46,178 nt of DNA, taken from an uncultured bacterium. GTDB lineage: Bacteria; Patescibacteriota; Minisyncoccia; Phycocordibacterales; GWA1-40-21. Below are positions 1-46,178 of the stretch, piece after piece. How positions within the stretch are numbered: position 1 is the first letter of the stretch; each line of letters opens with the position of its first letter. The notes under the pieces are model-generated. The model was not told where the DNA came from, searched no databases, and saw only the letters and a list, made by a program, of their open reading frames with translations. The position numbers were made by a program, and so were the translations under genes. The stretch is taken from assembly GCA_963804975.1 (NCBI GenBank), contig CAWDSG010000002.1, positions 560,224-606,401 on the forward strand, read 5' to 3'.

Positions 1-1163
1 ACGGAAACGGAGTTGTCCGAATAATTGGTTACATATGCGTAAAGACCGTCATCGGAAATAGCGACGCTCGTATGCCAAGCTCCGGTTGAAATGCCGGCAA
101 TCGGCGTCGGATTGTAAGGATCAGAAATATCAATGATGGAAACGGTGCCTTCCGGATCGTGATCAGCTATATACGCATAATGGCCGTCGCTGGAAATTGC
201 GATGCTCTCAGGACTTTCTCCCGAAGAAGTGGCGGCGATTTGCGACGGATTATTGGGATCTGAAATATCAACGACGGAAATAGCGTTGTCGCCGTTATCA
301 GTCACATACGCATAATTGCCGTAGATGGCAATGCCCAAAGGATGAGTTCCGACTGAAGTTGAAGCGGTTTCCGAAGGATTGTTCGGATCCGTGATATCAA
401 CTACGGAAACGGTATCATCTACATAATTGGTCACATACGCATAGTAGTCGCCCAGACCATCGCCGGAAATGGCAATGCCTGAAGGATACGTTCCGACTGA
501 AGCGGTGTTAGGCAACGTTTCCGGCAAGGAAGGATCCGTGATATCAACGACAGAGACGGTGCTATCGTCGTGATTAACCACATATGCATAGTTGCCGAGA
601 ACAGCGACAGCTTGAGGGCTGCTTCCAACCGAAGTGGTGGCTATTTGCGAGGCCTGCATTGAATAGGACGCTCCTGAAGTTGACGTGCCTATGAGCACAT
701 TGCCGGCGTTATAATAAATATCTGAACCGGTTGTTGTCCATTGGCTACCGCTTGAACCCGTACTACCGGTAGAGGTTGTGGCGTAAACATTTCCATTTTC
801 ATCAACAGCCAGATACGCGTTTGAAAGATTTGAGATGTTTAAACCGGATGTGGTAGTAGTACCGATAATGTAAAGCACTGTGCTTGGAGTTGAGGTGCCT
901 ATCCCGACATTTCCCAGATTATAATATAAATTACCGCTTGTTGAAGTGGAAATCCACTGGGGATACACTCCGCAATTTGGCGTTGGTACGCCTCCGGTCT
1001 CCATAGGGCAATCGGGATCAAGCGTTTCCCCCGGATTATAAAAGGAGGCAAAGATGCTGCCGGGAGCGAATATAAGGAGAGAGAAAAGAAAAATGCTGGC
1101 TATCGTATATAACCGAAAATCGCACATTTTTCTGAAAAATTTTTGTGTAATTTTTGTATCCAT
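1..1163 (-). CDS. Secreted/surface beta-propeller repeat protein (YVTN/LVIVD-like repeats), truncated by the window edge
   Basis: Not in the ORF track; translated by hand from ATG at 1163 and open to base 1. Hydrophobic leader, FYNPGETLDPDC, GNVGIGTSTP, then ~42-aa repeats such as YAYVTNYVDDTVSVVDITDP and YAYVTDNGDNAISVVDISDP. Confidence 0.85.
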   Translation of the reverse strand, partial: MDTKITQKFFRKMCDFRLYTIASIFLFSLLIFAPGSIFASFYNPGETLDPDCPMETGGVPTPNCGVYPQWISTSTSGNLYYNLGNVGIGTSTPSTVLYIIGTTTTSGLNISNLSNAYLAVDENGNVYATTSTGSTGSSGSQWTTTGSDIYYNAGNVLIGTSTSGASYSMQASQIATTSVGSSPQAVAVLGNYAYVVNHDDSTVSVVDITDPSLPETLPNTASVGTYPSGIAISGDGLGDYYAYVTNYVDDTVSVVDITDPNNPSETASTSVGTHPLGIAIYGNYAYVTDNGDNAISVVDISDPNNPSQIAATSSGESPESIAISSDGHYAYIADHDPEGTVSIIDISDPYNPTPIAGISTGAWHTSVAISDDGLYAYVTNYSDNSVS

Positions 1164-1255
1164 CAGATACGTAATTTACAGCTATATTATAGCTTATAAT
1201 TTTTAGTAAAACAATGGAAATGTTGATAATAATCAGATTTTAACCAGCTATTTTG

Positions 1256-2428
1256 TTATTTAGTATCCCTTATCGCCAAGCTGTATCTGAGGCCGAAGAG
1301 CATCAGAAATCCGAGAAGAAAGAAAATATATCCGATATTGAAATACAAAAGGAATAAAATCGCCAAAAGCGGCGCAATGGCATACGCAAGCGGAGACATG
1401 AAGCGGTACATCGTGATGACATTGATATTTTTTTCTCCGATGCTCTTGAAAAAATAAGTATCCGACATCAATTGGACTATTGCCGCGCCGATTCTCGTCA
1501 GAAAAAGCAATATCGCCCAGATCAGAAAACTTTTATTGCTTATAAGCGGTATGAGCGCGGTGGAAATCGTCATAATTATAAAACCGATTGAGAGCATTTC
1601 CTTTTCGCCGTATTTTTTGTCGGCAAGCTCCCCTGCCGGCACCTGGATAAAGACAAAAGGAAGAAGCATTATGGTAAAAATTGTTCCGATTGTAATCCAG
1701 TTGAAACCGACATATTTATTCAAATAAAGCGGCGTGTAAATCATCATCCATGCGAAAAAAAACTGGAGCAGGAAGTTTGTGGCAAAAATGCATTTTATAT
1801 TTTTATTGTTCCAAACTTCGCGGATTGTCCCTAAAAATCTTATTTCCGAATATTCCGGATCTTTGAAATTCTTCAAGTTGTAAGAAATCATAAACATCGT
1901 CGGTATCATGACAAGTGCTGCCGCAAAAAATACTTTTGAATATGAGGCGACTCCCACAAGAAGGCCTGAAAGCCATGGCGAGAGAAGCCATGCTAGATTT
2001 ACCGCTGTCAGATAAAAACTTCTGATCCTTCCTGTGTCTATATTGGTGGAATTATGCTCTACGAATACATCCATGCACAATCCGATAGTTGTTATTGCAA
2101 TATAGCTCAAGATAAAACCGGAGAGTATTGCATAGATATTTTTTGAAAAAACTATTCCCAAAAGAGAAATGAATGTTATTGCGCACAGATACATTGTCAG
2201 CTTGTAATTTCCGAATTTCCGGAATAATTTCGGCGCAAATGCAAAAACAACCAGAGTCAGTATGGAGCAGATAGCGAAGATAAAGCCGGTAATCTGCTCA
2301 TTGGTCAGGCCGGAAAGGAAGCTTGATTCCACATAATACGGCAGAGATGTGGAAAAAGTAAAAATGAAACCGAGAACATAGAGGACAAAAAGAGCCGGCT
2401 GGCTGATTAAGCTGAATATTTTTTTCAT
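1256..2428 (-). CDS. MFS transporter
   Basis: 390 aa, about 12 hydrophobic segments, GELADKKYGEK loop motif. Confidence 0.85.
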   Translation of the reverse strand: MKKIFSLISQPALFVLYVLGFIFTFSTSLPYYVESSFLSGLTNEQITGFIFAICSILTLVVFAFAPKLFRKFGNYKLTMYLCAITFISLLGIVFSKNIYAILSGFILSYIAITTIGLCMDVFVEHNSTNIDTGRIRSFYLTAVNLAWLLSPWLSGLLVGVASYSKVFFAAALVMIPTMFMISYNLKNFKDPEYSEIRFLGTIREVWNNKNIKCIFATNFLLQFFFAWMMIYTPLYLNKYVGFNWITIGTIFTIMLLPFVFIQVPAGELADKKYGEKEMLSIGFIIMTISTALIPLISNKSFLIWAILLFLTRIGAAIVQLMSDTYFFKSIGEKNINVITMYRFMSPLAYAIAPLLAILFLLYFNIGYIFFLLGFLMLFGLRYSLAIRDTK

Positions 2429-2438
2429 AATATTTTTT

Positions 2439-2885
2439 CTATTTCAAAATAACCTGGATAAAATATTTTTTATCGCGTGCCGGGTCGCCGGAAGGATTGT
2501 CATTTTTCAAAATTAAGAGTCCTCTGTCAGTAATCGTCGCTTTCGGATAAAAAAGTGTCGCGTAAAAATCAATCTTGTTTGTCGTCGCCCAATCCTCGGG
2601 CGAGCTGGCGGTCGTTGACGCAATCACATTGCCGTTTGAATCAAGAAGCTGTACGGGAAATGATCCTTCAAAAAACCAATTACCGCTCACTTTTCCGCTT
2701 ATCTGTATCGGGCTTGTCACTGTTTCGCCATCGTGCGGAAAATAAATTATGGGCATATCGGAAGTTGCCGCCATATTTTGATCCGGCATCGGAGTAATTG
2801 CACCATTTCTTCCCCAATCAAAAATAAATGCCGAGATTATCGCAAATACGAGTAAAACAACAATAATAATTATAAATTTTTTCAT
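2439..2885 (-). CDS. Membrane-anchored Gmad2-like immunoglobulin domain protein
   Basis: N-terminal TM, SPIQISG..GNWFFEGSFPVQLLD, NDNPSG. Confidence 0.7.
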   Translation of the reverse strand: MKKFIIIIVVLLVFAIISAFIFDWGRNGAITPMPDQNMAATSDMPIIYFPHDGETVTSPIQISGKVSGNWFFEGSFPVQLLDSNGNVIASTTASSPEDWATTNKIDFYATLFYPKATITDRGLLILKNDNPSGDPARDKKYFIQVILK

Positions 2886-2898
2886 CTAAATTATAAAA

Positions 2899-3312
2899 TT
2901 AATTTTGCGGAAGAACGCAATTAGTTGATGAGGCCAGAAGTTTCATCGTATTGTCGCCGTCAAAACCAACGGAAATAATATTTGAACCAATAATCCATGT
3001 CGGATAATACTGTATGCCTTTATCAATGCAAAGCTCCGTATTATCGGGACATTCAACATATTTTATAAATCTGAATGAATTTCCAAAAGCCGCTTTTGTC
3101 GCTTGGCAATGCGGACATGATGCGGCGCCATACATGGTCGCGCCGGCATTTGCCAGGCACTCGGCAAACGCGTCATATTTGCTCGGCACATTTGAATATG
3201 CATTTGTATCCGCGCTTTTCGCGTTCATTATTGCGAATATAACAACAATCGCCGCAATTACGATTGCCGCGCCCATGATTATTTTATTCTGTTTGCTTAT
3301 TTCGTTTTTCAT
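2899..3312 (-). CDS. Membrane-anchored thioredoxin/glutaredoxin-fold protein
   Basis: N-terminal TM, FAECL..MYGAASCPHC, YVEC, IQYYPTW (cis-Pro). Confidence 0.8.
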   Translation of the reverse strand: MKNEISKQNKIIMGAAIVIAAIVVIFAIMNAKSADTNAYSNVPSKYDAFAECLANAGATMYGAASCPHCQATKAAFGNSFRFIKYVECPDNTELCIDKGIQYYPTWIIGSNIISVGFDGDNTMKLLASSTNCVLPQN

Positions 3313-3336
3313 AATGATATTATACTATCTTTATCA

Positions 3337-3467
3337 AGCGAGCGAGGCAATGCGATTTTTGAGAAAGTCGCTCATAATAAATTTTCTGCGAGGAACTGTC
3401 TGAGCGAAGCGAGTTTTCCGAGAAGAAAATTTATTATGAGCGACTTTCTCAGTTTGCCTCGCGAGCT
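3337..3467. repeat. 131-bp palindromic MITE/REP-like element, copy 1
   Basis: Imperfect terminal IR (AGCGAGCGAGGCAA / TTGCCTCGCGAGCT), perfect 28-bp internal IR 3360-3387 / 3424-3451, GAGCGAAGCGAG in the loop. Confidence 0.9.
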
Positions 3468-3468
3468 T

Positions 3469-3990
3469 TCACTCCTTGCAGCAATCCATCAGTTTGTTCA
3501 TTATGTCTTTCATATTCATCGGTTTCCCCTCACCTGATATCTTTTTTAAACCTGCCTGACCGGTAGGCAGGTCCGGAGTGTTTATGATTTTCAAACGCAG
3601 CGCAAAAAATGTGGTGAACATCTTGTACGCCTCTTCAAACATTTCTTTTGCTTCGTCTTTTTTATTATCCGCCTGGAATTTCACGCCGACTTCAAACAAT
3701 CTCATAGATGCCGCGAGCAAATGCTTTGATATGCACCAGCTTTCCCCTTCCGTCTTGTTTATCATTTTCGCAAGGAGCTTTGTCCTTACCGAACGGATTT
3801 CAGTCAGAAAGTCAAAATATTCCGGTTTGTCTGTTTTCTCGCCGGTAAAGAAAAAATGCTCCTCCAAACTGACGAGATTCATAATGGCAATGGCTAGATC
3901 TTCCTCAACCGACAGATCAAAATTCCTGCCTACTTTTAGCTCTTCTATTTTTTTCAGGATTTCTTCGTAATTTAAATTGTCGTTTTTCAT
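3469..3990 (-). CDS. Hypothetical helical protein with WC..KH and terminal CCxE motifs
   Basis: 173 aa, NLVSLEEHFFF, WCISKHLL, MDCCKE; sits between the CcdA-like and thioredoxin genes. Confidence 0.75.
   Translation of the reverse strand: MKNDNLNYEEILKKIEELKVGRNFDLSVEEDLAIAIMNLVSLEEHFFFTGEKTDKPEYFDFLTEIRSVRTKLLAKMINKTEGESWCISKHLLAASMRLFEVGVKFQADNKKDEAKEMFEEAYKMFTTFFALRLKIINTPDLPTGQAGLKKISGEGKPMNMKDIMNKLMDCCKE
3551..3571 (-). repeat. 21-bp intragenic palindrome (in-frame insertion), copy 1
   Basis: Sense strand CCTGCCTACCGGTCAGGCAGG, encodes LPTGQAG. Confidence 0.85.
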
Positions 3991-4129
3991 CCCAGTTGTA
4001 AAATTTTAAAGCTGCTAATGTTTTGTTATCTATTTTTATTTATTTATAATCGATTATTATTTTACTTTATACTATTTGTTCGGAATTTACAACGGGACAA
4101 GTATTTTTTGTATTTTCTTAATTAACGTT

Positions 4130-4260
4130 AGCAAGCGAGGCAATGCGATTTTTGAGAAAGTCGCTCATAATAAATTTTCTGCGAGGAACTGTTTGAGCGA
4201 AGCGAGTTTTCCGAGAAGAAAATTTATTATGAGCGACTTGATCGGTTTGCCTCGCAAGCT
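4130..4260. repeat. 131-bp palindromic MITE/REP-like element, copy 2
   Basis: Direct repeat of 3337-3467 with only a few substitutions. Confidence 0.9.
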
Positions 4261-4272
4261 TTTGCCCGCTAT

Positions 4273-5058
4273 TTATTGTATCACAAAAATAAGAGAGCCC
4301 AAAAGTATCATAACAAGCGCAAGCCATATCCTGGCTTTTTTCGTTTCCGCCTTCCTTATAGTATCCATAGTTTCCAAAACTTTTCTGTTTGAAGCGATGA
4401 GAAGGGCAATAAAAAGCGGAAGGACAAATATGAGATTATAGAAAATTAAATAAGCAAAACCTGTGAAAAATTGATGCTGATCGTGCAGGAGCCCTAGCAC
4501 AAAAAGATACGGGCCGCCGGTGCACGGGAATTCAAAAAGCCCTACAACGATGCCTAGAATGAATGTCGCCGGCAATGTGGCTTTTTCCATAAGCACGGCT
4601 ATTTTCCCGTATGCAAACTTAGGAATTTTCGGCTTGATTGGAAAATTCGGCGCAAATTCATTTATCAGATAGAGTAATCCGAAAAGAATTATGAGCGTAG
4701 CGCCGGCTTTCGCCATCAGATTCGGGATATTGAAAATGGAGAGCACGCGCAAAATTCCAAGGCCGATCAGCACATAAGTCACAAAAATGCCAAACACAAA
4801 GGAAAGTCCGGCTTGAAATATTTTTCTTCTTGATCTCCCGATACTGAATAGGAATGCAATAGTAATAAACAATACGGAAAAAGCGCATGGATTGACGCTG
4901 TCAACAAGGGCTGCGATGGCAATCAATATCGGCAGCCATCCTTTGTATGTGCGTATATCCGGCGCATGGAAATGAAAAATTCCCGAATACAAAAGTATCA
5001 AAAATGCGATAATGACCGCAAACAAGCCGATTGCAAATATTTTTTTCCTGTTTGTCAT
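4273..5058 (-). CDS. CcdA/DsbD-type transmembrane electron transporter (cytochrome c biogenesis family)
   Basis: Multi-TM protein with paired Pro-Cys motifs DSVNPCAF and EFPCTGGPY. Confidence 0.8.
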   Translation of the reverse strand: MTNRKKIFAIGLFAVIIAFLILLYSGIFHFHAPDIRTYKGWLPILIAIAALVDSVNPCAFSVLFITIAFLFSIGRSRRKIFQAGLSFVFGIFVTYVLIGLGILRVLSIFNIPNLMAKAGATLIILFGLLYLINEFAPNFPIKPKIPKFAYGKIAVLMEKATLPATFILGIVVGLFEFPCTGGPYLFVLGLLHDQHQFFTGFAYLIFYNLIFVLPLFIALLIASNRKVLETMDTIRKAETKKARIWLALVMILLGSLIFVIQ

Positions 5059-5098
5059 AAAGCGATTATACCATGTCTGAAAAGCGGCATATGAAAAA

Positions 5099-5491
5099 TT
5101 ATTTTATTTCATTATATTTCACTCCCCTTTCAAGAAAATTCATTTCAACTTCCTTGCATCCGAAATAATCGTGGACAAACTCTTTTATATGCTCCGTTGA
5201 AAATTTTCTGCATGAGTAAACATCTATTGATATGAAATTCCTCGGCGTAAGCGTATGGATCTGTATTCCGCTTTCTATGAGAGGCACCCAGCCGGAAAGG
5301 CCAGCTTTATCCGGATATTTATTTTCGTCGCTTTTGAATATGAAAGGCGGAGATTGTTTTGACATTTTTAGCTTTTCCACAAGGTCTTCAAGGAACCGAT
5401 AGCAAAAATGCAGGTCATCGCAAAGCCCAGCTTTACAATCATAAAGGTCAAGCGTCATAAGATAGCCGAATGGTTCAAATTTTTTTGCCAT
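5099..5491 (-). CDS. S-adenosylmethionine decarboxylase-family pyruvoyl proenzyme (variant ESG motif)
   Basis: LDLYDC, GLSGWVPLIESGIQIHT, IDVYSC. Confidence 0.8.
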   Translation of the reverse strand: MAKKFEPFGYLMTLDLYDCKAGLCDDLHFCYRFLEDLVEKLKMSKQSPPFIFKSDENKYPDKAGLSGWVPLIESGIQIHTLTPRNFISIDVYSCRKFSTEHIKEFVHDYFGCKEVEMNFLERGVKYNEIK

Positions 5492-5516
5492 ATTTATTTT
5501 TATAAATCTTAATTTT

Positions 5517-5885
5517 TTAAACTATATATCCCCTATCCACATATTCCATTTCGCATTTTTTATGCTTGAGGATTTTTTTGAGATAATCGACGGCTTTTTT
5601 TGTGAATTCTTCGGATCCGCAGCTGAATACGTCGCATGCCGCAAAATTATGCTCCGGCCATGTATGGATGGAAATATGCGATGTGGATAAGAGCAGAAAA
5701 CCGGTTATTCCGTGCGGTTCGAATTTATGAAAATGGCTGTTAAGAATTTCCATTTCGGCGACGTGCGCCGCTTTTGGAAGATTTTTCTGCCAAAATTCCA
5801 TTGAATCCAATTGTTTTGAACTGCATCCAAAAAAATCCAATATGTAGTGTCCGCCCATTATTTTACTTCTTTTAGATTTCTTCAT
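5517..5885 (-). CDS. speD: S-adenosylmethionine decarboxylase proenzyme (SpeD/SpeH family)
   Basis: GHYILDFFGC, HKFEPHGITG, LSTSHISIHTWPE, CDVFSCG. Confidence 0.8.
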   Translation of the reverse strand: MKKSKRSKIMGGHYILDFFGCSSKQLDSMEFWQKNLPKAAHVAEMEILNSHFHKFEPHGITGFLLLSTSHISIHTWPEHNFAACDVFSCGSEEFTKKAVDYLKKILKHKKCEMEYVDRGYIV

Positions 5886-6023
5886 TCTCTATGGGAGAAT
5901 TATAGCAACTCTCTTCAAAAAGAAAAGTGTTTATAACTTTTTTCTCTTGTTTGTCCGAAAACCGGATTGTAGTATAATTACACGGTCGAGTATTACCAAA
6001 ATTTTTAATAATAAATAATCATA

Positions 6024-6269
6024 ATGGAAGGAAATAAGGAAGGAATGTGCTCATGCGGCATGGGCCAAGGCCATATGTGCAAGCACAGAATCGTGAAAAA
6101 GATTTTTGCTTTGATCATTTTGATCATTGTCTTCTGTTTCGGAATGCAGCTTGGTGAGCTCCGAACATTGTCTGGAATATACGGGCATGGCTACCGCATG
6201 ATGAATAGCATCGGCTGGAATGTAAATGCGATGAATTGCACCGGAACGTCCACAAAAACCAGCAAATAA
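6024..6269 (+). CDS. Small single-TM protein with Cys/His/Met-rich N-terminus
   Basis: 81 aa, MCSCGMGQGHMCKH then one TM; upstream TATAAT and downstream terminator. Confidence 0.7.
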   Translation: MEGNKEGMCSCGMGQGHMCKHRIVKKIFALIILIIVFCFGMQLGELRTLSGIYGHGYRMMNSIGWNVNAMNCTGTSTKTSK

Positions 6270-6270
6270 A

Positions 6271-6314
6271 AATTAAAAAATCCGTCCGAGAATTTAAGGG
6301 CGGATTTTTTAATT
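6271..6314. terminator. Bidirectional intrinsic terminator
   Basis: AATTAAAAAATCCGTCC ... GGGCGGATTTTTTAATT between convergent genes. Confidence 0.75.
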
Positions 6315-6325
6315 CCCAATAAAAT

Positions 6326-6916
6326 TTAATTTTTTACTTTAAACATTTCGCCGTGACCGGGAATGATATAATCAGCCAAACTCAAAATCTTTTCTCTGCT
6401 TTCATTTAAGGCCTTAGGATCTTTAACATAAGAATCTTTATGTTCCAGCAAACCTTGCCTGTCTGTTTCTTGTTCTTCCCCATCTGCCCACCAAAACACA
6501 TCGCCGGCAATAACTACTTTACCCAAATCGTCTATCTTAACAATAACAGAACAATGAAACTGGTCGTGCCCGGGCGTTTTAATGATTTCTATGTCCGTGT
6601 TCGGAACTTTGCCTCCGTGTTTGGTTATTTTTCCGTCAAATGAATATATATCACTGTTATCCAAAACTTTTGCATTTTCAAAAATACCGGCTAAAAGAGA
6701 GTGGTCTAAATGAGTATGGGTTAAGATAACAAAATTGATATCTTTTGTTTTTAATCCGTATTTTTTCAATCCGTCCAACAGCATTTTTTTATTCATTCCG
6801 GGGTCAACAACGATATTCAAATCATCATTTTGAATCAATATGGCCATAGAAGAAGCAAATTCTTCCCCATTTTTTTCTCCAGCATATCCTTTAACTAAAA
6901 TTCCTAGTTTTGTCAT
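6326..6916 (-). CDS. Metallo-beta-lactamase-fold hydrolase
   Basis: VVDPG, THTHLDH, TPGH, AGD, IPGHG. Confidence 0.9.
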   Translation of the reverse strand: MTKLGILVKGYAGEKNGEEFASSMAILIQNDDLNIVVDPGMNKKMLLDGLKKYGLKTKDINFVILTHTHLDHSLLAGIFENAKVLDNSDIYSFDGKITKHGGKVPNTDIEIIKTPGHDQFHCSVIVKIDDLGKVVIAGDVFWWADGEEQETDRQGLLEHKDSYVKDPKALNESREKILSLADYIIPGHGEMFKVKN

Positions 6917-6922
6917 ATTTTA

Positions 6923-7684
6923 TCACATATATAAATTGGAAATAACTTCATTATTGACCTTTTCAATCTCAGAAACATTATGTCTATAGTCATGTCCGAT
7001 ATTAGGAATAGTAATCATTTTTTTTGGTTTATTTGCAATATCAAAAATAAGTTTGATTTCTTCAGGTAAAACAGTCGTGTCTTTTTCTCCCGCTATAAGC
7101 AATAAAGAAGCGTGCACTTTCTTTATCACATCAAGAACATTGTATTTCAAACGATCTTTAGCAAAAGAATATGGTACAAGAAATTCTTTTATTGCCGATG
7201 AATCCGGAATATCCCGTGTTGATTTTTTGAAATCGTCTTTTTGCCACGTTTTTAAAACTTTGCCTTCAACTTCGCCTTCATAAGGGCTCATGATTGCGAC
7301 AACCATTGAAATTCTTTTGTCTTGAGCGGCATAGAGCATGGAAACATATCCTCCCATGCTATGGCCGCCGAGAAGCACATTCGTATATTTTCCATCCTTT
7401 ATCATATAATCAAGCACACTTTTTACATCTTTGAGGTACTGGGTTGTTGAATAATCAGCAATAGAACCTTCACTTTCCCATGTGCCAGTCGGATCAAAAC
7501 GAATTATTGTGTATCCATGAGAACAAAGACTATTAGCTAAAAGAATAAAGCTGGAATAATCTTTGGTATCCAAAAAACCTGGGCAAAGAATAGCTAGTTT
7601 CTCCGTTTTTGTTTCTGGTTTATGAATAACCGCCGCGATATTTTTCCCTATTGTATTTGGAATTTTTATTTTTCCTTTTATCAT
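6923..7684 (-). CDS. Alpha/beta-fold hydrolase
   Basis: GHSMGG nucleophile elbow, GEKD, GHDY. Confidence 0.9.
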   Translation of the reverse strand: MIKGKIKIPNTIGKNIAAVIHKPETKTEKLAILCPGFLDTKDYSSFILLANSLCSHGYTIIRFDPTGTWESEGSIADYSTTQYLKDVKSVLDYMIKDGKYTNVLLGGHSMGGYVSMLYAAQDKRISMVVAIMSPYEGEVEGKVLKTWQKDDFKKSTRDIPDSSAIKEFLVPYSFAKDRLKYNVLDVIKKVHASLLLIAGEKDTTVLPEEIKLIFDIANKPKKMITIPNIGHDYRHNVSEIEKVNNEVISNLYM

Positions 7685-7697
7685 AATAAATAAAATT

Positions 7698-8249
7698 TTA
7701 AACTGTTTTTTGTTGGCCCAAATCTTCCAGTATCTTCACATTCGGCAATGATGCGAAAAAATTGCCAGGCAAGGCGAGTTTTGATTTTCTTATGCCGCTG
7801 CCGATGATGACATAATCCGTATCAGCCACATCTTTATCAACCAGAAGCGACCAGTTTTCCGGCAAACCAACCGGTGTGATTCCTCCGTATTCCATTTCAG
7901 TTTCCGACACAGCTTTTTCCATCGGCGCAAAAGAAACTTTTCGAGCATCTAGTGTTCGGCGAGTCAATCCATTTACGTCAGCTTTGGTGCTAGCCAAGAT
8001 TAAACATCCGGCAAACCAAGTTTTATCCGCTCTTTTTGCTTCAAGCACAACGCAGTTGGCAACATGGTCCATATCAACTTTATATGCATCGCAAAATACC
8101 GCTGTATCAGAAAGATTTGGATCTATTTCTACTGCTCCGATTTTGTCATTGTCTGCAAGTTTAGATATTACAAGAGCAACAGACGGAGCAACTAATTCGG
8201 GGTGGTCTTTTGCCGGTACAAATTGCAATGTTCCTAATTTGATATTCAT
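7698..8249 (-). CDS. YbaK/aminoacyl-tRNA editing domain protein
   Basis: MEYGGITPVG, IIGSGIRKSKL. Confidence 0.85.
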   Translation of the reverse strand: MNIKLGTLQFVPAKDHPELVAPSVALVISKLADNDKIGAVEIDPNLSDTAVFCDAYKVDMDHVANCVVLEAKRADKTWFAGCLILASTKADVNGLTRRTLDARKVSFAPMEKAVSETEMEYGGITPVGLPENWSLLVDKDVADTDYVIIGSGIRKSKLALPGNFFASLPNVKILEDLGQQKTV

Positions 8250-8349
8250 TGAATTATTTTTTACAGATATATTTTAGCATAAAATTGATCAAGATGGAAA
8301 GATTAGAAAATTAATGTATAATATATAAACGAATTTAAAATTATAAAAA

Positions 8350-9057
8350 ATGGATCCTAAAATTAAAAGATTTACAGTTGAATCAACCGAGGAGGAAATG
8401 CTCGAATTCATTAGGGAAAGATTCGACTCTCAAAATGGAGATTTTTATTTAAAATATATTACAAATCTTTTAAATTTAAAAAATCAAAAAGAATTATTTA
8501 AGACACAAAATAATTTTAATATAAATATTCTATCTGAAAATAAAAAACTTGTTAATTGGACAAAAGGTCTGGCTGTCGCAACAATGTTATTAGTTGTTGC
8601 TACTATGTCTATGGCGTTTTCTTCTTTTCAACAAGCTAATGAATTAAGTATACAGATTAAAGCTACCTATACAATTGAGGCTTCAAGTTTAATGCTTGAT
8701 TTTAATAAAGAATTGAGATCTGGTATTTATTTAAATTTAGCTGATGACATTGCAAATAATGTTCCTTTATTTAAACAAAAAGGTGGAAAATATTCTGAAG
8801 CAGAAATAGATAATTATTTATTAATATGGGAAATGCTGAATAATGTATATGAACAGAAACTTATTACCCATGATATGTTATATGATACTTTTTCATATGA
8901 TTTAGAAAATGCCTATTGTAATAGTGAAATAAAGAATTTTATACAACAAGCTAGAAAAGATAGTGTTCCGGCTGATGCTGGTTTATATGGAGGTTTTAGT
9001 CAGTTGGCATCACAGTTTGTTGTAGAAGATAAAATGACAAATTGTCCCATATATTGA
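8350..9057 (+). CDS. Hypothetical single-TM protein, AT-rich
   Basis: 235-aa ORF with one TM, lower GC than neighbours. Confidence 0.7.
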   Translation: MDPKIKRFTVESTEEEMLEFIRERFDSQNGDFYLKYITNLLNLKNQKELFKTQNNFNINILSENKKLVNWTKGLAVATMLLVVATMSMAFSSFQQANELSIQIKATYTIEASSLMLDFNKELRSGIYLNLADDIANNVPLFKQKGGKYSEAEIDNYLLIWEMLNNVYEQKLITHDMLYDTFSYDLENAYCNSEIKNFIQQARKDSVPADAGLYGGFSQLASQFVVEDKMTNCPIY

Positions 9058-9156
9058 TATTTTCCAAATAGTAATTATTCGTTTATTTATTTTTCTCTTT
9101 TTTATTCACCATATTCATCCGGAAATTTCCGCCATTTTTTCACTGTTGATAATTCC

Positions 9157-9175
9157 CCCGAGGTTCAACCTCGGG
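9157..9175. repeat. CCCGAGGT-N3-ACCTCGGG palindrome, probable terminator use
   Basis: CCCGAGGTTCAACCTCGGG followed by a T-run, between convergent genes. Confidence 0.75.
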
Positions 9176-9191
9176 TTTTTATTTTTTAGAT

Positions 9192-9752
9192 TTATCTTCC
9201 ATACAGGCCGATAAGTGTTGCGCTATCAACAATGTGTCCTTTCATAGCATCTGTAAGATTTGCTTTGTTTGAAGATTTTGGTATTGAAAGCGCGGTATCA
9301 AGAGCGTAAATTTTGAAATTATAGCGATGGATTCCCGACGGAGGGCATGGCGCAATCCAGCCCGGCTTGCCCAAACTCGTATAACCTTCCACTGAGCCAT
9401 CCGGTATTTTGTCGCTTTCGATAATCGATGCGTCGGAATTAATGTTCCAAATTATCCAATGCACAAAATCTCCGCTTGGCGCGTCGGGATCGTCAACAAT
9501 AAGCGCCAGAGTTTTTGCTTCTTCCGGAATATCGGATATTTCAAGCGGCGGCCGAATTCCATTTCCGTCGCATGTATATTCAGCAGGAATTTTGCCGTTA
9601 TTTTGAAAAGCATCGCTGGTTATTTTCATAGGATTTTGTCCGTTAATATTCTTAATATCGGTTCCTTTATTTTGCGCAACCGCAATTGTAACAATCAAAA
9701 CCACGATAAGCATTATTGCACAAAATAAGCCCGATCGCACTTTGAAATTCAT
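9192..9752 (-). CDS. YbhB/YbcL (PEBP, Raf kinase inhibitor-like) protein
   Basis: YTCDG, VDDPDAP, FVHW, PCPPSGIHRY. Confidence 0.9.
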   Translation of the reverse strand: MNFKVRSGLFCAIMLIVVLIVTIAVAQNKGTDIKNINGQNPMKITSDAFQNNGKIPAEYTCDGNGIRPPLEISDIPEEAKTLALIVDDPDAPSGDFVHWIIWNINSDASIIESDKIPDGSVEGYTSLGKPGWIAPCPPSGIHRYNFKIYALDTALSIPKSSNKANLTDAMKGHIVDSATLIGLYGR

Positions 9753-9772
9753 ATGTTTTATTATAATCCAAA

Positions 9773-9841
9773 ATTACCCCGAGGTTATTACCCCGAGGTT
9801 AAACCTAGGGGGGGGTAATTCCTCCTAGGTTTAACCTCGGG
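9773..9841. repeat. Compound CCCGAGGTT palindrome in a divergent promoter region
   Basis: 14-bp tandem ATTACCCCGAGGTT x2 (9773-9800) and perfect 18-bp IR 9792-9809 / 9824-9841. Confidence 0.8.
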
Positions 9842-9893
9842 ATTTTTCGTCAAGACAATTTTAAGTTTATTGCATTATTGATATAATATCGGG

Positions 9894-10763
9894 ATGAAAT
9901 ATTTTTACGCCTCATTCTCAATAACAATTGCGATCTTGTTTTTTATTCCCGCTTTCTCAATAAACGCAACGGAAGCATTGCCTGTTTTGCATATAACTCC
10001 GGAAAATATTTCAGAGGGCGATCCGATTATGATAACAATATCAGGCACATCAGCTCTGCCGGTCAAAAGTGCCCCTTCCTTATATTTCTTCAGATATAAA
10101 AATATACCGACGGCATTATACGGAGTTGACCTCAGACAAAAAACCGGCACAACAACGGTTGTTGTGACATTTAAAAATGGATTGCAAGCTTCAAGCTCAT
10201 TCTTTGTTGCACCTCGCGTGCAGCCGGAAGAATTTTTGCCGGTGCCGGAGAGTTTGGGCGGAAACAGCGCGGCAAACCAGACAAAAGTGGTGTCGGAACT
10301 TGAAAAAGACAACGCAAGTATAGCTCTTGCCTACTCCCGCAAAGACAAGGCGCTTTGGACAAACATATTTTCATACCCAATTCTCGCTCCAGTCATCGTA
10401 ACGGACCCGTACGGTTTCAGCCGCAACAGCGGCGAATATGTGATTGCCCACAAAGGGGTTGATTTCCACGCTCCGCCCGGCACAAAAGTTTATGCGATAA
10501 ATCGCGGCGTAATAAGAGTGGCAAAAAATTATATTACGTACGGAAACACCATCATCGTTGATCATGGCCTCGGTCTTCTTTCAATTTACATGCATCTTTC
10601 AAAAATATCCGTCAATGTGGGAGAGCTTGTGCAAAAAGGCCAGCTGGTAGGGCTTTCCGGCGAGACAGGATATTCGGAAGGTCCGCACTTGCATTTGAGC
10701 GTGCGCATCAACGGCACATCAATAGATCCGATGGCCTTCTTCTCGTTATTCGGAGTGAAATAA
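9894..10763 (+). CDS. M23 family metallopeptidase
   Basis: HKGVDF, YGNTIIVDHG, YMHLS, GPHLH. Confidence 0.9.
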   Translation: MKYFYASFSITIAILFFIPAFSINATEALPVLHITPENISEGDPIMITISGTSALPVKSAPSLYFFRYKNIPTALYGVDLRQKTGTTTVVVTFKNGLQASSSFFVAPRVQPEEFLPVPESLGGNSAANQTKVVSELEKDNASIALAYSRKDKALWTNIFSYPILAPVIVTDPYGFSRNSGEYVIAHKGVDFHAPPGTKVYAINRGVIRVAKNYITYGNTIIVDHGLGLLSIYMHLSKISVNVGELVQKGQLVGLSGETGYSEGPHLHLSVRINGTSIDPMAFFSLFGVK

Positions 10764-10779
10764 AAAAATAGAATTTAGC

Positions 10780-10808
10780 TTGAAAAATATCATTTTTTAA
10801 AGTATTCT
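10780..10808 (+). promoter_or_regulatory. sigma70-type promoter of tRNA-Gln
   Basis: TTGAAA-17 nt-TATTCT, 9 nt upstream of the tRNA. Confidence 0.6.
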
Positions 10809-10817
10809 TGCATTCAT

Positions 10818-10888
10818 TGCGGGATCGTCTAATGGTAGGACACATCCCTCTGGAGGATGTTATCTTGGTTCGAGTCCAAGTCCCGCAG
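10818..10888 (+). tRNA. tRNA-Gln (CTG)
   Basis: Cloverleaf TGCGGGA/TCCCGCA, anticodon arm CATCC-CTCTGGA-GGATG, GGTTCGAGTCC; CCA not encoded. Confidence 0.95.
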
Positions 10889-10897
10889 CATATAAAA

Positions 10898-11827
10898 TTA
10901 ATTCCTCAGATATTTTCTCACTGCCAGATAGCTTGAGACGGCTCCGAGCAGGATCGCCGAGCCGCAGACAACCCCGAGGATGCTGAAGAAATTGCTCATA
11001 TAATATTGGAACACATCAAAGCCGACAAAATAAACTCCGTAATATCTGTTTATCAAAAATGTTATCAGGGCAAAAAGCACAAGTACAAGAAATGCCGATA
11101 TAAGCCCGCAAAATACTCCGCTCACCACAAACGGCCCTTTGACATATTTATTTGAGGCGCCGACAAGCCGCATTACGGAAATTTCGTCCTTTGCCATAAA
11201 AATAGTGAGTCGGATCGTGTTGAATGTAACGACAACGGAAATAATAATGAACAGGATTGCAAGCCATAAGCCGATCAGATTCGCGGAGTTGATAATGCTG
11301 TTGAGACGGTCTATGACAATCTTATTCTGGGAATAATTTATGGTGTCTATGATTTTTGAACCGTTCGAAGAGAGAAGTTCATTGCTGTTACCGCCCAAAA
11401 AATCCGCAATGCCGGCATATTGCGAAGGATTTTTTGCTTTTATATTGAGCGACGCTCCCAGAGGATTCTCTCCAAGCTCATCAAGCGCCGCAAGAGTCAA
11501 ACTATCGTTCTGATGCTTGATTTCAAAATTCGCCAAGGCCTGATCGCGAGACGTATAAGTAACACTCCCTACTTCAGGCAATGCTTCAAGTGATTTTTGC
11601 ACCGCCAAAATATCCTGTTCATTTGCCGTCGTCACAAAATAAACCGTAACGTCAACTTTGTCTTTAACTTTCAGAAGGCTGTAATTTAGAAAGCTGCCAA
11701 GCACCATCATGGAAACGATTATAAAAAGCGTAATGGTCATGACCAAAACGGAAGAAAGCGAAACAATGCCGCTTCTGAAAAAATTCTGCAATCCTGATTT
11801 AAAAATTCTTTTTATAGACAGCCACAT
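10898..11827 (-). CDS. ftsX: Cell division permease FtsX
   Basis: 4 TM, ENPL, NTIRLTIF..KDEISVMRLVGAS; downstream of ftsE. Confidence 0.92.
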   Translation of the reverse strand: MWLSIKRIFKSGLQNFFRSGIVSLSSVLVMTITLFIIVSMMVLGSFLNYSLLKVKDKVDVTVYFVTTANEQDILAVQKSLEALPEVGSVTYTSRDQALANFEIKHQNDSLTLAALDELGENPLGASLNIKAKNPSQYAGIADFLGGNSNELLSSNGSKIIDTINYSQNKIVIDRLNSIINSANLIGLWLAILFIIISVVVTFNTIRLTIFMAKDEISVMRLVGASNKYVKGPFVVSGVFCGLISAFLVLVLFALITFLINRYYGVYFVGFDVFQYYMSNFFSILGVVCGSAILLGAVSSYLAVRKYLRN

Positions 11828-11845
11828 ATATAAATTATATCATAA

Positions 11846-12526
11846 TTACATTGAATATTTCCCTGTCGGATCATCCCTGACGATTTTGCCTTTTTCCAAA
11901 GTCAGCACTCTTTTGCCAAGCGAATCAATAACTCCTTTATTGTGTGTCGTCAGGATGATTGTCGTGCCAAGATCGTTTATTTTTTTTAAAATTTGGATAA
12001 TTTCGTAAGTGTTGATCGGATCCAAGTTGCCGGTCGGCTCATCGGCAACGATAATGTCCGGCTGATTGACTATCGCTCTCGCAATAGCGACACGCTGTTT
12101 TTCTCCGCCTGAAAGCTCGTGAGGAAAATTCAATGCTTTTTCGGACAGGTTGACGAGTTCAAGCACATGCGGAACATCGGAGTGAATTTCCTCATCGCTC
12201 CGACCGGAAACTTCCATGGCAAAAGCGATATTTTCGTAAATGGTCTTATTCGGCAAAAGGCGAAAATCCTGGAAAACCGTGCCGATTTTCCGCCTGAAAT
12301 AACTGATCTCGTGTCTTGTCAGTTTGTGTACATCAAGCGATTCGTAAAAAACTTTGCCTCTTGTCGGTTTTTCTTCCGCAAGGAGCATTTTTACCAAAGT
12401 TGTCTTGCCGGCGCCGGAATGCCCGACAATAGAAACGAATTCTTTCGGTTCAATGGAAAGCGTCACGTCTTCAAGGGCAACCGTGTTGCCTGAATATATC
12501 TTTGTAACTTTCTCAAAAAGAATCAT
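11846..12526 (-). CDS. ftsE: Cell division ATP-binding protein FtsE
   Basis: GHSGAGKTT, VFQDFRLL, LSGGEKQR, DEPTGNLD. Confidence 0.95.
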   Translation of the reverse strand: MILFEKVTKIYSGNTVALEDVTLSIEPKEFVSIVGHSGAGKTTLVKMLLAEEKPTRGKVFYESLDVHKLTRHEISYFRRKIGTVFQDFRLLPNKTIYENIAFAMEVSGRSDEEIHSDVPHVLELVNLSEKALNFPHELSGGEKQRVAIARAIVNQPDIIVADEPTGNLDPINTYEIIQILKKINDLGTTIILTTHNKGVIDSLGKRVLTLEKGKIVRDDPTGKYSM

Positions 12527-12535
12527 GAATAATTA

Positions 12536-13408
12536 TTATATCACATTTTTCTCTGCTTCAATAAATTCATCAAGTTCGCCGCTGAGCACTTTATCAATCT
12601 GCGATGTCTCCACGCCAGTGCGATGGTCTTTTATCATTTTATAAGGATGAAAAACATAAGAGCGGATCTGATTTCCCCAGTCAATGGAAATTGTCTTGCT
12701 TATATGAGCGCCTTCGTGTTCAACTTTTTTCTCTTCTTCCTTCAGTTTGTATAATTTTCCTTTCAAAATCTGCATGGCTTTTTCCTTATTCTGGGCTTGA
12801 GATCTTTCGGATGCAGAACGCACGGATATACCGGTAGGAATATGGGTAATCCTTACCGCAGTTTCTCTTTTGTTTACATTCTGGCCTCCCGGACCGCCGG
12901 CTTTTGACATTTCATATTTCAAATCATTTTCGGAGATTTCCACTTCACCGTCCTTTTCAATTTTCGGCACAACTTCAACCATTGAAAAAGATGTCTGTCT
13001 CAAATTTTTCGCATTAAACGGAGAAAGCCGGACCAGACGATGCACACCGGATTCATTTTTCAGCGTGCCGTAAGCATCCGGGCCCAAAATTTCAATCGTG
13101 ATATTCCTATATCCGCCATGGTCATTTTCTGTTTCGTCCAATATTTTATAATCCCAATTATTTTTTGTGAAAAATTTGGAATACATTTCAAAAAGTATTC
13201 TGGAAAAATCCTCTGCGTCATCCCCGCCCGCGCCCGAAAAAATAGTCATAATGGCATGGCCTTTGTTGTATTTATCCTTGCCTAAAAGCTCCGATTTCAA
13301 AAAATTCACTTCTTTCAGTATCGCCTGCGCCTTGGCTTTGTCGTTCCAAAAATCCGGACTTTGTATCCGGCTTTCCAATTCTTTGATTTTTTGTTCAATA
13401 TTCTCCAT
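12536..13408 (-). CDS. prfB: Peptide chain release factor 2 (short form, no programmed frameshift)
   Basis: GVHRLVRLSPF (SPF anticodon tripeptide), GGQ, WGNQIRSYV. Confidence 0.92.
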   Translation of the reverse strand: MENIEQKIKELESRIQSPDFWNDKAKAQAILKEVNFLKSELLGKDKYNKGHAIMTIFSGAGGDDAEDFSRILFEMYSKFFTKNNWDYKILDETENDHGGYRNITIEILGPDAYGTLKNESGVHRLVRLSPFNAKNLRQTSFSMVEVVPKIEKDGEVEISENDLKYEMSKAGGPGGQNVNKRETAVRITHIPTGISVRSASERSQAQNKEKAMQILKGKLYKLKEEEKKVEHEGAHISKTISIDWGNQIRSYVFHPYKMIKDHRTGVETSQIDKVLSGELDEFIEAEKNVI

Positions 13409-13409
13409 G

Positions 13410-13482
13410 AGCCACCTCCGAGGATCGGACTCGGGACCCCATCTTTACGAAAGATGTGCTCTACCAACTGAGCTAAGGTGGC
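13410..13482 (-). tRNA. tRNA-Thr (CGT)
   Basis: GCCACCT/AGGTGGC acceptor, CATCT-TTCGTAA-AGATG; T-loop TCCGATC. Confidence 0.92.
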
Positions 13483-13497
13483 TTTTATCTTTTCGTG

Positions 13498-13570
13498 AGC
13501 CGTTGACCAGGATCGGACTGGTGACCTCGTCATTACCAATGACGTGCTCTACCAACTGAGCTACAACGGC
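13498..13570 (-). tRNA. tRNA-Thr (GGT)
   Basis: GCCGTTG/CAACGGC acceptor, CGTCA-TTGGTAA-TGACG; T-loop TCCGATC. Confidence 0.92.
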
Positions 13571-13650
13571 CTATTTAAAAATTCAAATAACTTAAAGAAT
13601 ATTAAGCGATTTTTGCCTTTTTTGCAATTATGCTATCATTCAATATAATT

Positions 13651-14199
13651 ATGAATCAGAGATTGGGATTCAGAGCGCTGGTTGTATATATCATAAAAGG
13701 CGTATTGCCGGGAGTTGTTCTTTTGTTTTTGACATTCATTGTTCTTTCCGCAAAAAATACCCTGATAAATATTTTTATAGGATCGGGATATACCGGCTCT
13801 GATTCCATAAATAAAATTATTTTGTTCTTGATCGGCGGGTTCTATATCTTGTCTTTTTTGATTCTTGTTCTCGGCGTAACGATCAATCTCCTGCATTACA
13901 TCGGATGCAGATTCGGAATGGATGATTACGGTTTCAAACTCCATCGCGGCATCATAAGCAGAGACGAAGTTTCAATTCCTTACAGGCAAATCCAAGATGT
14001 GAATGTTGACCAGAGCATTTTTGGGCGGATTATCGGCGTCGGGAAACTCATCATATTGACCGCCGCAAACAACGAGAAAGAAAAGCACGGCGAAGAATCG
14101 GAGGTTGTGCTCGGCACCATTGACATATCAATCGCAAAATCCCTCCAAAAACAGCTTATTGAAAAAAGCTCAATTCAGCTGGTCAAAGAAGCGAAATAA
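13651..14199 (+). CDS. Membrane protein with bacterial PH domain (bPH_2-like)
   Basis: 2 TM then RGIISR..IPYRQIQDVNVDQSIFGRIIG; start at 13651 preferred over 13630. Confidence 0.8.
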   Translation: MNQRLGFRALVVYIIKGVLPGVVLLFLTFIVLSAKNTLINIFIGSGYTGSDSINKIILFLIGGFYILSFLILVLGVTINLLHYIGCRFGMDDYGFKLHRGIISRDEVSIPYRQIQDVNVDQSIFGRIIGVGKLIILTAANNEKEKHGEESEVVLGTIDISIAKSLQKQLIEKSSIQLVKEAK

Positions 14200-14216
14200 A
14201 TTTGGAATTATTGAAT

Positions 14217-15173
14217 ATGAAAAACATTGTGACATTCGGCGGCGCAAGCGGACATATGCAAGTGCTTCTTGCTCTTAAAGATATTTCGGATATAAAAATA
14301 ACTGCGATCTGCCCGAGTACAGATTCGGGCGGTTCAACCGGCATAATGAAAAATGTTTATGGCGGAAGCGGTTATCTCGGAGATCTGACCAAATGCATCG
14401 TCGCCCTTTCCAACAACAAAATCCTTTCAAAGGCCCTGATGTACCGCTATATTGGCGGGCCGATAGAAGGGCATACCGTAAAAAATCTGTTGTTTTTCGC
14501 GCTTGAAAAGACAGGAAATTTAAAATCGGCGCTCTCGGAAATGGCGGAAATTTGCAAAATCGGCGTACACCGAGTATTGCCGGTTACCGACAAAAAAACC
14601 GAGCTTAGGGCGCGGCTTGAAATCGGCAATGAAATTTCAGGAGAAACGAATATAGATAATATCGCCAAAAATCCTCTTTGGAATCCGAATGTCCATTCCA
14701 TAAAAAATGTCTGCCTAACACCTAGTGTCAAAGCTTCAAAAAATGTCCTCTCCGAAATAGAAAAGGCGGAATACATAATCATTTCGCCAGGCGACTTGTA
14801 TTCAAGCATCATTCCGACGCTTCTGCCCGAGGGCATCACAGAATCAATCAAAAAGAGCGGAGCAAAAATTATCCTGTTTTTGAATATCATGACCAAACAA
14901 GGCGAAACGGACAATTACACTGCTTCGGATTTTATAAATAAAATTGAAAAATATCTGGATAAAAAAGTGGATCATATAATTTGCAATAATTATAAGATTC
15001 CCAAAAAAGTCCTTTTGAATTATTCTTTGGAAAGCAAGGTGGAATTGAGCAAATTCGTCAAAAAATCCGACAAAAGAGTATCATTCGCGCCGCTTGCGAT
15101 GGTGAACAAAGCCGGCGCCCTCATCAGCAATCCGAAAGTCATAAAAAAGTGCGTGATAAAGATTATGAAATAA
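14217..15173 (+). CDS. YvcK/GlmR (UPF0052/CofD-like) protein
   Basis: IVTFGGASG, DSGGSTG, SPGDLYSSIIP, NIMTKQGET; ATG at 14217. Confidence 0.9.
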   Translation: MKNIVTFGGASGHMQVLLALKDISDIKITAICPSTDSGGSTGIMKNVYGGSGYLGDLTKCIVALSNNKILSKALMYRYIGGPIEGHTVKNLLFFALEKTGNLKSALSEMAEICKIGVHRVLPVTDKKTELRARLEIGNEISGETNIDNIAKNPLWNPNVHSIKNVCLTPSVKASKNVLSEIEKAEYIIISPGDLYSSIIPTLLPEGITESIKKSGAKIILFLNIMTKQGETDNYTASDFINKIEKYLDKKVDHIICNNYKIPKKVLLNYSLESKVELSKFVKKSDKRVSFAPLAMVNKAGALISNPKVIKKCVIKIMK

Positions 15174-15207
15174 AAAATCCCCGATGTTTTATTTCGGAGA
15201 TTTTTTA
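15171..15207. terminator. Bidirectional intrinsic terminator
   Basis: TAAAAAATCCCCGA ... TCGGAGATTTTTTA between convergent genes. Confidence 0.7.
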
Positions 15208-15219
15208 ATAATCATATTT

Positions 15220-17703
15220 TTAGTTCGCGCTCTGCACCGTCACTGCATTTGTCGGATAATTCACAATATGAGATCCATCCAGAGCTCCTTCTGATGATCC
15301 TCCGTTCACATCAGTCCATTTGAATAAATATGAACTATTTAATCCTGTTTGAACCGACTGGGCCATACCTGTAAAACCGGATACTTTTGCAAAAATTTTA
15401 AATGTTTGCGAAGAGCCGGCTAAAATTCTGTAGCCGCCTGTAAATGTCAGATTGACTTTGCCAGTGCCGTTTGCAGGAACAGAAAGCGTGCCGTTCACAA
15501 TTGCTAATGTATTGCCGCTTTGATCTTTTACAACAACCGATTGGCTTGGAATTGAAAGACCAAGACCAAGGAAAGAACCTGGACCGCTTGTCGTCACCAT
15601 AATCGGCAATTGGTCAACACTAATATCTCCCGATGAATTGGCTGAAACAGTGACATCTATGAGTTCCGGCTGAGCACTCAATAAATTGGACGGAGATGAA
15701 ACCGTTATCGTCGGTTTTGAAGCGACAAGAAACATCGGCTCTGATGAAATAATCGTGCTGACTGTATTTGCAGGAGATTTAACCGTATCTAATTCAAGAC
15801 CGCTTGAAAGTCCGTCTATTGAAAGACCGCCAGTCCCGACTTTATTATATGTAACCGATACCGGAATATTAACACCGGCAAGTCCTGAAGGAACAAGAAT
15901 ATTCAAACCTGTAAGAATTGCTTTTCCTGCAACTACGGGAGTTGTGACTCCGCCGGCAGTGACTGAAACGATTACGCCATTATCTTCCGTTTGAAAATCC
16001 ATTTCCGTAACAACTGAGCTGCCGACAGAATTTGCCACATTATAAATTGCTATCGGCGAAGTTGACCCTCCTATCACATACTGCGGTACCGGAGAACCGC
16101 TTACCAGATTGCTGCTTACGCTTATCGGACCGACTGAAATTACTGAAGAGACGACAAAAATTGTTTGGCCAGATGCACCATTTCCAGATATTGTTGCACC
16201 TGCAGCTGTAACCGTAAGAGTTGTTGTAATCGTGCTTGTGCCGTTTGTTGTTATTGCGCCAACATCCGCAAAAATATCAACTTCCAAACTTGCATTTGCG
16301 ACTATGACATTATTCACAGAAAAATTGTTTGATGTGCTTGGATTAACAGGATTATTTACCAGTGAAATTCTTAAATTTGCCAAACTTGTCAGAGGAATCG
16401 TACCGCCAATACCAACCGTGATATTGCTTAATTGAATATTTGTAGTAGCCGAATGATTTTGCAAAATAAATGAACCAATCTTTTGATATGATGTGTTCGC
16501 AATAATAGTTTGATCTGTAAAATTACCGTTCTTTGCAATTAATAATGGACTGGCTGAAACTGGTGTGGAAGTTGGAGTTTGAGTTACTGGTGTAATAGTA
16601 AATGGCAATGTGTTGCTCGTTCCTGTTGGTGTAGAAATACTGAGGTTATAGGCGCTTGCACCGCTGAAAAGTCTTACGTCTGCAACAAACTGAACTTCAG
16701 TATTACTGTTGAATGTTGGAGTTATACCGTCTGTTCCACCACAGCCAGAATTGTCGGCGCAAGACAAGTTTACTTTGTTTGCACCGCTTAAATTTGTTCC
16801 ATAAATTGTAAGAGTAGGACTTGTTGTTAAATTATCAGATATTGAATTTGGAGACACTGAAGTGATTGTCGGAGCTGAAGTTGGAGTTGTTACGGTTGTC
16901 GTAGTATTTGCTGAAACATTCACAGAACTTATTTTTACGCTTGAATTGTAAGAATAGAATCCGATATTTCCAGCCGACATAAAATCATTGTCACTTGCTT
17001 GCGCAGTCCATACGAAAGGTTCATTTGTTCCATCCTGCCAAATTTTTCCGGAAATAGTGTTGCCGGAAACCTGTAATTTCAGGTCGTACCAGACATTGTC
17101 CTGAAGATTTACTGAATTGCCTCCGTTAAGATTTTGCGGATTCTGATCGCCACCATGGAACTTTGAAATCATAGTGCCGCTTGTACCTCCCCATGATGTG
17201 GAGAAGCAGTAGCCGTTTCCTTGAGAATCCATTCTTGCGCAGATGCCGGCTTCATTTTGGCCAGCAAGAAATTGAACTCTCGCTGTCACGGCATAATCGG
17301 ATCCTAAATTTCCAAAACCAGAATTTTCTATTTTATAATGCAAAGCGCCAAGTTGGTCTTGAGATAAAATACTGTTTGAATTCTGCCAATCGCCGTATCC
17401 GCTCAAGCTGTTCCATGAGACATAAATCGGGCTCCAGCCGTTTAAGTTTGAAGCTACAAATGTGTTTGTATTCGTAGTTGGTGTCGTTATTGGATTATTT
17501 ATTATTGGAGTTGTGGTTATCGATTTACCCGTAAGATCTGCTTCTACTTCTGCGATTGTTGATGCGCTGGCTCCAAACGCTTGAAGTAAACCGATAATTG
17601 CGTTCACTTGCGCTTGTGTTAGCGCAGCTGCTTGCGCGACATTTCCCCCAAACAATGAGAGAACTATTGCGCCTGTTAAAATAAAACCTATATATTTTTT
17701 CAT
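15220..17703 (-). CDS. Large secreted Ser/Thr-rich surface (S-layer-like) protein with lectin-like and IPT/TIG-like domains
   Basis: Signal peptide, LTQAQVNAIIGLLQAFGA, WYDLKLQVSGNTISGKIW..AGNIGFY, APTITSVSP..LTIYGTNL..GTSNTLPFTI. Confidence 0.8.
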   Translation of the reverse strand: MKKYIGFILTGAIVLSLFGGNVAQAAALTQAQVNAIIGLLQAFGASASTIAEVEADLTGKSITTTPIINNPITTPTTNTNTFVASNLNGWSPIYVSWNSLSGYGDWQNSNSILSQDQLGALHYKIENSGFGNLGSDYAVTARVQFLAGQNEAGICARMDSQGNGYCFSTSWGGTSGTMISKFHGGDQNPQNLNGGNSVNLQDNVWYDLKLQVSGNTISGKIWQDGTNEPFVWTAQASDNDFMSAGNIGFYSYNSSVKISSVNVSANTTTTVTTPTSAPTITSVSPNSISDNLTTSPTLTIYGTNLSGANKVNLSCADNSGCGGTDGITPTFNSNTEVQFVADVRLFSGASAYNLSISTPTGTSNTLPFTITPVTQTPTSTPVSASPLLIAKNGNFTDQTIIANTSYQKIGSFILQNHSATTNIQLSNITVGIGGTIPLTSLANLRISLVNNPVNPSTSNNFSVNNVIVANASLEVDIFADVGAITTNGTSTITTTLTVTAAGATISGNGASGQTIFVVSSVISVGPISVSSNLVSGSPVPQYVIGGSTSPIAIYNVANSVGSSVVTEMDFQTEDNGVIVSVTAGGVTTPVVAGKAILTGLNILVPSGLAGVNIPVSVTYNKVGTGGLSIDGLSSGLELDTVKSPANTVSTIISSEPMFLVASKPTITVSSPSNLLSAQPELIDVTVSANSSGDISVDQLPIMVTTSGPGSFLGLGLSIPSQSVVVKDQSGNTLAIVNGTLSVPANGTGKVNLTFTGGYRILAGSSQTFKIFAKVSGFTGMAQSVQTGLNSSYLFKWTDVNGGSSEGALDGSHIVNYPTNAVTVQSAN

Positions 17704-17767
17704 AATGTTATTATACTTGCCATAAAGGCAAGAAAATTAAACTTAGTAAAGTTTGCAACTTACCTGT

Positions 17768-17796
17768 ATTTTACCCCCCCTCGATGATAAAGTCAA
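17768..17796 (-). promoter_or_regulatory. sigma70-type promoter of the surface protein gene
   Basis: TTGACT-17 nt-TAAAAT on the minus strand. Confidence 0.6.
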
Positions 17797-17799
17797 CAA

Positions 17800-17830
17800 T
17801 AAAACCCCGAGGTAAAACCTCAGGGTTTTA
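17800..17830. repeat. CCCGAGGT-family palindrome, probable terminator of the amidase gene
   Basis: TAAAACCCCGAGGT-AAA-ACCTCAGGGTTTTA. Confidence 0.75.
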
Positions 17831-17848
17831 TTTCAGAAAGCTCGCTTG

Positions 17849-19051
17849 TTAATCTATCTTTCCGTTATAGATACCGTTCAAAAGATTGAATGTTTTTGTG
17901 CCAAATGCGCTTTCGCCGGAAATTCCGTATTTTTTCTGAAATGCCAATATAGCCGATTTTGTGCACGTGCCGATAGTTCCGCTGTGCGGGCAGTCATTCC
18001 TGCTCATGCCTTTCGGCGGATAATCGCCGTCCATTATCAATGACGTTTGCAAGGCATAAATATCTTCCGGGTTGGAATTCACGCTTGTGACTTGCGTGTT
18101 CCAAGCGTAGACATTTTCGTTTGGATAATATGAGGATGTTGCGGTTATGCCGTCATTATGATTGTAAAAATCCTGCAAACCCAAATATGTTTGGTATGCA
18201 AGATCTTTGAAAGCGATGCTGCGCACTTCTGGATTTACAAATTGCGGTTCGTAAATATAATCGTATTCAATAAGTATGCTCGCCGCTTTTGACGTATTGT
18301 TTGCTCCGAGCGCAATGAGCTCCGGATCTTCTATCAAGCCGCTTGATTCAACGGGAAGATTGTCTATCGGATTATAGAGAGAAAGGCGCTTGAATATCGC
18401 ATCGGCGATTGCTTTTGAAGAACCGCTGTTTGCATATTCCGATGCCGGCACATACATGACCATGCCGGAATATTTTCCGGCGGTGGTTTTCGGAGAATTG
18501 GGATAATTATTCAGATGAAGATGAAGCATCAGGTCTATATTGTTCTCGTTTGACCATTTTGTAATGCCGTAAAGGCGCATGGCAACATCGATATCTGTAT
18601 TATTGTGGATTTCAGGGTCAACTTCATTGGAAGCGATATTGAACGCCATAGTTTTCTTGGCCGCCTGCTCCCAAGCGACAATCTGATTCCATTCATTTTG
18701 AAAATAATCCGTAAAAGTCGGATTCCACGCTTGCGTGCCGCGGGTTATGAATGCTTGATAATTTTTATTTGTATCCAAAAATTGCTCCAAATCCTGGCTT
18801 ATTGGAACCATAAGATCACGTTCGTAGAGATTTTCAAAGTTTGTTCCGCCATCATTTGGTTCATGGCCCGGTACGATAAGAATGCGGATTTTTTTCTGAT
18901 TATCGCCGGCGGAAGAGGTCGCAGAAACAGCAGCAATTGTTTTTGGCGCGGCTTTTACCGTAAATTGGAAAGAGTAGTGATCTGCAACATACCAAATACT
19001 GCCTACAATAATTGCCGATAAAAATATTTTTAAAATCAGTTTTCTTTTCAT
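17849..19051 (-). CDS. N-acetylmuramoyl-L-alanine amidase (Amidase_3) with C-terminal peptidoglycan-binding domain
   Basis: ILIVPGH, YERD, LHLHLN, ILIEY, G..T..AILAFQKKYGI; ATG at 19051 because the track start lies inside tRNA-Asp. Confidence 0.85.
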   Translation of the reverse strand: MKRKLILKIFLSAIIVGSIWYVADHYSFQFTVKAAPKTIAAVSATSSAGDNQKKIRILIVPGHEPNDGGTNFENLYERDLMVPISQDLEQFLDTNKNYQAFITRGTQAWNPTFTDYFQNEWNQIVAWEQAAKKTMAFNIASNEVDPEIHNNTDIDVAMRLYGITKWSNENNIDLMLHLHLNNYPNSPKTTAGKYSGMVMYVPASEYANSGSSKAIADAIFKRLSLYNPIDNLPVESSGLIEDPELIALGANNTSKAASILIEYDYIYEPQFVNPEVRSIAFKDLAYQTYLGLQDFYNHNDGITATSSYYPNENVYAWNTQVTSVNSNPEDIYALQTSLIMDGDYPPKGMSRNDCPHSGTIGTCTKSAILAFQKKYGISGESAFGTKTFNLLNGIYNGKID

Positions 19052-19104
19052 ATCAAAATACCAGTATATCAGATTTGGATTATTTATAATATTTTTATTT
19101 TTTG

Positions 19105-19178
19105 CGCGACCGATGGGATTTGAACCCACGACCTCTCCCGTGACAGGGGAGCGCTCTAACCAGCTGAGCTACGATCGC
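19105..19178 (-). tRNA. tRNA-Asp (GTC)
   Basis: GCGATCG/CGGTCGC acceptor, CTCCC-CTGTCAC-GGGAG. Confidence 0.95.
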
Positions 19179-19229
19179 ATTGTGCAAAAGAATAACAGAA
19201 AACCTTTATTTCTACAATCTTTTTCACTG

Positions 19230-19303
19230 TGTCGGCGGGTGGAATCGAACCACCGACCTTAGCTTTATGAGTGCTATGCTCTAGCCAACTGAGCTACGCC
19301 GAC
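19230..19303 (-). tRNA. tRNA with CAT anticodon (elongator Met or Ile2)
   Basis: GTCGGCG/CGCCGAC acceptor, loop CTCATAA, GGTTCGATTCC. Confidence 0.88.
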
Positions 19304-19407
19304 ATTAATTTAGAAAGGAATGATAGCATTTTTTTGAATAAAGACAAATCTGCCACGAGATAAAATAAAAATCACTTGTTAATGCAAGTGATTTTTATTT
19401 TATCTCG

Positions 19408-19482
19408 TGGTTGCGGAGGTCGGAATCGAACCGACAATCTTCAGGTTATGAGCCTGACGAGCTACCGTTGCTCTACCCCGCT
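19408..19482 (-). tRNA. Initiator tRNA-fMet (CAT)
   Basis: 1:72 mismatch (A:A), GAGC D-stem, TCAGG-CTCATAA-CCTGA, encoded ACCA end. Confidence 0.92.
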
Positions 19483-19519
19483 GCTGCGTATATTACAACA
19501 AAAAATAGAAAAAACAAAC

Positions 19520-20146
19520 TCAAATAATTTCAAATTCTTCAAAAACTTTCTGGTACAAACCTATTACCCTTTGGGCTTCTCTTCGGTTGATCAGAAAATC
19601 CGAACCTTCATGAGCGATTGCATTCCTTATTTTGTGCGCCTCCCATGCTTTTTCAATATTCTTGAAATCGCTTTCATCCACTGCTTTTAATTTTTCTCCC
19701 GTATCTTTGCCGGGCAGATTCAATGAATCCAAAAGTTCCGCGAGGATTATATCCGCTTCGATTATCGCAAGCTTCCATTTGCTTTCGTCGTCCGAATTGA
19801 TATGGTCTTGAACCAATTTCCATTTCGGATTTTCTATATTTTCTCCGCCTGATGCGCTTTCCTTCTCGCCACCAGCCAGAATTTTTGCCATAACTTTATT
19901 GCGTATCGCATTGTATCGCACCGCATAAATTACAACGATAATAATCATCGCTATTGAAAATAAAAAAGCAAAAACTGCGTATTTTGCGAAAAAATTTATC
20001 AGATAAAACAATGAGTCGGTCGTAAAGGACGCAGTGGAACTGCTGATTTTTGCAGCTACCGTTGAAGAGCCTGCATTTGAAGGCACGCCAAAAATAAGAT
20101 TGAGCAGAATCTGGATAATCGCAATAAAATTGGAGGAAGTGGCCAT
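19520..20146 (-). CDS. Membrane-anchored hypothetical protein with HEPN-like RxxxxH motif
   Basis: TM segment then WKLAIIEADIIL, GEKLK, AWEAHKIRNAIAHEG. Confidence 0.75.
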   Translation of the reverse strand: MATSSNFIAIIQILLNLIFGVPSNAGSSTVAAKISSSTASFTTDSLFYLINFFAKYAVFAFLFSIAMIIIVVIYAVRYNAIRNKVMAKILAGGEKESASGGENIENPKWKLVQDHINSDDESKWKLAIIEADIILAELLDSLNLPGKDTGEKLKAVDESDFKNIEKAWEAHKIRNAIAHEGSDFLINRREAQRVIGLYQKVFEEFEII

Positions 20147-20163
20147 ATTAATATATTATATCA

Positions 20164-21627
20164 TTATTTTTCTCCCTGGCCGGGCAGGCCTAAAAAACTC
20201 TTGCCGACAGAAAACAGCATGTCTTCCCTGCTGTGGTCCGCAATAAACTGGATTCCTATCGGCAAGTTTTTCCCGCCTGCCTGTCCGGTAGGCAGGTTTA
20301 TGTTTTTAAAGCCGGACGGCACTGATATTGCCGGCACTCCGGCGAGATTTACCGGCACTGTAAAAATATCTTCAAGATACATTGAGAGCGGATCGCTGGT
20401 TTTCTCTCCAATTTTAAATGCAACATTCGGCGCCGTCGGAATGGCAATAATATCCGCGTCTTTGAAAGCTTTTTTGAAATCTTCTTTGATTATTTCGCGC
20501 ACTATATTTGCTTTATTGTAGTAAGCGTCATAATAGCCGGACGAAAGGACAAATGTGCCGAGAATAATCCTTCTTTTTACTTCGTCGCCAAAGCCAGCCT
20601 GCCTTGAAAGAAAATAATCTTCAATGCCGTCTTTGCCGGAAACTCTTTTTCCGTATCGCATTCCGTCGAAGCGCGCCATATTCGAGGAAACTTCCGCCGG
20701 CATTAAACAATAATAAACGGCGAGAGAATACTTCAGATTGGGTAATTTTATATCAATAATTTTATGGCCTTGCGATTTCAATTTTTCCAGTGATTCTTCG
20801 AAATTCTTGGCTACATCTTTGTCGATTCCGCCGATATTGAGGAAATCTTTCGGCACGCCTATCTTGAATTTTTTATCAGTTGTAATTTTTTCTTCTTTTT
20901 TGTCCGGCAAAGATGTACTGTCCATGATATTTGATCCTTTTATCGCATTGAAAATAATTTCCGCGTCTTCCACCGTTTTCCCAAATGAACCGATCTGATC
21001 CAGCGATGAGCCCATTGCCATGAGGCCGTATCTTGAAACCCTGCCATAAGTCGGTTTTAATCCCACAACTCCGCAAAAACTTGCCGGTTGGCGGATTGAA
21101 CCGCCAGTGTCCGAACCGATAGCGGCAAGCGCTTCATTTGAAGCGATCGCGGCCGCCGAACCGCCTGAAGACCCACCGGGAACTCTTTCTGGATCATGCG
21201 GATTTTTCGTCGGACCGTAAGCGGAATTTTCCGTAGAGCTTCCCATGGCAAATTCGTCCATATTTGTTCTTCCTAAAAATATAACCCCCTCTTTCTTTAG
21301 TTTTTCTATGACCGTAGCGTCGTAAGTCGCCTTATATCCTTCCAAAATTTTTGATGCCGAGCTCGCTATTCTTCCTTTTATCAGAATATTATCTTTCACT
21401 GCGATTGGAATTCCGGTTAGTACAGTGGCTTTCCCATTTTTTATAATTTCATCTGCTTTTTTTGCCTGCTCTAGTACATCATCATAAATTTCCAAATATG
21501 CGTGTATATCGCCGTCGGTTTTTTTAATCCGTTCAAGATAAGCTTTTGCCAAATCAACAGCCGAATACTCCCTTTTTACCAATGATTCATGCGCCGCTTT
21601 AATTGTCAGATTTTTCAAGTCAATCAT
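20164..21627 (-). CDS. gatA: Asp/Glu-tRNA amidotransferase subunit A
   Basis: AVKDNI, NMDEFAMGSSTENS, GGSSGGS, GSDTGGSIRQPA. Confidence 0.97.
   Translation of the reverse strand: MIDLKNLTIKAAHESLVKREYSAVDLAKAYLERIKKTDGDIHAYLEIYDDVLEQAKKADEIIKNGKATVLTGIPIAVKDNILIKGRIASSASKILEGYKATYDATVIEKLKKEGVIFLGRTNMDEFAMGSSTENSAYGPTKNPHDPERVPGGSSGGSAAAIASNEALAAIGSDTGGSIRQPASFCGVVGLKPTYGRVSRYGLMAMGSSLDQIGSFGKTVEDAEIIFNAIKGSNIMDSTSLPDKKEEKITTDKKFKIGVPKDFLNIGGIDKDVAKNFEESLEKLKSQGHKIIDIKLPNLKYSLAVYYCLMPAEVSSNMARFDGMRYGKRVSGKDGIEDYFLSRQAGFGDEVKRRIILGTFVLSSGYYDAYYNKANIVREIIKEDFKKAFKDADIIAIPTAPNVAFKIGEKTSDPLSMYLEDIFTVPVNLAGVPAISVPSGFKNINLPTGQAGGKNLPIGIQFIADHSREDMLFSVGKSFLGLPGQGEK
20276..20296 (-). repeat. 21-bp intragenic palindrome (in-frame insertion in gatA), copy 2
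   Basis: Sense strand CCTGCCTACCGGACAGGCAGG, encodes LPTGQAG. Confidence 0.85.
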
Positions 21628-21908
21628 AATATCTTTTTTACTTTCAGGTAATTTTTGTCTTTATCGGGAAATTCAGCGACAATCGCTTCCGTATTTGCTC
21701 CGCTTTCGTTTTCGCCTGCATCTTCTCTTGTTATATTTCTATGCTCGCCCGCTTTTCTTTTTTCATCAACGCTTGAAACGACTTCTTTTATCTGGGCCAC
21801 ATAATCCAAAATCGGATCCACTTCCTTGAGCAGTTTTTTCTTTTCCTTTTGCGTTAGTTCAATTCTGGCCAGTTTGGCAAATTTTTCAATGTCTTTGATC
21901 TCCAACAT
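21624..21908 (-). CDS. gatC: Asp/Glu-tRNA amidotransferase subunit C
   Basis: IEKFAKLARIEL, ILDYV, NITRED, YLKVKKIL; ATG at 21908; overlaps the gatA start. Confidence 0.92.
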   Translation of the reverse strand: MLEIKDIEKFAKLARIELTQKEKKKLLKEVDPILDYVAQIKEVVSSVDEKRKAGEHRNITREDAGENESGANTEAIVAEFPDKDKNYLKVKKIL

Positions 21909-21951
21909 ACTAAAAAATATAGCATTTTTCGAGCCAAAAGAAAATAAGTAT

Positions 21952-21988
21952 AAAAAGGGCTGGCGCAAAAACTTGCGCGCAGCCCTTT
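21952..21988 (-). terminator. Intrinsic terminator
   Basis: AAAGGGCTG ... CAGCCCTTT stem with T-run on the minus strand, 3' of 22012..22449. Confidence 0.7.
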
Positions 21989-22011
21989 GAAATTGGAAGT
22001 TTGGAGAAAAA

Positions 22012-22449
22012 TCATATTCTTTTTAACTCCCATTGATTTCCGCATCGAGTGCATTTAAAATTCGCATCCATAAGACCGGCTCTGCCACTGAGCTTGCTAC
22101 TTTCCATTTTACCAGTGAGAGTTGAACACTTAGTGCAAAGATAATGATTGCGCTCAATAAGCGTATTCTTAAAATCTTGAATCTCAAGAACTTTCATTTT
22201 TTGGAAAGCCACTCGATGTTGATCCGATCCAGGCATTACTACCGCAACACTGCCACTCGGAATAAAATATGCTTTCCCACCGCGAATCTTGAGGAATCGA
22301 ACCGTTCTTTTATTGAGAAGTTCACGGCCGATCATAACATTTAAATTTTGATACCTTATCCAATTCAGTATTCGTGTTCCTGGTTCCAAAAGAAGTTTAA
22401 CGTTTGATCTTGTCATCTTTGCCACCACCCTTTCAATTTTCAAGTTCAC
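22012..22449 (-). CDS. Hypothetical basic protein with C-terminal zinc ribbon
   Basis: CTKC-x23-CTRCGNQW; GTG start uncertain. Confidence 0.6.
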   Translation of the reverse strand: MNLKIERVVAKMTRSNVKLLLEPGTRILNWIRYQNLNVMIGRELLNKRTVRFLKIRGGKAYFIPSGSVAVVMPGSDQHRVAFQKMKVLEIQDFKNTLIERNHYLCTKCSTLTGKMESSKLSGRAGLMDANFKCTRCGNQWELKRI

Positions 22450-22628
22450 TACAAAAACTAACTCTGATTATATTTATATACCTGTATAATTATTTGTCAA
22501 TTTATTTTTCTCCACTAAACTGCAGAAAATTATGATCTGTTTTGTGAAAAAACTATTAAGATTGCACAAGATTAAATTCATTTACGGATGGAAATAAAAA
22601 GATATGGCTATGTGATATAATTGCAGGC

Positions 22629-22922
22629 ATGGCTAATTTAAAATTGTACAATACTACTTATGGCCACGCCGGAGAAGTGCACTCAATGAAGCCGCAGTAT
22701 GAAGTCCGCGGTAATGCCATTTACAGGACAGCGTATCATCCTGAAGGGCGCAGCGCTTTGCCAGATTTTAAAATAAAAGAAAATAATAATGTGTACGCGA
22801 CAGCGTATCATTCGGCAGGAGCGCAAGCCGTGCCATGGTTTCAGATCAGAGGAAATAATATCCATACGACAGTCCACAATCCAGCCGGACATCAGCCGCT
22901 TCCGGTTTTCAAAATGAAATAA
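22629..22922 (+). CDS. Small protein made of four ~23-aa repeats
   Basis: Y/H-x-T-x-Y/V-H..G....P.F/Y.I repeats; TATAAT 7 nt before ATG. Confidence 0.75.
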   Translation: MANLKLYNTTYGHAGEVHSMKPQYEVRGNAIYRTAYHPEGRSALPDFKIKENNNVYATAYHSAGAQAVPWFQIRGNNIHTTVHNPAGHQPLPVFKMK

Positions 22923-24944
<2,022 letters not shown>

Positions 24945-24958
24945 TTATAAAAAATTTA

Positions 24959-25561
24959 CTACTGGCTGTTGTATGTTTCTGTAAGCCCTCTTTCAACCCT
25001 TCTTCCGATTATTCCGCTATTATGCCCGTAAGAAGTAATGATGGTTTGAATTATAGGATTGGTCCCGGGACTAAATTGCTTGCTTATAAAAATAGAAGCG
25101 TTTGGATCCGTAATGCCTCCAAAACTGAAAAATGTCGATGTGGAATAAGTATATGTCAGACCTGTTGGATCATACCCTAGGCCGTTTGGATTGCTTTTAT
25201 TTTGCACCTGATTTAAAGTTGTTGTGTTGCCATTGCATGTAACCGAGTTTGGTTGCATAGAGCTTAATGTACACGGATTGGCTGAATCAATGCATGTCGG
25301 AAAAGCGCCGATTATGATATCGGAATAAAGCGCACATTCCTCGGCGCTGTCCGCCGCATAATACGCCGCTTGCGAATCCTTTTCCGAGGTGGCAATCTGC
25401 AGTTCTTTCAAGGAAATATTAAATATTGAAATGCCGAGGGCGATCAGCAAGCTTGAGGCGAGCACGGCAAAAAGCATGGCAAATCCAGACATTTCTTTTT
25501 TTACCTGGCCCTTGGCCGGGCAGGCAGTCAAGCATATTTTTTTATTTATGGATAATTTCAT
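24959..25561 (-). CDS. PilX-like minor pilin
   Basis: SG|FAML (no Glu5), AYYAADSAEECA, last gene of the minor pilin run. Confidence 0.75.
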   Translation of the reverse strand: MKLSINKKICLTACPAKGQVKKEMSGFAMLFAVLASSLLIALGISIFNISLKELQIATSEKDSQAAYYAADSAEECALYSDIIIGAFPTCIDSANPCTLSSMQPNSVTCNGNTTTLNQVQNKSNPNGLGYDPTGLTYTYSTSTFFSFGGITDPNASIFISKQFSPGTNPIIQTIITSYGHNSGIIGRRVERGLTETYNSQ

Positions 25562-26181
25562 TGTTGAATATATGGCGAATAATTATAAATAAAACCGCTG
25601 AGAGTTACGCTTTGCGGACCTGAAGCTTCATTCCATTTGACTTCCACGTTTATTTTCGCTTCGTCCGGATTTATTGTGGTTGCAATATTTATATATCTGG
25701 AAAAAATTGAATTTTTTACAGAATATCCGTATGCCGGCGCGCCCAGAATAAAATCTGTGAAATTATTGCTCGCATCGCGCTCTATTTCCAAAGGATTTGC
25801 AGAATTGCTTGTATAAATGGCATTGGCAAGATTTTGTTGCGTTGTATCAATATTACAATGTGCTGAATTTGAAGGATCATTACAGCTTGCGCCTATCGTA
25901 CAAATACAGCCGCTTAAATCGGAGAGCCAGCTGTTTTCAGCCGTTCCGTTCGCGGCATTAAGCGCAACGTTATCCCTTATATTTTTTACCGCTTCAATGC
26001 CGTCTTGGGCGAGAAACGACGCCGTCATTTCGTTCTTTGAAAGTTCCGCGTCCAGTAGCCCTTTTTGCGTAATAATCATCGGGCTTGCAATGGCAATCAT
26101 AAGTATGGAAATAGCGATAAGCGCCTCAACAAGAGTAAATGCTTTTTTATATTTTTTATCTTTGTAATTTTTCACTTTCAT
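25558..26181 (-). CDS. PilV-like minor pilin
   Basis: KA|FTLVE, LAQDGIEAVKNIRD. Confidence 0.8.
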   Translation of the reverse strand: MKVKNYKDKKYKKAFTLVEALIAISILMIAIASPMIITQKGLLDAELSKNEMTASFLAQDGIEAVKNIRDNVALNAANGTAENSWLSDLSGCICTIGASCNDPSNSAHCNIDTTQQNLANAIYTSNSANPLEIERDASNNFTDFILGAPAYGYSVKNSIFSRYINIATTINPDEAKINVEVKWNEASGPQSVTLSGFIYNYSPYIQQ

Positions 26182-26194
26182 CTTAGATTATTTA

Positions 26195-26803
26195 TTATTC
26201 TTGCCTGTATCTTTGCGATGCTGTAGTCTGGATATCAAATTCCGTGCTTGTGCCGTTTTTCACCGGTATAAGACCTGTTGCGTCTATCAAAACTCTCGGC
26301 TGTTGCGTTGAACCGTTTCCATAAATCGTAAATGTCATATTTGTAATATTTACTGTGGATGTCGGAGCAGTCAAGCTTTGCCACGCATTGGGAATTGTAC
26401 AATGATCGCCTTGGCATATTTCCAAAATATTCCCCACTCCGGATGACAGATATTGATTTGGAGCAAATCTGTAATAAACATTATTTGCGGAATCGCCGTT
26501 TGCATAAAAACTTATTTCATTGCCTTCATTGCCAGTGCAATTGCCACCAGTATTATTTTGACTAATCTGAGTGGTATTGTTGTAGCAAGAATAATTTGTT
26601 CCTGACCGAATATTCCTTGCGATATCGTCAACCGTAAAAGTCACATTGTCTATAACCGTCTTTATGGCTTGCGCTTTGTCGTTTGCATTTATGATTGACA
26701 ATAAAGCGCCTACGGCAACAACCATGAATACCGTAAAAATGGCCGAGGCAACAAGCATTTCCACGAGAGTAAATCCTTTTTTATAATTTTTATTGCTATT
26801 CAT
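26195..26803 (-). CDS. PilW/GspJ-like minor pilin
   Basis: KG|FTLVEMLVA, IARNIRSG. Confidence 0.8.
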   Translation of the reverse strand: MNSNKNYKKGFTLVEMLVASAIFTVFMVVAVGALLSIINANDKAQAIKTVIDNVTFTVDDIARNIRSGTNYSCYNNTTQISQNNTGGNCTGNEGNEISFYANGDSANNVYYRFAPNQYLSSGVGNILEICQGDHCTIPNAWQSLTAPTSTVNITNMTFTIYGNGSTQQPRVLIDATGLIPVKNGTSTEFDIQTTASQRYRQE

Positions 26804-26819
26804 AATTTTCGTGTATTAT

Positions 26820-27461
26820 TTATTGAACATATATTTGCCCGATACCGGTAATTATAATATTTTTTTTATTGCCGTTTGCGGAAGAAACGGTGATATCTGC
26901 TTTTGTGCACGGGCCAATTCTTGTTCCATTGGAATCATAATATATGCGAGCATCAGGATTTGGCCTTTGAAAAAGAATTGTTAGATTGCTTAATCCGCAA
27001 TTTGAAACGGATGAACCGGGCGGTGTAGCGCAAATGCCGCTTATATAATTCCCGCTGTTTATCGTGTATTTTTGAATGCATTCCGTATCGTTTGCGGGGC
27101 AGCTTGTTACCGAACCCTCGCTTAGATTGCCATAAAACGTTCCGCTATTATCCGTATCCGCAAAAAAAACAAAATTTGTGGCGCTTCCTCCGCTGCCGAT
27201 ATTGAAATAAACGCCGAAAGGAGAAAATACATTTATCAATTGGGATTCATTGGAATTGACCCCGTAATATTGCGCCTGCCTTATGGCGAGCGAAATATCG
27301 TACGCAAGATTATTGAGAAGGATCGTATTATTGAAGCCGCTTTGGCTGAAAAGAACGACCGCGGTCAATATGACAAAAATCACAATCGTGACCATTAGCT
27401 CAATGAGCGTAAATCCGCGATTTTGTTTATTTTTTATCCTTTTTTTCAAAAAACCGGTCAT
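26820..27461 (-). CDS. FimT/FimU/GspH-like minor pilin
   Basis: RG|FTLIELMV, IRQAQYYG, C-terminal ITGIGQI. Confidence 0.8.
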   Translation of the reverse strand: MTGFLKKRIKNKQNRGFTLIELMVTIVIFVILTAVVLFSQSGFNNTILLNNLAYDISLAIRQAQYYGVNSNESQLINVFSPFGVYFNIGSGGSATNFVFFADTDNSGTFYGNLSEGSVTSCPANDTECIQKYTINSGNYISGICATPPGSSVSNCGLSNLTILFQRPNPDARIYYDSNGTRIGPCTKADITVSSANGNKKNIIITGIGQIYVQ

Positions 27462-27474
27462 TTTTATAAATTTT

Positions 27475-28266
27475 TTATTTAATAATATTCATTGACATAA
27501 AAAGATTCCAGCCGGTAAAAAATTCAAGAAAAAACGCAAAAATAATAAACGGCGCAAACGGTATCTCGCTCTTTATTGTAAGCCCTAAGCGGGATATATT
27601 CAACTTTTGCAATCCCAAAATAATCAAACTGGCAGCAGCGCCTATCCAAAATGCGAGCATTACGGCAAAAATTCCGCCCGACATTCCGAGAATCCAGCCG
27701 ACGCCGAGAGCGAGCTTTGCGTCGCCAAAACCCATCCATTTTCCGCGAGATACCAGCCAGAAAAAAGCGAAAAAAGCGAAAAGCAAAAGGCCTGCCCAAA
27801 AATCAATGGGAGCGGCCGGCGAAAACAGCGCAAATTGATGCGAGGCCAATAAAAAAATAAAAGCTATAGCATCAAAAAAAATCACCATTCCATCGGGAAT
27901 TATTTTATGCTTGATATCATAAACCGATATGGCGACAAGCGTTGAAACGATAAGGATATAAAAAGGAAGCATAATGGTTATGCCGAATATTAAAAATATC
28001 AGCAAGAAAAGAATCCCGGTAATAAATTCTGCAAGCGGATATTGATATGAGATTTTGCTTTTGCACGAGCTGCATTTTCCACGCAATATGATAAAACTGA
28101 AAATAGGAATCATTTCATGCCACGGCAAAGTTTTTCCGCACGAAAAGCATTTTGACCTGCCGGAAACGAAAGAAAGCCCGGTATTATACCGCAGAACAAG
28201 TACATTGATAAAACTGCCGAAAATAGTGCCAATTATGAAAAAAATAATTGCATTGATAAATGTCAT
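27475..28266 (-). CDS. pilD: Prepilin peptidase / N-methyltransferase
   Basis: GSFINV, SKCFSC, GKCSSC, YDIKHKIIPD, MGFGDAKL, IPFAPF. Confidence 0.93.
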   Translation of the reverse strand: MTFINAIIFFIIGTIFGSFINVLVLRYNTGLSFVSGRSKCFSCGKTLPWHEMIPIFSFIILRGKCSSCKSKISYQYPLAEFITGILFLLIFLIFGITIMLPFYILIVSTLVAISVYDIKHKIIPDGMVIFFDAIAFIFLLASHQFALFSPAAPIDFWAGLLLFAFFAFFWLVSRGKWMGFGDAKLALGVGWILGMSGGIFAVMLAFWIGAAASLIILGLQKLNISRLGLTIKSEIPFAPFIIFAFFLEFFTGWNLFMSMNIIK

Positions 28267-28772
28267 TGCGGCATTACATCATAAATCAAAGAAGATTGGT
28301 TTGGAGTTTCTTGGGATGAATCCCCCCCATTACATAAATAAAAATTAGTTCCATTTGAATTATTTTCTGATAAATTTTGCGAAATAAATCCTTTTTTTGA
28401 CGATAAATAAGCGCTTGAGCTTTCAAGCGTTATCCAAAGCTGATACGAAGTGCAAATGGAAGAGTTTTGAGTTTGTGTAAGCGGAAGATAATGATATACA
28501 GTATCTTGACCATTGGAAGGCGGGGTGGGATAAGAAGGAAGATATGCCGATATAAGGGAAGAAGTGCTTACCGGATATTGTCCATAATGATTGAAATACG
28601 CTTCCAAAGACAGCTCTATGGAACTGATATCGCCGATTCTTTTTTTGTCCCTGCTTTGGGACTGCGCCTTGCCGAAAGAAGAATAGATTATGGACGACAG
28701 TATCGCGATAATGGCAATAACGGCGAGAAGCTCTATTAAAGTGAATCCTTTTGATTTTTTAAAGACATTCAT
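28263..28772 (-). CDS. Type IV pilin (GspG-like)
   Basis: KG|FTLIELLAVIAII, SRDKKRIGDI, YFNHYGQYP. Confidence 0.85.
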   Translation of the reverse strand: MNVFKKSKGFTLIELLAVIAIIAILSSIIYSSFGKAQSQSRDKKRIGDISSIELSLEAYFNHYGQYPVSTSSLISAYLPSYPTPPSNGQDTVYHYLPLTQTQNSSICTSYQLWITLESSSAYLSSKKGFISQNLSENNSNGTNFYLCNGGDSSQETPNQSSLIYDVMPQ

Positions 28773-28800
28773 ACAATAATTATAACGTTTTTTGGCTTAA

Positions 28801-28845
28801 AAACAAAACAAACCCCGAGGTGAGACCTCGGGGTTTGTTTTGTTT
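28801..28845. terminator. Perfect 21-bp hairpin (CCCGAGGT family) terminating the major pilin transcript
   Basis: AAACAAAACAAACCCCGAGGT-GAG-ACCTCGGGGTTTGTTTTGTTT. Confidence 0.85.
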
Positions 28846-28871
28846 GGTATTTAATTAAGAAATTCTCTTAA

Positions 28872-29315
28872 TTATTTACAACCATTACTAGCATTGAAAC
28901 TATTGGATCCTGTTGACATCCCTGTACTATCAACACACCAATAACCTGTTCCTGAACCGCCTTTCAATTGGGCGAACATTGCATATGTTGTACTGGATGA
29001 TACACAGCTTACTGTAGTCCCTGCATTTGAGATAACATTTGCAACAATAGCCTTTACTTGAGCATCAGTCCACATACCTGTCGTGGAATTACAGACATTA
29101 CTGCCTGCGACAACATCATATGACTGATTTCCATTGCCATCATAATACAAGGCTGCTTGCGCTTTTAAGCTGTCCATTGCTCCTTTTACAGCCGCATCCG
29201 AACCTTTTCCTCGCGCTGTATTAAGCGATGCCAAAACGACCGACGAAAGAATACCGATGATGGCGATGACCACCAAAAGTTCAATTAATGTAAAACCTCT
29301 AATTTTTCTATTCAT
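28872..29315 (-). CDS. Probable major type IV pilin
   Basis: RG|FTLIELLVVIAIIGIL, four Cys, YWCVDSTG; has its own promoter and strong terminator. Confidence 0.88.
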   Translation of the reverse strand: MNRKIRGFTLIELLVVIAIIGILSSVVLASLNTARGKGSDAAVKGAMDSLKAQAALYYDGNGNQSYDVVAGSNVCNSTTGMWTDAQVKAIVANVISNAGTTVSCVSSSTTYAMFAQLKGGSGTGYWCVDSTGMSTGSNSFNASNGCK

Positions 29316-29492
29316 AATCTTAATTTTTATCGATAAAAATCAATTAATTTCTAATAAAGTCAGCTTGCCATACCTATGGTAGATCTACCAAAGGCAAGAC
29401 TTATTTTGATTTTTTCATATTTGCTTGCTCAAGGCAAAAATAAAAAAATCAAAACATAAAATATATCGCGATATATTCAAGCTTACCTGATG

Positions 29493-29522
29493 ATTATACA
29501 CCCGAGAAACTAAAAATGGCAA
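29493..29522 (-). promoter_or_regulatory. sigma70-type promoter of the major pilin
   Basis: TTGCCA-18 nt-TATAAT on the minus strand, giving a ~170-nt structured leader. Confidence 0.55.
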
Positions 29523-29549
29523 AGAGGGGTGTTGATAACCAAAAATCAA

Positions 29550-30758
29550 TTACATCCCCGCCGAAATGCTATATATAGGGACAAGAACGGAAGCCATGAG
29601 GAACGCGACGCCGACGCCGAGAAGCACGATCATTGCCGGCTCTATCAGAGAAATCAATCCGTCAATGGCATTAGTCACTTCCCTTCGATAAAAATCCGCG
29701 AGCGTCTTTAAAATATTGCCGAGCTGACCGGTTTCCTCGCCGATTTTTATCATCTGCACGAATATTCCCGGGATTTCCTCATATTTCGCCATTGCATCCG
29801 AAACCGAACTTCCCGCTTTTACGTCTTCAACTGTTTTTTCAAGCAGCTCTTTGAACACAAGATTATCAACGACCGTTGATGTGATTTCAAGGCCTTTGAC
29901 CATCGGAATGCCCGAAATGATCATCGTGTTCATATTGTCCGCAATTCTTGACAGATAAAGCTTTGAATAAAGTTTTTTTACAAAAGGAGCGGTGATTTTC
30001 ATTTCATCAAGCGATAATTTTCCCGCATCGCTCATGAAATATCTGAAGAGGAAAAAACCTCCGACGATAAGCGCAATCAGAATAAATAATCCGTAGCTTA
30101 CAAGAAAATCGGAGAAACCGAGAACGGCTCTGGTATAAACCGGGAGTGTCTGGCCGGAAGTGGTAAGAATGTCGCTGATTTTCGGAATGACATAGACAAG
30201 CATCAGCACCATAACGGCAATAAAAGTAAAAATAACAAAAGCGGGATAGATAAGGGCGGTCTTTACTTTTGAATTGACTTCGTATGTCCTGTCCAAATGG
30301 TCCGCAAGATACATGAATGTCTGGTCAAGTTTTCCCGATTCCTCGCCCGCCTTCACCATGCTCACGTAAAATTGCGTAAAAATTTTCGGATGTTTTGACA
30401 AAGCGGCGGAAATTGAGCTTCCCGCCTGAAGATCGTCAACGACCTCGCTTAATTTTCTCCTCAAAAGAGAATTTTCCGATTGGCTCGCCAAAAGCTGGAA
30501 AACCCTGAGAGCGGAAACCTGCGCTTCAAAAAGCGTGGCCATCTGCCTTGAAAGAATGACTACATCCTTGTTTGACACGCGCTCAAACAGGGAAACATTT
30601 TTACCGAGAAAAGATCCTTTTTCTTCTTCAGGCCTTATTGTAACAATCGAAAGGCCTCTTTTCTGCAGAGCGCTGATCGCCACGTCAATATTGATGGCAT
30701 CTATTGTGCCTTCGCTCTGACTGCCTTTTTGGTCTAATGTTTTATATCTGAAAATCAT
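29550..30758 (-). CDS. pilC: Type IV pilus platform protein
   Basis: Two GspF repeats (AGEESGKL, IGEETGQL), YPAFV, IEPAMI. Confidence 0.93.
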   Translation of the reverse strand: MIFRYKTLDQKGSQSEGTIDAINIDVAISALQKRGLSIVTIRPEEEKGSFLGKNVSLFERVSNKDVVILSRQMATLFEAQVSALRVFQLLASQSENSLLRRKLSEVVDDLQAGSSISAALSKHPKIFTQFYVSMVKAGEESGKLDQTFMYLADHLDRTYEVNSKVKTALIYPAFVIFTFIAVMVLMLVYVIPKISDILTTSGQTLPVYTRAVLGFSDFLVSYGLFILIALIVGGFFLFRYFMSDAGKLSLDEMKITAPFVKKLYSKLYLSRIADNMNTMIISGIPMVKGLEITSTVVDNLVFKELLEKTVEDVKAGSSVSDAMAKYEEIPGIFVQMIKIGEETGQLGNILKTLADFYRREVTNAIDGLISLIEPAMIVLLGVGVAFLMASVLVPIYSISAGM

Positions 30759-30774
30759 TGAAATTAAAATAAAA

Positions 30775-31839
30775 CTAAATCATCTTCTGGAGGATTTTCG
30801 CGTCGGTTGAATATATATAAGCATTTTCAACAGTGATTTCTCCGCGGGACACAAGCTCCGCCAGGCATCGGTTCATATCCACCATTCCTTCCTGCGAACT
30901 TGTTTCTATCACCGAGCTGATTTCATGGATCCTGTTTTCGCGGATAAGATTTGCCACGGCATTATTATTTATAAGGATCTCGTATGCCGGAATAAGCCCT
31001 CCGGAAATTCTCGGAATCAATCTTTGCGAAAGGATGCCGGTCAAGCTTCCGGCAAGCTGGATCCGTATTTCGTCCTGCTGTTCCGCCGGAAAAGAATCTA
31101 TGATTCTTGAGATTGTCTGCGCGGCGCTGTTGGTATGGAGCGTGGAAAAAACCAAGTGGCCGGTCTCGGCTGCGGTCACCGCAATGGCAATCGTTTCCGC
31201 TCCGCGCATTTCTCCGATAAGCGCGACATCAACATCCTCTCTGAACATGCTCTGAAGCGCCGTGGCAAAATCAAATGTGTCTATGCGAACTTCTCTCTGG
31301 TCTATTATTGATTTTTTCGGCTCATAAACATATTCAATCGGATCCTCAATGGTAATGATGTGCTCCGCCCTGCTTTCATTAATGGATTCTATCATCGCGG
31401 CAAGAGTCGTCGTTTTCCCATGCCCGACAGGGCCGACAACAAGGAAAAATCCCTGTGGCTTGTCTGCAAAATTTTTCAAAACTTCCGGCAGATTGAGCTC
31501 GGCAATGCTTCGGATTTTTTTCGGAATAAGGCGCAGCGCAATCGAGACCATTCCCTGCTGAAAATAAGCGTTGCCTCTGAACCTCTCGCCGTTTTCTATG
31601 GCATATGAAAAATCAAGCTCCTTTGTCTTCAAAAAAATATCCTTGTTTTCTTTTGTGACAAGCTCGGAAAGAATGCCCATTATCATTTCCTTGCCGATTA
31701 CATCGCGTTTGATAAGCGGAAGCAGAAGCCCCGAGACACGGATTGTCGGTTTTTTCCCCTCGGAAAGATGAAGGTCGGATGCTCCCTCGTGAAAAACGAT
31801 GTCCACCAATTCATTAAGTTGTGTTTTATAGTCAGCCAT
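30775..31839 (-). CDS. pilT: Type IV pilus retraction ATPase
   Basis: GASDLHL, GPVGHGKTT, TIEDPIE, AETGHLVFSTLHT, AVANLIRE. Confidence 0.93.
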   Translation of the reverse strand: MADYKTQLNELVDIVFHEGASDLHLSEGKKPTIRVSGLLLPLIKRDVIGKEMIMGILSELVTKENKDIFLKTKELDFSYAIENGERFRGNAYFQQGMVSIALRLIPKKIRSIAELNLPEVLKNFADKPQGFFLVVGPVGHGKTTTLAAMIESINESRAEHIITIEDPIEYVYEPKKSIIDQREVRIDTFDFATALQSMFREDVDVALIGEMRGAETIAIAVTAAETGHLVFSTLHTNSAAQTISRIIDSFPAEQQDEIRIQLAGSLTGILSQRLIPRISGGLIPAYEILINNNAVANLIRENRIHEISSVIETSSQEGMVDMNRCLAELVSRGEITVENAYIYSTDAKILQKMI

Positions 31840-31887
31840 ATCTTTATTATTATATATTTTAACTTATTTTTATGTTTTTAGCAGCCA

Positions 31888-33606
31888 TTACAGCTGGTTG
31901 ACTTCCTCAAACGGTATGATTTTCTGCATGGCTTTTATAAGAGCGTCTTCTTTCATCGTGATAAGGCCGTTTTTTCTAGCGATTTTGAAAACTTCCGATT
32001 CGGATGGATTTTTCAAAACGGCCTGTTCTATTTCACCACTCATCTTGAACATTTCAAATACCGCGATCCTGCCTTTTGTGCCGTTCGGGCATTGCGGAGT
32101 GGATTCTTTTTCCAGCAATTCATAATCGGTCGGAATTTCTTTCCTGAATTCGGGAGGCAGGTCGGCAAACTGCTTGTCTATCATTGTCTTGATGCTTCCT
32201 GTCGCGGGTATCGGCTTTCCGGTGCCGGCGCAGAGTTCATTCACCAATCGCTGTCCCATAGCCAGGATAAGCGTCGGAGCAATCAGATACGGATCAACTT
32301 CCATATCTATCAATCTCGGAATAACGCCGCAAGCGGTATTGGTATGGATTGTGGAAAGCACCAAATGTCCGGTAAGCGCCGCCTGAATGGCAAGCCCCGC
32401 GGTTTCCTTGTCTCTGATTTCGCCAACCATGATGATATTCGGGTCCTGCCTCAAGGTCGTCCTCAAGCCGTTTGCAAAATCATATCCGATTTCCGGAAAA
32501 ACCTGCGACTGGCTTACGCCGTCAATATTGTATTCAATAGGGTCTTCCAAACTCAGGACATTTTTGTGGTCTTTATCCATTTCATTCATCATTGAATAAA
32601 GCGTCGTTGTTTTTCCGCTTCCGGTCGGACCGGAAATAAGTATGAGGCCGTAAGGCCGACTCATCGCTTCACGGACCATGGCCAGATTTCTCGGAGATAA
32701 TTTCATCTGATCGAGCGGTTTGACCCCTTTTTCCTGGTCAAGGATCCTCATCACGACTTTTTCGCCGTATTGCGTGGGAAAAGTAGAAACCCTGAAATCT
32801 ATTTTTCTTCCTTCAATGCTTGCCGAAAAACGCCCGTCCTGCGGTTTCCTTTTTTCATCAAGCCGCATATTCGCAAGGATTTTTATTCTGGCCACAACCT
32901 GCTGATGCACTTCAACAGGCAAGACAAGGCTTGTGTTCAGCACGCCATCCACTCTGAATCTCACGCGCACTTTGTCGCTCATGTGCTCTATGTGAATATC
33001 GGAAGCGTTGCCTTCGGTAGCATAGCGCAAGATCGTCGCCACGATTTTCGTCACTGGCGCATCTTCTATGATTTTCGTCCCGATTTCTTCCGCCGATTTC
33101 TCGCCTTTGATGATTTTGACATCGCTCACATCCGTCGAAAGCTCAGTTTCAAGGTCGGTCAGCGCTTTTTTCACTTCGCCCGAAAGCCCTTTGTAATTTT
33201 CAATGACTTTCTTGAAATCTTTTTCCGAAATGATGAATATTTTGTACGGCAGATTCAATTTGCCCACAGTAAAGCTTATTGCGTCCCTCGCCTCTATGTT
33301 TTCCGGGTCAAGAACTCCGATTTCAAGCGTTCCGTCCCGCAAAGCAAGCGGCACAAAACCATAATGCGTCGCAGCATCTTCGGAAACATATTTCAAAACG
33401 GAAAAAGGCACTTCTTTGCCTTCCAGATTTTTTGTCGGAAGATTATAATATTCGCCTTTTGCGCCAAGAATGGTATCGGCGGGAATTCCACGCTCTTCCA
33501 AAACTTCTTCTGTGGATTTTCCTTCCGTTACCGCCTGTTTTTCCAACTTTCCCGTATCGCCTTTATTGATTATTTTTTTGTCCGCTAATAGTTCAAGGAT
33601 ATTCAT
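31888..33606 (-). CDS. pilB: Type IV pilus assembly ATPase
   Basis: ASDIHIE, RFRVDG, GPTGSGKTT, LRQDP, GHLVLSTIHTN. Confidence 0.93.
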   Translation of the reverse strand: MNILELLADKKIINKGDTGKLEKQAVTEGKSTEEVLEERGIPADTILGAKGEYYNLPTKNLEGKEVPFSVLKYVSEDAATHYGFVPLALRDGTLEIGVLDPENIEARDAISFTVGKLNLPYKIFIISEKDFKKVIENYKGLSGEVKKALTDLETELSTDVSDVKIIKGEKSAEEIGTKIIEDAPVTKIVATILRYATEGNASDIHIEHMSDKVRVRFRVDGVLNTSLVLPVEVHQQVVARIKILANMRLDEKRKPQDGRFSASIEGRKIDFRVSTFPTQYGEKVVMRILDQEKGVKPLDQMKLSPRNLAMVREAMSRPYGLILISGPTGSGKTTTLYSMMNEMDKDHKNVLSLEDPIEYNIDGVSQSQVFPEIGYDFANGLRTTLRQDPNIIMVGEIRDKETAGLAIQAALTGHLVLSTIHTNTACGVIPRLIDMEVDPYLIAPTLILAMGQRLVNELCAGTGKPIPATGSIKTMIDKQFADLPPEFRKEIPTDYELLEKESTPQCPNGTKGRIAVFEMFKMSGEIEQAVLKNPSESEVFKIARKNGLITMKEDALIKAMQKIIPFEEVNQL

Positions 33607-33616
33607 AGGCGCCTTG

Positions 33617-33973
33617 TTATTTTTTGATGTTTAATCTGATTGTTGAAGTGGATGGAGCGGGATTGCTGTTGCTTCCGACCGGAGCAAAAGGGTTATTTCT
33701 TCCTGCCGGAGGCATATTGAACAGGACCGTATTGTCTTTCAGATTCAGGAATGCCGGTTCGGAGAAAACCGAATCGTTAAGCTGCCCGTTTTGCTGGACC
33801 CGGTTCATCTGCTGAAGCAGGGAATAAATATATTGCGCATCTGCGGATTCGGAAGTGCTTTGGCTTGCCGAGAGAGATGCGCTGCCGGCGCCTGTCCCCT
33901 TATTTCCCATATACCAGAAAGCAACCATGAGTACGAGTGCGACTATTATTAAAATGATGATATTTTTTTTCAT
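33617..33973 (-). CDS. PilP-position membrane protein
   Basis: N-terminal TM, GRNNPFAP motif, located between pilO and pilB. Confidence 0.65.
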   Translation of the reverse strand: MKKNIIILIIVALVLMVAFWYMGNKGTGAGSASLSASQSTSESADAQYIYSLLQQMNRVQQNGQLNDSVFSEPAFLNLKDNTVLFNMPPAGRNNPFAPVGSNSNPAPSTSTIRLNIKK

Positions 33974-33985
33974 ATAATTATGGGA

Positions 33986-34564
33986 TTATTGCAGCCAATA
34001 CGTATTCAATGTGACGTTAAAATCATAAAAGCCCGTATCATTCGAGCTGAAGGTTATATTCGTGATGTCTACCAATCTCAGATTGCTTTCCAAATCCGAT
34101 AGGAAATTCAGGAAATTTGCGTATGAAGAATTGACCGCAAAGCTCAGGGAAAGCGTCCCGTATTGGCTCGCTGTTTGGCCGGACGCGCCGGTATTGTTGT
34201 TTTGAATATTGCCGAGAACTATATTCTTGGCCACCAGATTCCTTCCCTGCGCAATCTGGCTTATCTCAATAATCAATCTTATGTTGTCAATATTTGAAGG
34301 AAGCATTTTTTCAAGGCGCGCCTGCTCGTCAGTGCTGATTGTATTTTTTTTATTGACCAAATTGTCTTTTTCGGCGACTATTGAAACCGCGCTTTTCGCC
34401 ACATCCTGATATTTTGCAAGTTCGTCCTGAAGGGCGGAAACGCTGTAAGTGGAATAATCCTGCGCATTGGCCGGCGCAGCGCTTCCTTTGTAATTCGGAT
34501 CAACATAGCCGAAAAATACTCCGAGTGATGCAAGTATTAAAAATATTGGTACGATAAGATTCAT
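33986..34564 (-). CDS. pilO: Type IV pilus alignment protein PilO
   Basis: TM, coiled coil, MLPS, YANFLNFLSDLESNLRLVDI. Confidence 0.85.
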   Translation of the reverse strand: MNLIVPIFLILASLGVFFGYVDPNYKGSAAPANAQDYSTYSVSALQDELAKYQDVAKSAVSIVAEKDNLVNKKNTISTDEQARLEKMLPSNIDNIRLIIEISQIAQGRNLVAKNIVLGNIQNNNTGASGQTASQYGTLSLSFAVNSSYANFLNFLSDLESNLRLVDITNITFSSNDTGFYDFNVTLNTYWLQ

Positions 34565-34576
34565 AATTGATTTATA

Positions 34577-35230
34577 TTATTGCGCCGCCTGCGAAGCATT
34601 GTTGCTTGCGGCATTTACGCCGCCATTCGCCATATTCGCATAAGACAAAAATTGCGGATTGATATTCGCCGAAAATGTGAACGAAACGCTTCCGTCCGCG
34701 TTCAAGCCGAAGTTTGATATTTTCGGCCCGCTGATGATATTTTTCCAATCAGGCATATCAAACTCGTCCGCCTGGGAAGCGACTGATTCCCAATCATGCG
34801 CGACGCCCGAGAGCGTTATTCCGACAACCGTATTTCCGTTGCTGTCCTTGCTTGCCGATGAAAAAGTGAAACTGTTGAACCTGACATTCTGAAGCGTCAC
34901 TTGTTGAAGAAATGCAAAAATCGGCGAGACGGCGACATGGCTGTCCAAAAGCTGTTTGCCGATATTGATTCTGTTATTCAGGTCTATGATGCTTTCCACG
35001 GTATTTGAATCGGAGATAAGGCCGCTTTTATTCGTAGCGATGGTATTTTGTTGGCTTGCGATCTGCTGTATCAGATAATTTTTTTCCAAAAAGACATACG
35101 CTGAAAGTCCAAGTGAGACCAAAAAAATGATGATTGAGATAAGCAGAAAGAAACTAATGCTTGATTTAGTTTTTCTTGCCTGCATGATGGGCGCTTTCGG
35201 TATAAAAGATGTTTGGAATTTTGGATCCAT
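34577..35230 (-). CDS. PilN-like alignment protein
   Basis: FQTSFIPK, TM, coiled coil, located between pilM and pilO. Confidence 0.75.
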   Translation of the reverse strand: MDPKFQTSFIPKAPIMQARKTKSSISFFLLISIIIFLVSLGLSAYVFLEKNYLIQQIASQQNTIATNKSGLISDSNTVESIIDLNNRINIGKQLLDSHVAVSPIFAFLQQVTLQNVRFNSFTFSSASKDSNGNTVVGITLSGVAHDWESVASQADEFDMPDWKNIISGPKISNFGLNADGSVSFTFSANINPQFLSYANMANGGVNAASNNASQAAQ

Positions 35231-35302
35231 TTCTATTTATTATTATAACCCAAAAAATCAAAAAACAATACAACAATACCATTAAAAACTGTGGACTATA
35301 TC

Positions 35303-36424
35303 CTATATTTCCTGCAATTTTCTTATGGCTAGGCCGATGGCCACGGTAAATTCCGGCCCCGCCGTTTTAAGCACTTCTTCAAGAAAAGCGGGATATTCAA
35401 CCTTTGAAAACGGATCTGAAATTTCCACCGGCGTTTCAAAAGAGCTCTGCGCCTTTTCTTTGATGCCTTTAAGAAGCGCTCCGCCTCCCGTCAAGATTAT
35501 TTTGCTGATTTTCTTGTTGTATTTTTTGTAATAGCCAAGTATGAAGCGCCCCGTTTCGGCAAATATATAATCCACGGTCACTGAAGAAACTTCCGATATG
35601 CCAGTATTGATTTTATTGTCGGTAATTCCCTGCGTCCTTTTCATTTTTTCCGCCTCGTCAAAAGGGATATTCATTGAGCTTGAAATGGCAAGTGTGATAT
35701 CCTGCGAGCCGCGATTGATGATGTGCGACGCTTTGAGAATCCCTTTTTCCACGATGAATACTTTTGTGGCGCTCGCGCCGAAATCCATTATCATCTGCGG
35801 AGCAAGCGATGGGTCAAGCGCAGCCCTTATGGTGCTGAAAATCTCCACTTCTGAAAAAGTAGTGTTGAGTCCGGCAAGTTTTTGGATATCCTTGTTTTTA
35901 TTGAGCACGTCGTTATGAATGACGACAAGCAGGACTTCCGTTCCGCCCTCTTCCGCGATTTTCTCGCCGTTCTGGAATTCGGAGATGGTGCTCTCGTCTT
36001 TCGGTATGGCCCACCAGTCAAGCGTCACTTCGGAGATCGGCACAGGAATATATTTTCTTGCTTCAAGCGGAACCATCTCGGCAAGATTTTTTTCCTCTTT
36101 TGTCGGTATTTTTATGAAAATCACAAAGCTTGCGCCGATGGTAATGGACATTCCGCTGTCCACCGTCGTCGTGTTGGATTCTTTCAAAAGATCTTTTATC
36201 GCCTCGGCGATTTTGGCTGCGGGAAGCACGGCAGCTCTGCCAAGCTCGGTGCCGGCATAAGGGCCGATGGCCAATTCGCCGTAAGTTTCAAGTATGGCTT
36301 TCCCGTTTTTCTTTTTGAGCTGGACAACTTTGATGGAGGACGAACCGATATCAATGCCAAGCACACTCATGCTTTTTTTCGGCCCAGAGAATGAATCCAA
36401 CAAATTTGAGAAAAAATTAGGCAT
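35303..36424 (-). CDS. pilM: Type IV pilus assembly protein PilM
   Basis: LGIDIGSSSIK, MDFGASAT, ILTGGGA, AIGLAIR. Confidence 0.93.
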   Translation of the reverse strand: MPNFFSNLLDSFSGPKKSMSVLGIDIGSSSIKVVQLKKKNGKAILETYGELAIGPYAGTELGRAAVLPAAKIAEAIKDLLKESNTTTVDSGMSITIGASFVIFIKIPTKEEKNLAEMVPLEARKYIPVPISEVTLDWWAIPKDESTISEFQNGEKIAEEGGTEVLLVVIHNDVLNKNKDIQKLAGLNTTFSEVEIFSTIRAALDPSLAPQMIMDFGASATKVFIVEKGILKASHIINRGSQDITLAISSSMNIPFDEAEKMKRTQGITDNKINTGISEVSSVTVDYIFAETGRFILGYYKKYNKKISKIILTGGGALLKGIKEKAQSSFETPVEISDPFSKVEYPAFLEEVLKTAGPEFTVAIGLAIRKLQEI

Positions 36425-36486
36425 TGCTGTTATTTGCTGTTATTATAACACAATGAATAGCCCATTCAACGGTAAAAACCTTAAAA

Positions 36487-37164
36487 ATGAAGCAGATTAA
36501 AGATTTTTTTGAGCTCCTGTTCGGCTTCATTCTGCCGAAAGATGCGGATGTCTTGGAAATAGAAGAGATGTCTCTTGAAAATCTCATGGAAAAGATACCG
36601 CAATCAGGCGAGCTTGAGGAAAGCAGGTTTAAAGCGCTGTTCCAATACAAAAACAATATTGCCCATAAGGCGGTCTGGGAAATAAAATACCGGGCAAACA
36701 AAAAAATCACCGAAAAATTCTCAAAACTCCTTTATGAGTTCATTCTTGAAAATATTTCCGACGAAACGATTTTTTCAAATTTTAAAAATCCGCTTCTTTT
36801 GCCGATACCGGCAAGCAAATCCACTCTGCGCGAAAGAGGATTCAACCAATGCACGCTTATTGCGGAAGAAATAGAAAAAATTGACGGGGAGCCTGCCTGC
36901 CGGTCAGGCAGGAAAAATTTTGAAATCAATTTTGACGCGCTCTCAAAAATAAAAGAAACTCCGCACCAGTCAAAATCTAAAAATCGCGCGGAAAGATTGA
37001 AGAATCTTCAAGATAGCTTCAAAGCCGACAGTGAAAAAGTAAAAGGCAGAAATATAATTGTGATAGATGATGTCATTACCACCGGCACCACAATGAAAGA
37101 GGCCTCAAAAACCCTGCGCAAAGCCGGAGCGAAAAAAGTTTTAGGATTTGCAATCGCGCATTAA
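36487..37164 (+). CDS. comF: ComF-family competence phosphoribosyltransferase-like protein
   Basis: ERGFNQ, ERLKNL, VIDDVITTGTT. Confidence 0.88.
   Translation: MKQIKDFFELLFGFILPKDADVLEIEEMSLENLMEKIPQSGELEESRFKALFQYKNNIAHKAVWEIKYRANKKITEKFSKLLYEFILENISDETIFSNFKNPLLLPIPASKSTLRERGFNQCTLIAEEIEKIDGEPACRSGRKNFEINFDALSKIKETPHQSKSKNRAERLKNLQDSFKADSEKVKGRNIIVIDDVITTGTTMKEASKTLRKAGAKKVLGFAIAH
36892..36912 (+). repeat. 21-bp intragenic palindrome (in-frame insertion in comF), copy 3
   Basis: CCTGCCTGCCGGTCAGGCAGG, encodes PACRSGR. Confidence 0.85.
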
Positions 37165-37165
37165 T

Positions 37166-37196
37166 AAAAAAGCCGCACCCATATCAGGCGCGGCTT
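37166..37196 (-). terminator. Intrinsic terminator
   Basis: AAGCCGCACC ... GGCGCGGCTT with T-run on the minus strand, between convergent genes. Confidence 0.65.
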
Positions 37197-37210
37197 GAGG
37201 CAAAACAAAA

Positions 37211-37639
37211 TTATTTACTTCTCTTCTTTTTTTGATAATCTTCCAACCATTTGGTAACATTTTGTGATGCTTGATCTTTTAAAGTGTTATCGTCTGCATT
37301 ACCGGGCATATCGAGTTTGCCGAAATGAATATATGTTTTCATATAGGCTAAAGAGACGATTTCGTTTTCTGCAGAATTTTTTCCGATTTCTAAAATTAAT
37401 TGCCGAACGGTTTTCCTCATTAATTTTTCAAAATTGCCTCCGGCAGACTGGCGGCAGAATTCAAGGCAGGAAGAAATCGTTTTGTATAATTTTTCCCTTT
37501 GTTTCCTTTTCTCCGCTTTCTTCTTTTTATCAAACCCTTTTAAGAGCCTGATCTTTTTGTTCCGGTTTTTGCCGATATCCTTCATTTTGGAAAGGCCGGC
37601 GATTATTACTGTTTTAACTTTTTTAACTATTCTTTTCAT
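37211..37639 (-). CDS. Hypothetical Lys-rich protein
   Basis: 142 aa; has a clear SD (AGGGAGG) upstream of ATG. Confidence 0.65.
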   Translation of the reverse strand: MKRIVKKVKTVIIAGLSKMKDIGKNRNKKIRLLKGFDKKKKAEKRKQREKLYKTISSCLEFCRQSAGGNFEKLMRKTVRQLILEIGKNSAENEIVSLAYMKTYIHFGKLDMPGNADDNTLKDQASQNVTKWLEDYQKKKRSK

Positions 37640-37729
37640 AGCCAGACCTCCCTGTTTTTAATGTGCAACTCACTGCTTCAAGAGCAAAATCTGTTTTGAA
37701 TATAGCACAATTTAAAAGAAATAAAAGAG

Positions 37730-38107
37730 TTATTTGATCAGCGTAAAATTCGTAATGCTTACTTCCCCATTGCTTATTTTAAAGTTGAATCTGGCGCGCA
37801 AAGCAATGTGCCCGTCTTCATATTCCACCTCCGCCGTATCGGAAGAAATTTCCGTAAGATTTGTTATATAAAATTTTCCGCCCAAAACTTCTTTCTCCGG
37901 AGAAATTTGCGAGATATTATTTTTCAGATAATTTTCCAGAATATTTTTCGTCCCGCATAGGAACGCGTCCGGCGCAGGCGCGCTCGGATTGCCATGCTTT
38001 ATCCATTCACCGTTATTGCACATCCAGCCATCCTCGCCAGAGAAAAATCTGATGCCAGCGACCAACAAAACAAGAATCAAGATAGTATAAATTATTTTTT
38101 TGTTCAT
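37730..38107 (-). CDS. Hypothetical membrane-anchored protein
   Basis: N-terminal TM, WMCNNGEWIKHGNPSAP, EVLGGKFYIT, YEDGH. Confidence 0.75.
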   Translation of the reverse strand: MNKKIIYTILILVLLVAGIRFFSGEDGWMCNNGEWIKHGNPSAPAPDAFLCGTKNILENYLKNNISQISPEKEVLGGKFYITNLTEISSDTAEVEYEDGHIALRARFNFKISNGEVSITNFTLIK

Positions 38108-39324
38108 ATTGTTTGAATTTTAGGTTTTCTTTTCCACTTATACAGGATAACTAAACCAATAATAACAAATGCAACCATCGACATTAAAGCAATGCGATAA
38201 TTTATACTTGCTATTCCAAGAGTTGCAATGATACCGCCCCAAACCAATGGGCCAAACAATGTGGCAAAACGCTCTGCTAAAGTATAAAAAGTGAAACCAT
38301 AAGTAAGGTTTTCCTTCTCTAAAATTTTACTCAAATAAGACCGTGACACTGTCCAAATAGGTCCGATAAGAAATCCTAGAGCAACAGAAAAAATAGTCAG
38401 AGAAACCAAACCCTTGGCCGAAGCAAGCAAGGGAATCAATATTATCCAACAAATTAAGGTGACTTTTAAAGTTTTAAGCTCACCAATTTTATCTGCAACC
38501 CAACCGGAAACTATTCCCCCAATTCCTCCCATAAAAAGTATTGCCAATAATAAATAGTTTTTTATATTGTCTGGAGCGCCAAAAACCCTTTCCATATAAA
38601 TCGGATAATTATTGGAAATTGTAATAAATCCATCATTAAAGAAAAAGAAAGCAATAAGCATCGGCACAGCAATAGAGATTGAGAAAAAAGCAATCATTTT
38701 TTTTACATATTCTTTTTCTCCCTCTCTTAAAACCTTAATGCTGAATTTATTATTTTTAGGCTTGCTATCAATAAAAGAAATCATCATGGGAAGAGCAAGA
38801 ATAATAAAAATTATCAGGGACGGAAATAATGGTGATAATCTTGTCGCAGATAAAGGCAAGGCAATTAAAAGACCAACTACTTGACCCAAACTATTGGAAA
38901 ATTGACCGATACCTGAAGCTCTCGCTCTATGCTCTGTATCTGCAACATCCTCAATCAATGTATTATAAAATACGAAAGACAGCTGATAAAAATATTGTCC
39001 TATCAAAAAACAAATTACGATAATAAAAATATATTGTGTTCCCAAATATGCAAAAACAGTAGCTAAACCATAACCCAGAAATGTTCCTATGGTGGCAAAA
39101 TTTAATAAATACTTTCTACCGCCATACTTATCTGTAAATGAAGCTAGCGTCGGAGCAGAAAAGAATAATAATATAGAAGTTATGGCAAAAATTGCATTAT
39201 ACCAAAAATCAGAAAGTCCTCCGTCAATGACCATCCATTGAGAAAAATATAAAAGAAAATTGATAAAGATTATTGAATTCGCAAAATCATATAAAGACCA
39301 ATAAAAAAGTTTTTTCTTATTCAT
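38104..39324 (-). CDS. MFS transporter, UMF1/Atg22-like
   Basis: WSLYDFANS, FYNTL, SRSYLS, about 12 TM. Confidence 0.85.
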   Translation of the reverse strand: MNKKKLFYWSLYDFANSIIFINFLLYFSQWMVIDGGLSDFWYNAIFAITSILLFFSAPTLASFTDKYGGRKYLLNFATIGTFLGYGLATVFAYLGTQYIFIIVICFLIGQYFYQLSFVFYNTLIEDVADTEHRARASGIGQFSNSLGQVVGLLIALPLSATRLSPLFPSLIIFIILALPMMISFIDSKPKNNKFSIKVLREGEKEYVKKMIAFFSISIAVPMLIAFFFFNDGFITISNNYPIYMERVFGAPDNIKNYLLLAILFMGGIGGIVSGWVADKIGELKTLKVTLICWIILIPLLASAKGLVSLTIFSVALGFLIGPIWTVSRSYLSKILEKENLTYGFTFYTLAERFATLFGPLVWGGIIATLGIASINYRIALMSMVAFVIIGLVILYKWKRKPKIQTI

Positions 39325-39338
39325 AAGTCCGACATTTT

Positions 39339-40778
39339 TTAAACCGAAACCTGCACGTATCTGTCTTCGCTGCGTGGTTTCATCTTGAGCACAGTTTCTC
39401 TTCCGGTCTCAGCCATTCTGATTTTCACTTCCACTTCCGTACCGTTTCGATTTGATAAAATATTTTGAAAATATGGATCTTTGGAACGATAAAGATTCAT
39501 GCTGGTTGAACGCCATTTGCTGAAAGAAGGCCAGTTTAAAACAGGTTTGTCATTGACGGTTATCAAAACATCTCCAGGTTTTATGGAGCGTCCTGCCGCC
39601 ACAGAACCGGGTTCCACATAGCGGACAATATGCCAATTCTTGGTATCAAATCCGAGTCCAAGCCCGCTATAGCAATATCTCTGCATTGCGTATTTATGAG
39701 AATTTGCGGAATCGTCAGAAAACTGATTTAAAAGCTGTTCGAACATGATCGGCGCGATTCCGCGGATATCCTGATTAAATCCTTCTTCGTCCGTTTCACC
39801 GAGCCATATCAATGGAGGTGTTTCGGTTTTTTTATTTTTCAAAAGTTTTTCATGATTCAGGAAATTAAGGCGGATATTGCTGTAATAACTCGTCGTAGTA
39901 TATCCGGAAATTGAACTTGAACTTGTAACCGGCACCTGCGAAGTAAATCCTCCCACATTCCAGCCGATCATTCCGTAATTCCAGACGGATTTCAATTCGG
40001 TGCTCGTGACCGTAGTCGGCGGAGTGTATTGCTCTTTTTTGCCGATATAAAAATCCATACTGATTGTAATTTGCGGATTTTTTTCTGAGCGGGAAAGACC
40101 GTGTTTTTGCAAAACTTTTTCCAACAGTTTGAAAAGTTCTTTTTCCAAAAGCGGATTCGTCTTGCTGGTATAATCAAAATCAAATGTCTTGAAGTCGGTA
40201 AGTTTTTCATCGGCATCTTTATATGTCCGGATATTCATTTCTTCCACCGGAAAATAGGTAGGAAAAACCTGAATGCCCGCGCCTGTTGTCTGCGTTCCCA
40301 CAAAAGCCACAAGATTCGTTTCAAAAGTATATGTGCCTCTTGTCATATCGACTCCCAAACCTTTGGCTACGAAGAATTTTCTGCTTATAAAATTGACCAA
40401 GAAATAATATACAATCAATATTACAACCGCCAAAATAATATAAGTGATGCTTCCTCCCATTACACCGAGAATAATTTTTGTTATTATGCCGTTAAAATCT
40501 ATACTGCCTGCAAGAAAAAATGCCAGCACGGCAAAAATCGGAAGTATGTAAAAAAAGAATTTCGTAGCTTTATAATAGATGACTAGTATCACTACCGCGC
40601 AAATAAGGAAAAACGTATTATTTTCCATCAAGCTAGAAATCTTTTTCGCAGTCAGTGCATGGAAATTTATATTTGAACTCAATAAAAGATAAGCAATGAC
40701 CACAACAGGAATCCACAAATAAATTGTTTTTATAATCTTAAAAAATGACTTTTCCAAAAATAATAATGTTTTTTTCAT
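39339..40778 (-). CDS. Multi-TM protein with DUF4136-like region and C-terminal PDZ domain
   Basis: Hydrophobic N-terminus; GLGLGF..VEPGSVAA..IKPGDVLITVND PDZ; ATG at 40778 preferred because the track start overlaps a terminator. Confidence 0.75.
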   Translation of the reverse strand: MKKTLLFLEKSFFKIIKTIYLWIPVVVIAYLLLSSNINFHALTAKKISSLMENNTFFLICAVVILVIYYKATKFFFYILPIFAVLAFFLAGSIDFNGIITKIILGVMGGSITYIILAVVILIVYYFLVNFISRKFFVAKGLGVDMTRGTYTFETNLVAFVGTQTTGAGIQVFPTYFPVEEMNIRTYKDADEKLTDFKTFDFDYTSKTNPLLEKELFKLLEKVLQKHGLSRSEKNPQITISMDFYIGKKEQYTPPTTVTSTELKSVWNYGMIGWNVGGFTSQVPVTSSSSISGYTTTSYYSNIRLNFLNHEKLLKNKKTETPPLIWLGETDEEGFNQDIRGIAPIMFEQLLNQFSDDSANSHKYAMQRYCYSGLGLGFDTKNWHIVRYVEPGSVAAGRSIKPGDVLITVNDKPVLNWPSFSKWRSTSMNLYRSKDPYFQNILSNRNGTEVEVKIRMAETGRETVLKMKPRSEDRYVQVSV

Positions 40779-40834
40779 TTGCTGTATTTTAGCACATCCC
40801 AAAAATAAATCTAAATCACCAACAAAGCGTAAAA

Positions 40835-40861
40835 TGCGGCGCGGCCTTTGGCCGCGCCGCA
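40835..40861 (-). terminator. Intrinsic terminator
   Basis: Perfect 12-bp stem TGCGGCGCGGCC/GGCCGCGCCGCA followed by TTTT on the minus strand. Confidence 0.8.
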
Positions 40862-40874
40862 CCTCTGCATTTCC

Positions 40875-40919
40875 CTATTTCTTTCGGTGCTTGAAAAATT
40901 CAACCTGCCCCAAACGTTT
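40875..40919 (-). pseudogene. 3' fragment of a diverged allele of the 49-aa gene
   Basis: Encodes KRLGQVEFFKHRKK* versus KRLRQVEFFKHRKE in the intact copy. Confidence 0.75.
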
Positions 40920-40925
40920 TTCCTG

Positions 40926-40956
40926 CCCTGTCAAATCTGAATTCTATTTGACGGGG
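40926..40956. repeat. REP-like palindrome supplying the stop codon of the 49-aa gene
   Basis: CCCTGTCAAAT-9 nt-ATTTGACGGGG. Confidence 0.65.
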
Positions 40957-41093
40957 TGAGCTTCTTTTCTGTGTTTAAAGAACTCAACTTGCCTTAGGCG
41001 TTTCTTTGCCTCAGCTAATGTTCTATAACTTCCGAATTTCCTCCCACTCGTCTCCGACATCACCACATATTTACTTTTAATCTTTTTGATCAT
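40944..41093 (-). CDS. Small basic 49-aa protein (below the ORF-track cutoff)
   Basis: MIKKIKSKYVVMSETSGRKFGSYRTLAEAKKRLRQVEFFKHRKEAHPVK; starts 3 nt after the upstream stop. Confidence 0.8.
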   Translation of the reverse strand: MIKKIKSKYVVMSETSGRKFGSYRTLAEAKKRLRQVEFFKHRKEAHPVK

Positions 41094-41096
41094 AGA

Positions 41097-41522
41097 TTAT
41101 TGCTTCTTTTTGATAGCTTTTTTAATTTGTTTGAAATGATAATTATAATGTCCTTCATGTCCTTCTGGAGTATCCTTCTCAAAAAGCCATCGCATATCTT
41201 CTCTGCTGCGCAGTTTCTTTTCTCCAATTTGCTTTATCAGGTCCTCAATTTCATACATATATTTTTCCCATTCAGCGATTAATTTTTCTACTGTATAATT
41301 TTGATAATATTTGACCGACTTTGCATTAAATTCATCGTAATTGCCAGTGTGCAAAAACCATAGATTGCCTTTTCCTTGTTCCATAAATTCGCGCAACACC
41401 TTAACGCCTTCTTTTTCCCAGCCAACCATATGAGCTACAACATCTTTGATTGTCCATTTGCTATTGGCTTTTTTATTCCAATCATTCGGTTTAAGAGTTT
41501 TTAGATATGATATAAAATCCAT
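41097..41522 (-). CDS. DinB/ClbS-DfsB-like four-helix bundle protein
   Basis: WTIKDVVAHMVGWE, YDEFNA, HYNYH. Confidence 0.8.
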   Translation of the reverse strand: MDFISYLKTLKPNDWNKKANSKWTIKDVVAHMVGWEKEGVKVLREFMEQGKGNLWFLHTGNYDEFNAKSVKYYQNYTVEKLIAEWEKYMYEIEDLIKQIGEKKLRSREDMRWLFEKDTPEGHEGHYNYHFKQIKKAIKKKQ

Positions 41523-41578
41523 AATCAGATTTTATCAAATTTTACTCCCCCGTACCACCTACTTTTATTTATAACAAA

Positions 41579-41618
41579 CCGACATCACCACATATTTATT
41601 TTTAACCTTTTTGATCAT
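41579..41618 (-). pseudogene. 5' fragment of the 49-aa gene
   Basis: 38/40 nt identical to 41054-41093; encodes MIKKVKNKYVVMS. Confidence 0.8.
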
Positions 41619-42012
41619 GGGTTGTTTTTTTAGATGGAAATAAATTATATTCTATCATTAATTTTTTGATAGCCTTATACACCATAAAAATTACTATAAA
41701 AATAAAAATTATCGGTATAACGCTTTTCCATCCTGTAAAATATGGATTGCTGGTTGTAACTAGTAAAAATTGAACGATTGCAATAGCCACTTGGATAAGT
41801 CCAACAAAAATCAATACGAAAGAAAATCTTGTGGTAGATTTATCCATATCGCTATTTGTTTTTCTGCTCCTTAAAATAGATTTGATCTGAATCTCTTGTA
41901 ATATTCTCATTCTTTTTTCTTGCGAATATACTTCTGGTGACATTTTAATGTTCATATCATCTATTTCATTGAGCAAATCTTTATCTTCTTCTAAATATTT
42001 TTCTTTTTTCAT
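41602..42012 (-). CDS. Hypothetical 2-TM protein
   Basis: Charged N-terminus, two hydrophobic segments, AT-rich. Confidence 0.7.
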   Translation of the reverse strand: MKKEKYLEEDKDLLNEIDDMNIKMSPEVYSQEKRMRILQEIQIKSILRSRKTNSDMDKSTTRFSFVLIFVGLIQVAIAIVQFLLVTTSNPYFTGWKSVIPIIFIFIVIFMVYKAIKKLMIEYNLFPSKKTTHDQKG

Positions 42013-42051
42013 ATTTTTGATTTTTAATAAATATATTGAATTATCTTCTAT

Positions 42052-43185
42052 TTATTCATTTAAAATTTTATTTAATATTTTTATTGATTTTTCTAAATCA
42101 GTATCATTAAATTTATTTTTTTCATCATCGGGATGATGAATTATATGTCTAATATGTAAAGGTAGTGCTAAAATATGGATTTTGCCGTTCGGAAAAATAT
42201 TGTTTCTTACCTCACCATCACAATATTTTATTAAATATTTATTCAATTCTCCATCTTGAGTCATATTACTGATATCTAATTTTTCAATGTTCTTAATTTT
42301 TTGCAATACTTTAGTAAAAAGATGAATATGAAGTAATTCATCTTCAATACCAAAAATAACATCTGGTTCTTTTTTATCTGTCTCGTCCGTTTCGTTTCTA
42401 AAGAAAGAGTAAATTATACTGTCCTTTTCTTTCAAATTAGTATAAGCAAAATATGGATCGTGCGTTGTCATTATAATTTGGTGTTTGTCTTGCTCTGCAA
42501 TCTTTTTTAATGTTGCATTAAGTGTCTTTTTTAATTTTGGATGCAAATAAATTTCAGGTTCTTCAAAAAGAATGAGTATTGGTTTTTGAGCATGCTTTCC
42601 CCTCTCAATAAGAATATCTACATACGCCTTTAAAATAGATGCTGTAATTATTCTTTGTGTTCCCTGTCCTAAAACTTCTAATTTTCTTTCTTCTCCATCC
42701 TCATTTCCCGTGATATCTTCAATTAATGCTTGTATTATGATAGCGGAATCAAGTTCGTCTTTGTTAGGTTTCAATTCCAGGCTATGTTTTTCATTTCCAG
42801 TAAAACTTTTTAAGTTTTTATTTGCGTAGTTTATTAAAGTTTCTATTTCCTTAATAATTTTATCTTTTTCTTTTAATTCAAATTTAATTTCAAGATTAGA
42901 AAATAATTTTGATAAATTTTTAATTAAGTTGGTTGTTTTTGCTGAAGATTTACATTCATTGTCAGAAGGTCTTATATTTTCAGCAGCTATATAAACAATT
43001 TCCGGATCTAATTTTTCTTCATTCTTATCAAAAAATTCAACATTTTTTCTATCATTTATAGCCTGAATAAAATTAGTTTTTCCAGAATTATTTTCCCCAG
43101 TAATAGTTGCCATCCTTTCTAATTCCAATATAAAATCTTTTGGGATAGTTTTGTATTTTTTTGTAATCTTTATTTTTTTTATCAT
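42052..43185 (-). CDS. ABC-type (AAA_15/OLD-like) ATPase with C-terminal HEPN-like motif
   Basis: GENNSGKT, LGQGTQR signature, ILFEEPEIYLHP, TTHDP, IRHIIHHP. Confidence 0.8.
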   Translation of the reverse strand: MIKKIKITKKYKTIPKDFILELERMATITGENNSGKTNFIQAINDRKNVEFFDKNEEKLDPEIVYIAAENIRPSDNECKSSAKTTNLIKNLSKLFSNLEIKFELKEKDKIIKEIETLINYANKNLKSFTGNEKHSLELKPNKDELDSAIIIQALIEDITGNEDGEERKLEVLGQGTQRIITASILKAYVDILIERGKHAQKPILILFEEPEIYLHPKLKKTLNATLKKIAEQDKHQIIMTTHDPYFAYTNLKEKDSIIYSFFRNETDETDKKEPDVIFGIEDELLHIHLFTKVLQKIKNIEKLDISNMTQDGELNKYLIKYCDGEVRNNIFPNGKIHILALPLHIRHIIHHPDDEKNKFNDTDLEKSIKILNKILNE

Positions 43186-43191
43186 AATATA

Positions 43192-43575
43192 TTATTTTTT
43201 ATAATTTATATCTACATCAGGTCCACTTGGAATATCAACAGAGTCATTGCAAACTGGAGTATAGTGATTATACAGAGCTAACTCTGCACCATCACGATCT
43301 TCCTGTTCGTTAATTTCAGCAAATGAAAATTCTGCATGGTATTTTTTAATTCTTTCTGCAAGACATTCGTTTGGTTCATTATCTGTGTCCAAATGTTCCT
43401 TTAGTCTTCTATCTAAATTATTTGCTTGTCCAATATATCGAACTTTGAGCGTTCCGTCATTTTGTTTTATTGAAATTTTGTATACACCCCCAGTAGCAGG
43501 AGCATATTTCTGCACATTATCTGTTATATATTCATAATATCCTTGCCAATCTAATTGTAATGTTCTTTTACTCAT
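43192..43575 (-). CDS. Stand-alone GIY-YIG nuclease
   Basis: GGVYKI..RYIGQANNLDRRLKEH..AE..PVCN; ATG at 43575 preferred because the track start overlaps its promoter. Confidence 0.85.
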   Translation of the reverse strand: MSKRTLQLDWQGYYEYITDNVQKYAPATGGVYKISIKQNDGTLKVRYIGQANNLDRRLKEHLDTDNEPNECLAERIKKYHAEFSFAEINEQEDRDGAELALYNHYTPVCNDSVDIPSGPDVDINYKK

Positions 43576-43605
43576 ATATTTTATTTGTAAGTGTTGATAA
43601 CTATT

Positions 43606-43634
43606 TTGATTTTCTAGTTTTGTTCTAGTATAAT
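43606..43634 (+). promoter_or_regulatory. sigma70 promoter for the lexA-methyltransferase gene
   Basis: TTGATT-17 nt-TATAAT. Confidence 0.7.
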
Positions 43635-43637
43635 ACA

Positions 43638-43666
43638 AGTATATAAATTGTAAGATTTTTTGTCAA
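43638..43666 (-). promoter_or_regulatory. sigma70 promoter for the GIY-YIG/ATPase operon
   Basis: TTGACA-17 nt-TATACT on the minus strand. Confidence 0.75.
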
Positions 43667-43674
43667 TCAAAAAC

Positions 43675-45111
43675 ATGTTAACAAAAAAACAAAAGTTGGT
43701 TTTGGATTATATAAAAGGATACCAGAAAAAAAATGGCTACTCCCCTTCTTTTGAAGAAATCCGAAAACATTTCAAACTCGCTTCTGTTTCTACTGTGGAT
43801 TTTTATATCACAAAATTAATAAATGGCGGCTATTTAGATAAAAAAGATAATAAAGCAAGGTCTATAAGTGTTATGAAAGAAGAATCTTTAATAAAAATTC
43901 CTCTTTTAGGCACTATTGCTGCTGGCCAGCCAATTGAAGCAATTCAAGAAAAAGAAACTATTGCCATTGCAAAATCAAAAATATCCAAAGGAGAAAATAT
44001 TTATGCACTTCGTGTTGCCGGTACCAGTATGATTGAAGAAAATATAAATGATGGCGATATAGTTTTAATTAAAAATCAACCAACTGCTGAAAATGGACAA
44101 AAAATTGTTGCTCTTATAGATAATAGTGAAGTCACGCTCAAAAAGTATTATAAAGAAAAAAATCAGATTAGATTACAACCAGCAAATTCCGAAATGCAAC
44201 CTATTTATATCAAACCATCGCAATTAACTATTCAAGGAATTGTCGTTGATATTATTAAAAATAATGAATCCAATTTTACAGAACAATTAATCATTCCTAA
44301 AAATATAAAACGAAGTGAAAAATTACCATTAAATAAAATTATTTGCGGTGATTGTGTAGAAGTTTTAAAAAGTATACCAGACAATTCAATCGATTTAGTT
44401 GTTACTTCTCCACCATATGACGGGATTAGAAAATATAATGGATTTAGTTTTAATTTACATAGTACAGGAAAAGAATTATTTAGAGTTTTAAAAGATGGCG
44501 GAATTATAGCAATGGTTATACAAGATCAAACAAAAAATTTTGGTAAATCACTTACTTCTTTTAAAACTATAATTGATTGGTGCGAAAATGTTGGATTTAA
44601 ATTATTTGAAACAATTATATATAAAAAACATGGCGCCGAAGGTGCGTGGTGGACAAAAAGATTTCGAGTTGATCATGAGTATATCCCTATTTTTCTTAAA
44701 GGAGAAAGACCAGCGTATTTCAATAAAGAACCATTAAAAATTCCTTCTAAACATGGAGGAAAAACCATGACCGGCTGTGCCACGCGCTTAACCAATGGAA
44801 AAACTTTGAAATCAAAAAGAGTTTTTATTAATCCTATGAAATGCCGAGGAACCTTGTGGGACTACACCACTTGTGGAGATGGAACTCGTCTTAAACATCA
44901 ACATCCTGCCACTTTTCCAGATAAAATACCTGTAGATTTTATTCGATGTTTCTGCCCAAAAAATGGAATTGTTTTAGATCCATTCATTGGTAGTGGTACA
45001 ACGGCATTGGCAGCCATACAATTAAATAGAAATTATATTGGGATAGATATATCTAAAGAATATTGCGAACTAGCAAAAAAAAGGATAAGAGAAGAGATTG
45101 AATTGCTTTAA
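43675..45111 (+). CDS. LexA repressor fused to a beta-class N4-cytosine/N6-adenine DNA methyltransferase
   Basis: LTKKQ..SPSFEEI winged HTH, IAAGQP cleavage site, GTSM and VTLKK catalytic dyad; then TSPPY, HPATFP, DPFIGSGTT; ATG at 43675. Confidence 0.92.
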   Translation: MLTKKQKLVLDYIKGYQKKNGYSPSFEEIRKHFKLASVSTVDFYITKLINGGYLDKKDNKARSISVMKEESLIKIPLLGTIAAGQPIEAIQEKETIAIAKSKISKGENIYALRVAGTSMIEENINDGDIVLIKNQPTAENGQKIVALIDNSEVTLKKYYKEKNQIRLQPANSEMQPIYIKPSQLTIQGIVVDIIKNNESNFTEQLIIPKNIKRSEKLPLNKIICGDCVEVLKSIPDNSIDLVVTSPPYDGIRKYNGFSFNLHSTGKELFRVLKDGGIIAMVIQDQTKNFGKSLTSFKTIIDWCENVGFKLFETIIYKKHGAEGAWWTKRFRVDHEYIPIFLKGERPAYFNKEPLKIPSKHGGKTMTGCATRLTNGKTLKSKRVFINPMKCRGTLWDYTTCGDGTRLKHQHPATFPDKIPVDFIRCFCPKNGIVLDPFIGSGTTALAAIQLNRNYIGIDISKEYCELAKKRIREEIELL

Positions 45112-45113
45112 AA

Positions 45114-46139
45114 TTAAGGGAGTTTGTCAGGTTTTTCAATAGTATATTCTATCGCCACAGAGCTAGTCATTGCCCACGATAGAGGATTCTTTTTCATTAA
45201 ATCATTAAACCTTCCATTGCTTGGTATTAAATTTTCTTTCTTAAATTTATAAACAGAAAATTTTTCAAAAATCCAATTTTTATCAATAAAATTCCAACTA
45301 GTTAATTCTCCCAATATATTAAGAAATTTTTTTATTTTTTCTTTTTCCATATTTGATAAATTAAAACAATTATCTTTTCTTTCCAAATTTATTGGTTCTC
45401 CATTATAATTAGATATTTTTATTTTATCTCCTCCTCTATGTCCATCAGCTATTTTTCTTAATCGATCAAAAAAATCTTTTAATGCCATCATTAAAGAAGA
45501 AGTTGTGTAATGATCATTGAAAAAAATCGAATTCAATGGATTCTTTTTTTCTTCTGCACATAAAAAATTTAACCAACTTAAACAATTGTCAGGATAATTA
45601 AATAAATTCTTGAAAGTTCCATCGGTATATAAAAGCGGACAAATAGCAGTCTTTTTTATCTCTATTTCTCTCTTGTATCCTACTATTCCCAAAATAAGAT
45701 GGATTGCGCCAAGTGGATATTTTTTCTGAAAAGTTGTTTTGCCATCATATCCTCTTATATTATTTGGTTGTATGCAATTTGAAAAATTTAACCAATTTTT
45801 CGGTATATTTTTCTTATTGTATAAAACCATATGGTGCCCTAAACTTTTTATATAGTCCCTAAAAATTTCCATATCAAGAAAAATGCAATCTTTAGTATTT
45901 TCTCCTTTCTTTAGTATTAAAACTTTTCCATCATAAAAACCAACTATGTTCCAGTTCAGTATATTCGACATAAACAAACCGCAAAGTAAACCGTCACTGT
46001 CTGGACTCAAAATACATTTTTGATTTTTTTCAATAATCCAAGGATATTTTTTTATCACATTATCATAAATAATTTTGTCATTTTTATCGACCAGTTCAAA
46101 TTCCTCTTTAACGGTTAGTTTATTATTAGATCTATTCAT
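45114..46139 (-). CDS. DHH-phosphoesterase-like protein
   Basis: SPDSDGLLC (motif I), IFLD (II), GHH (III), YTDG (IV). Confidence 0.7.
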   Translation of the reverse strand: MNRSNNKLTVKEEFELVDKNDKIIYDNVIKKYPWIIEKNQKCILSPDSDGLLCGLFMSNILNWNIVGFYDGKVLILKKGENTKDCIFLDMEIFRDYIKSLGHHMVLYNKKNIPKNWLNFSNCIQPNNIRGYDGKTTFQKKYPLGAIHLILGIVGYKREIEIKKTAICPLLYTDGTFKNLFNYPDNCLSWLNFLCAEEKKNPLNSIFFNDHYTTSSLMMALKDFFDRLRKIADGHRGGDKIKISNYNGEPINLERKDNCFNLSNMEKEKIKKFLNILGELTSWNFIDKNWIFEKFSVYKFKKENLIPSNGRFNDLMKKNPLSWAMTSSVAIEYTIEKPDKLP

Positions 46140-46178
46140 AATATGAGTATATCATTTATATCAAAATTTGCCTTTGCG

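Follow-up and report, generated by a model that had tools for sequence, protein, structure and literature searches.

The question raised by this stretch of bacterial DNA (46,178 nucleotides, hereafter the window) is how one short palindrome came to lie, in frame, inside three unrelated genes. The repeat, CCTGCCTRCCGGYCAGGCAGG, is a 21-bp hairpin, here called family A, with three copies in the window and 32 in the whole 681-kb genome. The window copies and their host genes are as follows:

3469..3990, minus strand: host ORF of 173 aa without a Pfam family, 78% identical to an ORF of the congener G020
3551..3571, minus strand: family-A hairpin CCTGCCTACCGGTCAGGCAGG, codon phase 2, read D-LPTGQAG within the 173-aa ORF
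20164..21627, minus strand: gatA-like amidase gene, 487 aa (Pfam Amidase, E 4.8e-145)
20276..20296, minus strand: family-A hairpin CCTGCCTACCGGACAGGCAGG, phase 2, read N-LPTGQAG near the GatA C-terminus (residue 444)
36487..37164, plus strand: ComF-like phosphoribosyltransferase gene, 225 aa (Pfam Pribosyltran, E 9.5e-10)
36892..36912, plus strand: family-A hairpin CCTGCCTGCCGGTCAGGCAGG, phase 0, read PACRSGR

Each copy matches the pattern with 0 mismatches where the first-pass annotation had placed it, and 100 dinucleotide-preserving shuffles gave 0 matches. The earlier observation that the repeat is read in two frames, as LPTGQAG in two copies and PACRSGR in one, also holds. The RNA hairpin of the 3551..3571 copy has a predicted folding energy of -14.9 kcal/mol.

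Genome-wide, copies were counted as 21-mers with at most three mismatches to the pattern; 23 of them match the consensus exactly, 6 differ at one position, 2 at two and 1 at three. The repeat consists of (CCTG)2 and (CAGG)2 arms around a CCGGN loop, with a stem of 7-8 bp and a predicted fold energy of -12 to -15 kcal/mol, and like REPs it is a short (about 20-40 bp), GC-rich, dispersed imperfect palindrome. All 32 copies are intragenic, in 29 host ORFs of 151-1093 aa that all remain open, 26 of which contain Pfam domains, and the hosts are mostly genes of replication, repair and translation. The three host genes first reported are all real and represent an undercount of this set. Likewise, the claim that the palindrome always has the same orientation relative to transcription is correct for the window and applies genome-wide to only 28/32 copies. 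Six pairs of neighbours lie <1.5 kb apart, which indicates mild local clustering (simulation P = 0.017). The wider family comprises 36 members in this genome, 33 of them coding; a comparison of coding with intergenic lengths, as had been proposed, revealed that lengths that are not multiples of 3 (20 and 22 bp) occur only in intergenic members (three odd-length relatives).

Comparison with relatives suggests how the copies arose. None of the 24 other genomes of the same genus carries any copy, and in protein alignments G020 has an exact 7-aa gap at 26 of the 30 assessable insertion sites. The 173-aa protein has such a gap in G020 at the 3551..3571 site. GatA orthologues were found in 24/25 congeners, and the GatA site and both TypA sites are exact 7-residue gaps in 11/11 congeners; the ComF site is one in 5/5, among orthologues of 57-61% identity. 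Thus all three window sites bear out the prediction that removal of 21 nt restores natural sequence, and aligning GatA and ComF to orthologues exposed the anticipated 7-aa indel. A survey of 80 metagenomic TypA loci (506 kb total) gave 0 matches to the repeat. In an AlphaFold model, the low-confidence loop (pLDDT <50) that runs from strand 164-166 to helix 191-200 contains both inserts of TypA. Judged from these alignments and from the near identity of the copies, the inserted unit is exactly 21 nt long and its amplification in this lineage appears recent. The clean indels, the absence from 24 congeners and patchy bursts elsewhere (see below) all support the original proposal of a minimal hairpin that adds 7-residue loops to proteins, some of them essential.

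As first noted, no target-site duplication is visible in the flanks of the 32 copies, and Glu codons are rebuilt from both sides, a behavior shared with IS200/IS605-type transposition. Insertion within genes typically occurs between codon positions 2 and 3. This splits the codon and often turns Glu (GAR) into Asp (GAC), to which LP(T/A)GQAG is added, and GAR is regained with the first base past the element, such that a Glu in G020 corresponds to Asp plus insert here. GA directly precedes 17/32 copies, where codons starting with GA make up 11.5%, and A is found at position -3 in 18/32. Across phyla, a purine is present at -1 in 66/80 copies and a pyrimidine at +1 in 68/80. This target preference, GA here and only a purine at -1 elsewhere, falls short of a fixed 4-5 nt site. 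GC skew has its minimum near 20 kb and its maximum near 340-350 kb of contig C2, and a tally of orientations against this skew (21 copies along the leading strand, 10 against) revealed no replication-strand bias. Orientation tracks the gene in 8 of the 10 copies within lagging-strand genes, with G-variants at ~8:6, and reading-frame selection may hide a replication-strand orientation bias.

The comF copy is the sole phase-0 copy among the genome's 32; the remaining 31 are read in one codon phase, as LP(T/A)GQAG, or as LPxRQAG if inverted. This phase lock was overlooked in the first-pass annotation. A GA target alone would place ~51% of copies in the dominant phase (P = 2e-8 for 31/32), which could mean that insertion is frame-aware and directed to a codon position (between GA and R), for example through coupling to transcription or translation or through an RNA intermediate. 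Such a mechanism also fits the lack of depletion of coding copies (33/36 against a coding density of ~90%), the absence of stop codons from the remaining phases, whose codons are not especially rare and have their tRNAs present, and the dominance of phase 2 in long ORFs of two further genomes, G264 and G413 (19/25). However, other genomes hold the repeat in all three phases, 33/80 copies in other phyla lie in ORFs <150 aa that are likely non-coding DNA, and comF shows that phase-0 insertion is possible in this genome. Furthermore, we know of no machinery that reads codon phase on DNA. We therefore consider frame-aware insertion improbable and infer that the phase lock is probably due to selection on frame and peptide. 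Insertion itself would not be frame-aware, and selection would keep insert lengths divisible by 3, orientations free of stops (an opposite-orientation A-variant in phase 2 would, as its sequence reads, contain TAG) and the one phase with a tolerated peptide, with 31/32 copies in that phase because the others would be removed. The peptide Leu-Pro-x-Gly-Gln-Ala-Gly, free of Cys, Arg and Trp, would be tolerated in surface loops.

Selection could also have acted in the opposite sense, with the repeat retained for a function, as a factor-bound DNA or RNA hairpin or as an LPxGQAG peptide tag, and spread by positive selection instead of selfish transposition. The hairpin is predicted to be stable, the same phase and peptide recur in independent lineages, and the hosts are strikingly enriched for replication, repair and translation proteins, an enrichment similar to that reported for intragenic REPs in the accessible part of Di Nocera et al. 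(PMC3733652). Nevertheless, this enrichment is expected because the reduced genome consists largely of such genes. The copies share identical GC-rich codons in a genome of 39% GC, which indicates DNA copying and not convergence on a peptide. In addition, 24 congeners live without the element, the mutations of decaying copies disrupt stem and peptide alike, and the inserts occupy variable, low-confidence loops. Taken together, these results make retention for function very improbable.

The palindrome is not private to this genome. At least one copy is present in 53/401 sampled genomes of the phylum, where a reversed-pattern control on the same sample found 0/401, and families scattered over the phylum show independent bursts of 40, 29, 16, 12, 7 and 5 copies. 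The repeat is also found in Bacteroidota, Planctomycetota, Omnitrophota and others, with a stem sequence that is identical across at least eight phyla and viral contigs. Outside the phylum, four genomes have 21-130 copies each, one of them a Terrimonas isolate. There are 55 viral stretches with the repeat, and one P22-like phage contig holds 10 copies; curated phage and plasmid collections yielded only partial, chance-level matches. An adaptor or linker sequence would resemble a perfect short palindrome, and an assembly error could also be invoked, but an artefact of either kind has a negligible chance of being the explanation. The copies here are all in frame within real genes and nearly all in one phase, point variants and decayed copies exist, and the element appears in genomes of isolates and in assemblies that many laboratories produced. 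Moreover, two Terrimonas species (L099 and L121), each with a similar long ORF, share the repeat at one and the same position of it, and the loops differ.

We next consider the enzyme that could move such an element. The genome encodes, as expected for IS200/IS605-type transposition, a Y1 HUH transposase: its sole Y1 gene (PF01797 match at G000:C2:139751-140056, 39 bits, cut-off 23) lies in a 248-aa ORF with the HFH motif and catalytic-Tyr region intact and matches NCBIfam REP_Tyr_transpos at 34.5 bits, below the cut-off of 80. It is bracketed, in REPtron style, by hairpins of a second 21-bp family (family B), which has the same 8-5-8 geometry and is dispersed, with in-frame copies also inside the transposase gene. 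Across the phylum sample, Y1_Tnp is present in 38/53 element-positive and 152/348 element-negative genomes (odds ratio 3.3, P = 2e-4), compared with 17/53 and 72/348 for rve, a transposase family used as a control (odds ratio 1.8, P = 0.08); among genomes with at least three copies, Y1_Tnp is present in 10/10 and rve in 1/10. These statistics ignore the kinship of the genomes and derive from 2x2 membership read by eye from lists, with searches at E<=1e-3 for Y1 and E<=1e-5 for rve. Outside the phylum, Y1 was found in 4/4 element-rich genomes and not in a single-copy genome, and G020 has neither Y1 nor either hairpin family. Y1 genes are present without any family-A copy in 15/25 congeners, and Y1 is absent from 15/53 element-positive genomes, mostly those with 1-2 copies. 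Correlating the repeat with a candidate transposase, as had been suggested, links Y1 to all 10 burst genomes, and no Y1 gene is flanked by family A. The 21-mer would move as single-stranded DNA through the action in trans of an HUH/Y1 tyrosine transposase of RAYT type. A Y1/RAYT-like HUH transposase is the likeliest mobiliser, the support being one of association, and we propose this trans-acting role tentatively, as plausible and somewhat short of probable.

Several observations point instead to a mobile hairpin moved by another agent, such as a function carried by phages or plasmids, or a nuclease or ligase yet to be recognised. Family-A hairpins flank both sides of Y1 at 0/25 Y1 loci of four element-rich genomes, and a Y1 gene is within reach at only 1/113 element loci. 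None of the 55 viral stretches with the repeat contains a Y1 gene, the 10-copy P22-like contig included. The Y1 genes of other burst genomes each have their own, different hairpin pair, which fits the specificity of REP families for a genome and its RAYT described by Quentin et al. 2018 (PMC6006769). The constancy of the stem in at least eight phyla and viral contigs would be explained because a non-Y1 enzyme that travels horizontally, for example on phages, could recognise it everywhere. Against such an agent, our search turned up no alternative gene, rve shows a weaker association with the element than Y1 does, and the curated phage and plasmid collections gave only chance-level matches. We consider a non-Y1 mobiliser possible and rather unlikely.

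Family A resembles several known systems and departs from each of them. Small dispersed repeats of heterocystous cyanobacteria, which Elhai et al. are said to have described in 2008, are reportedly 21-27 nt hairpins, apparently mobile with no known enzyme, and are alike in this; they are also said to be lineage-restricted and chiefly non-coding. In PATEs and MITEs derived from IS200/IS605, the left subterminal hairpin differs from the right one, an internal segment is present, and there is a lagging-strand-template bias. Shared features are the lack of target duplication, a short preferred adjacent sequence and a dependence on hairpins in place of terminal inverted repeats, whereas family A consists of one hairpin and nothing more, and a strand bias was not seen. 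Rickettsia palindromic elements (RPEs; families RPE-1 to RPE-8) are reportedly confined to Rickettsia, and RPE-1, reportedly described by Ogata et al. in 2000, is said to be about 100-150 bp long and to add tens of residues. Like family A, RPEs are in-frame palindromes of a reduced genome whose host genes are unrelated, in many cases essential, and remain open (29 ORFs here), with products presumed functional; length and distribution (21 bp, many phyla and phages) set family A apart. The first-pass annotation cited RPEs as a longer analogue, and they stand as a precedent for in-frame palindromes, but shorter intragenic REPs are already in print in the same article that describes RPE-4 and RPE-6 (PMC3733652).

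According to that accessible text, intragenic REPs carry GTAG/CGTC tags and are mostly extragenic as a class, and more than half of the intragenic inserts are dimers encoding 20-30 residues (Di Nocera et al., 2013; PMC3733652). As in family A, they are short GC-rich in-frame palindromes with inserts proposed to lie in loops, and their hosts are of the same classes, e.g., uvrA, uvrB, dnaE and tRNA synthetases (same source). In contrast, family A is an untagged single 21-mer that adds 7 residues, with 32/32 copies intragenic and 31/32 in one phase, and it is not predominantly extragenic near gene 3' ends. The REP foot GT[AG]G or CGTC is absent; family-A ends are CCTG...CAGG, the 5' flank has only an (A)GA/purine bias, and GTAG occurs only in A-variants, within the junction of loop and stem on their reverse strand. 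Relative to REP/RAYT REPtrons, the Y1 gene bracketed by family B matches exactly the subclass 2.4 arrangement, with in-frame hairpins inside the transposase gene, as given by Quentin et al. 2018 (PMC6006769). Family A resembles this REPtron-like family B in size and stem-loop geometry, but it lacks the GT[AG]G foot, has a stem that is constant across phyla and adjoins no Y1 gene, the sole Y1 gene here carrying family B. In-frame REPs and RPEs are thus precedents, and what is new is the element size, the phase lock and the cross-phylum spread.

On balance, we think it probable, by a modest measure, that the 21-mer is a REP-like, non-autonomous mobile hairpin that is filtered by selection for frame and peptide, with a Y1/RAYT-type enzyme as the likeliest mobiliser. 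An unlikely but broader possibility is that it belongs to a family of "coding-tolerant" hairpin transposons of 21 nt, exactly seven codons, that is pan-bacterial, is carried by phages and has a mobiliser other than a classical RAYT, in which insertion may favour one codon position and colonisation of essential genes would be possible because one reading phase encodes an innocuous loop. If this were true, no smaller mobile element distributed across phyla would be known, and the repeat would naturally supply core proteins, time and again, with inserted peptides.

A search of the window with CCTGCCTRCCGGYCAGGCAGG returned matches with 0 mismatches at three places, and 0 matches among 100 dinucleotide-preserving shuffles, which bears out all three copies of the palindrome in the first-pass annotation, positions included. 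The copies in the window are as follows.

3551-3571, minus strand: copy in the ORF 3469-3990(-), 173 aa, without Pfam family
20276-20296, minus strand: copy in the ORF 20164-21627(-), Amidase/GatA
36892-36912, plus strand: copy in the ORF 36487-37164(+), ComF-like phosphoribosyltransferase

When the entire assembly of the source genome was scanned (681,208 bp, 39% GC, 3 contigs), we found 32 21-mers with at most three mismatches to the pattern (23 perfect, 6 with one, 2 with two and 1 with three), which indicates that the earlier finding is real and larger than reported, the tally of three being correct for the window and an undercount for the genome. We refer to this hairpin, which has CCTG-repeat and CAGG-repeat arms and a CCGGN loop, as family A; its most frequent exact forms are CCTGCCTACCGGCCAGGCAGG (n=14) and CCTGCCTGCCGGCCAGGCAGG (n=6). 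All 32 21-mers lie within long ORFs (29 ORFs of 151-1093 aa), and 26 of the 29 host ORFs have Pfam domains. Their hosts include the following proteins.

Replication and repair: RecJ, Pol III delta, RecO, DnaE (2 copies), SMC, UvrB, UvrA, DnaG, PriA
Translation and RNA: ribosomal proteins S6, S16 and S11, ThrRS, AlaRS, RNase R, MnmA, Fmt, TypA/BipA (2 copies), GatA
Other hosts: RsmE-like methyltransferase, TatD (2 copies), CTP synthase, ComF
Further hosts: metallo-beta-lactamase-fold protein, M50 peptidase, GT4 glycosyltransferase

Four more family-A members of other lengths were found in the source genome, one coding and three intergenic. The coding member, which is 18 bp long, lies in a 977-aa ORF, where it also begins at the third codon position and reads NLPAQAGK; the intergenic members measure 18, 20 and 22 bp. 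Lengths other than multiples of three (20 and 22 bp) thus occur only between genes, and coding members are 21 or 18 bp, which answers the question of length raised by the first-pass annotation. We rejected the notion that intergenic copies do not exist, because these three relatives of unusual length are intergenic and the coding share (33 of 36 members) equals the coding density of ~90% estimated from a crude gene set. An adaptor or assembly artefact was likewise rejected as the source of the repeat, and 18 element-bearing loci gave 0 Rfam matches at gathering scores. The copies are mildly clustered, with 6 neighbor pairs less than 1.5 kb apart (simulation P = 0.017). The arms consist of tandem CCTG or CAGG tetranucleotides, with three units in some copies (L104 894-918, L137 5231-5262 and window 20272-20296), which suggests slippage inside the arms. 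Between two divergent genes, one 18-bp variant forms the center of a perfect palindrome of 42 bp, gccgaatttccg...cggaaattcggc (source genome, contig C1:760-801).

Comparison with relatives gives good support for a 21-nt insertion element that has amplified recently and lengthens core proteins by seven residues. The family-A pattern (≤1 mismatch) was found in 0/24 other species of the genus, and among 16 genomes that represent other families of the order, two had one copy apiece. Exactly the seven residues are missing from GatA in 11/11 congeners, and ComF has an exact 7-residue gap in 5/5 other congeners, which confirms the indel predicted for both proteins; the two TypA inserts are also missing in 11/11 congeners. 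G020, the closest complete congener (a single contig; median protein identity 75% to the source genome), has no family-A hairpin on its complete contig. Alignment to G020 was possible at 30 of the 32 sites, CTP synthase (no match) and ComF (too divergent in G020) being left out, and an exact 7-residue gap was observed at 26; at the remaining four, the gap measured 10, 9 or 6 residues or the stretch was divergent. The Glu ahead of the gap in G020 is replaced by Asp in the source genome, and the base after the element completes GAA or GAG, which indicates that the 21 nt entered between codon positions 2 and 3 (GA/R to GA-C...GG-R). The flanks of family-A copies contain no duplicated target, as previously noted. 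The codons contributed by the element are GC-rich and identical between genes of an AT-rich genome, as expected of DNA copies too young to have drifted, and in the few mutated copies the changes disrupt stem and peptide alike. We also examined 80 metagenomic TypA loci (506 kb total), which contain no family-A copy and are 65-87% identical, so that even the nearest of these relatives are at most 87% identical in TypA.

Within genes, 31 of the 32 copies begin at the third codon position. Of these, 27 point the same way as their gene, giving LP(T/A)GQAG, and four are inverted, giving LPxRQAG; the comF copy alone occupies another phase and reads PACRSGR. Read in element orientation, 17 of the 32 copies are preceded by GA, with G at -2 in 21, A at -1 in 23 and A at -3 in 18, and a consensus was not found in the 3' flank of the same copies. 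Only 11.5% of codons in the source genome start with GA. A GA target alone would place ~51% of copies in the observed phase, as compared with 31/32 (binomial P = 2e-8), and a second cause of the phase lock is therefore needed. One of the six combinations of phase and orientation is lethal, because the inverted A-variant of the loop contains TAG when it begins at the third codon position. The TAG accounts for most of the orientation bias, since G-variants in this phase split nine in the same orientation to four in the opposite one. The other phases are stop-free, and their peptides (PAYRPGR, CLPARQ, PAWPVGR and CLAGRQ) include Cys, Arg, Trp or Tyr; Cys accounts for only 0.7% of codons in the source genome. 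Rare codons or missing tRNAs offered an unconvincing explanation, since CGG and AGG occur at 2.8 and 7.1 per 1000 codons and the genome has tRNAs to match. The likeliest cause of the phase lock is putative selection at the level of the peptide.

We also considered replication and protein structure. Judging from cumulative GC skew, replication of contig C2 starts near 20 kb and ends near 340-350 kb; 21 copies run with the leading strand and 10 against it, and in genes on the lagging strand the copy follows the gene in 8/10 cases. Comparing copy orientations with GC skew revealed no replication-strand bias beyond gene orientation. In an AlphaFold model of TypA (mean pLDDT 80.9, built from 46 sequences), both inserts fall in a single long low-confidence loop of the G domain that extends from strand 164-166 to helix 191-200, with pLDDT below 50 for residues 173-187. 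These two inserts are direct repeats whose starts lie exactly 42 bp (2 x 21) apart, separated by 21 bp of native sequence (contig C2:415547-415609, locus L032).

The element is widely distributed. An exact-pattern scan of one genome per species matched at least 119 stretches, and the matches listed include Bacteroidota, Planctomycetota, Omnitrophota, several Patescibacteria groups, Ignavibacteria, Acidobacteriota, Gammaproteobacteria, TA06, one Nitrosopumilus MAG, and isolates of Sphingobacterium and Terrimonas. Among the 80 loci kept from these stretches, 33 have their copy in an ORF of under 150 aa, probably in non-coding DNA, and the third-position phase prevails in long ORFs, a tally that relies on a longest-ORF rule that is unreliable at high GC. 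The same 80 copies have a purine at -1 in 66 (T in 2) and a pyrimidine at +1 in 68 (A in 0), which means that the stem is often one pair longer than in the source genome. In an even sample of 401 genomes of the phylum, 53 had at least one copy (≤1 mismatch), as compared with 0/401 for a reversed-pattern control, and scattered genomes showed bursts of 40, 29, 16, 12, 7 and 5 copies. A looser loop pattern raised two of these to ~52 and ~36 copies, and 19 of the 25 copies within their ORFs of at least 150 aa begin at the third codon position. Counts outside the phylum were as follows.

Terrimonas isolate: 30 copies
Cyclobacteriaceae MAG (G442): 130 copies
Flavobacteriales MAG: 25 copies
TA06 MAG: 21 copies
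Sphingobacterium isolate: 1 copy

Two Terrimonas species (L099 and L121) carry the element, with differing loops, at the same position of a similar ORF of ~520 aa, which suggests that a copy can outlast speciation. Family A was also found in 55 stretches of viral contigs. One of these contigs (28.8 kb; L367, L372, L382 and L404), which encodes a P22-like portal, terminase, coat protein, D5-type primase and glucosaminidase, holds 10 copies, 6 of which read LPTGQAG; three of its copies lie in one glucosaminidase gene, where partial repeats (TGQAG-IGQAG) adjoin. Curated phage and plasmid collections yielded no full 21-mer and only partial matches (E ~1-10). Taken together, the patchy occurrence across genomes agrees with the mobile-like hairpin of the first-pass annotation, and its range, which spans many phyla and viral contigs, is bigger than claimed. 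Hairpins that abut without a spacer also occur in other genomes, as head-to-head inverted pairs (L107 13-54; L375 632-673) and a direct tandem (L375 2655-2696), and are read through as LPDRQAGLPAGQA and similar.

In G442 (L419-L422, alignment A2), ~45 of the 130 copies belong to a ~400-bp repeat and lie 13 nt in from its ends; the terminal inverted repeats of this repeat, ~65 bp long, consist of AATTGCCACGGG, the hairpin and then CTTAAGCCCC.... The hairpin can therefore act as a subterminal component of a larger, MITE-like element. Three other element-rich genomes lack the extended context. A full-length parent was not seen in G442, where many copies of the repeat end contigs.

How the element moves is inferred, and we sought the enzyme responsible. 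Genes specific to the source genome were too many to serve as a pointer, since 258 of its 710 crude ORFs lack a tblastn match (E≤1e-5) in G020; core-gene synteny is kept between the two, and for a size of 0.68 Mb the source genome has a large accessory fraction. The source genome has a single match to Y1_Tnp (PF01797), an HUH-type tyrosine transposase, in a 248-aa ORF (contig C2:139568-140314) whose translation contains an HFH motif and a YxxxNP region and weakly matches the NCBIfam REP-associated tyrosine transposase (RAYT) model (34.5 bits, cut-off 80). Another 21-bp hairpin, CCCCGAGGTTWAACCTCGGGG (family B), stands on either side of this gene and also occurs in frame within it, as LRGLTSG (residue 66) and NPEVKPRG (residue 235). 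In the source genome we counted 15 family-B copies (≤1 mismatch; 25 with ≤4), most of them intergenic, terminator-scoring and beside A-runs and T-runs, and within the genus the family is nearly private to this genome, with one copy each in 2/25 congeners. The relevant features are as follows.

Contig C2:139491-140314 (locus L181 1240-2064), outside the window: REPtron-like unit, Y1 gene with bracketing family B
Window 9156-9176, 9791-9811, 9822-9842, 17805-17825 and 28813-28833: family-B copies, intergenic, scoring as intrinsic terminators

The pair at 9791 and 9822 forms a longer hairpin of 20 pairs, and the Fmt gene (locus L031; contig C2:391779 and 392016) contains an inverted family-A copy, LPDRQAG, plus a family-B copy, NPEVKPRG.

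Y1 genes accompany family A across genomes. They occur in 38/53 element-positive and 152/348 element-negative genomes of the phylum sample (odds ratio 3.3, Fisher P = 2e-4), as compared with 17/53 and 72/348 for the rve control transposase (odds ratio 1.8, P = 0.08), in tables of mutually related genomes for which membership was taken by reading and E-value limits differed. All 10 genomes of this sample with at least three copies have Y1, and 1/10 burst genomes has rve. Among congeners, G020 has no Y1 and neither family A nor family B, and 15/25 have Y1 genes without the element. We searched for a Y1 gene adjoining the element among element, Y1 and viral loci, and family-A flanking on both sides was not found: a Y1 gene lies near 1/113 element loci and 0/55 viral stretches, and 0/25 Y1 loci from four element-rich genomes outside the phylum have family A on both sides. 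Three other burst genomes have related Y1 genes (40-42% identical), each bracketed by a hairpin pair of its own that is not family A. The correlation with a candidate transposase that the first-pass annotation proposed to examine is thus seen for presence. Our first choice, tentatively, is that a Y1/RAYT-type single-strand mechanism moves the element, in which the transposase would act on the single-stranded hairpin; next is movement by another enzyme, possibly phage-associated, in whose favor stands the lack of family-A copies on both sides of any of those 25 Y1 loci.

In-frame palindromic repeats as such are already known. Di Nocera et al. (PMC3733652) describe REPs that lie within genes, often those for replication and repair, and equate some with Rickettsia RPE-4 and RPE-6; Quentin et al. 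(PMC6006769) describe RAYT genes that contain in-frame REPs, with a single REP family for each RAYT. Canonical REPs have a GT[AG]G or CGTC foot, are extragenic and adjoin RAYT, whereas family A lacks such a foot, is not extragenic in the source genome and does not adjoin RAYT. Rickettsia RPE-1 is far longer than the 21-nt element, and cyanobacterial small dispersed repeats are similar to it in size. To our knowledge, the movement of REPs is still unsettled even in E. coli. In the literature searched, the motifs (CCTGCCTGCCGG, CCGGCAGGCAGG, LPTGQAG and LPAGQAG) occurred only in unrelated mammalian papers, and searches by keyword led to papers on REP, RPE and RAYT, none of which describes the element; the supplementary lists of PMC3733652 and PMC6006769 could hold a related family.

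The near-absolute phase lock and the identity of the stem across phyla are the reasons that the element deserves attention. If this reading is true, mobile DNA can shrink to one 21-nt hairpin and yet spread through unrelated phyla and phages, and the surface loops of essential proteins (DnaE, primase, PriA, UvrA/B, GatA, aminoacyl-tRNA synthetases, S6, S11 and S16) can be remodeled in a genome thought to be under extreme streamlining. The element offers a compact system for how REP-like hairpins move and how selection sorts insertions by reading phase, and bears on what share of the indels in core proteins was left by mobile elements and not by slippage. Its 7-residue inserts will appear as lineage-specific indels in the marker-gene alignments used for the phylogeny of uncultured bacteria.
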